From: Xanthobacter sp.
Lineage (GTDB): Bacteria > Pseudomonadota > Alphaproteobacteria > Rhizobiales > Xanthobacteraceae
Direction of reading: 5' to 3'
NCBI GenBank assembly: GCA_035911315.1
Contig: JAMHVS010000061.1
Coordinates: 103,769 to 167,768 of the forward strand
DNA: 64,000 nt
Shown here: piece by piece, positions 1 through 64,000 of the stretch
Layout of the letters: each line of letters begins with the position of its first letter
How positions within the stretch are numbered: position 1 is the first letter of the stretch
Position numbers and translations under genes: made by a program
Notes under the pieces: generated by a model
What the model saw: the letters and a program-made list of their open reading frames with translations, nothing else
Database searches by the model: none
What the model was told of the DNA's origin: nothing

Positions 1-522
1 ATAGTCACGCGCGGTTCAGGGGGGCACTGGCAGATTGTGCCGCTGGATGAACAGCGGTGCCATAATCTTTACGAGTTGCGCCGGGTGCTGGAGCCCATCG
101 CCCTGCGTGCGGCAGCCCCCTTTATTCCGGTTGCGAAGCTGAAAGCCATGCAGCGCCGGCTGGAGAACGCGCTGGATGCGATGCCGGATGTGTCTATCCG
201 CGAACTGGACAGGCTGGAGAGTGACCTGCACGCCACCTGCCTGTCTTTTTGCCCGAATGGCGAGTTTCTGGAAGTCCTGATGCGGGCCTCACCCACCTAT
301 ATCTGCGGCAAGTATCTGGAAGTGATTCTGCGTGATAACCCGATCATCGAATCCTTCATGCATGAGCATCTGGTTGTGATCGGCGCGCTGCTGCGCGGGC
401 AGAATGATGCGGCGGCGCAGGCGCTGGAGCGCCATATTTCGCAGTCGACCGACCAGATCGGTGAACGTCTGAGCCGGTTTCTGGCGCTCAAGACCCCGCC
501 CAATGTGCCTTTCATCCGCTAG
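1..522 (+). CDS. GntR-family transcriptional regulator, C-terminal FCD-type ligand-binding domain (5' end outside window)
   Basis: Frame 1 is open from nt 1 into the listed ORF 37..522. The helical sequence (LYELRRVLEP, HxxL repeats) is typical of FCD domains. The N-terminal wHTH is cut off by the window edge. Confidence 0.7.
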   Translation: MVTRGSGGHWQIVPLDEQRCHNLYELRRVLEPIALRAAAPFIPVAKLKAMQRRLENALDAMPDVSIRELDRLESDLHATCLSFCPNGEFLEVLMRASPTYICGKYLEVILRDNPIIESFMHEHLVVIGALLRGQNDAAAQALERHISQSTDQIGERLSRFLALKTPPNVPFIR

Positions 523-534
523 GCGGGGTTGGGC

Positions 535-1359
535 TCAGGGCGCGAAGGTAATGGCCACAGGGACGTGGTCGGATGGCTTTTCCCAGCCGCGTGCATCCTG
601 AAGCACCGCCATGGCACTGGCATGCGGGGCAAGGGCGGGGTTGGCCCAGACATGGTCCAGTCGCCGGCCGCGATCACTGGCCCGAAAATCGCGGGAGCGG
701 TAGCTCCACCATGTGAAGAGCTTGTCCTGCGGGGGTACGAAGCGGCGCATGGTGTCCACCCAGCCGCCGGCATTTTGCAGGGTGGTGAACTTCTCCACCT
801 CTACAGGCGTGTGGCTCACCACATTCAGAAGCTGGCGGTGGCTCCACACATCGGTTTCCAGCGGGGCGATGTTGAGATCGCCGACAACGACTGAATAATG
901 GTCCTGCGCCGCTGCATCAGCTAAAAGCATGGAACTGCTGGTCATCTGATCGAGAAAAGCCAGCTTGTGCGCGAATTTGGGGTTGATGACCACATCCGGT
1001 TCATCACCGCCCGCTGGCACATAGAAATTATGGATGGTCACCGGCTTGTCGAGCCCGGCCGCCGTGCCCAGCGTCACGCCCACATGGCGCGCCTCGCCCT
1101 TGGTGCAGAAATCGCCGCGCGTGGTCTGCGTGAAAGGGTGCTTTGAGAGGGTCGCGACCCCGTGCCAGCCTTTCTGGCCGTTCAGGGCAATGTGCTCAAA
1201 GCCCAGTTCGCGCACGGCTTTCAGGGGGAACTTGTCATCCTGGCACTTGGTTTCCTGAAGGCAGAGCACGTCCGGCTTCAGGGTTTCCACCACCATGCGC
1301 AGCAGATCGAGACGGATGCGGATGGAGTTGATGTTCCAGGTGCAGATGGTGAGGGACAA
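535..1359 (-). CDS. xthA: Exodeoxyribonuclease III (AP endonuclease)
   Basis: The translation has ICTWNINSIRIRLD, LCLQETK, GDLNIAP and SDHVPV, which are hallmarks of the ExoIII/EEP family. The maximal ORF runs to 1422 but would overlap the upstream LysR gene. A TTG at 1359 gives an MSLTICTWN start. The exact start is uncertain. Confidence 0.85.
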   Translation of the reverse strand: MSLTICTWNINSIRIRLDLLRMVVETLKPDVLCLQETKCQDDKFPLKAVRELGFEHIALNGQKGWHGVATLSKHPFTQTTRGDFCTKGEARHVGVTLGTAAGLDKPVTIHNFYVPAGGDEPDVVINPKFAHKLAFLDQMTSSSMLLADAAAQDHYSVVVGDLNIAPLETDVWSHRQLLNVVSHTPVEVEKFTTLQNAGGWVDTMRRFVPPQDKLFTWWSYRSRDFRASDRGRRLDHVWANPALAPHASAMAVLQDARGWEKPSDHVPVAITFAP

Positions 1360-1396
1360 GGCGACCTGCGTATGCTGAAAGAAAGGATGCCTTCGC

Positions 1397-2353
1397 TTAC
1401 AAGTTGCCGGGTGTGGGGGCAAGCGAAGAGGAGGGTGAGGGAGAGGCAGGATCGGTTCGCGTCATCACCTCGAACAGGCCCACCAGCCAGTCCCGGAACA
1501 CCCGAAAGCGCGGGGAAAGCTGGCGGTTTTGCGGGTACAGCAGAAATACAGGCGAAGGCGAGGGCGGGAATGCGGGCAGCACCTGTTCCAGTGTGCCGGC
1601 ATTCAGCATGGCTTCCACATGATAATGCGGCACCTGAATGAGGCCGAGCCCCAGCAGGGCTGCCGCCACATAGCTTTCCGCTGCTGTCACGCTGAAACTG
1701 GATGGCAGGGTGATCTGGCGCAATTGTCCATCCACACTGAATTCCAGCGGCAGCAGAGCACCCGTGGCGGTGGAGTGGAAGCCCACCATGCGGTGCCCGC
1801 CCGCAAGGTCATCGGGATGTGATGGCCGGCCGTGGCGCACGAGATAGGCGGGGGCGGCAAGGGTGACTTCATCCAGCAGGGTGAGGCGGCGTGCCACCAT
1901 TCCACTATCGGGCAGGTTGCCCACCCGCACCACGCAGTCGAGCCCCTCGCGCACCGGGTCCGCCCAGCGGTCGCCTTCGCTCATATGAATGTCGATATCG
2001 GGATAGGCGGCAAGGAAGGCGGGGAGGGCAGGCAGGATGACATGGCGCGCCAGAGTGCCGTGCACTTCCACGCGCAGATGCCCGGCAGGATGAGCGCTGG
2101 TGAAGGCGCTTTCTGCATCCTCGATCTCGGCGAGTATGGAAAGACAGCGCTGATAATAGGCCGCGCCATCCAGCGTGGGGCTCACATGGCGCGTGGTGCG
2201 CTGGAGCAGGCGCACACCTAGCCGTGCCTCCAGAGCACGGATGGCATCCGAGATCGTAGAGCGCGGCAGGTCCAGATCCTCTGCCGCACGGGTGAAACTG
2301 CGCCGCTCCACCACACGGGTGAAGACCTGCATGCTTGTCAGGCGATCCATCAC
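1397..2353 (-). CDS. LysR-family transcriptional regulator
   Basis: N-terminal wHTH (MDRLTSMQVFTRVVERRSFTRAAEDLDLPRSTISDAIRALE) followed by a LysR substrate-binding domain. Divergent from the SDR gene. Confidence 0.9.
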   Translation of the reverse strand: MMDRLTSMQVFTRVVERRSFTRAAEDLDLPRSTISDAIRALEARLGVRLLQRTTRHVSPTLDGAAYYQRCLSILAEIEDAESAFTSAHPAGHLRVEVHGTLARHVILPALPAFLAAYPDIDIHMSEGDRWADPVREGLDCVVRVGNLPDSGMVARRLTLLDEVTLAAPAYLVRHGRPSHPDDLAGGHRMVGFHSTATGALLPLEFSVDGQLRQITLPSSFSVTAAESYVAAALLGLGLIQVPHYHVEAMLNAGTLEQVLPAFPPSPSPVFLLYPQNRQLSPRFRVFRDWLVGLFEVMTRTDPASPSPSSSLAPTPGNL

Positions 2354-2382
2354 ACTGTTCGGCTTGCTCGGATAAAGATGGC

Positions 2383-2401
2383 GGATAGTGGCAGATTATC
2401 C
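2383..2401. promoter_or_regulatory. Candidate LysR box (GGATA-N9-TATCC, contains T-N11-A)
   Basis: Inverted repeat GGATAgtggcagatTATCC in the divergent LysR/SDR intergenic region. It fits the classic ATA-N9-TAT / T-N11-A architecture. Confidence 0.4.
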
Positions 2402-2543
2402 GTTTATTGAAAGGGGGCATTCTCTGCTGCCAGAGCATTAAGGAGCGAAGTGGATAGTCCGGTTCGCATCAGGATCGTGCGGCCACTCAAGAATCGGCAG
2501 CGTTATTCCGGTTCTTGACGCCGACAGATGCTCTCGCAGCAGG

Positions 2544-3302
2544 ATGGAAGAGCACGGCATGTCGATACAGGGTGAGCGCAAGGTTGCAATTGTCACCGGG
2601 GCTTCGCGGGGCATCGGGGCGGTGGTGGCGCAAAGACTGGCGGCGGAAGGGTTTGCCGTTGTCGTGAATTATGCCGGCTCGGCACAGGCGGCGCAGGATG
2701 TGGTGGCGGAAATCATCCAGTCTGGCGGGCAGGCCATTGCCGTGCAGGCGGATGTGGCTGATGCGAATGCCGTGCACCGCCTTTTTGAGATGGCGCAGGA
2801 AACTTATGGCGGGGTGGATGTGCTGGTGAACAATGCCGGCATTATGCAGCTCTCGCCGCTGGCGGATATGGCGGATGAGATGTTCTCGAAGCAGGTCGCC
2901 ATCAATCTGCAAGGCGTGTTCAATGGCCTGCGTGAAGCCGCGCGCACGCTGCGTAATGGCGGGCGCATCATCAATTTCTCATCCAGCGTGGTGGGGCTCT
3001 ATCAGCCCGGCTATGGCGTCTATGCCGCCACCAAGGCCGGGGTGGAGGCGCTGACCCATGTGCTGGCGAACGAGTTGCGGGGGCGCAATATCACGGTGAA
3101 CGCCATTGCGCCCGGTCCCACGGCGACAGACCTGTTTCTCAATGGCAAGCCGCCAGAACTGGTGGAGCGCCTCTCCCGCCTCGCCCCGCTGGAGCGGCTG
3201 GGCCAGCCGGATGATATCGCCGGTGTCGTCGCCTTCCTCGCCGGGCCAGATGGAGGCTGGGTCAACGGACAGGTGCTGCGGGCCAATGGCGGGATTGTCT
3301 AG
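2544..3302 (+). CDS. SDR-family oxidoreductase (short-chain dehydrogenase/reductase)
   Basis: TGASRGIG Rossmann motif, NNAG, and the catalytic YxxxK (YAATKAG). Length about 250 aa. Confidence 0.9.
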   Translation: MEEHGMSIQGERKVAIVTGASRGIGAVVAQRLAAEGFAVVVNYAGSAQAAQDVVAEIIQSGGQAIAVQADVADANAVHRLFEMAQETYGGVDVLVNNAGIMQLSPLADMADEMFSKQVAINLQGVFNGLREAARTLRNGGRIINFSSSVVGLYQPGYGVYAATKAGVEALTHVLANELRGRNITVNAIAPGPTATDLFLNGKPPELVERLSRLAPLERLGQPDDIAGVVAFLAGPDGGWVNGQVLRANGGIV

Positions 3303-3322
3303 GGGCTGCACCGCGCATTCAG

Positions 3323-3358
3323 GCGGGCGGGAGGGACAGGGCTTGTCCTTCCGCCCGC
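3323..3358. terminator. GC-rich hairpin between convergent SDR and lolA genes
   Basis: gcgggcgggagggaca-gggc-ttgtccttccgcccgc, a 16-bp stem with one G-U pair. There is no clear U-tract on either strand. Confidence 0.35.
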
Positions 3359-3367
3359 ACTTGGCAA

Positions 3368-4366
3368 TCAGCGCAGGATGCGTTCGAAATTGATGACGAA
3401 CAGGCGCGGGTCCGGATTGGTGTTCGGCTTTGACGTGTTCAGAACCACCTGCGTGTCATAGCCCTGTGGATCGGTGATGATCCATTGCTTGAGCGCGCCG
3501 CTCTTCACATCAAACAGCAGCAGCAGGCGATAGGTGCCCATCATCGGCACCTGCTGCTGCATCACCACGGTGACGAAGCGCTCATCCTGGAAGATGTCGG
3601 TGACATGCTTGTCGCGCGCCAGATCTACCTGCTGGGCAAGGAGAAAGCGCAGCGGGGTCTGGCCCAGCGGCGTGATGTCCTGCGTGTTCAGGCGGCGGTC
3701 ACGCACCGCGACAGACTGGCCGTTGGCGATGAGTTCCACCGGGCTCGGATCATCATACTGGAAGCGCACGCGGCCGGGCTTCTGCATGTAGAAATCGCCG
3801 GTGCGGCGGCTTCCGTCCGGATCAGTCTGGGTGAAGGTGCCGGTCATGGACTGGACGGAATTGTAGTAATCCGTGATGCGCTGGACGGTGGCAGCGGTCG
3901 CGCGCCCATCCACGGCGGGTTGGACACCGCCACGGGCCTGTTGCTGCGCGGGCGGAGCCCCCATCTCCGGATTGCCGGTAGCCATGCCGCCACCGGCCAC
4001 ACCGCCGCCCGAGGCAACAGGGGCAGGTGCCGAACCGGGCCTGCGTGGCGGCAGGGGCACAGAACCGGGTGCAGCCTGCTGGGACATATCCTGAGCCGGT
4101 GCTGCAATGCCGCCTGGCATGGCGCCTGTGGGCGGGGGAGCGCCCGGTGCATTCTGCCACACTTCAGATGGCGTCTCCGGTTCCACAGGCTGCTGCTGGG
4201 CCTGTGGCTTGAAGAGCTTGTCGAGCGTGTTGGTGAGGAAGTCCTGTGCCTGCACGGGTGCGCCGCACGCAAGGGTCAGGGCGAGAATCAGCCCCCCGGT
4301 CAGGGCGCGTCTGGCGCGCGTGCGGTTCGGCATCATCTTGAAATCTCTGGCACGAGGACGGGTCAC
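3368..4366 (-). CDS. lolA: LolA-like outer-membrane lipoprotein carrier protein with a long Pro/Ala/Gly/Gln-rich N-terminal extension
   Basis: The C-terminal ~170 aa (TFTQTDPDGSRRTGDFYMQKPGRVRFQYDDP...) reads as a LolA fold. Signal peptide MMPNRTRARRALTGGLILALTLACGAPVQA. Sits directly downstream of ftsK, as is common in proteobacteria. The start may be the Met at 4336. Confidence 0.8.
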   Translation of the reverse strand: MTRPRARDFKMMPNRTRARRALTGGLILALTLACGAPVQAQDFLTNTLDKLFKPQAQQQPVEPETPSEVWQNAPGAPPPTGAMPGGIAAPAQDMSQQAAPGSVPLPPRRPGSAPAPVASGGGVAGGGMATGNPEMGAPPAQQQARGGVQPAVDGRATAATVQRITDYYNSVQSMTGTFTQTDPDGSRRTGDFYMQKPGRVRFQYDDPSPVELIANGQSVAVRDRRLNTQDITPLGQTPLRFLLAQQVDLARDKHVTDIFQDERFVTVVMQQQVPMMGTYRLLLLFDVKSGALKQWIITDPQGYDTQVVLNTSKPNTNPDPRLFVINFERILR

Positions 4367-4574
4367 GGCGGCGGGGCACTCGCTGGTGAGGGGCGTACTG
4401 AGCTGTAACTGGCCCTCTCCTAGGGCAAGCCTATGGCAATCCTGTGGTTCGTTTGCGTGTGTGACACAAGCCGAAAGGGGCGCGCAAGCACCCCTTTCCT
4501 TTCATCTTCACCATTCGGCCTCCCCAAATGCATGGAACACGCCAAACCGGGCGCAGTCGCCTTCGTGCGCAGGC

Positions 4575-7049
4575 TCACTCCGCGGCTTCCTCCGGCAGAA
4601 GAATTTCGCGCTTTCCGGCATGGTTGGGCGGGCTGATGATGCCCTCATCCTCCATGCGCTCCACCAGTGAAGCTGCGCGGTTATATCCGATCTGGAGCCG
4701 GCGCTGGATATAGGAGGTGGAGCATTTGCGATCGCGCATCACCACACTGAGCGCCTGATCGTAAAGATCCCCTCCTTCTGCGCCGAAGCTGCCCTTGTCG
4801 AACACGGCGCCGTCTTCCTCGGTGTCATCATCCATGGCGGTGATGTCATCAAGATAGGCAGGCACGCCCTGCGTCTTCAGATGGGCCACCACCTCTTCCA
4901 CTTCCTCATCGGAAACGAAGGGGCCATGCACGCGGGTGAGGCGGCCACCGCCGGCCATGTAGAGCATGTCGCCCTGACCCAGCAGCTGTTCGGCCCCCAT
5001 CTCGCCCAGAATGGTGCGACTGTCGATCTTGGAGCTGACCTGGAAGGAAATGCGGGTGGGGAAATTGGCCTTGATGGTGCCGGTCACCACATCCACCGAG
5101 GGACGCTGGGTCGCCATCACCAGATGGATGCCGGCGGCACGCGCCATCTGGGCCAGACGCTGGATCGCGCCCTCGATTTCCTTGCCGGCCACCATCATCA
5201 GGTCTGCCATTTCGTCGACGATGACGACGATATAAGGCAGCACCTCGTGGTTCATTTCCTCGCGTTCATAGATGGCCTCGCCGGATTCGTGGCAGAAGCC
5301 GGTCTGAACGGTGCGGGCCATGGTCTCGCCCTTCTCGGCGGCATCACGCACACGGGCATTGAAGCCGTCAATGTTGCGCACGCCGAGCTTGGACATCTTC
5401 TTGTAGCGGTCCTCCATCTCGCGCACCGCCCATTTCAGGGCCACGACAGCCTTTTTCGGGTCGGTGACGACGGGGGCAAGAAGGTGGGGAATGCCGTCAT
5501 AGACAGACAGTTCCAGCATCTTCGGGTCGACCATGATGAAGCGGCACTCTTCCGGCTTCATGCGGTAGAGCAGCGAGAGGATCATGGTGTTGATGGCAAC
5601 CGACTTGCCGGAACCGGTGGTGCCCGCCACCAGAACATGCGGCATGCGGGCCAGATCCGCGATCATCGGCTCGCCATCAATGGTCTTGCCCAGTGCGATC
5701 GCCAGCTTGTGGCCGGAATCCCCGAAATCACGGGTGGCCAGAAGCTCGCGCAGAAGCACCTTGTCGCGCTTCGGGTTGGGCAGTTCGATGCCGATGACAT
5801 TGCGACCCGGAACCACTGCCACGCGGGCGGAGACGGCACTCATGGAGCGGGCGATGTCATCCGCCAGCCCGACGACGCGGGACGACTTGATGCCCGGCGC
5901 GGGCTCCAGTTCATACATGGTCACAAGCGGACCGGGGCGCACATCGCCGATCTCGCCGCGCACGCCAAAATCTTCCAGAGTGGTGTGCAGCAGGGCGGCA
6001 GATTCCCTCAGGGCCTCCGGACTCTGTGTCGGGGCGCGCTGGGCCGGCGGTGGGGTGAGTAGATCCAGTGCCGGGAACTTGTAGCGCCCGGAGCCCTGTG
6101 CACCCCTGCGCGCGGTGCGTGCGCGACGGCCTGTGGCGAGCGGGTCCTGCGTCGCATCATCATTGTCAGGTTCGGAAAAGGCGATGGCGGCGGCTTCTAC
6201 CGGGCTGGCCTTGCGGCCGCCGAGACTGGGCTCGACGCGACCGGGGGCGAGATTGACGGGTGGTTCCGCAACCGTCTTGCGTCGACGGGTGGGGAGCAGG
6301 CCCGCGCCAAACAGGCGGGCCTTGAGCATCAGCATGGTGTGGGTGAGCGCGCCAAGAGAGATGGTGGCGTTGTCTTCCTCGTCATCCTCCGCGTCGTCGT
6401 CCCCATCCTCATCCCATGTCTCCGAGGTGACGGGCAGGGGATTGCGCCGCCCGCCGGCCAGCGCGATGAACAGGCCAACGGCACCGGTTACGGCCCCGAT
6501 GCCGCCGATAATCATGTGGCCCAGCGCGGCAGTCGCACCCGTACCGAAAATGTCCGCAATGCGCAGGAACAGGTCGCCAATCGCACCACCCATGCCGGTG
6601 GTGGTAGACCAGCTTCCGAAGGTTGGCAGCGCACTGAGGAAGGCGCAGGCACCCAGCAGCCCCACACCCCATGCGATGAGGCGCAGCCGTTCGGCGCTGA
6701 AGGGGCGATGCGTCACCAGCCGCCAGCCCCAGTAGAGCAGGGGCAGCACCAGCGCCAGCGCGCCGAGGCCGAAGAACTGCATCATCAGATCCGCAAGGAT
6801 CGCACCCGGCCGCCCCAGCAGGTTGTGCACCTGCGCATTGGTGGCGTTGGAGAAGCTGGGATCGGTTGCTGACCATGTGCCCAGCGCGACCAGCGCCAGC
6901 AACCCGGCTCCGATCATTCCAAGCCCGACAACCTTCCGGCTGAGCCGACGCGCGGCCTGCCGCACGCCTTCGGGAATGAAGTCGAAGCGGGAGGTCTGCG
7001 GCTGCATGCGCGAATGCATCACGGCGTCCACTTGAATGCGGCGTGCCAT
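4575..7049 (-). CDS. ftsK: DNA translocase FtsK
   Basis: N-terminal TM segments, a low-complexity linker, a Walker A motif (GTTGSGKS), an FtsK/SpoIIIE motor domain and a C-terminal gamma wHTH (SYIQRRLQIGYNRAASLVERME). Confidence 0.95.
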   Translation of the reverse strand: MARRIQVDAVMHSRMQPQTSRFDFIPEGVRQAARRLSRKVVGLGMIGAGLLALVALGTWSATDPSFSNATNAQVHNLLGRPGAILADLMMQFFGLGALALVLPLLYWGWRLVTHRPFSAERLRLIAWGVGLLGACAFLSALPTFGSWSTTTGMGGAIGDLFLRIADIFGTGATAALGHMIIGGIGAVTGAVGLFIALAGGRRNPLPVTSETWDEDGDDDAEDDEEDNATISLGALTHTMLMLKARLFGAGLLPTRRRKTVAEPPVNLAPGRVEPSLGGRKASPVEAAAIAFSEPDNDDATQDPLATGRRARTARRGAQGSGRYKFPALDLLTPPPAQRAPTQSPEALRESAALLHTTLEDFGVRGEIGDVRPGPLVTMYELEPAPGIKSSRVVGLADDIARSMSAVSARVAVVPGRNVIGIELPNPKRDKVLLRELLATRDFGDSGHKLAIALGKTIDGEPMIADLARMPHVLVAGTTGSGKSVAINTMILSLLYRMKPEECRFIMVDPKMLELSVYDGIPHLLAPVVTDPKKAVVALKWAVREMEDRYKKMSKLGVRNIDGFNARVRDAAEKGETMARTVQTGFCHESGEAIYEREEMNHEVLPYIVVIVDEMADLMMVAGKEIEGAIQRLAQMARAAGIHLVMATQRPSVDVVTGTIKANFPTRISFQVSSKIDSRTILGEMGAEQLLGQGDMLYMAGGGRLTRVHGPFVSDEEVEEVVAHLKTQGVPAYLDDITAMDDDTEEDGAVFDKGSFGAEGGDLYDQALSVVMRDRKCSTSYIQRRLQIGYNRAASLVERMEDEGIISPPNHAGKREILLPEEAAE

Positions 7050-7063
7050 GGGCCGGCTCTCCT

Positions 7064-8281
7064 TCAGTCCAGTGCGGCGATGAGGCGGGTGAGCACCTCT
7101 TCGCTGGTTGAAAGATCGTGCACCAGCGCCACCCGCAGCCAGTTCTGGCAGGGGTTCTCGCCGGTCAGGTCACGGCGGGCGAGGTATCCGCCCGGAACGG
7201 TGCGCAAGCCCTGCTCACGCCACAGCTTGAGGGCGGCTGCCTCGCCGCCGCTCTGTGTGGACGTGGCGAGGTGCGAGACATCAAGCCACAGGAAGAAGCC
7301 GCCACCGGGGCGCTCATATCCAAAGCGACCGGCAAGGAGGCGGTCTGCCAGATCAAACTTCGCGGCATAGAGGGCGCGCGAGGTCTCCACATGGGTTTCA
7401 TCATCCAGCGCGGCGATAGCGACGGCCTGCAATGGTTCCGGCACCTGCGGCGCGGCCACCCAGCGGAAAGCGAGGAAGGCCTTCAGAAATTCAGGATCCC
7501 CCGCGCAGAAGCCGGCGCGCAGTCCCGGCAGGGACGAGCGCTTGGAGAGGGAGTTGAACGCCACGGCGCGGCTGTAATCGTCGCCCGCGACTTCCAGAAT
7601 GCCGGTGGGCTTTTCCGCGCCCAGATAGATTTCCGAATAGCATTCATCCGAAAACAGATAGGCATTGTGCTGGCGTGCCAGTTCCAGAGCACGGGCCAGA
7701 TAGGCCTTCGAGGCAATGGAGCCCTGAGGATTGGCGGGGGAGGCGATGAAAATCGCGACCGTGCGGGCCAGAAGTGCGGGGTCAAGCGCATCAAGGTCCG
7801 GCAGCCAGCCGGTTTCATGGGTTGTGGGCAGCACGATGGCTTCGCAACCAGCTGCTTCCGCGCCCGCCGCATAGGCGGCATAGAACGGGTTGGGCAGCAG
7901 CATTACTGGCTTATCCTTGCCAGCACCCGCCAGACGGCGGGCGACAAGGGCGGCCGAGAACAGCCCCTCTCGCGAACCGTTCAGCGCCAGCACTTCGCTG
8001 GCCGGGTTCACCGGGCGGGGGAGGGCATAGCGCTGGTTCAGCCAGCGGGCGGCGGCCTCGCGGAAGGCGGGGGTGCCTTCCGCGCGAGGATAACGACCGA
8101 AACCGGAAAGATTTTCCTGCAGCACAGGGCCGACAAAGGCCGGCATGGCGTGCTGGGGCTCACCCACCGCTGCGCTCAGGGGCGTGCGGCCGGGTTCGAC
8201 CTGCGCCAGAAGATCGGCGAGGCGGATGAAGGGAGAGCGGCGCTCATTCTCGGGCGCGGATGTGGCAACGGTGGCGGACAA
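7064..8281 (-). CDS. Class I/II PLP-dependent aminotransferase (AlaC/DapC-like)
   Basis: Fold-type I aminotransferase pattern with NPxNPxG (SPANPQGS) and the Lys motif SLSKRSSLPGLRAGF. Confidence 0.88.
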   Translation of the reverse strand: MSATVATSAPENERRSPFIRLADLLAQVEPGRTPLSAAVGEPQHAMPAFVGPVLQENLSGFGRYPRAEGTPAFREAAARWLNQRYALPRPVNPASEVLALNGSREGLFSAALVARRLAGAGKDKPVMLLPNPFYAAYAAGAEAAGCEAIVLPTTHETGWLPDLDALDPALLARTVAIFIASPANPQGSIASKAYLARALELARQHNAYLFSDECYSEIYLGAEKPTGILEVAGDDYSRAVAFNSLSKRSSLPGLRAGFCAGDPEFLKAFLAFRWVAAPQVPEPLQAVAIAALDDETHVETSRALYAAKFDLADRLLAGRFGYERPGGGFFLWLDVSHLATSTQSGGEAAALKLWREQGLRTVPGGYLARRDLTGENPCQNWLRVALVHDLSTSEEVLTRLIAALD

Positions 8282-8361
8282 GGGCGGCAGCCTTAACTCG
8301 CAGCATGAACAATTATGCCTATTCTTGCCGCCTGCCGGTTAAGGTGTAGTTACCCATGTTG

Positions 8362-8401
8362 AAAATAGTTTTTTGACCTTTATAGTCAAGCATTTGATAT
8401 T
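8362..8401. promoter_or_regulatory. Overlapping face-to-face sigma70-like promoter pair around a TTGAC..GTCAA palindrome
   Basis: Plus strand: TTGACC (8373-8378), 17-nt spacer, GATATT (8396-8401). Minus strand: TTGACT (8389-8384), 16-nt spacer, TATTTT (8367-8362), reading toward the aminotransferase start at 8281. These are pattern matches only. Confidence 0.3.
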
Positions 8402-8760
8402 AAACGGGATATGAGGTCCGGGTTTCACGCGGTGGTGTTCTGCGGAGGCCCTGATCTGGTTCCCCCGGCGTCACCTTAACGGCCCGGCTATTTGTCGATA
8501 CCGTGGCCGTCTGGCTATCCGCCCTTGCCCCTCGCTGCGGTTGTGATCTCATGGGTTTGAATGAGGCCGCATCCGGGTGGTTCATGCCATTCGGGTGATA
8601 GCGGAGAACGTTTCAGGACAGAGGATTTCGTGACTTAAATCTGGGTCACAATCTTGACCTGTATGCCGTTGCCAACTGCCCATCTCATGGAGCAGCGAAG
8701 CCGCAGGAAGATCAGAAATTTCAAAGTGATCTGAAAACCGGCCCCAACAAAGGGGAATAC

Positions 8761-8834
8761 TGGAGCGGGCGAAGGGAATCGAACCCTCGTATGCAGCTTG
8801 GGAAGCTGCCGTTCTACCATTGAACTACGCCCGC
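8761..8834 (-). tRNA. tRNA-Gly (anticodon CCC)
   Basis: The reverse complement GCGGGCGTAGTTCAATGGTAGAACGGCAGCTTCCCAAGCTGCATACGAGGGTTCGATTCCCTTCGCCCGCTCCA folds into a cloverleaf. It has a 7-bp acceptor stem, a D arm GTTC/GAAC, an anticodon stem GCAGC/GCTGC with loop TTCCCAA, a TPsiC loop TTCGATT and an encoded CCA. Confidence 0.95.
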
Positions 8835-8986
8835 ATGCCCGGCACCATAGCCAAGCTGCCCCCCTGCCAGCAAGCGCTAATGCGCAAGGCACACAATCTT
8901 TGAACACTCCTTTGTTCTGGCACCGCCTTAGAAGGACGGGCGCCATCTGCTTTTCCTGTCCCAGAGCTTGAGCTTCACGCCCAGAA

Positions 8987-9937
8987 GTGGCACCTCATGG
9001 CCCGCATATGGCAAGGAGCGATCTCATGGCTGATGGCAGCAACACCCCGGTTGGCAGTATTCTGGAAGAGCAGAAGGCTCCGCCCCTTGTGTCCGGCCTG
9101 TCTGCCTTCGCTGATGATTATGATGTTATCCTGTGTGACATCTGGGGGGTGGTGCATAATGGCGTGGCTGCTTTTCCGGCGGCCTGCACGGCACTGCGCA
9201 ATGCGCGGGATATCGGCAAGAGGGTGGTTCTGGTCTCCAATGCCCCCCGCCCCAACTCCTCCGTCGCAACCATACTGGATGGACTGGGCGCCCCGCGCAG
9301 CACCTATGATGCCATCGTGACCTCCGGTGATGTCACCCGCACGCTTCTGGCCGAACAACCGGCCATCAAGGTCTTCCATCTCGGTCCGGAACGCGACCTG
9401 CCGCTGTTCGACACTCTGGATCTGAAGCGCGTACCACTGGAACATGCGCAGATGGTGGTGTGCACCGGCCTGTTCGATGACACTGTGGAAACAGCGGATG
9501 ATTACGCAGAGATGCTCGCCGCCATGAAGGCGCGGGACCTGCCCTTCATCTGCGCCAATCCTGATATTGTGGTGGAACGCGGTGCACAGCTCATTTACTG
9601 CGCGGGTGCCATCGCCATCGCCTATGAGGCGTTGGGCGGCGAGGTCACCTATTGTGGCAAGCCGCATCTGCCCATTTATGATGTTGCCCTGCGCACTGCG
9701 GCCCGGTTGCGGGATGCTCCCGTGGATAAAACACGCGTTCTCGGCATTGGCGATGCGTTGCGCACGGATATTCTGGGCGCAAGCCGGGCGGGTTTCGACA
9801 GCCTGTTCATCGCAGCGGGTATCCATGCGGGCGAACTGAATGCCGATGACCAGACCCCGCCGGATGCCGAAGCGCTCAAGGGGCTGTTCGCAGGCCAGCC
9901 GCAGCCGCGCGGGGTCATGTCCCGCCTCTCCTGGTAG
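8987..9937 (+). CDS. HAD-superfamily subfamily IIA hydrolase (TIGR01459-like)
   Basis: Motif I in DVILCDIWGVVHNG, then VLVSNAPR, and the late motif GIGDALRTDILGA. This family often precedes ribF in alphaproteobacteria. The exact start is uncertain. Confidence 0.8.
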   Translation: MAPHGPHMARSDLMADGSNTPVGSILEEQKAPPLVSGLSAFADDYDVILCDIWGVVHNGVAAFPAACTALRNARDIGKRVVLVSNAPRPNSSVATILDGLGAPRSTYDAIVTSGDVTRTLLAEQPAIKVFHLGPERDLPLFDTLDLKRVPLEHAQMVVCTGLFDDTVETADDYAEMLAAMKARDLPFICANPDIVVERGAQLIYCAGAIAIAYEALGGEVTYCGKPHLPIYDVALRTAARLRDAPVDKTRVLGIGDALRTDILGASRAGFDSLFIAAGIHAGELNADDQTPPDAEALKGLFAGQPQPRGVMSRLSW

Positions 9938-10217
9938 CCTGAACGCACCTCCTGTGCGCCTTCCGGCTTGACGTCTGCGCCGGGGTGCGCCTAGAGCTTC
10001 TGCGTCTGGTCAGGTGCCGCATGGGTTCGCCCACAAGGTACCATGCCAGTTCGACATGAATACCGGCAAGGCATGGTAGCTGCCCACATGCGAGAACATG
10101 GCCATGCCCCAGGGTAGAATGATGCAGCGGGGGCTGCACGCGCGGGCGGAACATATCTCGCCTCGCCAGATGCTCCCTCTGCTCCTGAACCTCTCGTCTG
10201 CCCTTTGCCGGATTTGA

Positions 10218-11174
10218 ATGCAGATGCCTTTGCCTCCTGCCCATGCACCGCTCCTGCTGCGCAATCCTGAAACCCTTCCGCCTGAATTTGCACGGCCAGT
10301 TCTGGCCATCGGCAATTTCGATGGAGTGCATCGGGGGCACAGGGCCGTATTCGCGGCTGCGCAGGACATGGCCGCGCGCAAGAATGTGCCGGCGCTGGCG
10401 CTGACCTTCGAGCCCCATCCGCGCAGCTTTTTCAATCCTCAGGCAGCACCCTTTCGCCTGACCCCCGAGGCAGAAAAGCTGGCGCTCATCCAGCTGAGCG
10501 GCCTTAACGGCACGCTCATCCTACCCTTCGACAAGGCTCTCGCCAGCATGGAGGCGGAGGACTTCGTACGGGATATTCTGGTGGCCCGATACCAGATCAG
10601 CGGTGCGGTCGTGGGATTTGATTTCCATTTCGGCCGGGCCCGGGCGGGCTCTCCCGCTTTCCTGAAGGATGCCGGGGCGCGTCATGGCTTCGAGGTGGGC
10701 GTGGTGGATGCCTTGCTGGATGAGGGCGACCCCATCTCCTCAAGCGCCATTCGCCGTGCTTTGGCCGAGGGACAGGTGGGCCATGCTGCGCATATGCTGG
10801 GCCGCCCGTTCCGGGTTTCGGCACTGGTGCGGCATGGACAGAAGTTGGGGCGCGAACTGGGCTTTCCCACCGCCAATCTGGCACTGAATGACGACGTGAA
10901 CCTGGCGTTTGGCATCTATGCCGTGCGGGTACACACGCCGCAGGGACTGTTCGACGGGGTCGCCAGCTATGGTCGCCGGCCCACCTTCGACAATGGTGCG
11001 GCGCTGCTTGAGGTCTATATTTTTGACTTTTCCGGTGACCTCTATGACCAGACCCTTGAGGTGGACCTCATTGCCTGGCTGCGCCCGGAACTGAAGTTCG
11101 ATGGCGTGGAACCGCTGGTCGCGCAGATTCATGAAGATGTGCGCCGGGCGCGCGAGTTGCTCGCTGATGGCTGA
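10218..11174 (+). CDS. ribF: Bifunctional riboflavin kinase / FMN adenylyltransferase
   Basis: AIGNFDGVHRGH nucleotidyltransferase motif and a C-terminal riboflavin kinase domain (GFPTANL, GIYAV, RPTF, LEVYIFDFSGDLY). Confidence 0.95.
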   Translation: MQMPLPPAHAPLLLRNPETLPPEFARPVLAIGNFDGVHRGHRAVFAAAQDMAARKNVPALALTFEPHPRSFFNPQAAPFRLTPEAEKLALIQLSGLNGTLILPFDKALASMEAEDFVRDILVARYQISGAVVGFDFHFGRARAGSPAFLKDAGARHGFEVGVVDALLDEGDPISSSAIRRALAEGQVGHAAHMLGRPFRVSALVRHGQKLGRELGFPTANLALNDDVNLAFGIYAVRVHTPQGLFDGVASYGRRPTFDNGAALLEVYIFDFSGDLYDQTLEVDLIAWLRPELKFDGVEPLVAQIHEDVRRARELLADG

Positions 11175-11269
11175 TGCCGCTCGCGCATCATCTCACTCTG
11201 CAGCCCGAAGAAATCTGAAGAGATGATGAGAACATGCCAGTCTGTATCACTGGCTGTATCCTCCACGTC

Positions 11270-11660
11270 ATTTTCAAAATTAGAATATTCAGATATAGAT
11301 ATTTATATTTATATATTCTATTCGAACAAATATCATCGAAAGATGAGAGAAAAGAAAAATTCATCTGATCTGTATTTATTTTTCGGTGCAATATGATTTG
11401 GAGTCGCTGCCACATAGTGCCGGGTTGAACAGGGATAGTACTGGTCCAATATGTCAGTTCTCAAATTGCACCGGCGTGAAAGCATAAGTTTGAGGCTTTC
11501 CATCATATTAATCAGCCGGACACTGTGATTTTGAATTATATTTTATATGTATTGATGATAATATGTAATTTGTAACAATTTATATTGAAGTAAATTATAT
11601 TTATATATTTGTATTATTATTGTAATTTCGGTCTATATATTGTGTTGATATGTTTCCTGC
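11270..11660. other. Sharply AT-rich non-coding tract with a repeated 15-mer
   Basis: By my count, nt 11521-11640 contain 19 G+C in 120 nt (about 16%), against roughly 60% in the flanks. The 15-mer ttatatttatatatt occurs at 11303-11317 and again at 11595-11609. Confidence 0.7.
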
Positions 11661-11762
11661 TGGCGATAAATGCATGGCGGGCTCGCCAATCCTGCATCGC
11701 AATTGAAGATGCTCCGTTCTGTGTGGGGGCGTCAAACTGACTTGATGAAGGATGAAAAGATA

Positions 11763-12116
11763 ATGGCACTACAAATCAAGCGGCTGGCTACATGCGCCGT
11801 TTTTTTTGCATCTCTGGTCCCCAGTGTTGCTCTTGCTCAGTCGGCGGCACGGAACCAGTGCGAGTTTTACGGCGAGAAACGATTTATCGGCATTGCCAAC
11901 GGTGAGGCCGTCGCACTTGAAGGCCAGAAAGAAGTTTACAACACGATGGCATTCAAGACGTATCAGGGAAAACCAGCCAAGATCACGTCAGTGAAGGTCA
12001 AGAATGGCTGCATGGCTGGCGTCACAAGTGGGATTGGTACTGGCGCGTCTGAGTATAATAAAGATATTGCCGTCAATAAGAGCACAACAACCGGCCTCTA
12101 CTGCATTTGTAAATAA
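11763..12116 (+). CDS. Small secreted protein with a beta/gamma-crystallin-type Greek-key signature (hypothetical)
   Basis: Sec signal peptide MALQIKRLATCAVFFASLVPSVALA. The mature part has YGEKRFIG (YxxxxFxG) followed by ITSVKV, as in beta/gamma-crystallin and inhibitor-I36-type domains. There are 4 Cys in the mature part. The listed ORF starts at 11670, but the Met at 11763 gives the signal peptide. Confidence 0.5.
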   Translation: MALQIKRLATCAVFFASLVPSVALAQSAARNQCEFYGEKRFIGIANGEAVALEGQKEVYNTMAFKTYQGKPAKITSVKVKNGCMAGVTSGIGTGASEYNKDIAVNKSTTTGLYCICK

Positions 12117-12505
12117 GGAAAATGCAGTTCGTTCTTTGAATTTCATTTATGAATCATCCCCAGTATTAATGCGTGGGGAGGATTTTTGTATTGTTGGGGC
12201 TGGCCTGTGTCCGGGGTCCAATATTATGAGGCGCGCTCATCATCAGGATCTTGGGGGCTGGGTTACGGCGTAGGGGCGCGCAACCAATGTCTTGAACCGC
12301 CGCAGGTTTGCCGGAGACCGTTTATTTTAGATTATGTGGCGATGTCTGATGTATCCAGCATGGCTCCTAGGCCTCGGCTCGCCTGTCATTCGCGATAGAG
12401 AATGGACGCGTATTGTGAGCAGCAGTGAGCCGCTGCGTGTTTCATGAACCTGATCCTGTCGAGATGTCCACGAAATCGGCAGCAGCCCAATTTGTCGATG
12501 CCGGA

Positions 12506-13066
12506 TCAGCGTAGGCGTTCTGTCCATGCAGCAAGGGCGACGAGGAGGTCGCGGATGAAGACCTGCGTCGTCTCGTCCGTCAGCTGGCCCTGGGCGTCGA
12601 ACTTGTTCTGAGCGCCGCCGATCATCACCTCCGGCTTGTTGAGGGGGAAGGCGTTGAGGAAGACGAGCATCTGACGCAGCTGATACTGGGCACGCGCCGT
12701 TCCCAGTGCGCCGGCACTGGCGCCCATGATGGCAACAGGCTTGCCATCAAAGGGCTGGCTTGGGGGGCGGGAGGCCCAGTCGATGGCATTCTTCAAGACG
12801 CCGGGGATCGAGTAGTTGAACTCGGGCGTGACAAACAAGATGGCGTCCGCAGCTGACAGCTGGTCCCGGAAGCGCTGCACTTCTGGCGGGTATCCGGCAA
12901 GGCGGGTGTCGTCATTATAATGTGGCAGGTCGCCGATTTTGGCTTCCTCAATCACCATGCCCTCAGGAGCAAGGCCGATGGCGGCCTTCAACGCTGCTGT
13001 ATTATAGGAATTCGCGCGCAGGCTGCCGGATATGGCAACCACACGGATTGGTCGGCTCGTCGTCAT
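12506..13066 (-). CDS. NADPH-dependent FMN reductase (ChrR/YieF-like flavin reductase)
   Basis: ISGSLRANSYN, TPEFNYSIPGVLKNAIDW and a flavodoxin-like fold. 186 aa. Confidence 0.85.
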   Translation of the reverse strand: MTTSRPIRVVAISGSLRANSYNTAALKAAIGLAPEGMVIEEAKIGDLPHYNDDTRLAGYPPEVQRFRDQLSAADAILFVTPEFNYSIPGVLKNAIDWASRPPSQPFDGKPVAIMGASAGALGTARAQYQLRQMLVFLNAFPLNKPEVMIGGAQNKFDAQGQLTDETTQVFIRDLLVALAAWTERLR

Positions 13067-13100
13067 GCTTGTCTCCCTGGATCAGGTCAATGCCGGCCTG

Positions 13101-13388
13101 TCAGCCTTGGCGGCGGATGAACCCGGTGATGGAAATACGGTCCCAGATGCCGGCGGCATGGAAGGGGTCTGCCGCGTTGAAGCGTTCCACCGCCGCCTTG
13201 TCCGGTGCCTCGACCAGAAACAGGCTTCCGATCATGGTTGTCCCGTCTTCCCCGACCAGTGGGCCGGACATGACGATGGAAATGCCAAAAGCCGAGGTGT
13301 CAGCCAGAAAGGCCTTGTGCGCTTCATAATGCGCAAGGCGCGTTTCAAGCGCACCGGCCCGGTCCTGCGCATGGATTGCGAAAAGCAT
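13101..13388 (-). CDS. YciI-family protein
   Basis: 95 aa. HLxxHxAF-type N-terminus (RLAHYEAHKAFL) and DPFxxAGxW (DPFHAAGIW), typical of YciI-like proteins. Confidence 0.8.
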   Translation of the reverse strand: MLFAIHAQDRAGALETRLAHYEAHKAFLADTSAFGISIVMSGPLVGEDGTTMIGSLFLVEAPDKAAVERFNAADPFHAAGIWDRISITGFIRRQG

Positions 13389-13489
13389 GGGTCATCCTTG
13401 AAAGGTGATGGTTCTGGGAAGGGGCGTGGCCTTTGGAAACGCAAGGTCACGCCACCGGTTTGCGGCAGGCGATGGGCTGTGCGGCCCGC

Positions 13490-14461
13490 CTATTTCTTGG
13501 TTTCCATCGCAGCGGCCTCTTCCCATGTCGGGCAGGTGCGCGCATCCAGCGCCACATCATAGGGCTGGTAATTGGAGGCGTTGATGACCGTGGGCTTGAG
13601 GACGACTTCCTTCACCACGCTCTCACCGCGCAGATCACGGATGGCGATCATGGTGCCGATGCAGCCCTGCAGGAAGCCGTTATAATCGCCCGAGGCCAGC
13701 AGCTTTCCGGTCTTGATGGCATCCACCGCTTCCTTTGTGCCATTGATACCGGCTACCTGTGCCTTGCGGTTTGCCCCATCCAGAGCCTCGATCGCGCCGA
13801 TGGCCATGGCATCATTGGCAGCCAGCACACCATCAATCTGCGGATGGGACTGCATCAAATTCTCCAGAACCTGAAGACCCTGCAATCGCTGGTAATTTGC
13901 GGGCTGGCTGGCGACCAGCTTCACATCCTTGAATTCCTTGATGGCATCGTTGAAGCCGCGGACACGATCGATCGAGGTGAGCGACCCCTTCACGCCTTCC
14001 AGAATGACCACATTGCCCTTGCCGCCAATGGCATTCAAAAGAAACCGCCCGGTTTCAAGACCTAGGCTGTAGTCATCGGCCCCGACAAAGGCGACATACT
14101 CACCACCTGCACCGCGATCCGTGACATTCACCACAGGGATGCCGGCCTCATTGATCATCTCGACGCCCGGTGTCATGGCCTTGTAGTCGACCGGAACGAA
14201 GACGATGGCGTTCGGTTTTTTGACGATGACGTCCTCGATCTGGCTCAGCTGCTCGGGGATTGAGTCCGGCTTGGTGGGAATGTAGTGCACCGCCGTCGCG
14301 CCCATGGATTTGGCAGCGACATCCGCGCCCACGCGCACGGTCTGGAAATAGGGGTTGGTCTGGTTCTTGGTGAAGACGGCGATGGTTTCATCGGCCGCCC
14401 ATGCACCGGTCGCCAGCAGGGCGGCGGGGAGCAGGGCGGCGAGATATGTCAGCTTCTTCAT
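13490..14461 (-). CDS. Sugar (CUT2/ribose-type) ABC transporter periplasmic substrate-binding protein
   Basis: The Met at 14461 is preceded by GGAGGA. Signal peptide MKKLTYLAALLPAALLATGAWA. Periplasmic-binding-protein type I fold (IAVFTKNQTNPYF...). Confidence 0.9.
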   Translation of the reverse strand: MKKLTYLAALLPAALLATGAWAADETIAVFTKNQTNPYFQTVRVGADVAAKSMGATAVHYIPTKPDSIPEQLSQIEDVIVKKPNAIVFVPVDYKAMTPGVEMINEAGIPVVNVTDRGAGGEYVAFVGADDYSLGLETGRFLLNAIGGKGNVVILEGVKGSLTSIDRVRGFNDAIKEFKDVKLVASQPANYQRLQGLQVLENLMQSHPQIDGVLAANDAMAIGAIEALDGANRKAQVAGINGTKEAVDAIKTGKLLASGDYNGFLQGCIGTMIAIRDLRGESVVKEVVLKPTVINASNYQPYDVALDARTCPTWEEAAAMETKK

Positions 14462-14501
14462 TGGGTTTTCCTCCGGTTTTCTGTTTTTTGATGTGGGCCG
14501 T

Positions 14502-15476
14502 TCAGGCCTTCTTGCGTCCGTACATGTCGAGCCACACGGCGAAGATGACGATGGCTCCGGTGACGAGGGGCTGCCAGCTGGCATTCACGGCCAGCAGGTT
14601 CATGCCGTTGAGAACGAGAGTCAGGATCAGCGCGCCGATGAAGGTTCCGAACACGCTGCCGATGCCACCAAACAGGGAGGCTCCGCCAATGAGCACGGCG
14701 GCGATGGCCGGCAGGGTCATGGTCTCGCCAATGTCACCCTCGGCCGAGTTGAGGCGGGCGAGGAAGACGATGGAGGCAACACCCGCCATCGCCCCTGAAA
14801 AGGCATAGACAAGGATGAGGCGTCGATCGACCGGGATGCCGGTGAGGCGGGCCGCGACCGGATTGGCGCCAATCGCGTAGATCTGCTGGCCCCACACCGT
14901 GCGCTGGGCAAAGAAGGTTCCGGCCAGCAGAAACACCACCATCAGATAGATGGGAATGGGAATGCCGAGGAAATAGCCGGACCCGATCTGCCGGAACTCT
15001 GGCGGGAAGCCGTGAATGCTTTCACCCGCCATGTAGTAATAGGTAATGCCGTGCAGAACCCAGAGCATGCCATAGGTGGCGATGAATGAGGGAATGCGCA
15101 GCTTGGCGACCATCAGCCCGTTGCACAGGCCGATGAGCAAGCCCGTGGCAAGGCCCGCCAGCGTGCCCAGAACCGGGGAGCCGGTGGCCTTGATGGCAGT
15201 TGCCGCCATGCAGGCGGAAAGCCCGATATTGGCCCCCACCGAGAGATCAAGCCCGCCGGTGAGAATGACCAGCGTGAGGCCGGATGCGAGAAAGAACAGA
15301 AGGCTGGCCTGCCGCAACACATTGAGAATGTTGTTGGAGGTGAGGAAGGCATCCGAGGCGATGCTGAGTGCAAGACACAGCAGGCCTGCCGCCAGCAGCC
15401 GGTAGACAAGCTGCTGCATGTCCTTGGACAGATGGATGCCGGAAGCACCCGTGGTGGGATTGTCCGTGATGCTCAT
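14502..15476 (-). CDS. Sugar ABC transporter permease (RbsC-like)
   Basis: Multi-TM BPD_transp_2-type sequence (GGLDLSVGA...). 4-nt overlap with the upstream permease gene. Confidence 0.9.
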   Translation of the reverse strand: MSITDNPTTGASGIHLSKDMQQLVYRLLAAGLLCLALSIASDAFLTSNNILNVLRQASLLFFLASGLTLVILTGGLDLSVGANIGLSACMAATAIKATGSPVLGTLAGLATGLLIGLCNGLMVAKLRIPSFIATYGMLWVLHGITYYYMAGESIHGFPPEFRQIGSGYFLGIPIPIYLMVVFLLAGTFFAQRTVWGQQIYAIGANPVAARLTGIPVDRRLILVYAFSGAMAGVASIVFLARLNSAEGDIGETMTLPAIAAVLIGGASLFGGIGSVFGTFIGALILTLVLNGMNLLAVNASWQPLVTGAIVIFAVWLDMYGRKKA

Positions 15477-16432
15477 GACTTGCTCCGCATGCCATCGAGG
15501 AGAAGGGCGAAGATGACGAGGACACCAATGCAGGTGACCTGAACCGAGGAGGGCACGGCCATCAGGTTCAGGCCGTTGCGCAGCACGCCCACGGTGAGCA
15601 CGCCCAACAGCGTGCCGAGCACCCAGCCATTGCCTTTTTCGAAGGAGGTGCCGCCCAGTGCCACGGCGGCGATGGCATCAAATTCCATGCCGATGGCAGC
15701 GGTTGGATGGCCGGCATTCATGCGCGCGGTCATCAGCAGTGCGGCGACCCCCGCCATGGCTCCGCCCAGCATGTAGACGCTGATGAGCAGGCGTTTCCAC
15801 TTCACGCCGGCCAGCGTCAGCGCATCCCGGTTTCCACCCAGCGCGCAGATATAGGTGCCAAAGCGCGTGTGATAGAGCAGCACATGGAACAGGGCGTAAA
15901 AGCCGATGCCGATGAGGATGGGGTTGGGAATGCCGATCACATCACCCGAATAGATCTGCCGGACATAACGCGGAATGCCCACCACGCTCTGCCCATCGGA
16001 AACGAGCAGTGCCAGCCCCTGCGCCGCACCCATGGTGCCGAGCGTTGCGACAAAGGGCGGAATGGAGAGCATCGACACCAGCCATCCATTCAGGAGGCCG
16101 AAGGCCAGCCCCACGCCGACAGCCGCCGCAAAGGCCAGAAGGAGCGAGCCGGTGGAGAGGATCGTCAGCGCCAGCACCAGTGATGCGAGGGTGAGCACCG
16201 CCCCCATGGAGAGGTCCAGCCCCTCTGTCATGATGATGAGGGTCATCGGCAGCGCCAGAAGCAGCAGGATGACCGACTGCACCAGAATATTGGAGAGGTT
16301 TCCTGTCGTCAGAAAGCCCGGGCTCAAGGCCGCGAACAGAATGAAGAGCAGTGCGAGCGCCATCACGACACCCGGAACCGAGGGCATCTTGACCCGTGCC
16401 GGTGCGGAGGGAGAAAGGGCCTGGTCACTCAT
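15473..16432 (-). CDS. Sugar ABC transporter permease (RbsC-like)
   Basis: Multi-TM with the GLDLSMGA motif. The likely start MSDQ at 16432 overlaps the ATPase stop by 8 nt. Confidence 0.9.
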   Translation of the reverse strand: MSDQALSPSAPARVKMPSVPGVVMALALLFILFAALSPGFLTTGNLSNILVQSVILLLLALPMTLIIMTEGLDLSMGAVLTLASLVLALTILSTGSLLLAFAAAVGVGLAFGLLNGWLVSMLSIPPFVATLGTMGAAQGLALLVSDGQSVVGIPRYVRQIYSGDVIGIPNPILIGIGFYALFHVLLYHTRFGTYICALGGNRDALTLAGVKWKRLLISVYMLGGAMAGVAALLMTARMNAGHPTAAIGMEFDAIAAVALGGTSFEKGNGWVLGTLLGVLTVGVLRNGLNLMAVPSSVQVTCIGVLVIFALLLDGMRSKS

Positions 16433-17975
16433 CGTGCATCCCCATTCGAACGATATTTTCTTCAGAAAGGTCGGAGCGGGACAGTTCGCCAACGATGCGC
16501 TTGGAGCGCATCACATAGGCCCGGTCGCAGACATGGACGATTTCCGCCTGCTCGGAGGAAATCATCAGCACCGCCGCGCCTTCCGAAACGAGCTGGTCGA
16601 TCAGGGCGAAGATTTCGGACTTCGCTCCCACATCGATGCCGCGCGTGGGCTCATCAAAGATGAAGAGGCGTGTGCCCGCCGCCAGCCACTTGCCGATGAC
16701 CACCTTCTGCTGGTTGCCACCGGAAAGGACGCCCACATTCTGGTTGGGCGAAGGGGTGGCGATGCGCAGTCGCTTGATGATCTCTTCCGCCGTGCGCCGC
16801 GCTGTGCGCGGTGAGAACAGGTTGTTGGGGAACAGCTTTGGCAGTCCGGCAACGGCCAGATTGTCGCCCACCGTGCGGATCAGCGCGAGGCCTTCGGTCT
16901 TGCGGCTTTCGGGAATGAGACCGACCCCGGCGCGCGAGGCCGCATCCGGCCCGCCATTCTGCTGTTTGCCGAACAGGCGGATCTCGCCGGCGGTCACTTC
17001 ATCTGCCCCGAAGATGGCGCGCGCCACCTCGGTTCGGCCCGAGCCCACCAGACCGCACAGGCCCACAATCTCGCCCGCGCGAATGGTGAGATTGATATCC
17101 TCGATGCCATTCTTGGCGCTCAGGCCCTTCACCTCCAGCACGACCTCGCCGGGGTCCGTGGTGAAGTGGCGGGGATAGGTCATGTCGATATTGCGACCCA
17201 CCATCATGCGCACGAGTTCATCCGGCGTGGAGGTGTCGGGCATGGCGCGCCCCACCATCTTGCCGTCGCGCAGCACGGTGATGCGGTCTCCCATCGAGAA
17301 GACCTCGGCCATGCGGTGCGAGATATAGATGATGGCCACGCCCTTGGCCTGGAGCTGGCGCATCACCTCGAACAGGCGCTCTGTTTCCCGGTCGGAGAGC
17401 GAGGCGGTCGGCTCATCCATCACCAGAATGCGGGCATTCTGCGAGAGAGCCTTGCCGATCTCGACCATCTGCTGCTGGGCGACGCCAAGCGTGTGGACCT
17501 TGGTGTAGGGGCTGACATCAAGGCCAATGAGGTCCAGCACCGCCTGTGCCTCACGATACAGCCGGCCACGGTCCAGCAGTCCGGGGATTTTCGAGCTGAA
17601 TTCACGGCCAAGGAAGATGTTCTGCGCCACATCCAGATAGGGAACGAGCGAGAATTCCTGAAAGATGACGGCGATGCCGAAACGGCGCGCATCGGCGGGC
17701 GAGTTGATCTCGACCTTCTCGCCATTGTGGAAGAACTCGCCCTCATCTGCCTGATAGGCCCCGCAGAGCACCTTCATGAGCGAGGATTTGCCGGCGCCAT
17801 TCTCGCCCAGCAGCATGTGCACCTCGCCCGGCCAGATCGGGAAGGACACATCATCCAGCGCCTTCACGCCGGGGAAGGATTTTGAGATGCCGCGCAGTTC
17901 CAGCAGGGGAAAGCCGGGCGGGTCGGCGGGGATGGGCTGGACAGTGCGGGGCATTGTATCGGGAACCGCTCTCAT
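16425..17975 (-). CDS. Sugar ABC transporter ATP-binding protein (duplicated ABC domains)
   Basis: Walker A GENGAGKSS, signature LSGGNQQK and two nucleotide-binding domains, as in RbsA/MglA. 4-nt overlap with the upstream FAD-oxidase gene. Confidence 0.95.
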   Translation of the reverse strand: MRAVPDTMPRTVQPIPADPPGFPLLELRGISKSFPGVKALDDVSFPIWPGEVHMLLGENGAGKSSLMKVLCGAYQADEGEFFHNGEKVEINSPADARRFGIAVIFQEFSLVPYLDVAQNIFLGREFSSKIPGLLDRGRLYREAQAVLDLIGLDVSPYTKVHTLGVAQQQMVEIGKALSQNARILVMDEPTASLSDRETERLFEVMRQLQAKGVAIIYISHRMAEVFSMGDRITVLRDGKMVGRAMPDTSTPDELVRMMVGRNIDMTYPRHFTTDPGEVVLEVKGLSAKNGIEDINLTIRAGEIVGLCGLVGSGRTEVARAIFGADEVTAGEIRLFGKQQNGGPDAASRAGVGLIPESRKTEGLALIRTVGDNLAVAGLPKLFPNNLFSPRTARRTAEEIIKRLRIATPSPNQNVGVLSGGNQQKVVIGKWLAAGTRLFIFDEPTRGIDVGAKSEIFALIDQLVSEGAAVLMISSEQAEIVHVCDRAYVMRSKRIVGELSRSDLSEENIVRMGMHDE

Positions 17976-19390
17976 GGCGTCTCTCCCTCGCTGGGCATTC
18001 GGAAGATCTTGCCGGGGTTCATGATTCCAAGAGGATCGAACGCTGACTTGATGAGCCGCATGGCATCCACGGCCTCACCCAGCTCCAGTTCCAGCAGCTT
18101 CATCTTGCCAAAGCCGATGCCATGTTCGCCCGTGCAGGTTCCGTCCAGCGCGATGGCCCGGCGGGCCAGCCGGTCGCAAAACGCCTTGGCGCGCTCCAGC
18201 TCCTGCGGGTTGTCGGGGTCCAGCAGCACCAGCAGATGGAAGTTGCCATCTCCCACATGCCCCACCACCGGGGCGATGACACCGGTTTCCGCAATATCCC
18301 GCGCGGTATCGAGCAGGCATTCGGTGAGGCGCGAAATGGGCACGCACACATCGGTAATCATGGCGCGCGCGCCGGGCCGCAGAGCGAGGCCAGCATAGAG
18401 CGTGTTATGCCGTGCAACCCAGAGGCGGGTTCGGTCTTCCGGCGTCGTGGACCACTGGAAACCCTGCCCGCCAAATTCGGTAGCGATGGCCTCCGCCATC
18501 TCGGACTGCTCTGCCACGCCGGCGGGGGAGCCATGGAATTCGAAGAACAGGTGGGGCTGTTCGGGCAGGCCCATCTTGGCGTGGATGTTCATGCCACGCA
18601 TCATCACGTCATCGAGCAGCTCGACGCGTGCCACCGGAACACCGGACTGAATAACGGCGATGGCTGTATCGACTGCGGCCTTCAGGTCCGGAAAAGCGCA
18701 AACAGCAGCGGAGATCGCCTCGGGTTGCGGATGCAGCTTCAGCGTGATCTCGGTGATGACGCCCAGCGTGCCTTCCGCACCCACGAACAGGCGGGTCAGG
18801 TCATATCCGGCCGCGGTCTTGCGGGCGCGTTGTGCCGTGCGGATGACGCGTCCGTCTGCCAGAACCACCTCAAGGGAAAGCACATTGTCTTTCATCGTGC
18901 CATAGCGCACGGCGGTGGTGCCAGAGGCGCGGGTGGAGGTCATGCCGCCAATGGAGGCATCCGCACCCGGATCGATCGGAAAGAACAGGCCGGTGTCCCG
19001 AAGATGCGCATTGAGCCGCTCGCGGGTGATGCCGGGCTGGATGCGGATGTCCATGTCCTCGGCATGCACCGCCACCACCTTGTCCATGCGGCTCATGTCG
19101 AGACACACGCCTCCGCGCACCGCGGCGGCATTGCCTTCCAGTGAAGTGCCGGCCCCGAAGGGAATGAGCGGCAGGCGCAAGTCGTGGCACACGCGCACGA
19201 TGGCCTGTACTTCCTCCGTGGTCTCGGGAAACACGACGATGTCTGGCGGCAGGGCGGCGTGATACGCCTCACTGCGCCCGTGATCGGCAAGGATGCCCTT
19301 CGCGGTGGTGGCGCGTGGTCCGACAATGGCGGCCAGCTGCTCCAGGGCACTTTCCAGCGATGGCCCGACAATGGGCACGTGAGCGGACAT
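17972..19390 (-). CDS. FAD-linked oxidase (GlcD / D-lactate or D-2-hydroxyacid dehydrogenase-like)
   Basis: FAD_binding_4 pattern (PFGAGTSLEGN) and a C-terminal FAD-oxidase domain (GEHGIGFGK). The Met at 19390 is preceded by GGAGGAAATCAA. Confidence 0.9.
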   Translation of the reverse strand: MSAHVPIVGPSLESALEQLAAIVGPRATTAKGILADHGRSEAYHAALPPDIVVFPETTEEVQAIVRVCHDLRLPLIPFGAGTSLEGNAAAVRGGVCLDMSRMDKVVAVHAEDMDIRIQPGITRERLNAHLRDTGLFFPIDPGADASIGGMTSTRASGTTAVRYGTMKDNVLSLEVVLADGRVIRTAQRARKTAAGYDLTRLFVGAEGTLGVITEITLKLHPQPEAISAAVCAFPDLKAAVDTAIAVIQSGVPVARVELLDDVMMRGMNIHAKMGLPEQPHLFFEFHGSPAGVAEQSEMAEAIATEFGGQGFQWSTTPEDRTRLWVARHNTLYAGLALRPGARAMITDVCVPISRLTECLLDTARDIAETGVIAPVVGHVGDGNFHLLVLLDPDNPQELERAKAFCDRLARRAIALDGTCTGEHGIGFGKMKLLELELGEAVDAMRLIKSAFDPLGIMNPGKIFRMPSEGETP

Positions 19391-19506
19391 TTGATTTCCT
19401 CCATGTCGGCCCGTTTGTCGGGCTCTCGATTTGGCGGTCAGCAAGTAAGGGAAGTGGCAGGAATGAAGGGCGTGATGATATGGCGTGCTCACGCGTTTTC
19501 ATTCAC

Positions 19507-20394
19507 TCATGCCGCGTTCGAGACAGCCTCCTTTTGAGGGTTGAGGCTGAAATCATAGGTGAGGTGGCTCCATGTGCTCTCCATCACACGCCCGTCCGGT
19601 GCGGTGCCGGGCGGATGGTCGATGAAGGTGCGGATGAGGGAGTCCTTCACCCCAAACACCGCATCGCTGTCGAGATAGGGGTCACCGGCGACAAACACAT
19701 GGGTGACAAGCTTCTCATGGCCCGGCGCCTCGATCATGAAATGCACATGGGCGGGGCGCCAGGGGTGGCGACCCTGCGCCTCCAGCATCTTGCCCACCGG
19801 GCCATCATGCGGGATGGGATAGGCCGCCGGCTTGATGGACCAGAAGCTGAACTGGCCCTTCTCGTCAGTGCGCAGGCGGGCGCGGGCGATGAGGCCTGCG
19901 TCCTCGTCCGTGCTCTGGACATCGTAATAGCCATCCTCGTCCGAGTGCCAGACATCGACAATGGCGTTGGCAATGGGCGCGCCCTCATGGGTGGTCACCG
20001 AGCCGGTGACGAACATGGGCTCACCGGCAAGATCGCCTGAAATCAGGCTGCCACAGTTCATTTCCGGCGGGCCTTCCACATAGAAGGGGCCGAGCACCGT
20101 GCTTTCCGTCACCGCATGCTGGTGGTCGTGATTGATGGCATCCACCAGCATGGACACGCCCAGCGTATCGGAGAGCAGGATGAATTCCTGCCGCGTCCCG
20201 GTGCACATGTGGCCGGTGTCGGTGAGGAAGGAGATACCCTGTTCCCACTCCGCCTGTGTCGGGCGCACCTCGCGCACGAAATTGTGCAGGTGGCGCACCA
20301 GAGCCGAGCTGATCTCCAGAATTCTCGGGTCGGGAGCATTTGCAATACGCTCAAGAACCGCGTCTGTGATGCTGAACTGGTCGAAATTTCTCAT
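19507..20394 (-). CDS. Intradiol ring-cleavage dioxygenase, hydroxyquinol (1,2,4-benzenetriol) 1,2-dioxygenase-like
   Basis: N-terminal helical domain and the core motifs DVWHSDEDGYYD, YPIPHDGPVGKML and GRHPWRPAHVHF, typical of catechol/hydroxyquinol 1,2-dioxygenases. Genomic pairing with maleylacetate reductase favours hydroxyquinol. Confidence 0.85.
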   Translation of the reverse strand: MRNFDQFSITDAVLERIANAPDPRILEISSALVRHLHNFVREVRPTQAEWEQGISFLTDTGHMCTGTRQEFILLSDTLGVSMLVDAINHDHQHAVTESTVLGPFYVEGPPEMNCGSLISGDLAGEPMFVTGSVTTHEGAPIANAIVDVWHSDEDGYYDVQSTDEDAGLIARARLRTDEKGQFSFWSIKPAAYPIPHDGPVGKMLEAQGRHPWRPAHVHFMIEAPGHEKLVTHVFVAGDPYLDSDAVFGVKDSLIRTFIDHPPGTAPDGRVMESTWSHLTYDFSLNPQKEAVSNAA

Positions 20395-21308
20395 GCCAGC
20401 CTCCCGTCATTCTGGTTGAGTTCCGGCTCTTCAAGGCCGGCGAGCCATTCGGCGAGGCGCACGGTGGAGATGAAGTCCGCATCGCCTTCCCCGCGTCCGA
20501 TGAGTGCGCCATAGATTTCGCGGGTCTGCGCCGCGAGCGGGGTGGACATCTGCGCCCCGTGGCCGGCCTCGATGATGAGGTCGAGATCCTTCGCCATCTG
20601 GCTGCAGGAAAAGGTGGAGCTGAAGTCACGCGTCTCAAGGCTTTTCGCCTTGTAGTGGACCATGGGAGAGCCGACAGCGCTGTTGGTCAGCACGTCCAGA
20701 ATATCCTGCCAGGCCAGATTGCCCTTGCGGGCCAGTACGATGCTTTCTCCCATCATGGCGGCGGAGACCGCGATCATCAGATTGACCGCGAGCTTGGCAA
20801 ATCGCGCTTCCTCCCCTACCCCGAGATATTTCTGGGCGCGGGTGAAATCTTTCAGCACCGGCAGGACAGTCTCAAAGGCTGCGTTCGGCCCCGAGACGAA
20901 GCAGGTGAGATTGCCGGTGTGGGCAATGGCGGCATTGCCGGAAACCGGAGCGCGCAGGCAGGCGATGCCGCGTGCGCTGGCCGCTTGCGCAACTGCCGCA
21001 GAGATGCCGGGGCTGACCGTGGAGGTCTCGACCAGAATGGAACCCTTGGCCATCTGCTCCAGAAGCGGGCCGTCCAGCATCACGGCGCGCAGGGCCTTGT
21101 CATCCGGCAGCGAGGTGAAGACGATGGATTGCCCGGCTGCCTCATCAAGGCCGGAAGCCGGAGTGACACCTGCCGCGACCGCTTCGGCCACGCGCTGCGG
21201 ATCACGGTCATAGCCTGCGATCCTGTATCCCTGAGCGACAAGCCGGGTGGAAATGGGCAGGCCCATCTTTCCAAGGCCGACCCAGCCCAGTGTCGGGGTT
21301 TCAACCAT
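20391..21308 (-). CDS. NAD(P)-dependent beta-hydroxyacid dehydrogenase (3-hydroxyisobutyrate dehydrogenase family)
   Basis: GWVGLGKMG Rossmann motif and a 6PGDH-type NAD-binding plus C-terminal helical domain. ATGA overlap with the downstream dioxygenase. Confidence 0.85.
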   Translation of the reverse strand: MVETPTLGWVGLGKMGLPISTRLVAQGYRIAGYDRDPQRVAEAVAAGVTPASGLDEAAGQSIVFTSLPDDKALRAVMLDGPLLEQMAKGSILVETSTVSPGISAAVAQAASARGIACLRAPVSGNAAIAHTGNLTCFVSGPNAAFETVLPVLKDFTRAQKYLGVGEEARFAKLAVNLMIAVSAAMMGESIVLARKGNLAWQDILDVLTNSAVGSPMVHYKAKSLETRDFSSTFSCSQMAKDLDLIIEAGHGAQMSTPLAAQTREIYGALIGRGEGDADFISTVRLAEWLAGLEEPELNQNDGRLA

Positions 21309-22698
21309 GTGCGCCTCCTCCGGCGATCGTTGGGCCAAGCCCCAGTTCGTTCACGATACGCGTGCCCGAACGGACCAGCCGTGCACATTTCTCATCCAGG
21401 TTTTCAGCCAGAAGCTTGTGATTGCGCTTCATGAAGCGCCCGGCAATCATCACGGCTTCCACATCTGCGCGGTTGGCCTGCATGATGACGGTAGCAACCG
21501 GGTCATGCATCGGTTGCAGGTGCAGGGCGCGCGCATCAATCAGTGTCAGGTCCGCCTGCTTGCCGGGGGACAGGGAGCCGATGCGGTGGTCCTGTCCCAG
21601 CATGCGTGCGCCTTCGATGGTGATCCATTCCAGAGCCTGTCGGACCTTGACGGTGGATGTGGGCGGAATGGAGCCATGTTCACGCCTGCTCCCGGCATTG
21701 TCGAGCGCGCGCTGTGTGCCGAGCGCAATGCGCGCCACGCCCATCATGTCTCCGGCCAGAACGGATTCAAGGTCCACCCCCACGGAGGGCGCGACGCCCA
21801 GACGCAGCAGCCGGCCCGTGATGGGAAAGCCATGCCCCTGCGTCATCTCGTTTTCCGGGGTGACGGAAAATGACACGCCGAGATCCACGAGGCGGGACAG
21901 CATCGTGTCTGTCAGGTCATTGCCGTGCACGACATTGATGCCGGGGCCAACCAGCCCCTCATCAAGCAGTGCCTCCCAGCCGCCCGGAGCTTTCGCGGGG
22001 CCGCCACCCTGATGCATGGAGGCCACCAGCCCGTATTCCCGCGCCAGCCGGAAGTCCGACCGGGTGACCTCAAGGGTGGAATAGTGCGGCCCGAGAATGG
22101 CAAGGCCGAGGGTCAGCAGGCCATCCGTGGAGGAGAATGCCCCCCGGCGCAGGCGTTCAATCTCGGCCCGCGGATGCGGCACCTCCGAGAAGTGCGGCTG
22201 TCCGGGCTGCGGATCCGGCTTGGGGGAACCGTGGAAGAAGGCCGCGCGAATGCCGCTTTCCTTCAGGGCGGAAACGGCCGCATCGGTATGCTCGGGCGTG
22301 GGATTGTTATGGCACCAGTCAACCAGCGTGGTCGTGCCGGCATCAATCTGGCCCAGAGCCCCCATCAGGGTCGAGATGTTGATGTCTTCCGGTGTGAAGC
22401 GAGTGGCGAGGCCTGCATGCACCCACTTGAAATATTCGAGCAGGGTCCAGTTGGCCGCCACGCCGCGCAGATTGGTCTGCCATGTGTGCATGTGGGCGTT
22501 GATGAAGCCCGGAACGCAGATCCGCCCGCGCGCATCCACCAGTTGCGCATCATCCACCGCAAGTGCTGGCGCGATGGCGATGATGCGTTCGCCTTCAATC
22601 AGGATGTCACCCGTTGCAAGGTCGCCCAGCGCAGGATCCATGGACAGGATGGTTGCACCGCGGATGAGGGTTCGGGATGCGTGCTGATCGCGTGCCAT
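21301..22698 (-). CDS. Amidohydrolase-superfamily aminohydrolase/deaminase (ATZ/TRZ / guanine-deaminase-like)
   Basis: Metal-binding HxH in PGFINAHMHTWQT, 465 aa, and a later HG...D pattern. Resembles chlorohydrolase/deaminase members of the Amidohydro_1 family. Confidence 0.85.
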   Translation of the reverse strand: MARDQHASRTLIRGATILSMDPALGDLATGDILIEGERIIAIAPALAVDDAQLVDARGRICVPGFINAHMHTWQTNLRGVAANWTLLEYFKWVHAGLATRFTPEDINISTLMGALGQIDAGTTTLVDWCHNNPTPEHTDAAVSALKESGIRAAFFHGSPKPDPQPGQPHFSEVPHPRAEIERLRRGAFSSTDGLLTLGLAILGPHYSTLEVTRSDFRLAREYGLVASMHQGGGPAKAPGGWEALLDEGLVGPGINVVHGNDLTDTMLSRLVDLGVSFSVTPENEMTQGHGFPITGRLLRLGVAPSVGVDLESVLAGDMMGVARIALGTQRALDNAGSRREHGSIPPTSTVKVRQALEWITIEGARMLGQDHRIGSLSPGKQADLTLIDARALHLQPMHDPVATVIMQANRADVEAVMIAGRFMKRNHKLLAENLDEKCARLVRSGTRIVNELGLGPTIAGGGAHG

Positions 22699-22701
22699 CG
22701 C

Positions 22702-23784
22702 TCACGCGGCCTCCTCTGCGGGCAGGAAGGGGCGCTCGCCGGCATAGGCGCGGTTCAGCAGGGCGAATATGGCGTCGCGCGTGACAGGGCGCGGGTTCCA
22801 GTACGGGTTCTCAATCGCCAGATCCGCCGCATGTGCGATGCCATCTTCCGGCATGCCGAGGGTTGAGAGCGCATGGGGAACGCGCAAGGCGCGCACGAGA
22901 TCATAAAGCCCCTGCGCCGCATCGGGAGCGCCAAGGGCACGCCGGACCGCGGCCATGGCTTCTGGTGCGGCAGGGGCATTATAGGCCACGGTGTGGGGCA
23001 GCATCACGGTGTGGGTTTCCGCGTGCGGCAGATCGAAGGTGCCGCCAAGCGTGTGGCAGAGCTTGTGATGCAGCGCCATGCCCACGGTGCCAAGACAGAT
23101 GCCGCACAGCCATGCGCCATAAAGGGCCTTGGTGCGAGCCTCCATATTGGCCGGCTCGTGCACCAGAATGGGCAAAGCGGAGGAAAGCGCCCGGATACCG
23201 TCTTCCGCCATCAGCGAAATGACCGGATTGCGATCACGCGCATAGAGCGCCTCCACCGCATGGGCAATGGCATTGATACCCGAAGTGGCGGAGAGAGTGG
23301 CCGGCAGGCTCAGCGTGAGGTTCACATCGTAAATAACGACCTCTGGCAGCACATCCAGCGAACGGATCGTCGTTTTCCGGCCATCGCGCGTTTCGCCCAG
23401 AATGGGGGTCATTTCCGAGCCGGCATAGGTGGTGGGAATGACGAGCTGCGCAATACCGGTGCGCAGCGCCAGCGCCTTGCCAAGGCCAGTGGTGGAGCCG
23501 CCACCCATGGCCACTACGCAATCGGCATCCAGCGCCCTGAGCACCTCAAGTGCCCTCTCGGTGACATCGACCGGGGTATGCATGGTCGCATCGGAAAACA
23601 GGCCGGCGAAGCGCTCCCCGAGCATCACGCCAAGCTTTTCACCCTCGCCCTTCTGCTGGGGCGTTGTGAGAACAAGCGCGCGCCGTGCGCCCAGCTTTTC
23701 GACTTCGGATTCCACCTCCCGCAGGGTGCCGGTGCCGAACCGCACGCGCATGGGGAGCGCTTCATAGATGAATGTATCAATCAT
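22702..23784 (-). CDS. Maleylacetate reductase (iron-containing alcohol dehydrogenase family)
   Basis: FIYEALPMRVRFGTGTL N-terminus, GGGSTTGLGKA and a His cluster (HHKLCHTLGG...HAETH), characteristic of maleylacetate reductases. Confidence 0.85.
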   Translation of the reverse strand: MIDTFIYEALPMRVRFGTGTLREVESEVEKLGARRALVLTTPQQKGEGEKLGVMLGERFAGLFSDATMHTPVDVTERALEVLRALDADCVVAMGGGSTTGLGKALALRTGIAQLVIPTTYAGSEMTPILGETRDGRKTTIRSLDVLPEVVIYDVNLTLSLPATLSATSGINAIAHAVEALYARDRNPVISLMAEDGIRALSSALPILVHEPANMEARTKALYGAWLCGICLGTVGMALHHKLCHTLGGTFDLPHAETHTVMLPHTVAYNAPAAPEAMAAVRRALGAPDAAQGLYDLVRALRVPHALSTLGMPEDGIAHAADLAIENPYWNPRPVTRDAIFALLNRAYAGERPFLPAEEAA

Positions 23785-23829
23785 GGGCTTTCCCTTCCGG
23801 GTTGTGTTTGGCCCTGAACGTCTGTGCGC

Positions 23830-24201
23830 CTATTTGCCCGCAACCAGCTGTTCGAACGGATGCAGCCCGGCAGGGGCGGGGAAGCCGATATCCTCCGCCA
23901 CATAATCCACCTGGAAGCGGGCAATGCGCAGGTCCGCCAGCTCATCGCGCACCCGCAGATGCTCGGGATGGGTGGCATAGGCCTCAAGGTCCGCGCTTGT
24001 GGCGAATTCGGTCACAAGAACGACATCGCAAGCATAGCTGACGTTCGAAACATCAAGGCCGACCTCAAGATGGGTGAGGCCGGGGATAAGCCCGCGCAGG
24101 CCTTCAAATGCCTCTTTCACCTTGGCGCGAACGGTCGCACGCTCTTCAGGCGTGTTGCCGCTCACACGCCACATCACAATGTGCCGTATGGGAGCCGTCA
24201 T
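23830..24201 (-). CDS. Dabb (stress-responsive A/B-barrel) domain protein
   Basis: IRHIVMWRV...LEAYATHPEHLRV is the typical Dabb signature. First gene of the catabolic string. Confidence 0.8.
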   Translation of the reverse strand: MTAPIRHIVMWRVSGNTPEERATVRAKVKEAFEGLRGLIPGLTHLEVGLDVSNVSYACDVVLVTEFATSADLEAYATHPEHLRVRDELADLRIARFQVDYVAEDIGFPAPAGLHPFEQLVAGK

Positions 24202-24220
24202 GGCGTTTCCTTGACCCTGC

Positions 24221-24289
24221 GATCATTATTGATCTTCTCTTTCTTAGACTTTTGACTTGCAGCTACAGGAAATAAACCCGCATATGCGG
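24221..24289. promoter_or_regulatory. Two palindromes in the divergent LysR/catabolic-operon control region
   Basis: GATCATTATTGATC (24221-24234) and the perfect 12-bp palindrome CCGCATATGCGG (24278-24289). Both lie between the Dabb start (24201) and the LysR start (24316). Confidence 0.3.
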
Positions 24290-24315
24290 AACACTCTTTT
24301 GCGGTAGGTGGAAGA

Positions 24316-25230
24316 ATGGATCGGCTGACCCAGATCGAGGTGTTTGTGAAGACGGCCGAGTTGCGCAGCCTGTCTCGGGCGGCAGAGGCGCTGGGCATGT
24401 CCAATGCGGCGGCCAGCCGGCATCTCTCCGCGCTGGAGGAGCGCCTTTCGGCCCGCCTGATCGAACGCAATACCCGCCGCCTGTGGCTGACAGAGGCCGG
24501 GCAGGAGTTCTTTCGCCATTGCGGTTCGGTTCTCAACGAACTGGCCGAGGCGGAAGAGGCGGTGACGGAACATACGGCCTCGCCACAAGGCACGCTGCGG
24601 GTCACAAGCTCCCTGTCCTTCGCCACCATCTATCTTGCGCCCATGTTGCCGGATTTGCGGCGGCGCTATCCAAAGCTCAATGTGCATATTGCGGTTTCAA
24701 ACCGCTATCTCGATTTTATCGAGGCTGGTATAGATGTGGCCATCCGCACCAGACTGCATGAGCCGGATACAAATATTATTGTGAGACGACTTGGACGCAT
24801 GCGGCGTGTTCTGGCGGCGTCGCCTTCCTATATTGCCGAGCGCGGATGGCCGCTGGAGCCTGCCGACCTCACGCGCCATGATATGCTGGTTTATAATCTG
24901 GCTGCGGACCCGTTCTCGCTCCGCCTCTCAAAAGGTGATGTGGAGCGCACGGTACATATCTCTGCGGCACTGGACTGTAATGACGGACAGGTTATTCGTC
25001 AGGCAGCCCTTGAAGGTCTCGGCATACTGATCCAGCCGCTTTACATTGTGCAGGATGATATTGATGCGGGTCGTCTGGTGCCAGTCATGATTGATTGGCA
25101 ACTGCCCATGTTAACAATGAATATTGCCTATCAGAACCGGGAGCAGCTGCCTGCAAAGATCCGCGTTTTTACAGATCATCTCGTTGCCCATGTGCGCAAG
25201 TCATCGAGCAGCGAGATATGGTCTGTGTAG
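24316..25230 (+). CDS. LysR-family transcriptional regulator
   Basis: MDRLTQIEVFVKTAELRSLSRAAEALGMSNAAASRHLSALE wHTH followed by a LysR effector domain. Divergent from the catabolic string. Confidence 0.9.
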   Translation: MDRLTQIEVFVKTAELRSLSRAAEALGMSNAAASRHLSALEERLSARLIERNTRRLWLTEAGQEFFRHCGSVLNELAEAEEAVTEHTASPQGTLRVTSSLSFATIYLAPMLPDLRRRYPKLNVHIAVSNRYLDFIEAGIDVAIRTRLHEPDTNIIVRRLGRMRRVLAASPSYIAERGWPLEPADLTRHDMLVYNLAADPFSLRLSKGDVERTVHISAALDCNDGQVIRQAALEGLGILIQPLYIVQDDIDAGRLVPVMIDWQLPMLTMNIAYQNREQLPAKIRVFTDHLVAHVRKSSSSEIWSV

Positions 25231-25256
25231 ATGTTTCTTTTCATGAGGATTGAGGG

Positions 25257-25288
25257 GCGCAGAGAACGGGGGAGCCTGTTCTTTGCGC
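25257..25288. terminator. Hairpin between convergent LysR and aminotransferase genes
   Basis: gcgcagagaac-gggggagcct-gttctttgcgc, an 11-bp stem with one G-U pair. No U-tract. Confidence 0.35.
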
Positions 25289-25300
25289 TGGGGGAGGCGA

Positions 25301-26527
25301 TTATGCTCCCGTCTTGTCGATGGATGTGTGTTCCCGTGGCCTGCTTTCCATATGACTGGACAGCCGTGCAAAGACCTCATCGCAACGCGTGGCGAAGAGA
25401 CGGATTTCATCATCCGTGACAATCAGGGGTGGAAGTATTCGGGTCACATTGTCGCCCGCTGCAATGGTCAATACATGCGCCTGAGTGCGCAGTGCTTCCA
25501 CAATCTCCGATGAGGGCAGGGTGGTTTGGATGCCGAGCATCAGGCCGCGCCCGCGCACGTCACGGGCAAGGCTCCGATAGCGCACGGCGATGTCCTCCAG
25601 CAGCGTGCGCAGCAACGCGCCCTTGCGCCGGATGTCCGCGAGAAACGCATCATCCATAATGATGTCCAGAACTGCGTTGGCGATGGCTCCGGCCAGCGGA
25701 TTGCCGCCGAAGGTTGAACCATGGGCACCCACAGTCATGCCGTAAGCTGCCTTCCGGGTGGCGAGGCATGCCCCGATCGGAAAACCGCCACCGAGCCCCT
25801 TCGCCAGACTCATGATATCCGGGACAATGCCTGCTTCCTGATGTGCGAACAGATGGCCGGTGCGCCCCATGCCGCACTGGATTTCATCCAGGATCAGCAA
25901 GAGGCCATGGGTGTCACACAGTTCACGCAACTGGCGCAGGAAGGCGTGGCTTGCGGGTCTTATCCCGCTCTCGCCCTGAATGGGCTCAACCATGATGGCG
26001 GCGGTCTGCGGACCGATACAGGCGCTTGCGGCCTCAATGTCTTCAAACGGGCATTGGTCGAAACCATCTGTTGTGGGGCCAAAGCCGTCGAGATATTTGC
26101 GGTTTCCGCCCGCTGCCATGGTCGCCAGCGTCCGCCCATGAAACGCACCTTCAAAGGTGATGATGCGCCAGCGCTCGGAGTGATTCATGGCGTGATGGTG
26201 ACGGCGTGCGATCTTGATGGCGCACTCATTGGCTTCCGCGCCCGAGTTGGCAAAAAAGGCGACATCGGCGAAGCAGGCTCCGGTCAGGCGTTCGGCCAGT
26301 TTTTCGGTTTCTGTGCTGCGATAGACATTCGACAGATGCCACAGTTTGCGGCCCTGCCGTTCCAGTGCCGCGACCAGATGCGGATGGGCATAGCCCAGTG
26401 CATTGACCGCGATGCCTGCACCGAAGTCGAGATAGCGTTCGCCGGTTGCGGTCACCAGCCAGGCACCTTCACCGTGGTCGAACAGCACGGGTGCGGGCTG
26501 GAAGACAGGAAGAAGTGCACTGTTCAT
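25301..26527 (-). CDS. Class III PLP-dependent aminotransferase (ArgD/GabT-like)
   Basis: FANSGAEANE, DEIQCGMGRTG and GSTFGGNPLA motifs. The likely start MNSALLP is at 26527. No adjacent argF. Confidence 0.9.
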   Translation of the reverse strand: MNSALLPVFQPAPVLFDHGEGAWLVTATGERYLDFGAGIAVNALGYAHPHLVAALERQGRKLWHLSNVYRSTETEKLAERLTGACFADVAFFANSGAEANECAIKIARRHHHAMNHSERWRIITFEGAFHGRTLATMAAGGNRKYLDGFGPTTDGFDQCPFEDIEAASACIGPQTAAIMVEPIQGESGIRPASHAFLRQLRELCDTHGLLLILDEIQCGMGRTGHLFAHQEAGIVPDIMSLAKGLGGGFPIGACLATRKAAYGMTVGAHGSTFGGNPLAGAIANAVLDIIMDDAFLADIRRKGALLRTLLEDIAVRYRSLARDVRGRGLMLGIQTTLPSSEIVEALRTQAHVLTIAAGDNVTRILPPLIVTDDEIRLFATRCDEVFARLSSHMESRPREHTSIDKTGA

Positions 26528-26637
26528 ATTCTGTTTTCCAGTGTGTTCAAAGTGTTGAACGGAGCCGCTGCCCGTTCCTGTTTTGATGGACGAAGACATG
26601 GTGGCTTGATGTTTTCATTGAAGATTGGCATCGCGGA

Positions 26638-27888
26638 TCAGGTTGAATGCTTCAGGGGCTCTGGCACGGTTGGTGTTTTGCTTTCGGTCCGTTCAGCGCG
26701 ATGCGGAAAGCCGCCATTCAGGATGAGATAGGCGAACAGACCGATCACCAGCCCCCAGAATGCCCCGCCAATGCCGAGCAGCTTGATGTTGGCGGCAGAG
26801 GCGAGAAAGGTGATGAGGGCAGCTTCGCGCGAGGCCGGGTCCGCTACTGCACCGGCTAGGCTGGTGCCGATGGTGCCCAAAAGCGCAAGGCCTGCGAGAG
26901 TGGCGATGAAGGTGGCGGGGAACGCCATAAAGACCGCTGCGAGCGTGACCCCGAATACGCCGACCAGCACATAGAAGCAGCCTGCCGCAATCCCCGCGAT
27001 CCAGCGTTTTGAAGGGTCTTCATGCGCTTCCCGGCCGGTGGCGATGGCTGCCGTGATCGCCGCAATATTGAACGCATGGGAGCCGAACGGCGCCATGATG
27101 AGCGAGCCAAGGCCAGTGACGGTGACAATGGGATTGGCGCTGGTCTTGAACCCGTCATTGCGCAGAACCAGCATGCCCGGCATGTATTGGCCGGTAAGCG
27201 TGATCAGGAACAGCGGCAGAGCGACCGAAAGCAGAGCATTCAGCGAGAATTCCGGCATGGTGAAAACCGGAACGGCGAATTGCAGGCTAAGGCCGGAGAG
27301 GTCCACACGGCCTTGCGTGAGCAGGAGGGCCAGCCCGAGAACGAGAATGCCGATAACCGCATAGCGGGCGCAAAGCCGTTTCAGGATGACATAGGCCATA
27401 ATCAGCAGACCGACGAGGAGCGGATCAATGCTTGCGCTGGAAAATGCACCGATGCCGAACTGAAGCAGAATGCCGGCAAGCAGCCCCGAGGCGATGCCGG
27501 GCGGAATGAGGCGGATGACCCTTTCGAAACAGCCCGAAACGCCAAGCACCACGAAGGCTGCCGCCGAGATCATGTAGGCACCGATTGCTTCCGCATAGTG
27601 TGTTGTTGCCAGCGCGGTGACAAGAAAGGCTGCCGCGGGCGTGGACCATGCCGTGATGATCGGCTCACGATAGCGCCAGCTCAGGAACAGCCCTGTCAGC
27701 CCCACGCCGATGGACACAGACCAGACCCAGGATGCTGTCAGCGCAGGGCTAAGCCCCGCAACTTTCGCCGCCTGAAACACCAGAATGAAGGTGCCCCCAT
27801 AATTCACGATGACGGAGATCAGCCCTGCGACAACGGGATGGGTGAGGTCGCTGAACCGGATGGGGGACGATGGGGGCCGGGGTGACAT
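26638..27888 (-). CDS. BenE-family (benzoate/H+ symporter-like) membrane transporter
   Basis: A polytopic membrane protein of about 400 aa whose N-terminus (GLISVIVNYGGTFILVFQAA) and repeat organisation are typical of BenE. Confidence 0.8.
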   Translation of the reverse strand: MSPRPPSSPIRFSDLTHPVVAGLISVIVNYGGTFILVFQAAKVAGLSPALTASWVWSVSIGVGLTGLFLSWRYREPIITAWSTPAAAFLVTALATTHYAEAIGAYMISAAAFVVLGVSGCFERVIRLIPPGIASGLLAGILLQFGIGAFSSASIDPLLVGLLIMAYVILKRLCARYAVIGILVLGLALLLTQGRVDLSGLSLQFAVPVFTMPEFSLNALLSVALPLFLITLTGQYMPGMLVLRNDGFKTSANPIVTVTGLGSLIMAPFGSHAFNIAAITAAIATGREAHEDPSKRWIAGIAAGCFYVLVGVFGVTLAAVFMAFPATFIATLAGLALLGTIGTSLAGAVADPASREAALITFLASAANIKLLGIGGAFWGLVIGLFAYLILNGGFPHRAERTESKTPTVPEPLKHST

Positions 27889-28000
27889 GATCCTGAGGTG
27901 TCTCCTGCAACGCGGGCAATTGGGCCGATAAGTTGCATTGACATCTAGATGAGGAATGGCTGGATATACCCATCCACTTTAATGAAAAAGGGCAGACCAC

Positions 28001-29491
28001 TTGTTCCGGCATTCCCAACTTGAATCCGTGAAGGCCTGGATTGCTCACCCCGCCCATGCCGCCATGCCGCTGCATGCGCGGATCCAGCGGGCGATCCGGC
28101 AACTGATCGTCGATGGCGCGATCGGGGCGGGAAAGCCGCTGCCGGCCTCGCGCGCACTCGCCAAGTCGCTCGGTGTCTCTCGCGATACGATCGAGGCTGC
28201 CTATGCCCAGCTGCATGCGGAAGGTTTCATCGACCGGCGGGTGGGCAGTGGCAGTTTCGTGGCACAGATTACGGAATTCACGCCGGGGCATCGTCTGTCG
28301 CAGCGCGATGCGCTTTTGCGCAATCAGGCTCCGAACCTCAGCAGACGCGGTGACGCCATGTTTCGCAGTGGTGGTGTGCGCGAGCTTCTTTTCCCGCGCC
28401 CCTTCGCCCATGGCGTGCCGGAAACGCGTACCTTTCCCCTCCAGCTCTGGGAACGTCTGGAACGGCAGGTCCACAAGGAGGCCGGGGCACAGGCGCTGCT
28501 TCATGGCGATCCGCAGGGTACCGAGCCACTGCGCCGGGCTATCGCTGATTATGTGAACCTTGAGCGCGGCGGGCGTGCCACGACGGAGCGCGTGCTGGTG
28601 CTCACCTGTTCCCAGCAGGCCCTGTCCTTGTGTGCAAACATGCTGCTGGACCCCGGCGACCGGATCTTTATCGAGGATCCGGCCTATTATGGCGCGCGCA
28701 AGGCCTTCGATGCGGCAGGGCTTGAATGCGTATCGGTGCGTGTCGATAGCCAGGGGATTCTTGTGGACCAGATCGCGGCCGAACCCCACCGGGCCAGAGC
28801 CGTGTTCCTGACACCCTCCCACCAGTTTCCGACCGGGGCGACACTGACGCTCGAGCGTCGTCTGGCATTGATCGAGTGGGCCTCACGCCATCAGGCATGG
28901 ATTATCGAAGACGATTATGACAGCGAGTTCCACTATGCGGGCAAGCCGACAGCCTGTGTTCAGGGGCTCGATCCACATGATCGCACGATTTACATCGGCA
29001 CTTTCACCAAGTCGCTCTTTCCGGGCTTGCGGATCGGATATGTCGTGCTGCCACCCCAGCTTGTGAAGCCGATGACGGTCGCGCGCACCCTGCTGGACGG
29101 GCACACGGCCCCCATGGCGCAGCTGACATTGGCGCGGTTTATGGAGGGTGGGCATTTTGGCGCGCATGTGCGCACGATGCGCGGTGTGTATGCCGGGCGC
29201 CTCGATCTGTTGGCCAGCCTTGTGCGAACGCATCTCTCGGATTTTGTCGAACCACGCGTTCCCATCGGCGGACTGCAAATGCCGTGCGAGCTGATCTGCG
29301 CGCTCTCGGAACGCGATGCGGTTGATGCAGCGCAGCGTGTGGGTATCGACCTGCTCGGGCTCTCGGCGCTCCATGCGTCTGGCGATGGCAAGCCCGGTTT
29401 TCTGATGGGGTTTGCGGCCTATACACCTCTGGAAATCGAGGCCGCTGTTAAAAAGCTGGCAGCGGCATTTCGGATGGTGCTGAAACCATAG
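28001..29491 (+). CDS. MocR/GabR-type regulator (GntR wHTH fused to a PLP aminotransferase-like domain)
   Basis: wHTH (LPASRALAKSLGVSRDTIEAAYAQLHAEGFI) followed by a fold-type I domain of about 350 aa (TPSHQFPTG, GTFTKSLFPGLRIGY). Confidence 0.9.
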   Translation: MFRHSQLESVKAWIAHPAHAAMPLHARIQRAIRQLIVDGAIGAGKPLPASRALAKSLGVSRDTIEAAYAQLHAEGFIDRRVGSGSFVAQITEFTPGHRLSQRDALLRNQAPNLSRRGDAMFRSGGVRELLFPRPFAHGVPETRTFPLQLWERLERQVHKEAGAQALLHGDPQGTEPLRRAIADYVNLERGGRATTERVLVLTCSQQALSLCANMLLDPGDRIFIEDPAYYGARKAFDAAGLECVSVRVDSQGILVDQIAAEPHRARAVFLTPSHQFPTGATLTLERRLALIEWASRHQAWIIEDDYDSEFHYAGKPTACVQGLDPHDRTIYIGTFTKSLFPGLRIGYVVLPPQLVKPMTVARTLLDGHTAPMAQLTLARFMEGGHFGAHVRTMRGVYAGRLDLLASLVRTHLSDFVEPRVPIGGLQMPCELICALSERDAVDAAQRVGIDLLGLSALHASGDGKPGFLMGFAAYTPLEIEAAVKKLAAAFRMVLKP

Positions 29492-29616
29492 GCAGTCAGA
29501 CAGGCTCCCGATAATTGGTCTGGCCGATGGCGGAGGAGTGGCAGGATATATCAGGCCATGGCCTGATATTTGCTTAACGCATAATCTCTAATTTTTCTCC
29601 GGAAGAAAGAGTTGCC

Positions 29617-30318
29617 ATGCAGAAGACGGCACTGGTCATCCGCCATATCCACTTTGAAGACCTTGGCATATTCGATGCTGTCCTGACGGATGCAGGATAT
29701 GTAGTGCGCTATCATGACCTTGATAGCACACCATTTTCCTCCATTGATCCGCTGGAGCCAGACCTGCTGGTTGTGCTTGGTGGACCGGTCGGGGTTTATG
29801 AGGATGATCTCCATCCTTATCTGGCCGAGGAGGGGGCCATTCTGGCGCAGCGGCTGGCGGCGCAGCGCCCCACCTTTGGTATTTGCCTTGGTGCCCAGCA
29901 GATTGCCAAGGCACTTGGCGCGCATGTGGGGCCGATGGGGCACAAGGAAATCGGATATAGCCCCCTCACCCTGAGCGAGGCCGGGCGGGCCAGCCCGTTG
30001 CGGCATCTGGAAGGCATCGACGTGCTGCATTGGCATGGGGATGCGTTCCAGATTCCAGAAGGTGCGGAAAATCTCGCATCGACTCCGCTTTGCGCCACGC
30101 AGGCCTTCTCGCTCGGCCGCCACGTGCTGGCCCTTCAGTTCCACCCTGAGGTTGATGTGAGCAAGGGGATTGAGCGCTGGCTCACGGGCCATGCCGCCGA
30201 ACTGGCGGGTGCCGGCATCGACCCGCGTGCATTGCGACTGCGTGCTTCGCAGGTTGGGCCGGAACTGCGTGAAGGCGGGCAGAACATGCTGGTGGAGTGG
30301 CTACAGGGGCTGGACTGA
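29617..30318 (+). CDS. Class I glutamine amidotransferase-like protein (stand-alone GATase1 domain)
   Basis: Nucleophile elbow GICLGAQ and a His-Glu pair in QFHPE. 233 aa with no synthase domain. Confidence 0.85.
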   Translation: MQKTALVIRHIHFEDLGIFDAVLTDAGYVVRYHDLDSTPFSSIDPLEPDLLVVLGGPVGVYEDDLHPYLAEEGAILAQRLAAQRPTFGICLGAQQIAKALGAHVGPMGHKEIGYSPLTLSEAGRASPLRHLEGIDVLHWHGDAFQIPEGAENLASTPLCATQAFSLGRHVLALQFHPEVDVSKGIERWLTGHAAELAGAGIDPRALRLRASQVGPELREGGQNMLVEWLQGLD

Positions 30319-30488
30319 TTGATCGCGCACCGGCGCGTTGCTCTCTCTCTGCTCTCACTCTGCGAATGGTCTGATTCTATCCTTAAAAGTGGATGGAATG
30401 GGCAGTCCATACTCATGCTAGGTGCTGAACGATAATGGTGCGCGACGCCGGTAGCGCGCACCCATCAGTATCGTGAGGGAGAGCAGCC

Positions 30489-31793
30489 ATGAGCATGTCC
30501 GCAGCCACGCACACGGTTCAAAGCGGCAGGAATGAAGGTGTGAGCGCAGCCAGGCTGTCTGCTGCCGATGGAGCCATTGCTGTTGCCATTGCCCGTGAGG
30601 AGGACCGGCAGCGCTGCTCCATTGAGTTGATCGCCTCGGAGAATTTCGTCAGTCAGGCGGTGCTGGATGCGCAGGGTTCGGTGCTCACCAACAAATATGC
30701 CGAGGGGTATCCCCATCGTCGCTATTATGGCGGCTGTGCACATGTCGATGTGGTCGAGGATCTGGCCATCGCACGTGTGAACCAGCTCTTCGGCAGCACC
30801 TATGCCAATGTCCAGCCACATTCGGGCAGTCAGGCCAACCAGTCGGTCTTTCTGGCTTTTCTGAAGCCCGGAGACACCATTCTGGGGCTGGATCTGAAGG
30901 CGGGCGGTCATCTCACCCACGGGGCGCCCGTGAACATGTCCGGCCGCTGGTTCAATATTGTCAGCTATGGGGTGGACCCGCTCACGCATCTGATCGACAT
31001 GGATGAGGTGGCCGCCCTTGCCTGCCAGCACCGGCCGAAGCTTCTGATCGCGGGGGGCTCGGCATATCCGCGTGTTCTCGATTTTGCGCGCTTCCGCCAG
31101 ATCGCGGACGATGTCGGGGCGATGCTGCTGGTGGATATGGCGCATTTTGCGGGGCTTGTGGCGGGCGGCGTTTATCCTTCACCCGTGCCGTTCGCCGATG
31201 TCGTCACCTCCACCACACACAAGACACTGCGCGGGCCGCGCGGGGGCTTTGTGCTGACCAATGATGCGGAGATGGCGAAGAAGATCAACTCCGCCATGTT
31301 CCCCGGTCTTCAGGGTGGTCCGTTGATGCATGTGATCGCCGCCAAGGCCGTCGCATTTGGTGAGGCGTTGCAACCATCATTCAAGGATTATGCGCGGGAG
31401 GTGGTCGAGAATTGCCGGGTTCTGGCGCAGGCCCTTGCCGAAGGTGGCCTCACCGTCACTTCCGGCGGAACGGATTGCCATCTGGCCGTGATTGATCTGC
31501 GGCCGTTCGGCCTCACCGGCGCTGTCGCCGAAAAGGCACTGGAGACGGTGGGCATCACCCTCAACAAGAATGCGATCCCGAATGATCCTGAAAAGCCCAT
31601 GGTGACATCGGGCATTCGGGTTGGAACGGCTGCGGGAACCTCGCGCGGGTTTGGCGCGGATGAATACCGCGATATCGCCCGGCTGATGCTGGACACGCTT
31701 CAAGCCGTGCGGATGGGCACGCTGGATGAGGAGCAGCATCAGATCAATGCGCGCGTGCGCCTGCTTGCGGCCCGTTTCCCGCTGCCATACTGA
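30489..31793 (+). CDS. glyA: Serine hydroxymethyltransferase
   Basis: [24 protein letters not shown] and the PLP-Lys motif [14 protein letters not shown]. Confidence 0.95.
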
Positions 31794-31804
31794 AGGGAGG
31801 GGGC

Positions 31805-32611
31805 GTGATGACGCATATGCAACCCATCGCACTCTCGCCGGATGATATTGCCCGTTTTGGTGATGATCCCGCCTCCGCATTTGCCGCCAACTTACAAGCC
31901 GTTCAGCGGCGCATTGAGATGGCCTGCGCGCGCTGCGGACGACAGTCGGAAGATGTGCGCCTGCTGCCCGTTACCAAGACTGTTCCGGCCCATATCCTGC
32001 GTCTGGCGCATTCTGCCGGCATTGCCGATTTCGGGGAGAACAAGCTTCAGGAGGCGCGAGACAAGCAGGTGGAGCTTCAAGATCTGCCGATCCGTTGGAG
32101 CATTATCGGGCATCTCCAGACCAACAAGGTGAAGTATCTCGTGCGCCTCGCGCATGAGTTTCATGCACTGGACAGCTTGCGTCTGGCAGCAGAGCTGAAC
32201 CGCCGACTGGACGCGGAGGGGAAAGACCTCGATATATTCGTGCAGGTGAATACATCCGGGGAAGCCAGCAAATATGGTCTTCACCCCGATGATCTTTTGC
32301 CCTTTGTGGAGCGCCTGCCCGAGTTCCCACGGCTGAAACCGCGCGGTCTCATGACCCTGGCAGTTTTCAGCTCTGATGAAGGGCGGGTACGTGCCTGTTT
32401 TCAGATACTGCATGGCCTGCGCGCGCGTGCCGTTTCCATTCACCCCGGTCTCACCGAGCTTTCCATGGGGATGTCGGGTGATTTCGAGATGGCGATTGAG
32501 GAGGGTGCTACAGTCGTGCGGGTGGGGCAGGCCATTTTCGGTGCGCGACCAACTCATGATGCGCTCTATTGGCCGGGTTTTGCGCCCGAGCCGGGCGAGC
32601 TGCCATCATGA
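31805..32611 (+). CDS. yggS: YggS-family pyridoxal-phosphate homeostasis protein
   Basis: LLPVTKTV (PLP Lys), FGENKLQEA, WSIIGHLQTNKVKY and LSMGMSGDFEMAIEEGAT. The N-terminus is about 35 aa longer than typical. Confidence 0.85.
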   Translation: MMTHMQPIALSPDDIARFGDDPASAFAANLQAVQRRIEMACARCGRQSEDVRLLPVTKTVPAHILRLAHSAGIADFGENKLQEARDKQVELQDLPIRWSIIGHLQTNKVKYLVRLAHEFHALDSLRLAAELNRRLDAEGKDLDIFVQVNTSGEASKYGLHPDDLLPFVERLPEFPRLKPRGLMTLAVFSSDEGRVRACFQILHGLRARAVSIHPGLTELSMGMSGDFEMAIEEGATVVRVGQAIFGARPTHDALYWPGFAPEPGELPS

Positions 32612-33880
32612 AGGCAGCGCATCCGCGGGGGGTGAGCGGGGGAATGTGATGGTTTGGACCAGCCCGCCCTCCCGACGATTGGCGATCCGGATTGTACCGT
32701 CAAAGCGCTCGATGATTTCCTTTGCGATGGCAAGACCAAGTCCCGCCCCCCGGATCATCTTGCGACGGGCCTTGTCGACCCGGAAGAAGGGCTCGAACAC
32801 CTGCCCGATTCGGTCTTCGGGTATGCCCGGGCCATGATCAATAATGATGAGCACGCCATGTGCATCGCGCTCCTCAAGGGCAATGATGGCACCGCCGCCA
32901 TGGGTGGCCGCGTTGATCATGAGGTTGCGCAGAGCCCGTTTCAGCGCGACTGGCGCGGCCTGTACCGGCAGAGAGGCGAGAGACCGGGCCGAAACCTTAT
33001 AGTCGAGATCGGCCAGCTCCTGCACGGTTTCGCGCACAAGCACCCCAAGGTCGAGCGTATCACTCAGGTCAGACTTCGCCTCCTCCTGAACCAGCCTGAT
33101 TGCGCTGTCGGCAATGGCATCCAGCTCCTCAAGGTCATTCAGCCATTTGGCTTTTTCCTCATCATCGGTGATGAACTCGGCGCGCAGCCGCATGCGTGTC
33201 ATCGGCGTGCGCAAATCATGCCCGGCTGCCGCCACAAGGCGCATGCGGCTTTCTATGGCGACCTTCAGGCGGGAGGACAGGCGATTGAGCGCGCGCGCCG
33301 TGGCACGCACCTCTGCGGGGCCAGCCTCGGGAATGGTGGGCAGCAGGCCATCCGGCCCCACCAGTGACACAGACCTTTCCAGAAATTCCAGTGGCCGGAT
33401 GATCTTGGCTGCGGCGAAAACCGAGATGGCCGTGCTGCCGAGAATGATCATCGTGATCCAGCCGGCAAGGATCATCCCGCCCCCTGATGGCGGGCGCATA
33501 TCGGTGATCCGGGTGATGAGCCATGCACCATCCATCAGCTGCACGGAGGCCGTCAGGGTTTCATCATCTGGATGCGCAGAGACGATGAGGGGCGGTGCTT
33601 TCCCGTTCCTTGCCATGGCCGCACTGAGGAAACCGGTGGCGCCAATGTCCTTGATGCCGGATGCAGGCGCGGCCTGCACATTCATGCCCGAGTTGAGCGC
33701 CAGCTTCCGGTCCTGTTCGGCGACCGAGACCAGCATTCTGAGCTGCTGTGCAACCGGTGCGAGAGTGTAGCCGGGTTCCGGTGGCCGCAAGGCCTGAATG
33801 GCCGCAAAGGTCGCCAGACCCACAACAGACACGATCGCAAAAATGAGCAGGGCGATGATGCGGGCCCGAAGCGAGTTCAT
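32606..33880 (-). CDS. Sensor histidine kinase (EnvZ-like, two TM segments plus HAMP, HisKA and HATPase)
   Basis: H-box AAGHDLRTPMT, N-box LRNLMINAATHG and the G-boxes DHGPGIP and GAGLGLAI. The 3' end overlaps the yggS stop by 6 nt in convergent orientation. Confidence 0.9.
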   Translation of the reverse strand: MNSLRARIIALLIFAIVSVVGLATFAAIQALRPPEPGYTLAPVAQQLRMLVSVAEQDRKLALNSGMNVQAAPASGIKDIGATGFLSAAMARNGKAPPLIVSAHPDDETLTASVQLMDGAWLITRITDMRPPSGGGMILAGWITMIILGSTAISVFAAAKIIRPLEFLERSVSLVGPDGLLPTIPEAGPAEVRATARALNRLSSRLKVAIESRMRLVAAAGHDLRTPMTRMRLRAEFITDDEEKAKWLNDLEELDAIADSAIRLVQEEAKSDLSDTLDLGVLVRETVQELADLDYKVSARSLASLPVQAAPVALKRALRNLMINAATHGGGAIIALEERDAHGVLIIIDHGPGIPEDRIGQVFEPFFRVDKARRKMIRGAGLGLAIAKEIIERFDGTIRIANRREGGLVQTITFPRSPPADALPS

Positions 33881-34602
33881 CGCGGCACGGCCCTTCTGGT
33901 GACAGGAGCCGTCAGCTGATATCCGCCATTGCGCACGGTCTTGAAGAGCGGGGTATCATCGCTTGAACCCATCTTCTTGCGCAGGCGGCTCATCAGGACA
34001 TCAACAGAGCGATCGACCGGATCATAGTCTCGCCCTTGGGTCAGGTCCAGAATCTGGTCGCGGGTCAGCAGGCGTCCCGGGCGGTCGAGGAACACGCGCA
34101 GAAGGTCGAATTCGCCTCCTGTCAGCTCAATCTTCTCACACCCGTCGCGCACCACGCTGCGCTGTTGTGTATCGACCTCGAATGTGGAGAAGCAGTAAAG
34201 CCGGGCCTCTTCCTCCGTGGCCTCATCATGGGAGGTCCGGCGTAGAATGGCCTTGATGCGGGCAACAAGTTCCCGCGGATTGAAAGGCTTGCCCAGATAG
34301 TCATCGGCGCCCAGTTCAAGGCCGATGATCCGGTCCACGTCTTCCTTCAGCGCAGTAAGGAGAATAACCGGGATTGCAGGGCGTCGATCCCGCAGGTTGC
34401 GGCAGATGTCGAGGCCGGAGCCGTCCGGCAGCATCACATCCAGCACGATGAGGTCTGGTCGCCCATCGGTGATGCGGCTCTCGCACTCACGCCGATCCGC
34501 GGCCGTGGTGACGCGGAACCCCTGTTCGCTCAGATACCGTGCGAGGAGCTGGCGTATTTCCTGATCATCATCAACAACCAGTATGTTTTCTGTGGGGCTC
34601 AT
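33877..34602 (-). CDS. OmpR-family response regulator
   Basis: Receiver domain (ILVVDDD, DLIVLDVMLPDGSG, KP) and a winged-helix output (LTGGEFDLLRVF...GGYQL). 4-nt overlap with the kinase gene. Confidence 0.9.
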   Translation of the reverse strand: MSPTENILVVDDDQEIRQLLARYLSEQGFRVTTAADRRECESRITDGRPDLIVLDVMLPDGSGLDICRNLRDRRPAIPVILLTALKEDVDRIIGLELGADDYLGKPFNPRELVARIKAILRRTSHDEATEEEARLYCFSTFEVDTQQRSVVRDGCEKIELTGGEFDLLRVFLDRPGRLLTRDQILDLTQGRDYDPVDRSVDVLMSRLRKKMGSSDDTPLFKTVRNGGYQLTAPVTRRAVPR

Positions 34603-34970
34603 TATTTCGGACCAGAATTGGATTGAGGCCAAATATACGCGCCTCCTTCACGCCCTGACATGGAATTTTGAAACGGAATGTTGCCTCTGGTCCGCGCGCA
34701 ACCTTCGTTTACAAAAATCCGGATGCCGGAAAAGAAAAATAACCCTGCGGGCCAATGGCAGACAAGTGCGGCTCCTAACATCCCTCTCATTCAAGGAGTG
34801 TCAGAGATGCTCGAATATCAGATGATTTATACATCCATCAGGACTGCCTTTGTATTCCTGAAGGTTATCCCGGTTCGCTCCGTGCTGCATCACTTCAGCC
34901 TGAGATGCGTGGACCAGTTCCAGAGTGCATGGGGTTCTGCCGCTGATGTGGCGTATCAGGGGGCCGGAAA

Positions 34971-35315
34971 ATGAAAACGGCCATTGTCCTGATGTTGCTC
35001 ATGGGCTGCGACTGCGAGGGAGTGCAGTGCGAATATATCCATGCGGCCTCCACCAGCTGGCAGAGCGTGGAAGCCTGCCGGAGCGCGATCGACACGCAGA
35101 TCAAGGGGGCCGAGAGCCGCTATCCCCTCGTCACCGCAAGCTGCCAGGTGCAGGAGGGCGCGCGGGACATGGTAGAGATAGTGGAGAGTAATGACTCCAC
35201 ACTCATGAAATATATTGCATCCACGAAGAACCAAATTCTCCATGTCAAGGATATGGTCTCTGTCCTGATTTACGATATGCCGCAAAAGACAGATCATGGT
35301 CGAGGACTGTTCTAG
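34971..35315 (+). CDS. Hypothetical small lipoprotein
   Basis: MKTAIVLMLLMGC carries a lipobox-like LMGC. The early mature region is Cys-rich. No recognisable family. An antisense ORF (34956..35327) competes for the same DNA. Confidence 0.45.
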   Translation: MKTAIVLMLLMGCDCEGVQCEYIHAASTSWQSVEACRSAIDTQIKGAESRYPLVTASCQVQEGARDMVEIVESNDSTLMKYIASTKNQILHVKDMVSVLIYDMPQKTDHGRGLF

Positions 35316-35489
35316 AAATAATGACAATGCCCGGATTATCAGCCGCTGTTCGCGCTGATTTGCCCCGCTTAGTGGGTGGACGCGCCATATCTTGTGGCTG
35401 ATGGGCCGAAATACGCGTGAATCTCATGTCATGAAGCGCGGGTCTGGCGGGCGAGCATGTCCGGGGCCTGATGGATGGGTCATGCCCTC

Positions 35490-36206
35490 ATGCAGACAAA
35501 ACATATCATCATCACAACGCTGGTTATTTCCTTGATTGCAGGATGCGCGGGCCTGTTCCTGAGCGGAGCCTGGCCATGCTCATATTTTTTCCCGGCATCA
35601 AAAGAAATAAAAGAGCCGGACTTCATGCGAAAACATATTGATGCAATCGGAGATCTGCATGCGGCATTCCCGACATCTGCGGATGTCGTGTTTATTGGTG
35701 ACAGTCGTGTCCAGATTCCTCAGTGGCAGGACATGTTTCCCCGGGCATACGTGGCGAACCGCGGGATTGGCGGGGATACGCTGGATGGGCTTTTGAAGCA
35801 CGTCGACAATCTTGGAATGCAGAAACCCTCAGTGGTCGTGCTCGAGATGGGGGTCAATGATGTCTTGAGGCAGCGCCAGCCGGAATTTACAGCTGCTATC
35901 GCCGATAAGGTCATGAAGCGATTGAAGCCAACGGCAGGGCGCATGGTGATACTTGAGGTGATCGACTGCGCAGTGGAGGGATGCGACCGGAACAATGTCG
36001 CAGACCTGAATGCGAAATTCCGTTCGCTTTCAGTGCAGTATGGCGCACAATTCGTTCCGTTGAACGCCGATCTCTCGGGTCCAGATGGTCTGCTTCCGGC
36101 CTATTCATATGATGGGCTGCATCTGAATGCTGCCGGATATCGGGTGCTGTCTGGAATATTGTGTGAAGAAATCATGGAGCTGAAGTGCAGTCATACGCGT
36201 CGCTGA
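35490..36206 (+). CDS. SGNH/GDSL-family hydrolase, probable lipoprotein
   Basis: Block I VVFIGDSRV, block II GIGGDT, and block V DGLHLNAAGY. The N-terminus MQTKHIIITTLVISLIAGC has a lipobox. Confidence 0.8.
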   Translation: MQTKHIIITTLVISLIAGCAGLFLSGAWPCSYFFPASKEIKEPDFMRKHIDAIGDLHAAFPTSADVVFIGDSRVQIPQWQDMFPRAYVANRGIGGDTLDGLLKHVDNLGMQKPSVVVLEMGVNDVLRQRQPEFTAAIADKVMKRLKPTAGRMVILEVIDCAVEGCDRNNVADLNAKFRSLSVQYGAQFVPLNADLSGPDGLLPAYSYDGLHLNAAGYRVLSGILCEEIMELKCSHTRR

Positions 36207-36378
36207 TTCAGTCTTTACCAGTGGTTCCATCTGGGTCAGTCAGGACTGGTCAATAAAGATGTACATGAGGTTGGGTGTCCTTGATGAGGAGCACCATCGG
36301 GCAGCCGTGAGACTGCCCGTTTGAAGGCTTGAAAGCGCGTTCTTAACAGAGCCGCATATGCTGGAAGACAGGCCGGGC

Positions 36379-36699
36379 TCAGTGCTGATCCGGCTCCCCA
36401 ATCAGCAGCACGCGTGCAGGGCCATGGGCTTTTGAGGCATGTTCCTGCCCCGCCCGGATCTGGAGTGAGGCACCCGTATGGAGCATGGTGCTTTGTCCCT
36501 CCACCAGCACCTCGACTTGCCCTGAAAGCACATAGGCCAGTTCGTCACTGGTGGCGCGGTGGGCGGGAATGTCTCCGTCCACATCCGCTTCCACCACGAG
36601 CAGCCCTGCTATTTGTGCGATGATACGACCACGAAAGCCCGGCATCTCGAAGTCATAAGGGGCGGATGCCGGATCGGGTTTGACGTGCGGGCTGTTCAT
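36379..36699 (-). CDS. Cupin-domain protein
   Basis: A small beta-barrel sequence with the HxATSDE...G...H pattern (IPAHRATSDELAYVLSGQVEV...HTGASLQI). The start at 36699 overlaps the methyltransferase stop (ATGA). Confidence 0.7.
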   Translation of the reverse strand: MNSPHVKPDPASAPYDFEMPGFRGRIIAQIAGLLVVEADVDGDIPAHRATSDELAYVLSGQVEVLVEGQSTMLHTGASLQIRAGQEHASKAHGPARVLLIGEPDQH

Positions 36700-37340
36700 G
36701 AAAGGCTCCCTGTGCCGGGTTTTTCGCTGATATGCAGAATGCCCCCCTTGGGGACAGGCAGAAGCTGGCGGAAGACAAGGCCGGCCTGTGTGGCCCACCC
36801 GGTCAGGTCTTGTGCGGAGTCAAAGCGCATCCGCCGTGCCACGGGACCAAAGACCAGACGCGCCATGCTTTCCATTTCCGGAGGGGTGGTCAGGATCGCG
36901 ACTGTCGCGCCCGGTCTGGCAACGCGGGCCATTTCGCGGATGGCAGTTGCAGGGTCTGGAAAGAAGAAAAAGGCGTTCAGGCAAAAGATGCGGGTGAATT
37001 GGGCGTCCGGCAGAGGCAAATGGGCAGCATCACCTTCCAGCACATGCATTCGCCCGGCTGCAATGGCGTCAGCATGGGTCTGGCGCGTGGTGGCGAGCAT
37101 GTCCGCGCTGTGGTCAACGCCCGTGCCCTTTGCGCCGGTAGCCAGCACGTGAGACAGAAATGCCCCGCCGCCGCAGCCCACATCCAGAACATTGTCCTGC
37201 GGGGTGATGGGCATTGCATCGAGCGCGATGCGAAAGCCGGCCTGATGGCCTGTGGCATGTCGATAGAGGGTGCGTCCAAGCCACCCGGAAGGACGGCGCG
37301 CGAAGATGTCGGTGAACTGGTCCATCCAGCCGGATGTCAT
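36696..37340 (-). CDS. Class I SAM-dependent methyltransferase
   Basis: Motif I VLDVGCGGG, followed by acidic and post-I/II motifs (FTRIFCLNAFFFFPDP). Confidence 0.85.
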   Translation of the reverse strand: MTSGWMDQFTDIFARRPSGWLGRTLYRHATGHQAGFRIALDAMPITPQDNVLDVGCGGGAFLSHVLATGAKGTGVDHSADMLATTRQTHADAIAAGRMHVLEGDAAHLPLPDAQFTRIFCLNAFFFFPDPATAIREMARVARPGATVAILTTPPEMESMARLVFGPVARRMRFDSAQDLTGWATQAGLVFRQLLPVPKGGILHISEKPGTGSLS

Positions 37341-37566
37341 GGCGGTTTTCCTTGATCTTGGATGGGAATAGGCGGTTCATCAGCGTCTGGCATGCCGGAG
37401 AAACTGGTGAGCGCCCACATTCCCGGTTACATGGACCGGGTTGGGATGTGTCAGGGGTCGCAGCCGCGCGCTGCCAGCTTCAGAAGACGTTCAGCATGGC
37501 GGTTCTGGGTATCGTCGACGGAGGCGCGCAACAGATGCGGCTATCCGTTCCTTTTGCGCATGTGCC

Positions 37567-38841
37567 CTACAGATCGTGCAGGGCCGGACGGCGCATCATC
37601 CGTGCCACCAGCAGCAGGGTCAGCAGCGTCACGGCGATAACCGCACCCAGCGCGGCGCCATAACCGGAGGCAGCGGCCAGCGCGACCGCAAGGCTGCCGG
37701 ACAGCATGTCTCCGGTGACATGGGCACTTTGCAGCACGGTCATGTCTGTTCCGGCCTGTATACCGCGCGCGGCAAAGCGCATCGAGAGGGTGCCCGCCGC
37801 AACCGAGATGATGCCACCTGCTGTTCCCAGAGCAAGCGTTGCCAATGATGACAGAAGCATGTTCAGGGGCAGGAGGCCCTGCGCCAACAGTATCCAGAGC
37901 CCCATGGCGCTGATGGCCAATAACAGGCCGGCCGCGAATGTACGCCAGATTCCAAGCCGGGTGGTGAGGCGCGATCCTGCAGGTGCGCCGATGAAGATCA
38001 TGCCCAGCCCGCCGGTGGCCGCCAGCATGCCGATATCTGCCAGACTCCAGCCTGCATCCGTCAGCATCAGCCGGGACAGGCTGAGGCCAGCCGAGTGGGC
38101 CGTGCCGTATGCAAGGCTGAGCAGCAGGAGCAGAAGCACGCCTTCGCGCTTCAGTGTGTGGCGCAGCCGGGCAGGCCGTGGCTTGCTGCTGCCATACGCT
38201 GGCACGACCGGGGGCGGTTCTCGCCACAGCAGCACGGGCACAAGGCTCAGCAGGGTCACAAAGGCAAGCATGGTCAATGCCCCGGCATAGCCTGCCGTAT
38301 CTGCCACAATCAGCGCACCGGCACCGCCCAGCATGAAGCCCGCCATCATGCCCGCAGCCTGAAGGGCATTGGCCGTGACCAGCCGCGCGCCAGTCAGTGT
38401 TTCCGCAGCAAGGCCATCGGTGGCGGTGTCCTGCGTGGCAGCGGCCATCGAGCCGATGAAGAAGAGCACGATCAGCGTGAGCACATTTTCCGGCTCGGGC
38501 GAAAGCATCGCGCTGAGCAGAAGCGTGACGATGAGAATGGCCTGCATCGGCAGGATCCAGCTCCGTCGTCGTCCAAGACGCGCACCGCCGTGATTATCCA
38601 CCAGCGGGGCCCAGAGGAACTTGAAGATCCAGGGCAGGGCCGTGATCGGTAGAAGGGCGATCAGGTCCAGTGAGGCGCCGTTCTGGCGCAGCAGCACGGG
38701 CAGGGCCTCGAACAGGAAGCCCAGAGGGAGCCCCTGCGTGAGATAAAGCGCGCCGATGAGGAGAAGGCCCGGCCCCTGCGCACTGGCGGCAGGGGCAAGC
38801 GATGGGGCGGGCAAGGGGGATGTGCGCGCGGTGGCTTTCAT
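37567..38841 (-). CDS. MFS transporter, AmpG/RhtX/FptX-like (probable ferri-siderophore inner-membrane importer)
   Basis: 12-TM MFS with the N-terminus GALYLTQGLPLGFLFEALPVLLRQ and KFLWAPLVD, typical of the AmpG/RhtX family. Begins 5 nt after the TonB-dependent receptor gene. Confidence 0.8.
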   Translation of the reverse strand: MKATARTSPLPAPSLAPAASAQGPGLLLIGALYLTQGLPLGFLFEALPVLLRQNGASLDLIALLPITALPWIFKFLWAPLVDNHGGARLGRRRSWILPMQAILIVTLLLSAMLSPEPENVLTLIVLFFIGSMAAATQDTATDGLAAETLTGARLVTANALQAAGMMAGFMLGGAGALIVADTAGYAGALTMLAFVTLLSLVPVLLWREPPPVVPAYGSSKPRPARLRHTLKREGVLLLLLLSLAYGTAHSAGLSLSRLMLTDAGWSLADIGMLAATGGLGMIFIGAPAGSRLTTRLGIWRTFAAGLLLAISAMGLWILLAQGLLPLNMLLSSLATLALGTAGGIISVAAGTLSMRFAARGIQAGTDMTVLQSAHVTGDMLSGSLAVALAAASGYGAALGAVIAVTLLTLLLVARMMRRPALHDL

Positions 38842-38845
38842 GGTG

Positions 38846-41044
38846 TCACCACTTCGCCTTCACGGTCAGGCCTACCGTGCGGCCTGGTGCCGCCACGCCC
38901 ATATCCGTGCCGGAATAGAGGAAATATTGCTGGAGATAGGTTTCATCCAGCAGGTTCTTGGTCCACAGCGTGGCAGACCAGTCCTTCGCCTCCACGCCCA
39001 TGCGGGCATCCACCATATGCGTGGGGCCTTGACGGAAGAGATTGTCCGGATTGAAGGAATAGGAGCTGCGATAGTTGTAGTCGAGCACCGCGACAAAGTT
39101 CAGCTGGTCGTTGATGGGGCTTTGCCAGCGCGCGCCGGCACCCACGCTGTGGCGCGGCGCGAAGGGCAGGGGGTTGCCCGTATAGACCACGCCCAGAACG
39201 TCATCGACAAAGTCACCATAGCTGGTGTCGAGATAGCCGTAATTGGCGGAGAGTGTGAGGTTCTCGCTGATCCGCGCGGCGGATTCCAGTTCCACACCCT
39301 TGGAAGTCGAGGCCGCGGCATTTCGGATGACCCGGGTGAAGGGGCTAGTATAGATGACCACCTGCTGGTCCTGCCAGTCGATATAGAAGAAGGTGGCATT
39401 GAAGGTGAGGCGGTTGTCCAGCCATGTGGTCTTGATGCCGGCCTCATATGTATCGGTCAGTTCGGGCTGGTAGACATTGGCCGCGTTGTTGACATCCAGA
39501 AACGGGCTGATACCGCCAGACTTGAACCCCTGCGCATAGCGCGCATAGGCGATATTGCCCTCCGAGAACGTATAGATCATGGAGGCTTCGGGCGAGAGAT
39601 TGTCGAAGCTCATGTCACCGGAGTCATAGCCCGGCATGCCCATCATATAGGTGCCGCTGGGGCTGGCGGTGAAGGAGCTCGTATTCTTGGTCTCATATGT
39701 ATAGCGCAAGCCACCCACCACCTCGAGCGCCGGGATGATCTTGTATCCGACCTCCGCAAAGGCAGAGTAGGTGTTGCTGGTCTGGTCAAAGACCGTCCGG
39801 CTCCAATCGGATTGCGGCACGGCTGTGGAGTCGAAGAACTGCGCGCCGTTGAAGTTCTCGTTCATGTAGAACAGGCCGGCCATCCAGCGCAGCGGGCCAT
39901 CTGTTGTGGAGGTGAGGCGCAGATCCTGCGTGAACTGGCGCTGATGTTCGGTCTGCGCCTGCACGAGATAGGGTGCTGCCGTGAAATCACCATCCAGCTT
40001 GGTGTCCATCTCATGGCCACGATAGGCCGTGATGGAGGTGAGGCGCATGGTTTCGAAGTCATGGTCCACCCGGCCCATGATGCCGCCAATATCCATGTGG
40101 TTGGTGGGGCGGTAATCGTGCATGGCCTTGTAGTTCAGGGCCTGCGAGAGGGGCGCGTACCACAGGCCGCCATCGTTGCGGGTGCGGGAATAGTCTACGG
40201 CCAGCTTCACATGGGTTTGCGGGGCGACGTGGCCGGTCACGGTGAAGCGGGTGGCGAATGTGTTGTCGTCACCAACCTTGTCGCCATTGGCGAGATTGTC
40301 GATGTAGCCATCGTACCCGTTCCACGCCACATAGCCGCGCACGGCAAAGTCGCCCAGATTGACTGGCGCCTCAAAAGCCGCGCGCATGGTGCCGGAAGGG
40401 CCGGTGCCAAAAGAGCCTTCCACCTCCACGCCCGGCGTGCCGGATGGGTCACGGAACACCATGTTGACCGCGCCGCCAATGGTGTTCTTGCCATAGAGCG
40501 TGGCCTGTGAACCGCGGACCACTTCCAGCCGCTCGACATCCAGCAACTGGCTGGGATAGCCGAAGGGGCGGGCGATATAGACCTCATCAATGAACATGCC
40601 CACGCCGGGCTGGCGATCCACCCCGCCCGAGATGCCCAGATTGCCGACGCCGCGAATGGTGATCGGGCCGCCCTGTCCGCTAAAGACCGTATTGGGGCTG
40701 CGGAATGCCGCATCTTCCAGTGTCTCCACCCGACCCGGCCCGATGTCCTCCCGTCGGATGACCGTGACCGCAACAGGGGCATCCTGTGCCAGTTCCTCCC
40801 GTCGGCGGGCGGTTACGGTTATGGGGTCCAGCACAATGGCATCATCAGCCACCGGCAATTCCTGAAGGCTGGTGGCTTCCTGCGCATGGGCCGTGTTCTG
40901 GTGGGCCGTCATGAGGCTGCCGCCAGCCAGAAGGGCAAAGGCTGCGGCCCGGGGCAGGCGCAACGGTGAGGGGCTGTGAAGAGACATCCCAAATCCTTGA
41001 GGTCGAATTCCGGCCGGCACTGTGCGCACTGTGGTGTCGTGCAA
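38846..41044 (-). CDS. TonB-dependent outer-membrane receptor (siderophore-type)
   Basis: Signal peptide, TonB box-like DPITVTA, a plug domain, a 22-strand barrel and a C-terminal ...GLTVKAKW. The start may be the internal Met at 40987. Confidence 0.95.
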   Translation of the reverse strand: MHDTTVRTVPAGIRPQGFGMSLHSPSPLRLPRAAAFALLAGGSLMTAHQNTAHAQEATSLQELPVADDAIVLDPITVTARRREELAQDAPVAVTVIRREDIGPGRVETLEDAAFRSPNTVFSGQGGPITIRGVGNLGISGGVDRQPGVGMFIDEVYIARPFGYPSQLLDVERLEVVRGSQATLYGKNTIGGAVNMVFRDPSGTPGVEVEGSFGTGPSGTMRAAFEAPVNLGDFAVRGYVAWNGYDGYIDNLANGDKVGDDNTFATRFTVTGHVAPQTHVKLAVDYSRTRNDGGLWYAPLSQALNYKAMHDYRPTNHMDIGGIMGRVDHDFETMRLTSITAYRGHEMDTKLDGDFTAAPYLVQAQTEHQRQFTQDLRLTSTTDGPLRWMAGLFYMNENFNGAQFFDSTAVPQSDWSRTVFDQTSNTYSAFAEVGYKIIPALEVVGGLRYTYETKNTSSFTASPSGTYMMGMPGYDSGDMSFDNLSPEASMIYTFSEGNIAYARYAQGFKSGGISPFLDVNNAANVYQPELTDTYEAGIKTTWLDNRLTFNATFFYIDWQDQQVVIYTSPFTRVIRNAAASTSKGVELESAARISENLTLSANYGYLDTSYGDFVDDVLGVVYTGNPLPFAPRHSVGAGARWQSPINDQLNFVAVLDYNYRSSYSFNPDNLFRQGPTHMVDARMGVEAKDWSATLWTKNLLDETYLQQYFLYSGTDMGVAAPGRTVGLTVKAKW

Positions 41045-41112
41045 GCAATGCGTGGAGGTTTCGGATTCAGGCGTTTGAGTTTTGTGTTCCGGTTATTTCG
41101 GAATTTTGTGCA

Positions 41113-42069
41113 CTATATTGTATTATTTCTAATTAGTGCGCTTGGAGATACACCAAAACGCTGCCGAAATGCCGTTGAGAAATGCGCGGGCTGATAGCCC
41201 AGCGCACGGGCGACACGTGTGATGGAGTTCTCGCCCGCCTCAATCATCCGGCGTGCCTCATCAAGCCGGTGTGCTTTGACAAAGGCGTAAACAGATGTTC
41301 CGAACAGGTCCGAGAAACCCTCGCTGAGCTTTCGAGCATTGGTGCCGACCCGGCGGGCAAGGTCCGGCAGGCTGGGGGGCGCGGCAAGTTCTGCCAGCAG
41401 GATGGACCGTGCGCCGTGGAAGCACTCCACATCCCGGGCAGACCAGATGCGTTGACCTGCAGGGCGTGCTTGTGTTTCAGAGTGAGGATGGCTGATGGCC
41501 TCGGCCATCATCTCCATCGCCTTGCCGGAGAGGTAAAGCCGCCGGGCCGGTCCTTCCAGAGCACAGGCACGCATTTGCCATGCGATTGAACGGGCGAGCT
41601 GGGTCAGCATGCTGATCTGGATGGGCTGCTTTTCCAGAATATCCATCGCCTCGTCATCCATCAGCTTCTGGATGTCATCCGGGGCGACCCGCACGAAAAC
41701 AGCGGAAATGACCCCGTCACTCAGCGCCCGGTGGTGGGTGGGTACAGGGTCTTGCACATTGAAGCGCGTGGTGGAGCCCGCTCCCCATTTGCCGTCGATC
41801 CCGCTGCCGGTGGAGACCGCAACCTCGCCTTCCAGCACGGTGCCGAACCACAGACCCGGGGCTATGACCGTATCCCATGCCCGGCCGCATTCCGCATATG
41901 TGCTGTCCATCATCACGGTCATGCCGTAGCTGCTGATGATTTCCATGCCCCTGTCTCCTGCGCGCCGAGGCTGCAAGGTAGGGCGGCATGGGGCCATTAT
42001 CAATTCAGCGGGAACACAATGGAGATGGTCAAAACTGAAGGTGGGAGCATTCGAACGTGAGAACAGCAA
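41113..42069 (-). CDS. AraC-family transcriptional regulator (PchR-like context)
   Basis: C-terminal double HTH (LPDLARRVGTNARKLSEGF...ITRVARALGYQPAHFSTAFRQRFGVSPS). Lies immediately upstream of the receptor/MFS pair. The start is uncertain. Confidence 0.85.
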   Translation of the reverse strand: MLFSRSNAPTFSFDHLHCVPAELIMAPCRPTLQPRRAGDRGMEIISSYGMTVMMDSTYAECGRAWDTVIAPGLWFGTVLEGEVAVSTGSGIDGKWGAGSTTRFNVQDPVPTHHRALSDGVISAVFVRVAPDDIQKLMDDEAMDILEKQPIQISMLTQLARSIAWQMRACALEGPARRLYLSGKAMEMMAEAISHPHSETQARPAGQRIWSARDVECFHGARSILLAELAAPPSLPDLARRVGTNARKLSEGFSDLFGTSVYAFVKAHRLDEARRMIEAGENSITRVARALGYQPAHFSTAFRQRFGVSPSALIRNNTI

Positions 42070-42351
42070 TCCATGCCTTTAAAGGCATGTGCCGGCACAG
42101 ATGGTAACTTCGAATATGCTACAGGTCTGTTTGCTTCATCTTCTGGATCGCGCAGGGAAAACTGCACTGTCCTGGGAGGAGTTGCTATCAGAATCTGCAG
42201 GTAAAAGGGCACGCAATGAATGCTTGAGCGGCGCCCATGCGCACAGGGATCATGGACCCGCAGAAGGGGGGCCAAACTGTAGCCCTCATGGGACATCGCC
42301 CGATGAGCTGGCCCCTCACGGGCGGCCTCACCGGGCGAGTGTCTTTCGTGA

Positions 42352-44196
42352 TCAGGAACTGCGGGGCTTGCGGCCCTTGGGGGCACCTTCGAAGCGGTTC
42401 GGGCGACCCTGATCGGGCTTGCGCTTGGCCGGGCCACGGCTTGTCGACTTCGGATCACGGGGGCCGTCATAAGCAGGCTTGCCCGATGCCGGCTTGTCGC
42501 GGAAGCTTCGGCCGCGCGCTGGCTTGTCATACGGGGCCTTGCCGCGCGGTCCATTGCCACGGCCAGCATGGTCGGAACGTCCTGCTGGCGCGCCGCCTGG
42601 CAGAACCTCAATCACCACGTCAGAGCCATCCGGCTTGCGTGCGCAATCGGCGAAATGCGCGCTGGCTGTTGCGCTGACCTCGAATGCAGCCTCATCATCA
42701 AAGATGCGGATCGCGCCGATATCATCGCGGGTGACATTGCCCCGCCGACAGATCAGGGGCAGTAGCCAGCGCGGGTCTGCATTCTTGTTGCGGCCAATGT
42801 TCAGGCGGAACCATGTGCCGCCCAGAGAGCCAGAGCGCCCGCCGGGTGTGCGCTGGGTCGCGCGGTCCCGCGCACCACGCGGCTCGCCGGGGTCTGCCAC
42901 TTCTTCCGGCGCAGGCAGGCCGGCGCGGTACAGACGCACAAAGGCCGCGACCAGATGTTCTGGCGGATGCTGTTCCAGCAGGGTCTGCGCGACAGAGACT
43001 TCCTCTTCGGTCGGTTCCCCCGTCAGCATCGGGTCCTTGAGCATGCGCTCATGGTCGAGCTTGCGGATGTCGTCAGCTGTCGGCGGGCCGGACCATTCGG
43101 CGGTGACGCCCATATCCCAGAGCATGCCTTCCACGCGGCGGCGGCGGAAGGGCGGCACCAGCATGACGCTGACACCCTTGCGGCCCGCGCGTCCGGTGCG
43201 GCCGCTGCGATGCTGCAGGGTCTCGGCATCGTTCGGCGTATCGGCATGGATGACGAGGCCGAGATTCGGCAGATCGATACCGCGCGCGGCGACGTCCGTG
43301 GCCACGCAGACGCGGGCGCGGCCATCACGCAGGGCCTGAAGCGCGAAGTTGCGCTCATTCTGGCTCAGTTCGCCAGAGAGGGCGACGGCAGAAAAGAGGC
43401 GCTCCTGAAGCGTCGCCTGAAGATGGCGCACGGTTTCTCGGGTGTTGCAGAACACGATTGCGCCCGGCGCATCGTAATAGCGCAGCACATTGACGACCGC
43501 GTGCTCAACTTCCTTGGGGGTGACGCGGATGGCCCGGTATTCGATATCGGCATGGCCGCCTTCGGCGCTGGTCACCTCAAGGCGCAGCGCATCGCGCTGG
43601 TAGCGCTTGGCGAGGGCCGTGATGCCGCGCGGCAGGGTCGCGGAGAACAGCAGGCTGCGCCGCTCTGCCGGAGTTGCATCGAGCAGGAACTGGAGATCCT
43701 CGCGGAAGCCGAGGTCCAGCATCTGGTCGGCCTCGTCGAGCACGGCCACCTGCACGGCCGAAATGTCGAGCCGGCCACGCTCCAGATGGTCCCGCAGGCG
43801 ACCGGGGGTGCCAACGACGATATGGGCGCCGCGGCCAAGGGCGCGCTGCTCCTGCCGTGCATCCATGCCGCCGACGCAGGACACAACCCGCGCGCCTGTT
43901 GCGCCATAAAGCCATTCGAATTCGCGCTGGACCTGAAGCGCCAGTTCACGCGTGGGGGCGACGACCAGCGCCTGGGGAACACCGGGAGGGCCGAAGCGTT
44001 CCGCCTCTCCCAGCAGGGTATCCGCCATGGCGAGGCCATAGGCCACGGTCTTGCCAGACCCGGTCTGCGCGGACACCAGAAGGTCGCGACCAGAGGCCTC
44101 AGGGGCAAGCACCGCCAGTTGGACGGGCGTGGGGTCATTATAGTCCCGCTCTGCCAAGGCGCGGGCGAGGACCGGGTTTGTCGTCAGGAAGGGCAC
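42352..44196 (-). CDS. DEAD-box ATP-dependent RNA helicase with DbpA-type RNA-binding domain and basic C-terminal tail
   Basis: Q motif, AQTGSGKT, DEAD (VLDEADQM), SAT and HRSGRTGRAG. DbpA domain (WFRLNIGRNKNADPRWLLPLICRRG). The last ~110 aa are rich in Arg/Gly/Lys/Pro. Confidence 0.95.
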   Translation of the reverse strand: MPFLTTNPVLARALAERDYNDPTPVQLAVLAPEASGRDLLVSAQTGSGKTVAYGLAMADTLLGEAERFGPPGVPQALVVAPTRELALQVQREFEWLYGATGARVVSCVGGMDARQEQRALGRGAHIVVGTPGRLRDHLERGRLDISAVQVAVLDEADQMLDLGFREDLQFLLDATPAERRSLLFSATLPRGITALAKRYQRDALRLEVTSAEGGHADIEYRAIRVTPKEVEHAVVNVLRYYDAPGAIVFCNTRETVRHLQATLQERLFSAVALSGELSQNERNFALQALRDGRARVCVATDVAARGIDLPNLGLVIHADTPNDAETLQHRSGRTGRAGRKGVSVMLVPPFRRRRVEGMLWDMGVTAEWSGPPTADDIRKLDHERMLKDPMLTGEPTEEEVSVAQTLLEQHPPEHLVAAFVRLYRAGLPAPEEVADPGEPRGARDRATQRTPGGRSGSLGGTWFRLNIGRNKNADPRWLLPLICRRGNVTRDDIGAIRIFDDEAAFEVSATASAHFADCARKPDGSDVVIEVLPGGAPAGRSDHAGRGNGPRGKAPYDKPARGRSFRDKPASGKPAYDGPRDPKSTSRGPAKRKPDQGRPNRFEGAPKGRKPRSS

Positions 44197-44859
44197 GGCT
44201 GGTTCTGCCTATCTTACAGTGTCGTCAGGCGTCGAACGGGAGCCATCGGAAGGGTTGGTGATTTCATTTGTCATCGAATTCCGCCCCTATATCACGATCA
44301 CGGAGACATGAGCCAACGGTGAGCGCACCGCAGCAAAAGAAATTTAACCGTGGCGATCAGGGCCATTGCGCACGGGCGATAGGCGCATCTGGTGGCAGCA
44401 TCATGTCCATGGGCGAGCGAGGACTACCGAAATGCCGCAGTTCCTCATCTGCCAAGGGTCTGGCGTGTCATGTGCGGGTTTCTGGAAACGTGGGTGGCGG
44501 ATGCAGTTTTCAACAACTTTTGGAATATATTTTGATCGAATGCATCTCAGTGGTTGTATCCGGGTTGGTGTCCTGTTTGAATCGATGATTTGAAAAAAGC
44601 ATTTATAAAACAGTCTTCTGCTTGATAATTCGCATGTGTCCGGCATGTCCCCTCTTGCAGGGGAGTTGTTTCGGTGGCCTGCATTTGAATGGTTGGCTTG
44701 TTCGGGTGTGTATCGTATTTAGCGCTCTTATAGATTGTGTCGGTCTCGGCTTTCGGTGCGCAAGGGTTCGGGGGCATCGGTGGATGCCTTTGCAGGCTGT
44801 TGCATCCGACAAGACTGAACGCGCTGTCGCGACGAGCATATGAATTCAAGGGCCTTGTG

Positions 44860-46290
44860 ATGACCGATATCATTCATCCCGTTTTGCTCAGCGGTGGGAG
44901 CGGGACCCGTCTGTGGCCATTGTCACGCAAGAGCTATCCGAAGCAGTTTTCTCCGCTGATGGGGGAGGAGAGCCTGTTTCAGGCTGCGGCCTGTCGCCTG
45001 AGCGGGGCAGGTTTTGCTGCGCCCACAATTGTCACCAGCAATGATTTCCGGTTCATCGTCACGAAGCAGCTGGCAGCATCCGAGATCTCCCCGCAGGCGG
45101 TGGTGATTGAACCTGAGGGGCGCAATACCGCGCCGGCAGTGCTGGCAGCCGCTCTTCTCATTGCGCGCACCGACCCTGATGCCCTGATACTGGTTGCGCC
45201 ATCAGACCATGTGATGCCTGACTCCGCAGCGTTCCGTGCGGCCATTATGGCGGCGGTTCCGCGTGCGCGGGCCGGGGATCTGGTCACGTTTGGCATCACC
45301 CCCACCCGCGCGGAAACCGGCTATGGCTGGCTTGAGCTTGCACCCGGGGCGAGCGTGCAGGCAGCGGAACCGCAGCCGCTGGCGCGGTTCGTGGAGAAGC
45401 CGGATATCGCCAAGGCCGAGACGATGCTCGCGGCCGGGCATTTCCTCTGGAATGCGGGTATCTTTCTGTTCTCGGCACGTAGCCTGATCGCGGCCTTTGT
45501 CGCGCATGCCCCGGACGTGTTGGCCCCGGTGAGTGCGGCAGTCGAGCACGCGAAGGGCGACCTTGGCTTCATCCGTCTTGACCCCGAGGCATGGGACAAG
45601 GTGCCGGATATCTCGATTGATTATGCCATCATGGAGAAAGCCGGAAATCTGGCCGTGATGCCTTATGGGGCCGGCTGGTCAGATCTGGGTGGCTGGGAAG
45701 CCGTCTGGCAGGAGAGCGGGCCGGATCATAACGGGAATGTCTCCTCGGAGCATGCCATCGCCATCGATTGCGAGGGCACACTTCTGCGTTCCGAGTCTGA
45801 CCGGCTGGAACTGGTCGGCATCGGTCTTACGGATATTGTGGCTGTGGCCATGCCGGATGCGGTTCTGGTGGCACATCGCAGCCAGTCCCAACGGGTCAAG
45901 GATGCCGTGGCGGCCCTGAAGGCCAGAAATGTTGCGCAGGCGACCGCCTTCCCAACCGATCATCGTCCATGGGGCTGGTTTGAAAGTCTGGTCACCGGGC
46001 CGCGCTTTCAGGTGAAGCGCATTGTGGTGAAGCCCGGTGCGGCACTTTCCCTGCAGAGTCACCATCACAGGTCCGAGCACTGGATCGTGGTGGAAGGTAC
46101 GGCCAAGGTTCTGGTCGGTGACGAGGTGCGGCTGGTGACAGAGAACCAGTCCGTCTACATCCCGCTCGGGGCCAAGCACCGGATGGAGAATCCCGGCAAG
46201 GTGCCCATGGTGTTGATCGAGGTGCAGACGGGCACCTATCTCGGCGAAGACGATATCATCAGATACGAGGATATTTATGCGCGGGGTTAA
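44860..46290 (+). CDS. manC: Mannose-1-phosphate guanylyltransferase / mannose-6-phosphate isomerase (type II PMI-GMP)
   Basis: LSGGSGTRLWPLSR nucleotidyltransferase motif and a C-terminal cupin PMI domain (LSLQSHHHRSEHWIVVEGTA). The ATG at 44860 gives the canonical MTDIIHPVLL start. Confidence 0.95.
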   Translation: MTDIIHPVLLSGGSGTRLWPLSRKSYPKQFSPLMGEESLFQAAACRLSGAGFAAPTIVTSNDFRFIVTKQLAASEISPQAVVIEPEGRNTAPAVLAAALLIARTDPDALILVAPSDHVMPDSAAFRAAIMAAVPRARAGDLVTFGITPTRAETGYGWLELAPGASVQAAEPQPLARFVEKPDIAKAETMLAAGHFLWNAGIFLFSARSLIAAFVAHAPDVLAPVSAAVEHAKGDLGFIRLDPEAWDKVPDISIDYAIMEKAGNLAVMPYGAGWSDLGGWEAVWQESGPDHNGNVSSEHAIAIDCEGTLLRSESDRLELVGIGLTDIVAVAMPDAVLVAHRSQSQRVKDAVAALKARNVAQATAFPTDHRPWGWFESLVTGPRFQVKRIVVKPGAALSLQSHHHRSEHWIVVEGTAKVLVGDEVRLVTENQSVYIPLGAKHRMENPGKVPMVLIEVQTGTYLGEDDIIRYEDIYARG

Positions 46291-46352
46291 GGGGCAGGCC
46301 TTCTGGCGTATGCTTCTTCGCCGCTGATGGGCCGGGCAGGGCCGTGTCTGCC

Positions 46353-47072
46353 TCACTCGTTTCTGGCACCCATCCAGCGATACCCCACGCCGGGTTCGGT
46401 TTGAATTTCTGCCGGGCCTGTGGCTCCGTTTTCCAGCTTCTGGCGAAGTTGGCCGATGAAGACGCGCAGATAGGGCACATCATCCACATGGGCCGGCCCC
46501 CACACCTGCAAAAGCAGTTGGCGGTGGGTCATTACCCGCCCCGGATTCTGGGCGAGGGCGATGAGAAGCTCGAACTCTTTCGGCGTGAGCCGGATGGGAA
46601 GCCCGGCCCGTGTCACCTCATGTGCTGATCTGTCGATCAGAAGGCTGCCTGCACGGATGATATCGGAAGGCGGATTTGCCCGGCGTGGACGCAGGCATAC
46701 CCGCAGGCGGGCCAGCAATTCGCCAATGGCAAAAGGCTTGGCCACGAAATCATCCGCGCCGAGATCCAGCGCCATGATCTTTTCCATCTCCTGATCCTGC
46801 GCCGAGAGGACAATGACCGGCAAGGCGGAGGTCAGCCGCAGGCGCTCGATCACAGCTTTTCCGTTCATGTCCGGCAGACCAAGATCGAGGATCATCAGAT
46901 CCGGACGACGCGCCTCTGCCAGATGCAGGGCTTCTGCGCCGGTGGCCGCCAGACAGCATTCATAGCCTGCGGCCGAAAGGGCATGGCCGAGGAAGCGCTG
47001 GATCTGTGGTTCGTCATCCACGATCAGGATCAGCGGTTGCGGTATCGAGGAGGCAGAGGAGGGGGCGCTCAT
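46353..47072 (-). CDS. kdpE: OmpR-family response regulator, KdpE-like
   Basis: Receiver domain (ILIVDDEPQI, DLMILDLGLPDMNG, KPF) and a winged-helix output (LTPKEFELLIALAQNPGRVMTHRQLL, GVGYR). Sits directly downstream of the KdpD-like kinase. Confidence 0.8.
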   Translation of the reverse strand: MSAPSSASSIPQPLILIVDDEPQIQRFLGHALSAAGYECCLAATGAEALHLAEARRPDLMILDLGLPDMNGKAVIERLRLTSALPVIVLSAQDQEMEKIMALDLGADDFVAKPFAIGELLARLRVCLRPRRANPPSDIIRAGSLLIDRSAHEVTRAGLPIRLTPKEFELLIALAQNPGRVMTHRQLLLQVWGPAHVDDVPYLRVFIGQLRQKLENGATGPAEIQTEPGVGYRWMGARNE

Positions 47073-47090
47073 GAGAATATGCTCATAGCA

Positions 47091-48665
47091 TCACCCGCGC
47101 GGCATTGCGTCTGAGGGCACGGGCAGATGAAGGGCGATCTGTGCGCCATGCGGTTGCTGTGTTTGCGCACTGAGCCGCCCGCCAAGAGCGCGGACAATGC
47201 CCTTGCAGATGGGCAGGCCGAGGCCTGACAACTCCGGCCCTGCGGCCAGACGGTCCGAGTTCAGCCACATGCGAACATTCTCGGGCAGGCCCGGTCCGGT
47301 ATCTGAAACCGCGAAAACCAGTTCTCCGCCTTCTCGTCTGCCGGAAAGGGTGATGGGGCCGGGGGCGTATTTGGCGGCATTCTCCATGAGATTGAACAGC
47401 GCCTGCTCCAGCAATGCCGCCTCTCCCCGGATCATTGGCATTTCGGGCAAGTCACCCTGAATCCGTGCCTGCGGGAAAGCACGGGTCGCCCGCAGCATGG
47501 CGGCACGCGCGACATCGCCCGCATCCAGCCAGGACATCTGCGCGCCCAACCCGCTCTGGAGGCGGGTCATGTGCAGGAGGTTGGCAACATATCGGTTCAG
47601 ACGCTGGGCCTCTTCCTCAATTGCCATCAGAAGGTCGCTGCGTGCGGGTGCGGGCAGGCTGGGACCCAGTTCGCGCAGGGTTGTCACGGAGCCGAGGATG
47701 GTGGCGAGCGGTGTGCGAAGATCATGGGAGAGGGAGGAGAGCAGCGTGGCCTTCAGGCTCTCCGTCTCGGCCTTGCGACGCTCATCATTGGCGCTCGCGG
47801 CAAAGGCCAGCCGTTGCAACGCCAGTTCGCTCTGGCGCACGATGACGGTGATCGCCTGTTCGCGGTAATCGAGATCCATCTGTGGCGCGCCGATGCGCTC
47901 ATGCCCGATCACATAGTTTCCGGCACCCTCGGCCCGGATCGGGAAGAAGGTGAAGCGGGAGCCATCCCATCCTGGAGCCGTGGCGAATTCAACACCACCC
48001 CGCCGCAGGGCCTGCTGGGCGGCCTGAAGGTCATCGGCCCCGGGTACACGGTCCTCCGGGCGCGAGAGCAGTAGCTGTGCGCCATGACCGTCATCCTTCA
48101 GCACCATTCCGGGGCTGCGGGTCAGGCTTGTCATGTGGGTCAAAGCTGCATTCAGCACAGCCTCCGGAGTGGGAGCGGAGGCAATATCCCGGCTGACCTC
48201 TGAGATGGTCGCCAGCAGTGTGGCGCGCTCTTCCGCATCATCGCGCTGTCCGCGCAGCCGTCCGGCCAATAGTCCGATCAACCCCGCAACCAGCATGAAC
48301 ACCAGCAGCGTGACCAGACTTTCCGGCCGGGCGATATCGAAGCTGAAATGGGGCTCCACAAAAATGAAGTTGAAGAGCAGCACCGAAGCCGCCGCGCTGA
48401 TGACCCCGACCCAAAATCCATAGCGCACGGCGCTGACCAGAACCGCGAGCAGAAACAGCATAAGGCGTGCTGTCTCGCTCAAGGTGTGATGGGTGAGGAT
48501 CGCCGCACCCGCCGCCAACGCCAGCCAGAGGGCCGCCGACAAGAGGCCGCCAGCGCGAGGCGCGGTCATCCAGCCAAGACTGGCGGTGCGCAGCTGGGGT
48601 TCATCCATGGGGGGGTCGGCGTGTTTCATGGCCGGATTCCAGCGCGCGGCATCCACCTTGTCCAC
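47091..48665 (-). CDS. KdpD-like sensor histidine kinase lacking the N-terminal KdpD/Usp sensor module
   Basis: Starts with the DUF4118-type 4-TM block (LFLLAVLVSAVRYGFWVGVISAAASVLLFNFIFVEP), then a GAF-like region, an H-box (SLSHDLRTPLATI) and an HATPase (DTGPGLP, GLGLPICKGIV). Only 524 aa. The alternative ATG start is at 48629. Confidence 0.85.
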   Translation of the reverse strand: MDKVDAARWNPAMKHADPPMDEPQLRTASLGWMTAPRAGGLLSAALWLALAAGAAILTHHTLSETARLMLFLLAVLVSAVRYGFWVGVISAAASVLLFNFIFVEPHFSFDIARPESLVTLLVFMLVAGLIGLLAGRLRGQRDDAEERATLLATISEVSRDIASAPTPEAVLNAALTHMTSLTRSPGMVLKDDGHGAQLLLSRPEDRVPGADDLQAAQQALRRGGVEFATAPGWDGSRFTFFPIRAEGAGNYVIGHERIGAPQMDLDYREQAITVIVRQSELALQRLAFAASANDERRKAETESLKATLLSSLSHDLRTPLATILGSVTTLRELGPSLPAPARSDLLMAIEEEAQRLNRYVANLLHMTRLQSGLGAQMSWLDAGDVARAAMLRATRAFPQARIQGDLPEMPMIRGEAALLEQALFNLMENAAKYAPGPITLSGRREGGELVFAVSDTGPGLPENVRMWLNSDRLAAGPELSGLGLPICKGIVRALGGRLSAQTQQPHGAQIALHLPVPSDAMPRG

Positions 48666-48670
48666 CGTCT

Positions 48671-48687
48671 TTATGCAATCCTTATGC
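48671..48687. promoter_or_regulatory. Direct repeat TTATGC-N5-TTATGC (11-bp period) in the kdpD-like/kup divergent region
   Basis: TTATGC occurs at 48671-48676 and 48682-48687. A related TTATTC lies at 48714-48719. Tandem hexamers one helical turn apart are the usual OmpR-family site geometry. This is pattern only. Confidence 0.25.
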
Positions 48688-48772
48688 GGCCTCTCAAATC
48701 CCGCATCGCATCCTTATTCACGGTGCGTCAGCTTCTGCCCGGCCGGAAACCCGGCGTTAAGGATGAAGCGAG

Positions 48773-50683
48773 ATGACCGCTGTTCACACTTCCATGCACA
48801 CCGTGGCCCCGAGTGGTGATGCCTGGCATGGGGCAACCCTGCCGCTTTCACTGGCGGCGCTGGGTGTGGTGTTTGGCGATATTGGTACGTCGCCGCTCTA
48901 TGCCTTTCGCGAGGCGCTGCATGCGGCCGGTGCCGCTCATGGCGGGGTGACGCGGGAAGATATTCTGGGCCTGCTGTCCCTCATCGTCTGGGCATTGATG
49001 CTGATCGTGACGGTGAAATATGTCCTCATTCTGATGCGCGCGGACAATGAGGGGGAGGGCGGGCCGCTCTCCCTTCTGGCACTGGCGCAACGGGCCATGG
49101 GCCGGCCCAGCCTTGTTGTGCTGGGGCTGGGCCTGCTGGGAGCCGCACTCTTTTATGGCGATGCTGTCATCACCCCCGCAATTTCAGTGCTCTCAGCAGT
49201 GGAGGGTCTGAAGCTGGTGACGCCCGCTTTTGATCCTTACGTGCTGCCGATCGCGATTGCGATCATCGTACCGCTCTTTCTGGTGCAGCATCGTGGAACA
49301 GCGGCTGTCGCGCGCTTTTTCGGCCCCATCACTCTGGTCTGGTTCATTGTCATGGCGGCCGGTGGTGTGCACCAGCTTGTGCAGGCCCCGGAAGTTCTGG
49401 CGGCGCTGAACCCGTTTCATGCGATGATGTTTCTGGCCAGCAATGGCATGGTTGGCCTCATCGCGCTGGGGGCCGTGTTTCTGGCCGTTACCGGTGCGGA
49501 GGCGCTCTATGCTGATATGGGGCACTTCGGCCGCCGGCCGATCCAGCTCGCATGGCTGTTCGTGGCGCTTCCGTCACTGCTGCTCAACTATTTCGGGCAA
49601 GGCGCGCTGGTGCTGGTGAGCCCGGACAAGATCGACAACCCCTTCTTTCAGCTTTACCCGGAATGGGCCTTGCTACCGGTGGTTCTGCTGGCGACTGTCG
49701 CGACCGTGATCGCAAGTCAGGCTGTCATCACCGGTGCATTCTCGCTGACCCGTCAGGCCATGCAACTGCGCCTTCTGCCGCGCATGCATATCCGCCATAC
49801 CTCTGAACACCAGCAGGGGCAGATTTATCTGCCGGTGGTGAATGCATTGCTGATGGTTGGTGTGCTGGCTCTGGTGATCGCTTTTGGCAGTTCCTCGGAT
49901 CTTGCATCCGCCTATGGCATCAGTGTCACGGGCACGATGGTGGTGACGGCAACGCTGGCGATGATTGTGGCGCACCGCCACTGGGGCCTGCCCCTGTGGG
50001 TGGCTGTGGGCATGATGCTGCCCTTCCTTGCGATTGATATGGTGTTTCTGGGCGCGAACATGCTCAAGCTGATGGATGGGGGCTATCTCTCCCTCGCCAT
50101 TGCGGGCGTGGTGTTGCTCACCATGTGGAGCTGGCGGCGTGGCACCAATGTGGTGCTGGAGAAGGTGGCCAAGACCGAACTGCCGCTGGCGGATTTCGTC
50201 TCGAAGATTGAACGCAAGAAGCTCCCGATTCTGCCCGGTACGGCGGTCTATCTCACCGCGACACCGGATCTCGTGCCCGTCTCCCTGCTGCACAATCTCA
50301 ACCACTTCAAGGCGTTGCATGAACAGAATGTCATCCTCACCGTGGTGTCTGCTGATGTGCCGCGCGTGGCAGAGAAGAACCGGGTGCGGATGGAGCAGGT
50401 GACGCCGCGCCTGCGCCGGGTGTGGATGAGTTTCGGCTATGCCGAGGAGCCGGACGTGCCCAAGGCCTTGTTGCTGTGCCGCAAGATGGGGTGGCAGTTC
50501 GAAATCATGGCCACCTCCTTCATTCTGTCACGCCGGGTGATGCGGCTTTCAGTTCATAGTCGCATGCCGGTGTGGCAGAGCCGGTTCTTCATCTGCCTGT
50601 CCCGCAATTCGGCCAGTGCATCGGATTATTTCCGCATTCCGGCCGGGCGGGTGGTGGAGATCGGGGCGCAGGTTACGGTTTGA
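48773..50683 (+). CDS. kup: Potassium uptake transporter Kup (KUP/HAK/KT family)
   Basis: LGVVFGDIGTSPLY N-terminal signature, 12 TM segments, a cytoplasmic C-terminal domain, 636 aa. Confidence 0.95.
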   Translation: MTAVHTSMHTVAPSGDAWHGATLPLSLAALGVVFGDIGTSPLYAFREALHAAGAAHGGVTREDILGLLSLIVWALMLIVTVKYVLILMRADNEGEGGPLSLLALAQRAMGRPSLVVLGLGLLGAALFYGDAVITPAISVLSAVEGLKLVTPAFDPYVLPIAIAIIVPLFLVQHRGTAAVARFFGPITLVWFIVMAAGGVHQLVQAPEVLAALNPFHAMMFLASNGMVGLIALGAVFLAVTGAEALYADMGHFGRRPIQLAWLFVALPSLLLNYFGQGALVLVSPDKIDNPFFQLYPEWALLPVVLLATVATVIASQAVITGAFSLTRQAMQLRLLPRMHIRHTSEHQQGQIYLPVVNALLMVGVLALVIAFGSSSDLASAYGISVTGTMVVTATLAMIVAHRHWGLPLWVAVGMMLPFLAIDMVFLGANMLKLMDGGYLSLAIAGVVLLTMWSWRRGTNVVLEKVAKTELPLADFVSKIERKKLPILPGTAVYLTATPDLVPVSLLHNLNHFKALHEQNVILTVVSADVPRVAEKNRVRMEQVTPRLRRVWMSFGYAEEPDVPKALLLCRKMGWQFEIMATSFILSRRVMRLSVHSRMPVWQSRFFICLSRNSASASDYFRIPAGRVVEIGAQVTV

Positions 50684-50706
50684 GGCCTGTTGCATCATCG
50701 GGAATG

Positions 50707-50742
50707 AAAAAGGCCGGGCAGTGGAGAACTGCCCGGCCTTTT
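50707..50742. terminator. Bidirectional rho-independent terminator
   Basis: aaaaaggccgggcag-tggagaa-ctgcccggcctttt is a perfect GC-rich stem flanked by an A-run and a T-run. It can therefore terminate both kup (+) and the convergent ABC ATPase gene (-). Confidence 0.8.
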
Positions 50743-50809
50743 GGTTTCCTAAGAGCACTGACCTCAGACAGGATGCGTGTATGCGGTCCTGTTGGACGTG
50801 AAGACATTT

Positions 50810-51547
50810 TTAGTGCTGGAGGATCTTCTCCAGGAACTCCTTGGTTCGGGGCTGGCGGCCTTCCGGGTTTCCAAAGAACTCATCGCGTGCACAGTCCTCA
50901 AGGATCTTGCCGCCCACATCCATGAAAATGATGCGATTGCTGACCTTGCGGGCAAAGCCCATTTCATGGGTCACGACCATCATGGTCATGCCTTCCTTGG
51001 CCAGGCCGACCATCACATCCAGCACTTCGCCCACCATTTCAGGGTCAAGCGCGGAGGTGGGTTCGTCAAACAGCATGACGATGGGGTCCATCGACAGCGC
51101 CCGCGCAATGGCAACGCGCTGCTGCTGCCCGCCCGAAAGCTGGCCGGGGAACTTATCCTTGTGCGCGATCAGGCCAACGCGTTCGAGCATGGCGAGCCCG
51201 CGCTTCTTGGCATCCTCAGGCTTGCGGCCCAGAACCTTGATCTGTGCAATCGTCAGGTTCTGGGTCACGGAAAGGTGGGGGAACAGTTCGAAATGCTGGA
51301 AAACCATGCCCACCCTGCTGCGCAGCTTGGGCAGGTTGGTTGCGGGATCGTGCACGGCGACGCCGTCCACATAAATCTCGCCTTTCTGAAAAGGCTCCAG
51401 CGCATTGATGGTCTTGATGAGGGTGGACTTGCCTGAGCCGGAAGGCCCGCACACCACCACCACTTCACCCTTGGTGATCTTTGCGGAGCAGTCGGTCAGA
51501 ACTTGGTAGTCACCGTACCACTTCGAGACATTCTTCAGTTCTATCAC
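50810..51547 (-). CDS. gltL: Polar amino-acid ABC transporter ATP-binding protein (GltL-like)
   Basis: Walker [10 protein letters not shown], signature [14 protein letters not shown] and Walker [12 protein letters not shown]. Confidence 0.9.
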
Positions 51548-51561
51548 AGTGTCTCTCCCCC

Positions 51562-52227
51562 TCAGCGGACGATGGCTATCTTTTTCTGCAGATGCTTCAC
51601 GAGGAAAGAGAGCACAAAGCAGATGAAGAAGTAGATGACAGCCGCCATCAGATAGGCTTCAACCGGCCGCCCATACATTTTCCCGGCCAGATCCAGCCCC
51701 TTGAACAGGTCATATGCGCCGATGGCATAGACCAGAGACGTATCCTGAAACAGGATGATGCTTTGTGTCAGCAGGATCGGCAGCATGTTCCGCAGGGCTT
51801 GCGGCAGCACTACAATCCGCATGTTCTGCGAATAGGTCATGCCCAGCGCCTGCCCGGCAAAAACCTGCCCGCGGGGAATGGACTGGATGCCCGCTCGCAT
51901 GATTTCCGAAAAATACGCCGCCTCAAATGCCGTGAAGGTGATGTAAGCCGAGAGTTCCGCCCCGATGGACTGCCCGATAATCATCGGAATAATCAGGAAG
52001 AACCACAGGATCACCATCACAAACGGGATGGAGCGCATCACATTGACATAGATCGTGGCAGGTGCCGCCAGCCACTTTTTTCCGGAAAGGCGCATGAGCG
52101 CCAGCAGAGTACCGAAGAAAATGCCGCCCAGAGTCGCGACCACGGCCAGCTGGATACTGAACAGAAGGCCACGCACGACATAGGACGAGAACATGTCCCA
52201 TGTATAAAAGCTGAGATCGAGGGTCAT
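51562..52227 (-). CDS. gltK: Polar amino-acid ABC transporter permease (GltK-like)
   Basis: His/Glu/Gln/Arg-type permease with the EAA loop ([21 protein letters not shown]). Confidence 0.9.
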
Positions 52228-52230
52228 GGT

Positions 52231-52953
52231 TCAGTGCCCTCCCGCGCTGCTGGCCGCGATGAAACCCGGCACGCTGGAGCGCTTTTCGATGAAGACCAGA
52301 ACCCGGTTGATGGCAAATGCCGTAATGGCATAGAGCAAAGTCACAATCAGGTAGATCTCGATGCCGCGCCCCGTTTCTTCCTGCGATTGCATTGCGAACA
52401 TGGTGAGATCACCAATCGACACAGCGAACGCAACAGATGAGTTCTTCACCAGGTTCATGGATTCAGAAGTCAGTGGCGGCAGCACAATGCGCAGCGCCAT
52501 GGGCAGGATGACATAACGATAGCTTTGCACCATCGTGAAGCCCATGGCCTTGGCCGCATTGGTCTGCCCACTTGGCAGGGACTGAATACCCGAACGGACC
52601 TGCTCTGCAATACGTGCCGATGTGAACAGGCCCAGAGCCGCAACCATCAGGTAGAAGGTCGGCGTACCTTTCAGCACAGGTATGAACTCCGGCAGCACCA
52701 TGTACCAAAGAAAGACCTGTACCAGCAGGGGGATATTGCGGAATACCTCAACCCAGACAGTTGCCAGCGGAGCCCAGAACCGGCTGTTCGGCAAGGTGCG
52801 CAATGTGCCGATGACGACGCCGAAAACCAGAGATACCACGAGAGAGCACAAGGCTATGGCAACGGTCCAACCCCAGGCTGAAAGCATCCAGTCGAGATAG
52901 GTCTCGCCGCCCCCGGTATCTTGAAATAAAAACTGCCAATCCAACGACATCAC
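52231..52953 (-). CDS. gltJ: Polar amino-acid ABC transporter permease (GltJ-like)
   Basis: Second permease, with the loop SARIAEQVRSGIQSLPSGQ. Confidence 0.9.
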   Translation of the reverse strand: MMSLDWQFLFQDTGGGETYLDWMLSAWGWTVAIALCSLVVSLVFGVVIGTLRTLPNSRFWAPLATVWVEVFRNIPLLVQVFLWYMVLPEFIPVLKGTPTFYLMVAALGLFTSARIAEQVRSGIQSLPSGQTNAAKAMGFTMVQSYRYVILPMALRIVLPPLTSESMNLVKNSSVAFAVSIGDLTMFAMQSQEETGRGIEIYLIVTLLYAITAFAINRVLVFIEKRSSVPGFIAASSAGGH

Positions 52954-53032
52954 GCACCTCCAGAATGCTTTTCGTCAGATCTGCCGCCGACGCTCTTTTG
53001 TGTCAGCCGGCGGCAGGTCATGCATCTGGCAG

Positions 53033-53926
53033 TCAGTTCCTGTAGGCTTCAGCAGGCTTGTCGTTCGGGTTGGCCCACGCATCCTTGGTGGACTGCGACA
53101 GCGGCATGTTGATCACGACGCCCGTGGGTGGGATCGGCTGCATGAACCACTTGTCGTAGATCTTCGCCATTTCGCCGGATTCGATCAGCGAGGCGAGGCT
53201 TTCGTCCACCACCTTCTTGAAGGCAGGATCCTTGGGCATCATGATCGCAATCGGCTCAACCGCAAGGACTTCACCGACAATCGCGTAATCCTTGGGGTTG
53301 CGGGACTTGGCAATATTGGCAGCGAGAATGGAGCCGTCCATGACGAAGGCATCAGCACGGCCTGTTTCCAGCAGCAGGAAGCTGTCCGCGTGGTCCTTGC
53401 CGAAAACTTCCTTGAAGTTCACGCCCTCTGCCTGACGATGCTTGCGCAGGGTCTGCACGGAAGTGGTGCCGGTTGTGGTGGCGATGGTCTTGTCCTTCAG
53501 GTCTGCGATGGACTTGATGCCGGAATCCGCCTTCACAGCAATGCGCACTTCTTCCACAAAGGTGGTGTTGGCAAAGGCGACATCACGGGCACGGGCCTCG
53601 TTATTGGTCGTGGAGCCACACTCCAGATCAACGGTGCCATTGGCCACAAGTGGCACGCGGTTCTGTGATGTTACAGGCTGATATTTGACATTCAGCTTGT
53701 CGAGGCCAAGCTTTTTCTGGATGTCATCAATGACATGTGCGCACACATCATAATGGAAGCCGGCATATTTGCCATTTCCCAGCGTATAGGACAGGCCCGA
53801 CGACTCACGCACGCCCTCGACAATGGTTCCGCTGGACTTGATCTTCGCCAGCACATCAACGCCCTGCGCCTGTGCGCCGCTGGCCAGCATGAGTGCGCTC
53901 ACAGCGATCAGAAGTTGTTTTTTCAT
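53033..53926 (-). CDS. gltI: Glutamate/aspartate-type ABC transporter substrate-binding protein (GltI-like)
   Basis: The Met at 53926 gives the signal peptide MKKQLLIAVSALMLASGAQA. Type II periplasmic-binding fold with ECGSTTNN and AFVMD motifs, as in E. coli GltI. Confidence 0.9.
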   Translation of the reverse strand: MKKQLLIAVSALMLASGAQAQGVDVLAKIKSSGTIVEGVRESSGLSYTLGNGKYAGFHYDVCAHVIDDIQKKLGLDKLNVKYQPVTSQNRVPLVANGTVDLECGSTTNNEARARDVAFANTTFVEEVRIAVKADSGIKSIADLKDKTIATTTGTTSVQTLRKHRQAEGVNFKEVFGKDHADSFLLLETGRADAFVMDGSILAANIAKSRNPKDYAIVGEVLAVEPIAIMMPKDPAFKKVVDESLASLIESGEMAKIYDKWFMQPIPPTGVVINMPLSQSTKDAWANPNDKPAEAYRN

Positions 53927-54163
53927 GGCTTCCCCTTGTCTGGTTCGTGGCCGCATGTCGCGTCTTGTCGAACGACGACAGCACATACTTCGGGTCGTTT
54001 TCTGCGGTTTTCCGCTGCAATCAACGCATACGAATGCCGCAGGTTCCAAATGCCGGTCTCAATCCATTTCGCATATCGCTCGAAATCCAGATCAAAACAC
54101 TCATTTCGTGAGTTTATGTGCCTGATTTTCAAATTCAACAGGAAACAAGAATTATGACAATGA

Positions 54164-54203
54164 CTTGCCCACACCGCGCTATGTTGCGGTGCACATGGGC
54201 AAG
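54164..54203 (-). terminator. Probable terminator hairpin after eutC
   Basis: cttgcccacaccgc-gctatgtt-gcggtg(caca)tgggcaag forms 14 bp with an internal bulge. It ends 1 nt from the eutC stop and is followed by a T-rich stretch on the minus strand. Confidence 0.5.
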
Positions 54204-54204
54204 C

Positions 54205-54984
54205 CTATTCCAATTCTTGGCCGGATAATTTTTGAGCCGCGGCAAGGGATGGCGCTTCATCTTTCAGCCCAATCCCGCTCAACCTGTGCGCGCGGGCCAT
54301 GCGTGAGAGCCAGCACAACTTTTGTGCCGCTTCGGTTGGGGATAAGCCGGCCGCATGAATGTTTGAAATGCAATTGCGCTCGGAATCCTTTCTGCCGATT
54401 CTTGGCTCATAGGTCAGATAGATGCTGAGGGAGTTCGCGACCGAAAGGCCGGGCCTCTCGCCAATCAGAACCGCAACCAGCGGCACACCCATATGCTGGC
54501 CAATCTCGTCCGCGATCGCCACCCGCGCCTGTCTTGCGCAGATGATGGGTGCGATCCGCCAGTCCGGCAATTGTTGCATGATGGCCGTGGCTGTCGGGGC
54601 CGACCATGACATGACCGCAGCCGAGGAAAGCCCATCCGCTATGACAAGCGCAAGATCCCACATGCCATGGGGCAGGCGTGCGGTGTCATCCTCTCGCAGC
54701 ATGCGCCCAAGATCCGGGCGACGCAGATATGTGCTTCGGTCCACTGCCTTGCTGTGAACCTCGATGATATCCGTCCCGGGCAGAGCGGCCCGAATGGCGG
54801 GCCAGTCGACTTCCCCATGCACGGCATCGCGCGCCAGAGCATGGGCGGCCTGAAATTCAATGAGCCTGGCGGTGGGCAGGCTGTCGCCAGCGCGCCCTAT
54901 GCCGATGCGGGCAGGTGTGAACCGGCGCAGCTCTGAAAACAGATCTCCCGGCGTGTCGTCCGCGTTCGCAAGACGGAGGGTCAT
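54205..54984 (-). CDS. eutC: Ethanolamine ammonia-lyase small (light) subunit
   Basis: 259 aa. TPARIGIGRAGDSLPT and VIADGLSS motifs. 4-nt overlap with eutB. Confidence 0.9.
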   Translation of the reverse strand: MTLRLANADDTPGDLFSELRRFTPARIGIGRAGDSLPTARLIEFQAAHALARDAVHGEVDWPAIRAALPGTDIIEVHSKAVDRSTYLRRPDLGRMLREDDTARLPHGMWDLALVIADGLSSAAVMSWSAPTATAIMQQLPDWRIAPIICARQARVAIADEIGQHMGVPLVAVLIGERPGLSVANSLSIYLTYEPRIGRKDSERNCISNIHAAGLSPTEAAQKLCWLSRMARAHRLSGIGLKDEAPSLAAAQKLSGQELE

Positions 54985-56378
54985 GCCGCGCTCCTGTTTG
55001 CGATGAGACGGCGCAGAGGCTCTCCGGTTTGGTCTTGCGGCAAAAGTTGCCCGTCCGGGTCAAGAATGCCGAAAGCCTTCATCCATGCCTCGAATTCCGG
55101 TGCCGGATGCCGGTTCTTCAGGCGGCGCACGGCTGCGATGTCGTGGAAGGACAGGCTCTGGTAAGAGAGCATGACATCATCCGCCCCCGGCACACCGATC
55201 AGGAAGTTCACCCCCGCATCTGCCAGCAGAAGCGCCAGTGTATCCATGTCATCCTGGTCAGCTTCTGCATGGTTTGTATAGCAAACGTCCACTCCCATCG
55301 GCAGGCCAAGCAGTTTGCCGCAGAAATGGTCTTCAAGTCCCGCGCGGATAATCTGCTTGCTGTCATAGAGATATTCGGGGCCAATGAAACCGACGACCGT
55401 ATTCACGAGCAGGGGCGGGAAGGCGCGGGCCACGGCATATGCGCGTGTTTCTACAGTCTGCTGGTCAAGCCCGTGATGTGCTTCCGCTGAAAGCGCGCTG
55501 CCCTGTCCTGTTTCGAAATACATCACATTCTGCCCCACGCTGCCGCGTTTCAGGGAGAGGGCGGCATCCTGCGCCTCACGCAGGGTGGAGAGTGAAATGC
55601 CAAAGCCACGATTGGCCTCTTGCGTGCCGGCAACGGACTGGAAGACAATATCAACCGGCGCACCAGCCTCAATCACCTTGATGCTGTTGGTGACATGGGT
55701 GAGCACGCAAGACTGGCAGGGCAGATCAAAGCGCTGGCGCAACACATCCAGCATCTCAACCAGAGCTGCACAGGCAGAAACACTGTCTGTAGCCGGATTG
55801 ATGCCAATGACCGCATCGCCCATGCCGAACTGCAGACCATCGAAAACCGCAGCCGCGACACCCATTGGGTCGTCGGTCGGGTGGTTGGGCTGAAGGCGGG
55901 ATGAAAGGCGCCCCGGCAGGCCCAGTGTGGTGCGGAATCCTGTCACCACCCGGCATTTGGCGGCGACCGTCACCAGATCCAGATTGCGCATGAGCTTGGA
56001 TACGGCAGCCACCATTTCAGGGGTTAGCCCCGGCACGAGGCGGGTCAGCTTTTCGGGGGTGGCAGAAGGCGAAAGCAACCAGTCGCGGAATGCGCCGACG
56101 GTCATGGACGCGACAGGCGCGAAAGCTGCGCGGTCATGACTGTCGCAGATCAGTCGCGTCACCTCATCGGTTTCATAGGGCACGAGTGGCTGATTCAAAA
56201 AGATGTCCAGCGGCAGGTCTGCCAGAACAAGCCGTGCCGCAACCCGCCTCAGGTCTGTGTCAGCAGATATACCAGCCAGTTCATCTCCCGACCGGCGGGG
56301 GGATGCGCATGCCATGACAGATCGCAGATCATGAAAGACATGCCGTTCTCCTCCGATCTGCGTGACATAAGGCGACAT
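54981..56378 (-). CDS. eutB: Ethanolamine ammonia-lyase large (heavy) subunit
   Basis: 465 aa. HVFHDLRSVMA N-terminus, GINPATD, YFETGQGSA and GVPGADDVML motifs typical of EutB. Confidence 0.95.
   Translation of the reverse strand: MSPYVTQIGGERHVFHDLRSVMACASPRRSGDELAGISADTDLRRVAARLVLADLPLDIFLNQPLVPYETDEVTRLICDSHDRAAFAPVASMTVGAFRDWLLSPSATPEKLTRLVPGLTPEMVAAVSKLMRNLDLVTVAAKCRVVTGFRTTLGLPGRLSSRLQPNHPTDDPMGVAAAVFDGLQFGMGDAVIGINPATDSVSACAALVEMLDVLRQRFDLPCQSCVLTHVTNSIKVIEAGAPVDIVFQSVAGTQEANRGFGISLSTLREAQDAALSLKRGSVGQNVMYFETGQGSALSAEAHHGLDQQTVETRAYAVARAFPPLLVNTVVGFIGPEYLYDSKQIIRAGLEDHFCGKLLGLPMGVDVCYTNHAEADQDDMDTLALLLADAGVNFLIGVPGADDVMLSYQSLSFHDIAAVRRLKNRHPAPEFEAWMKAFGILDPDGQLLPQDQTGEPLRRLIANRSAA

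Positions 56379-64000: not shown

Follow-up and report, generated by a model that had tools for sequence, protein, structure and literature searches.

How is hydroxyquinol supplied to a ring-cleavage pathway that has no ring hydroxylase beside it? The question arises from a Xanthobacter locus in a 64-kb window (the whole stretch of DNA analysed, 64,000 nucleotides), where twelve co-directional open reading frames on the minus strand (12506–24201) lie divergent to a LysR gene on the plus strand (24316–25230). We find that the locus is a real operon, shared by numerous soil bacteria, in which hydroxyquinol ring breakdown is joined to an importer of sugar type and to an uncharacterised metal hydrolase. 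Hydroxyquinol is apparently supplied without the usual oxygen-dependent hydroxylase. Our best model, which is tentative and falls a little short of probable, is that an already substituted quinonoid ring is trimmed by hydrolysis and elimination.

Gene layout and the lower pathway

The ORF listing and the domain matches bear out the arrangement given in a preliminary description of the locus. Its family labels agree with Pfam and NCBIfam matches across the operon proteins: Dabb (PF07876), Fe-ADH, Amidohydro_1, NAD_binding_2/11, Dioxygenase_N/C, FAD_binding_4 with FAD-oxidase_C, a two-domain ABC ATPase, BPD_transp_2 in two permeases, Peripla_BP_4, YCII, FMN_red and, for the regulator, LysR. The gene junctions were also described correctly. 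There are 4-nt overlaps at 20391–20394, 17972–17975 and 15473–15476, a 3-nt gap at 22699–22701, and 8-nt overlaps at 21301–21308 and 16425–16432. The 8-nt pair depends on the starts chosen, ATG 21308 for the beta-hydroxyacid dehydrogenase (bHADH), which is preceded by a GGAGG Shine-Dalgarno sequence, and ATG 16432 for the first permease.

Two starts deserve comment. The substrate-binding protein most likely begins at ATG 14461, not 14584; GGAGG precedes this codon and a signal peptide (MKKLTYLAALLPAALLATGAWA) follows it. For the FAD enzyme the most likely start is ATG 19390, which has its own GGAGG; the alignment to LDHD starts at residue 48. This reassignment opens a gap of 116 nt between the dioxygenase and FAD-enzyme genes, with a promoter-like match inside it (19502–19475). 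Hence, a single transcript across this junction is not assured.

Both lower-pathway enzymes can be assigned securely by homology. The dioxygenase (19507–20394, minus strand) scores 313 bits against hydroxyquinol 1,2-dioxygenase (1tmx), 280 against PnpC and 277 against 6-chlorohydroxyquinol dioxygenase, compared to at most 136 bits against catechol 1,2-dioxygenases, and it contains the motif RPAHVHF. It is hydroxyquinol-type, not catechol-type, and the grouping with plain catechol dioxygenases for which we checked did not appear. The Fe-ADH protein (22702–23784, minus strand) is predicted to be maleylacetate reductase, with 434–436 bits against the solved maleylacetate reductases 3hl0 and 3w5s and at most 108 bits against other Fe-ADH enzymes; its Bosea orthologue carries the same annotation. 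Homology shows the predicted route: the dioxygenase opens the hydroxyquinol ring to maleylacetate, and the reductase then gives 3-oxoadipate. That 3-oxoadipate is the product follows from what relatives attach to the pathway. In L025, L057, L084 and L087 pcaI-pcaJ(-pcaF) and a PcaR-type regulator lie directly upstream of the reductase gene, and Skermanella has a BKACE gene downstream in place of pcaIJF.

The reported absence of a ring hydroxylase holds for the families that we tested by tblastn: no FAD aromatic hydroxylase, Rieske oxygenase or GMC protein was found in the operon or the whole window. This is true here but not everywhere, since in some relatives (L057) a ring hydroxylase adjoins the dioxygenase.

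Conservation and control of the operon

The genes from Dabb to YciI, together with LysR, are syntenic in about 45 other species, including members of Xanthobacter, Bosea, Aquabacter, Bradyrhizobium and Tardiphaga, at 57–98% amino-acid identity. Because this order recurs between unrelated flanks, it is more than a chance arrangement. A co-conserved unit of the hydroxyquinol lower pathway and a ribose-type (CUT2) ABC importer, with no oxygenase, is supported. The twelve genes that had been proposed are not exactly the conserved unit: the FMN reductase belongs to the Xanthobacter/Bosea group only, and some relatives do without the FAD enzyme, Dabb or LysR or have another gene in its place. What does not vary is a core of amidohydrolase, bHADH, dioxygenase and reductase plus an importer; its four enzymes are found again, with other importers, in Burkholderiales, Halomonas and Skermanella. 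About 55 of 80 loci, from Alpha-, Beta- and Gammaproteobacteria, pair the amidohydrolase with the hydroxyquinol dioxygenase, the reductase or both. Our literature search for a characterised cluster of the same composition found no match.

More distant modules of amidohydrolase, YciI, SnoaL/NTF2 and bHADH, in C. necator N-1 and Streptomyces, lie beside VOC dioxygenases, bicupins and FAH hydrolases, and a Mycobacterium member, which has neither YciI nor the dehydrogenase, is found near homogentisate dioxygenase and SnoaL genes. Distant amidohydrolase modules accompany other para-diol ring-cleavage enzymes.

The best NCBIfam matches of the regulator are LysR-family equivalogs; it scores 205 bits against the YafC equivalog, below that model's cutoff. 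Its gene keeps its position in 39 loci and is replaced by a PcaR-type IclR regulator in L084 and L087 and by a LacI-type regulator in L085. The control region between LysR and Dabb (24202–24315) holds the palindrome CCGCATATGCGG at 24277–24290. Every full locus, from Xanthobacter through Bradyrhizobium, has the motif GGAAAAGAG-N17-CTTTATTTCCG-N7-GCAAGNCAAAA, a putative binding site for the LysR-type regulator together with a promoter.

Where the hydroxyquinol could come from

The metal-dependent amidohydrolase (21301–22698, minus strand) belongs to the PRK08204 family (NCBIfam NF006056, 608 bits) and scores far below the cutoffs of all deaminase equivalogs. The nearest folds to its AlphaFold model (pLDDT 84.5) are AtzA, isocytosine deaminase, 8-oxoguanine deaminase and TrzN, at a TM of about 0.8 and 20–26% identity. 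It shares their fold and metal site (H69/H71, H229, H258, D309) without the HxxE glutamate, the residue that protonates both the ring and the leaving nitrogen. A glycine stands there (H229-Q-G-G), as across the whole family, and E282 (in 'PE') is invariant in these amidohydrolases. This pattern suggests related but non-canonical hydrolytic chemistry. The ATZ/TRZ/deaminase-type label fits only loosely: ligands and fold agree with it, the missing glutamate and the family do not. A loss of catalytic residues had been named earlier as counting against the first reading, and this is half the case here: the metal ligands are intact and the glutamate is gone. No source gives the family a functional name, and its NCBIfam title is just "hypothetical protein".

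Under our model, LysR would control the uptake of a six-carbon ring compound and its conversion, without an oxygenase, to hydroxyquinol and on to 3-oxoadipate. The ribose-type ABC system would import the ring as a quinol or quinone with amino, methoxy or hydroxy substituents. Since the ring would arrive with its heteroatom substituents, O2-dependent hydroxylation would not be needed. The metal-bound hydroxide of the amidohydrolase would displace a substituent, most likely -NH2/-NHR or -OCH3, from an electron-poor quinonoid or keto tautomer, as AtzA and TrzN do on triazines. YciI and Dabb could carry out tautomerisation and elimination, and the NAD(P)H enzymes (bHADH and FMN reductase) would take the product to hydroxyquinol. 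The leaving groups known for TrzN are -Cl, -OCH3 and -SCH3. Phanerochaete converts lignin-derived methoxybenzoquinone to hydroxybenzoquinone, after which a quinone reductase acts, then trihydroxybenzene dioxygenase and lastly maleylacetate reductase. Paired amidohydrolase paralogues in tandem-like clusters of P. domus and Variovorax recall the successive AtzA/B/C steps.

Several points count against this model. We know of no direct precedent for substituent displacement on a benzoquinone by an amidohydrolase fold, nor of any PRK08204 member with known activity. In our tree, the amidohydrolases that go with hydroxyquinol genes do not form a single clade; 65%-identical proteins occur in glycan-biosynthesis operons of Acidobacteriota, and others in Reyranella clusters without the dioxygenase.

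The YciI-family protein (13101–13388, minus strand, PF03795) has as its best genuine PDB match TftG, 5-chlorohydroxyquinol dehydrochlorinase (4lbh, E 9e-9), followed by HI0828, and homology places it in the TftG type. TftG forms hydroxybenzoquinone by eliminating HX from a substituted hydroxyquinol. The gene ends the operon in Bradyrhizobium and adjoins the dioxygenase gene in L084, L087 and P. domus. Dabb, encoded by the first gene (23830–24201, minus strand, PF07876, E 9.5e-23), is a stress-responsive alpha/beta-barrel protein whose sole PDB relative, 3fmb, is of unknown function; it occurs in 37 loci, with an unannotated copy in Paraburkholderia D15, and may act as a tautomerase or be cyclase-like.

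The bHADH (20391–21308, minus strand, PF03446 and PF14833) is NAD-type, with GxGxxG, D44, 'APVSGN' and catalytic K182/N186. The structures nearest to it are those of tartronate semialdehyde reductase and 2-(hydroxymethyl)glutarate dehydrogenase, and its gene adjoins the amidohydrolase gene in 78 of 80 loci. The FAD enzyme (17972–19390, minus strand), previously called GlcD-like, is better described as an LDHD-type D-2-hydroxyacid dehydrogenase: against mitochondrial D-lactate dehydrogenase (8jdc) it reaches 559 bits (E 1e-166), against glycolate oxidase 228. It is missing from otherwise complete clusters in L089, Halomonas and Burkholderiales. A canonical bHADH and an LDHD-type enzyme have no clear job in substituent trimming, which also speaks against our model.

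In the main rival to our model, an imported cyclitol would be aromatised to hydroxyquinol. A high-affinity sugar-type ABC system is unexpected for a small quinonoid aromatic, as are the LacI-type regulator of L085 and the ThuA and SDR genes of Skermanella, and this too counts against our model. The CUT2 ATPase (16425–17975, two PF00005 stretches) is 70–98% identical in full loci and 44–45% identical to the second CUT2 system that Halomonas and Skermanella have; the permeases (15473–16432 and 14502–15476) both match PF02653. The periplasmic substrate-binding protein (13490–14461, PF13407; all four genes on the minus strand) has a ribose-binding-protein fold with 2ioy as nearest structure, and reaches 170 bits against the RbsB equivalog, under its 337-bit cutoff. 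Relative to E. coli RbsB the pocket is altered: R141, N190 and D89/R90 are retained, and D215 is replaced by N, Q235 by Y, F15 by Y and F164 by Y. A nucleoside or heteroaromatic substrate, also raised earlier, is unlikely.

For the trimming of a quinonoid ring, the last gene (12506–13066, minus strand, PF03358) is of interest. It had been read as a flavin reductase standing alone, with no oxygenase to serve, yet its product gives 248 bits with PA1204 (1rtt) and 148–180 with the ChrR and YieF chromate/quinone reductases, compared to just 30–31 bits for the SsuE and MsuE models. It is a ChrR/YieF/PA1204-type NAD(P)H:quinone (FMN) reductase, the expected helper for auto-oxidising hydroxyquinol and not an orphan monooxygenase component. 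By homology, such an enzyme can convert auto-oxidised 2-hydroxy-1,4-benzoquinone back to the quinol. The gene is limited to eight loci of the Xanthobacter/Bosea group; clusters of Burkholderiales, Skermanella and Paraburkholderia have a RutE-like nitroreductase in its place, and a GST gene adjoins L085.

A hydroxyquinol operon without a ring hydroxylase

The operon is real and well conserved, and it is explained by no known system. The lower half is ordinary; the novelty lies in the upper half, a variant centred on an uncharacterised enzyme family. The preliminary description listed twelve consecutive minus-strand open reading frames (12506–24201) and a divergent plus-strand frame for a LysR regulator (24316–25230), and our ORF listing returns all of them at these coordinates. 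Every family label it proposed agrees with our domain searches. In order of transcription, the genes encode a Dabb protein, maleylacetate reductase (22702–23784), an amidohydrolase (21301–22698), a beta-hydroxyacid dehydrogenase (20391–21308), an intradiol dioxygenase, an FAD enzyme, the ATPase, two permeases and binding protein of a CUT2 importer, a YciI protein and an FMN reductase (12506–13066). The overlapping junctions reported earlier are real, given the Shine-Dalgarno-bearing starts ATG 21308 (dehydrogenase) and ATG 16432 (permease 1).

Aerobic aromatic catabolism has few central intermediates, of which hydroxyquinol (1,2,4-benzenetriol) is one, and the textbook routes to it use O2-dependent hydroxylases. 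That a ring hydroxylase is absent had been noted from the sequence, and this holds for the whole 64-kb window: tblastn with FAD aromatic hydroxylase, Rieske oxygenase and GMC families finds no oxygenase in it, neither inside nor outside the operon. Hence, the ring either arrives with its heteroatoms in place or is built from a non-aromatic carbocycle. In place of hydroxylases, the operon seems to use a metal hydrolase and dehydrogenases to arrive at hydroxyquinol.

The lower half is easily recognised. The dioxygenase scores 313 bits against the Nocardioides hydroxyquinol 1,2-dioxygenase (1tmx), 280 against PnpC and 277 against chlorohydroxyquinol dioxygenase, compared with at most 136 bits against catechol 1,2-dioxygenases, and this difference rules out a catechol dioxygenase. 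It also reaches no catechol or chlorocatechol equivalog cutoff in NCBIfam. Judged by these scores, the closest kin of the enzyme are hydroxyquinol 1,2-dioxygenases and not the dioxygenases of catechol or protocatechuate. The Fe-ADH-family protein scores 434–436 bits against two solved maleylacetate reductases and at most 108 bits against other Fe-ADH enzymes. A lower pathway from hydroxyquinol through maleylacetate to 3-oxoadipate is thus shown by homology.

Genes for the use of 3-oxoadipate (pcaIJ, pcaF or PcaR) were not found within the 64-kb window. In relatives, they accompany the operon in several forms. Two loci carry pcaIJ (L025 and L057), and two others (L084 and L087) have a PcaR-type IclR regulator in place of LysR with pcaIJF directly upstream. 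In Skermanella plasmid pSR-2 (L090, 12811–14782), a BKACE-family gene, annotated as "3-keto-5-aminohexanoate cleavage protein", lies 3' of the maleylacetate reductase gene. Its product may stand in for PcaIJF by acting on 3-oxoadipate and acetyl-CoA.

Two gene starts differ from those of the longest reading frames. For the binding protein, the longest frame adds 41 Pro/Ser-rich residues at the N-terminus (14461–14584) and runs into permease 2; ATG 14461, directly ahead of a signal peptide of typical form, is almost certainly where translation begins. For the FAD enzyme, the most likely start is ATG 19390, which leaves a gap of 116 nt 3' of the dioxygenase gene (19390–19507). A promoter-like match lies inside this gap (19502–19475). 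Taken together, gap and match make two transcription units possible, and the operon may be split between the dioxygenase and the FAD enzyme, into one unit from Dabb to the dioxygenase and another from the FAD enzyme to the FMN reductase. Terminator-like hairpins in the region are not enriched over shuffled sequence (9 found, 9.6 expected).

A separate transcript for the FAD enzyme and the ABC genes would also suit a different view of the locus. Amidohydrolase, dehydrogenase, FAD enzyme and importer could serve a non-aromatic, nitrogen-containing hydroxy acid or sugar acid, and the hydroxyquinol genes would be merely co-located or co-regulated. We consider such a mosaic quite unlikely. The genes for amidohydrolase and dehydrogenase are wedged between those for the reductase and the dioxygenase, with junctions of 3, 8 and 4 nt, and in L084 and L087 the entire string has PcaR and pcaIJF fused to its upstream side.

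The intergenic region between LysR and Dabb (24202–24315) contains a perfect palindrome, CCGCATATGCGG, at 24277–24290. It sits within the motif GGAAAAGAG-N17-CTTTATTTCCG-N7-GCAAGNCAAAA, which is kept in all of the approximately 40 full loci, from Xanthobacter to Bradyrhizobium. The motif is probably a LysR binding site together with the promoter.

Past the LysR gene (25301–29491) lie genes for a class-III aminotransferase, a BenE-family transporter and a MocR-type GntR regulator; the other flank (10218–11174) carries ribF, which encodes FAD synthetase. In other species, neither flank is related to the operon. The G+C content falls to 0.53 at 10–12 kb, immediately outside the end of the operon.

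The amidohydrolase and its partner enzymes

The amidohydrolase passes only a single NCBIfam model, the "hypothetical protein" family PRK08204 (608 bits, cutoff 391). It stays below the cutoff of every named deaminase or chlorohydrolase model in NCBIfam, the best of which (5'-deoxyadenosine deaminase) gives 145 bits against a cutoff of 522. The protein belongs to PF01979, and its structure model (pLDDT 84.5) reaches a TM score of about 0.8 to both AtzA and TrzN. Its nearest relatives in sequence and fold searches are AtzA, isocytosine deaminase, 8-oxoguanine deaminase, MTA deaminases and TrzN, at 20–26% identity. A fold search for a closer relative that is not a deaminase returned only the same AtzA/TrzN/deaminase group and the benzoxazole-forming NatAM (19–26% identity). 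In searches of 5.8 billion proteins, the names that came up for PRK08204 members were all generic or automated, and none was derived from experiment.

Whether the protein is an ATZ/TRZ-type aminohydrolase, as the preliminary description had it, depends on what one looks at. The (beta/alpha)8 fold and the HxH/His/His/Asp metal site are there: H69/H71, H229, H258 and D309 match the metal ligands of 3hpa in the alignment and are invariant. The score against named families and the catalytic glutamate are not. In the ATZ/TRZ deaminase group, the glutamate of the HxxE motif after strand 5 drives deamination. Here it is replaced by glycine (H229-Q-G-G aligns to "HLAE" of 3hpa), and it is missing from all PRK08204 members examined, including paralogues that are 36–48% identical. 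All of these members keep the glutamate of the "PE" motif after strand 7. Because a defining catalytic residue was tested and is absent, we do not class the enzyme as an ATZ/TRZ deaminase. Identifying its substrate would give a function to PRK08204, a large unnamed family with thousands of members and a distinct catalytic motif, and would correct the routine labelling of these proteins as cytosine or methylthioadenosine deaminases.

Three other leads on the amidohydrolase were dropped. The hydroxyquinol-linked amidohydrolases do not form a clade of their own, as they are not monophyletic in a neighbour-joining tree. An analogy to Gra-type gamma-resorcylate decarboxylase is ruled out, since PF01979 is a different family. 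A paper on paracetamol and 4-aminophenol calls the enzyme that deaminates 4-aminophenol unknown and points to RidA proteins, not to PRK08204.

Our best model, which we favour tentatively and with somewhat less than even confidence, is the hydrolytic displacement of a substituent on a quinonoid ring, followed by a return to hydroxyquinol. The amidohydrolase would remove an amino, alkylamino or methoxy substituent from the quinonoid form of the ring by an AtzA/TrzN-like displacement. YciI and Dabb would contribute tautomerisation and elimination, and the NAD(P)H enzymes would reduce the quinone to hydroxyquinol. We favour this model because of the amidohydrolase fold, the quinone-handling partners, the family-wide association with para-diol ring-cleavage enzymes and the tandem amidohydrolase paralogues in some clusters. 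Three observations count against it: the importer is of the sugar type, some relatives have LacI, ThuA, SDR and GMC partners, and the beta-hydroxyacid and D-2-hydroxyacid dehydrogenases have no clear role in it.

The quinone-handling partners include the FMN reductase. It had been taken for a stand-alone flavin reductase, and to read it as the orphan half of a two-component monooxygenase fails. Among structures, it is closest to PA1204 and the ChrR/YieF chromate/quinone reductases (148–248 bits), it scores only 30–31 bits against the SsuE and MsuE models (cutoffs 164–212), and an oxygenase gene is absent. The similarity to ChrR, YieF and PA1204 together with the low SsuE scores therefore makes it a soluble quinone reductase rather than half of a monooxygenase. 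For YciI (13101–13388), the best genuine match in the PDB is TftG (E 9e-9 over residues 1–83), although at 39 bits the similarity is at family level only. TftG is a dehydrochlorinase that converts 5-chlorohydroxyquinol to hydroxybenzoquinone. The list of PDB matches is topped by the designed propellers "Cake" and "Bagel", where the match is to a 17-residue motif repeated many times, SGPLVGEDGTTMIGS; these designer proteins are a repeat-motif artefact that outranks the true relative by E-value.

The two dehydrogenases are less easily placed. The FAD enzyme had been described as GlcD-like, that is, as a glycolate oxidase. With an orthologue-like score of 559 bits against mitochondrial D-lactate/D-2-hydroxyacid dehydrogenase, it is better described as an LDHD-type D-2-hydroxyacid dehydrogenase. 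The beta-hydroxyacid dehydrogenase has the glycine-rich loop and the catalytic Lys/Asn of true members of its family, and because of this Lys/Asn pair we rejected an imine reductase; an acidic residue suggests a preference for NAD. Among solved structures, it is closest to semialdehyde reductases, one of them 2-(hydroxymethyl)glutarate dehydrogenase, as one would expect if the locus were a mosaic with a separate hydroxy acid pathway.

One could also argue that there is no upper pathway at all. Hydroxyquinol or its quinone would be taken up directly, and amidohydrolase, dehydrogenase, YciI, Dabb and the reductases would limit damage by reversing side-products of the para-diol, such as quinones and their amine or water adducts. 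This is the most economical account of the absent hydroxylase, and quinone reductases, a GST and a thioredoxin-like gene are found nearby. Yet free hydroxyquinol is short-lived in oxic soil, and a translationally coupled operon of 11 genes suggests a linear pathway over repair. We regard direct uptake as unlikely.

The importer is a complete CUT2 system, with a two-domain ATPase, two BPD_transp_2 permeases and a Peripla_BP_4 binding protein with a signal peptide. The binding protein (13490–14461) has the fold of ribose-binding proteins, and it scores 170 bits against the RbsB equivalog, whose cutoff is 337. At the positions that we take to be the ribose contacts of E. coli RbsB, four residues are changed, three of them to tyrosine (D215 to N, Q235 to Y, F15 to Y and F164 to Y), while the sugar-hydroxyl ligands R141, N190 and D89/R90 are kept. 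Given the RbsB score and the contact residues, we do not class the predicted importer as a ribose transporter.

These residues bear on two further explanations. The first, a heteroaromatic variant already raised in the preliminary description, combines the ribose-type importer with a nucleobase-type deaminase in the catabolism of a nucleoside or heteroaromatic amine. Ribose-binding proteins are indeed the best matches of the binding protein, nucleobase and nucleoside deaminases are the nearest characterised relatives of the amidohydrolase, and a LacI-type regulator that replaces LysR in one relative (L085) is nearest to RbsR, CytR and PurR. Nevertheless, we find this explanation very improbable. 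The ribose-binding residues D215 and Q235 are replaced, the deaminase glutamate is missing, and the cluster has no nucleosidase, phosphorylase or glycosidase. Moreover, a nitrogen heterocycle cannot give the benzene ring that hydroxyquinol dioxygenase and maleylacetate reductase need.

The second explanation, the main rival of our best model, is an oxygenase-free route to hydroxyquinol from a cyclitol. The ABC system would take up inositol, a deoxy-inositol or an aminocyclitol, the dehydrogenases would produce a keto-cyclitol, and three formal dehydrations would follow. The amidohydrolase-fold enzyme would be a new metal-dependent, enolising and aromatising dehydratase (or a deaminating hydrolase), helped by Dabb and YciI, and the quinone reductase would convert a hydroxybenzoquinone intermediate to hydroxyquinol, which is then cleaved. 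Because inositol equals hydroxyquinol plus three waters, the route is stoichiometrically simple, and it is redox-neutral overall (C6H12O6 = C6H6O3 + 3 H2O). If true, carbohydrate carbon would feed the 3-oxoadipate pathway through an aromatic intermediate. The sugar-hydroxyl ligands retained in the binding pocket fit this route, and a missing deaminase glutamate fits a reaction without a nitrogen leaving group. All accessory oxidoreductases are carbinol dehydrogenases, and a fully aromatic ring offers them nothing to oxidise; against this, beta-hydroxyacid dehydrogenases normally require an anionic substrate. The SnoaL/NTF2, Dabb and YciI folds serve aromatising dehydratases and cyclases, of which scytalone dehydratase, olivetolic acid cyclase and TftG are examples. 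We regard aromatisation of a cyclitol as possible but doubtful.

Variant loci in relatives

A profile scan of one genome per species found at least 561 relatives of the amidohydrolase, and the best 80 were examined with 10-kb flanks. Loci were compared by tblastn and by clustering of all open reading frames. Because the amidohydrolase gene was the bait, all locus statistics are conditional on its presence. The operon is found in dozens of Bradyrhizobium, Xanthobacter and Bosea species, and reduced forms occur in Burkholderiales and Halomonas. About 45 of the 80 loci have the order Dabb, reductase, amidohydrolase, dehydrogenase, dioxygenase, FAD enzyme, ABC and YciI, with a divergent LysR gene in 39; their hosts are Xanthobacter, Aquabacter, Bosea, Azorhizobium, Tardiphaga and many Bradyrhizobium species. 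The closest locus among the best 80 comes from a Xanthobacter MAG (89–98% identity), which makes Xanthobacter the probable source of the window. Two Bosea plasmids carry the entire operon in the same gene order between unrelated flanks. Among the best 80 of at least 561 relatives, the FMN reductase is limited to 8 loci of the Xanthobacter/Bosea group, and one otherwise complete cluster (L089) lacks the FAD enzyme.

The amidohydrolase gene adjoins a gene of the beta-hydroxyacid dehydrogenase family in 78 of the 80 loci. A core of amidohydrolase, dehydrogenase, dioxygenase and reductase recurs in Burkholderiales, Halomonas and Skermanella. Burkholderiales MAGs combine it with pcaIJ, TctC receptors, a RutE-like nitroreductase and a DUF4440/SnoaL protein, and in one case also with an SDR, a CMD protein and an FAD aromatic hydroxylase. 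In Halomonas, the core is accompanied by a second, unrelated CUT2 system, and Skermanella has the Halomonas-type system together with an SDR, ThuA, a RutE-like reductase and the BKACE gene. On pSR-2, the gene with the ThuA domain lies immediately 5' of the amidohydrolase gene. P. domus has amidohydrolase, dioxygenase, dehydrogenase and YciI, a second PRK08204 paralogue, a GMC oxidoreductase and a Liv-type ABC system, with no maleylacetate reductase within 10 kb. In Paraburkholderia D15, amidohydrolase, dioxygenase and reductase occur with LysR, Dabb, an MFS transporter with a porin, a RutE-like reductase and a GMC oxidoreductase; a dehydrogenase was looked for in this cluster and none was found.

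These variants can be read in more than one way. That the four-gene core is retained across three proteobacterial classes despite changing importers and regulators speaks against a mosaic locus, whose proponents could in turn point to the recurrent RutE-like "malonic semialdehyde reductases". An origin of the ring from cyclitols gains from the pairing of a ribose-type ABC system with the amidohydrolase in three separate lineages, namely the operon itself, Halomonas and Skermanella (where the binding proteins are only 30–33% identical to that of the operon), and an actinobacterial locus (L099) with another CUT2 system. The LacI-type regulator of L085 and the ThuA, SDR and GMC oxidoreductases of the variant clusters point the same way. 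Burkholderiales versions, on the other hand, rely for uptake on TctC, Liv-type or MFS systems of the kind usual for organic acids or aromatics, and the FAD hydroxylase in one of them is of the aromatic-ring type.

More distant PRK08204 members (41–48% identity) extend the picture. On C. necator N-1 plasmid pBB2 (L094, 7992–13254) and in Streptomyces (L097, 8001–15487), a module of amidohydrolase, SnoaL/NTF2, YciI and beta-hydroxyacid dehydrogenase is accompanied by VOC-type or bicupin dioxygenases and FAH hydrolases. A Mycobacterium locus (L098, 5538–11896) has the amidohydrolase near homogentisate dioxygenase and SnoaL genes; it lacks YciI and the dehydrogenase. The amidohydrolase therefore recurs with several types of para-diol ring cleavage. 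Rings of the gentisate or homogentisate type, which the bicupin and homogentisate dioxygenases would suggest, are hard to get from cyclitols. For an accessory module that repairs para-diol damage irrespective of the ring substituent, the same contexts are expected. Identifying the substrate would explain why this module stands beside several para-diol pathways. The outcome would be either a new hydrolytic entry for substituted quinones derived from lignin, humus or plants, or a metabolic link between cyclitols and aromatics in rhizosphere bacteria.

In two groups, the amidohydrolase and the dehydrogenase occur together with no ring-cleavage gene within 10 kb, which is difficult for damage control and agrees with a mosaic. 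Reyranella-type loci (L051, L064, L073 and L076–L082, at about 0–19000) pair the amidohydrolase with a dehydrogenase of 31% identity, and no ring-cleavage gene is nearby. Their neighbours are a Rieske (LigXa-like) oxygenase, glutamine-synthetase-like, amidase, PLD-like, TctC, MetE-like and Amidohydro_3 proteins and a GMC oxidoreductase, and the cluster looks like one for the catabolism of an organic nitrogen compound. In Acidobacteriota (L014, L019–L024 and L029, at about 10000–19500), translational coupling joins an amidohydrolase 64–67% identical to that of the operon with a distant beta-hydroxyacid-dehydrogenase-like gene. The coupling extends to downstream genes of the asparagine-synthase-like, carbamoyltransferase and glycosyltransferase kinds, and an epimerase gene is also found downstream. 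This context looks like glycan biosynthesis and is hard to square with an aromatic-catabolic role.

Homologues of about 35% identity, each with its own LysR gene, are also present on enterobacterial plasmids, K. variicola pKP91 (L095, 3558–10803) and Pantoea pEuc1 (L096, 5556–9341). They are surrounded by genes for a flavin reductase, an NAD(P)H oxidoreductase, an aldo/keto reductase, an "aromatic alcohol reductase" and an SMP-30 lactonase, and the neighbourhood looks like quinone or electrophile handling. Such company for the amidohydrolase is in keeping with a role in damage control.

Comparison with known systems

We found no characterised cluster with the composition of the operon in the open-access full-text literature. 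One candidate match (PMC11008163) shared only the term "8-hydroxyquinoline".

The lower half most resembles published pathways. Like the tft lower pathway of Burkholderia (cepacia/phenoliruptrix) AC1100 (TftG, hydroxybenzoquinone reductase, TftH and TftE), the operon unites four functions in one locus: a YciI-family protein, a quinone reductase, a hydroxyquinol 1,2-dioxygenase and a maleylacetate reductase. In contrast to tft, neither its 12 genes nor the flanks encode a TftCD-type two-component chlorophenol monooxygenase, there is no sign of a chlorinated substrate, and amidohydrolase, beta-hydroxyacid dehydrogenase, LDHD-type enzyme, Dabb and an ABC importer are added. The gamma-resorcylate/resorcinol clusters gra (Rhizobium sp. 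MTP-10005), tsd (Rhodococcus) and rol (C. glutamicum) also combine hydroxyquinol dioxygenase with maleylacetate reductase, and they likewise contain transporter and regulator genes and an amidohydrolase-superfamily member. Against the solved reductase 3w5s, probably that of the gra cluster, the operon's reductase gives 434 bits. These clusters make hydroxyquinol with a flavin-dependent resorcinol hydroxylase, whereas the operon has no hydroxylase. Their amidohydrolase-superfamily member is a PF04909 decarboxylase, whereas that of the operon belongs to PF01979 and PRK08204.

The upper half has parallels of a looser kind. In fold and sequence, the amidohydrolase is nearest to the s-triazine enzymes AtzA, AtzB, AtzC and TrzN (COG0402), with the same HxH/H/H/D metal site. 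Our best model borrows their concept, in which water rather than O2 would strip substituents from an electron-poor ring, and two amidohydrolase paralogues in some clusters recall AtzA, AtzB and AtzC. However, the amidohydrolase is only 20–26% identical to AtzA and TrzN and lacks the HxxE glutamate, and its genomic partners are enzymes of benzene-ring rather than cyanuric-acid cleavage. In the nicotinate fermentation of Eubacterium barkeri, an amidohydrolase (enamidase) frees a semialdehyde, which a beta-hydroxyacid dehydrogenase (2-(hydroxymethyl)glutarate dehydrogenase) reduces. This pair is one analogy for a mosaic locus, and 3cky is the second-best structural relative of the operon's dehydrogenase. 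Yet the operon's amidohydrolase has no specific similarity to enamidase, and the context here is benzene-ring cleavage instead of pyridine-ring fermentation.

For a cyclitol substrate, the obvious comparison is the catabolism of myo-inositol (iol). According to Pfam, its IolG-type (Gfo/Idh/MocA), IolE-type and IolD families are absent from the 12 products and the neighbours examined. An enzymatic route from a cyclitol to hydroxyquinol was not found in the open-access full-text literature either, and both results count against such a substrate. Nevertheless, the closest published parallel for a sugar-type importer among hydroxyquinol genes involves an inositol-type transporter. In C. glutamicum iolT2-rhcM2D2, a sugar/inositol-type transporter gene is co-transcribed with genes for maleylacetate reductase and intradiol dioxygenase (PMC7764795). 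The cluster is induced via the repressor IhtR, which responds to 1,2,4-trihydroxybenzene, and its physiological substrate is unknown, too (PMC7764795). In contrast to the operon, its transporter is of the MFS and not the ABC type, and amidohydrolase, dehydrogenase, YciI and Dabb are absent. The parallel supports two of the alternatives to our best model: uptake of a cyclitol, as the transporter gene is of the inositol type and is co-transcribed with ring-cleavage genes, and direct uptake of hydroxyquinol with damage control, as the transporter is co-regulated by hydroxyquinol with the two ring-pathway enzymes.
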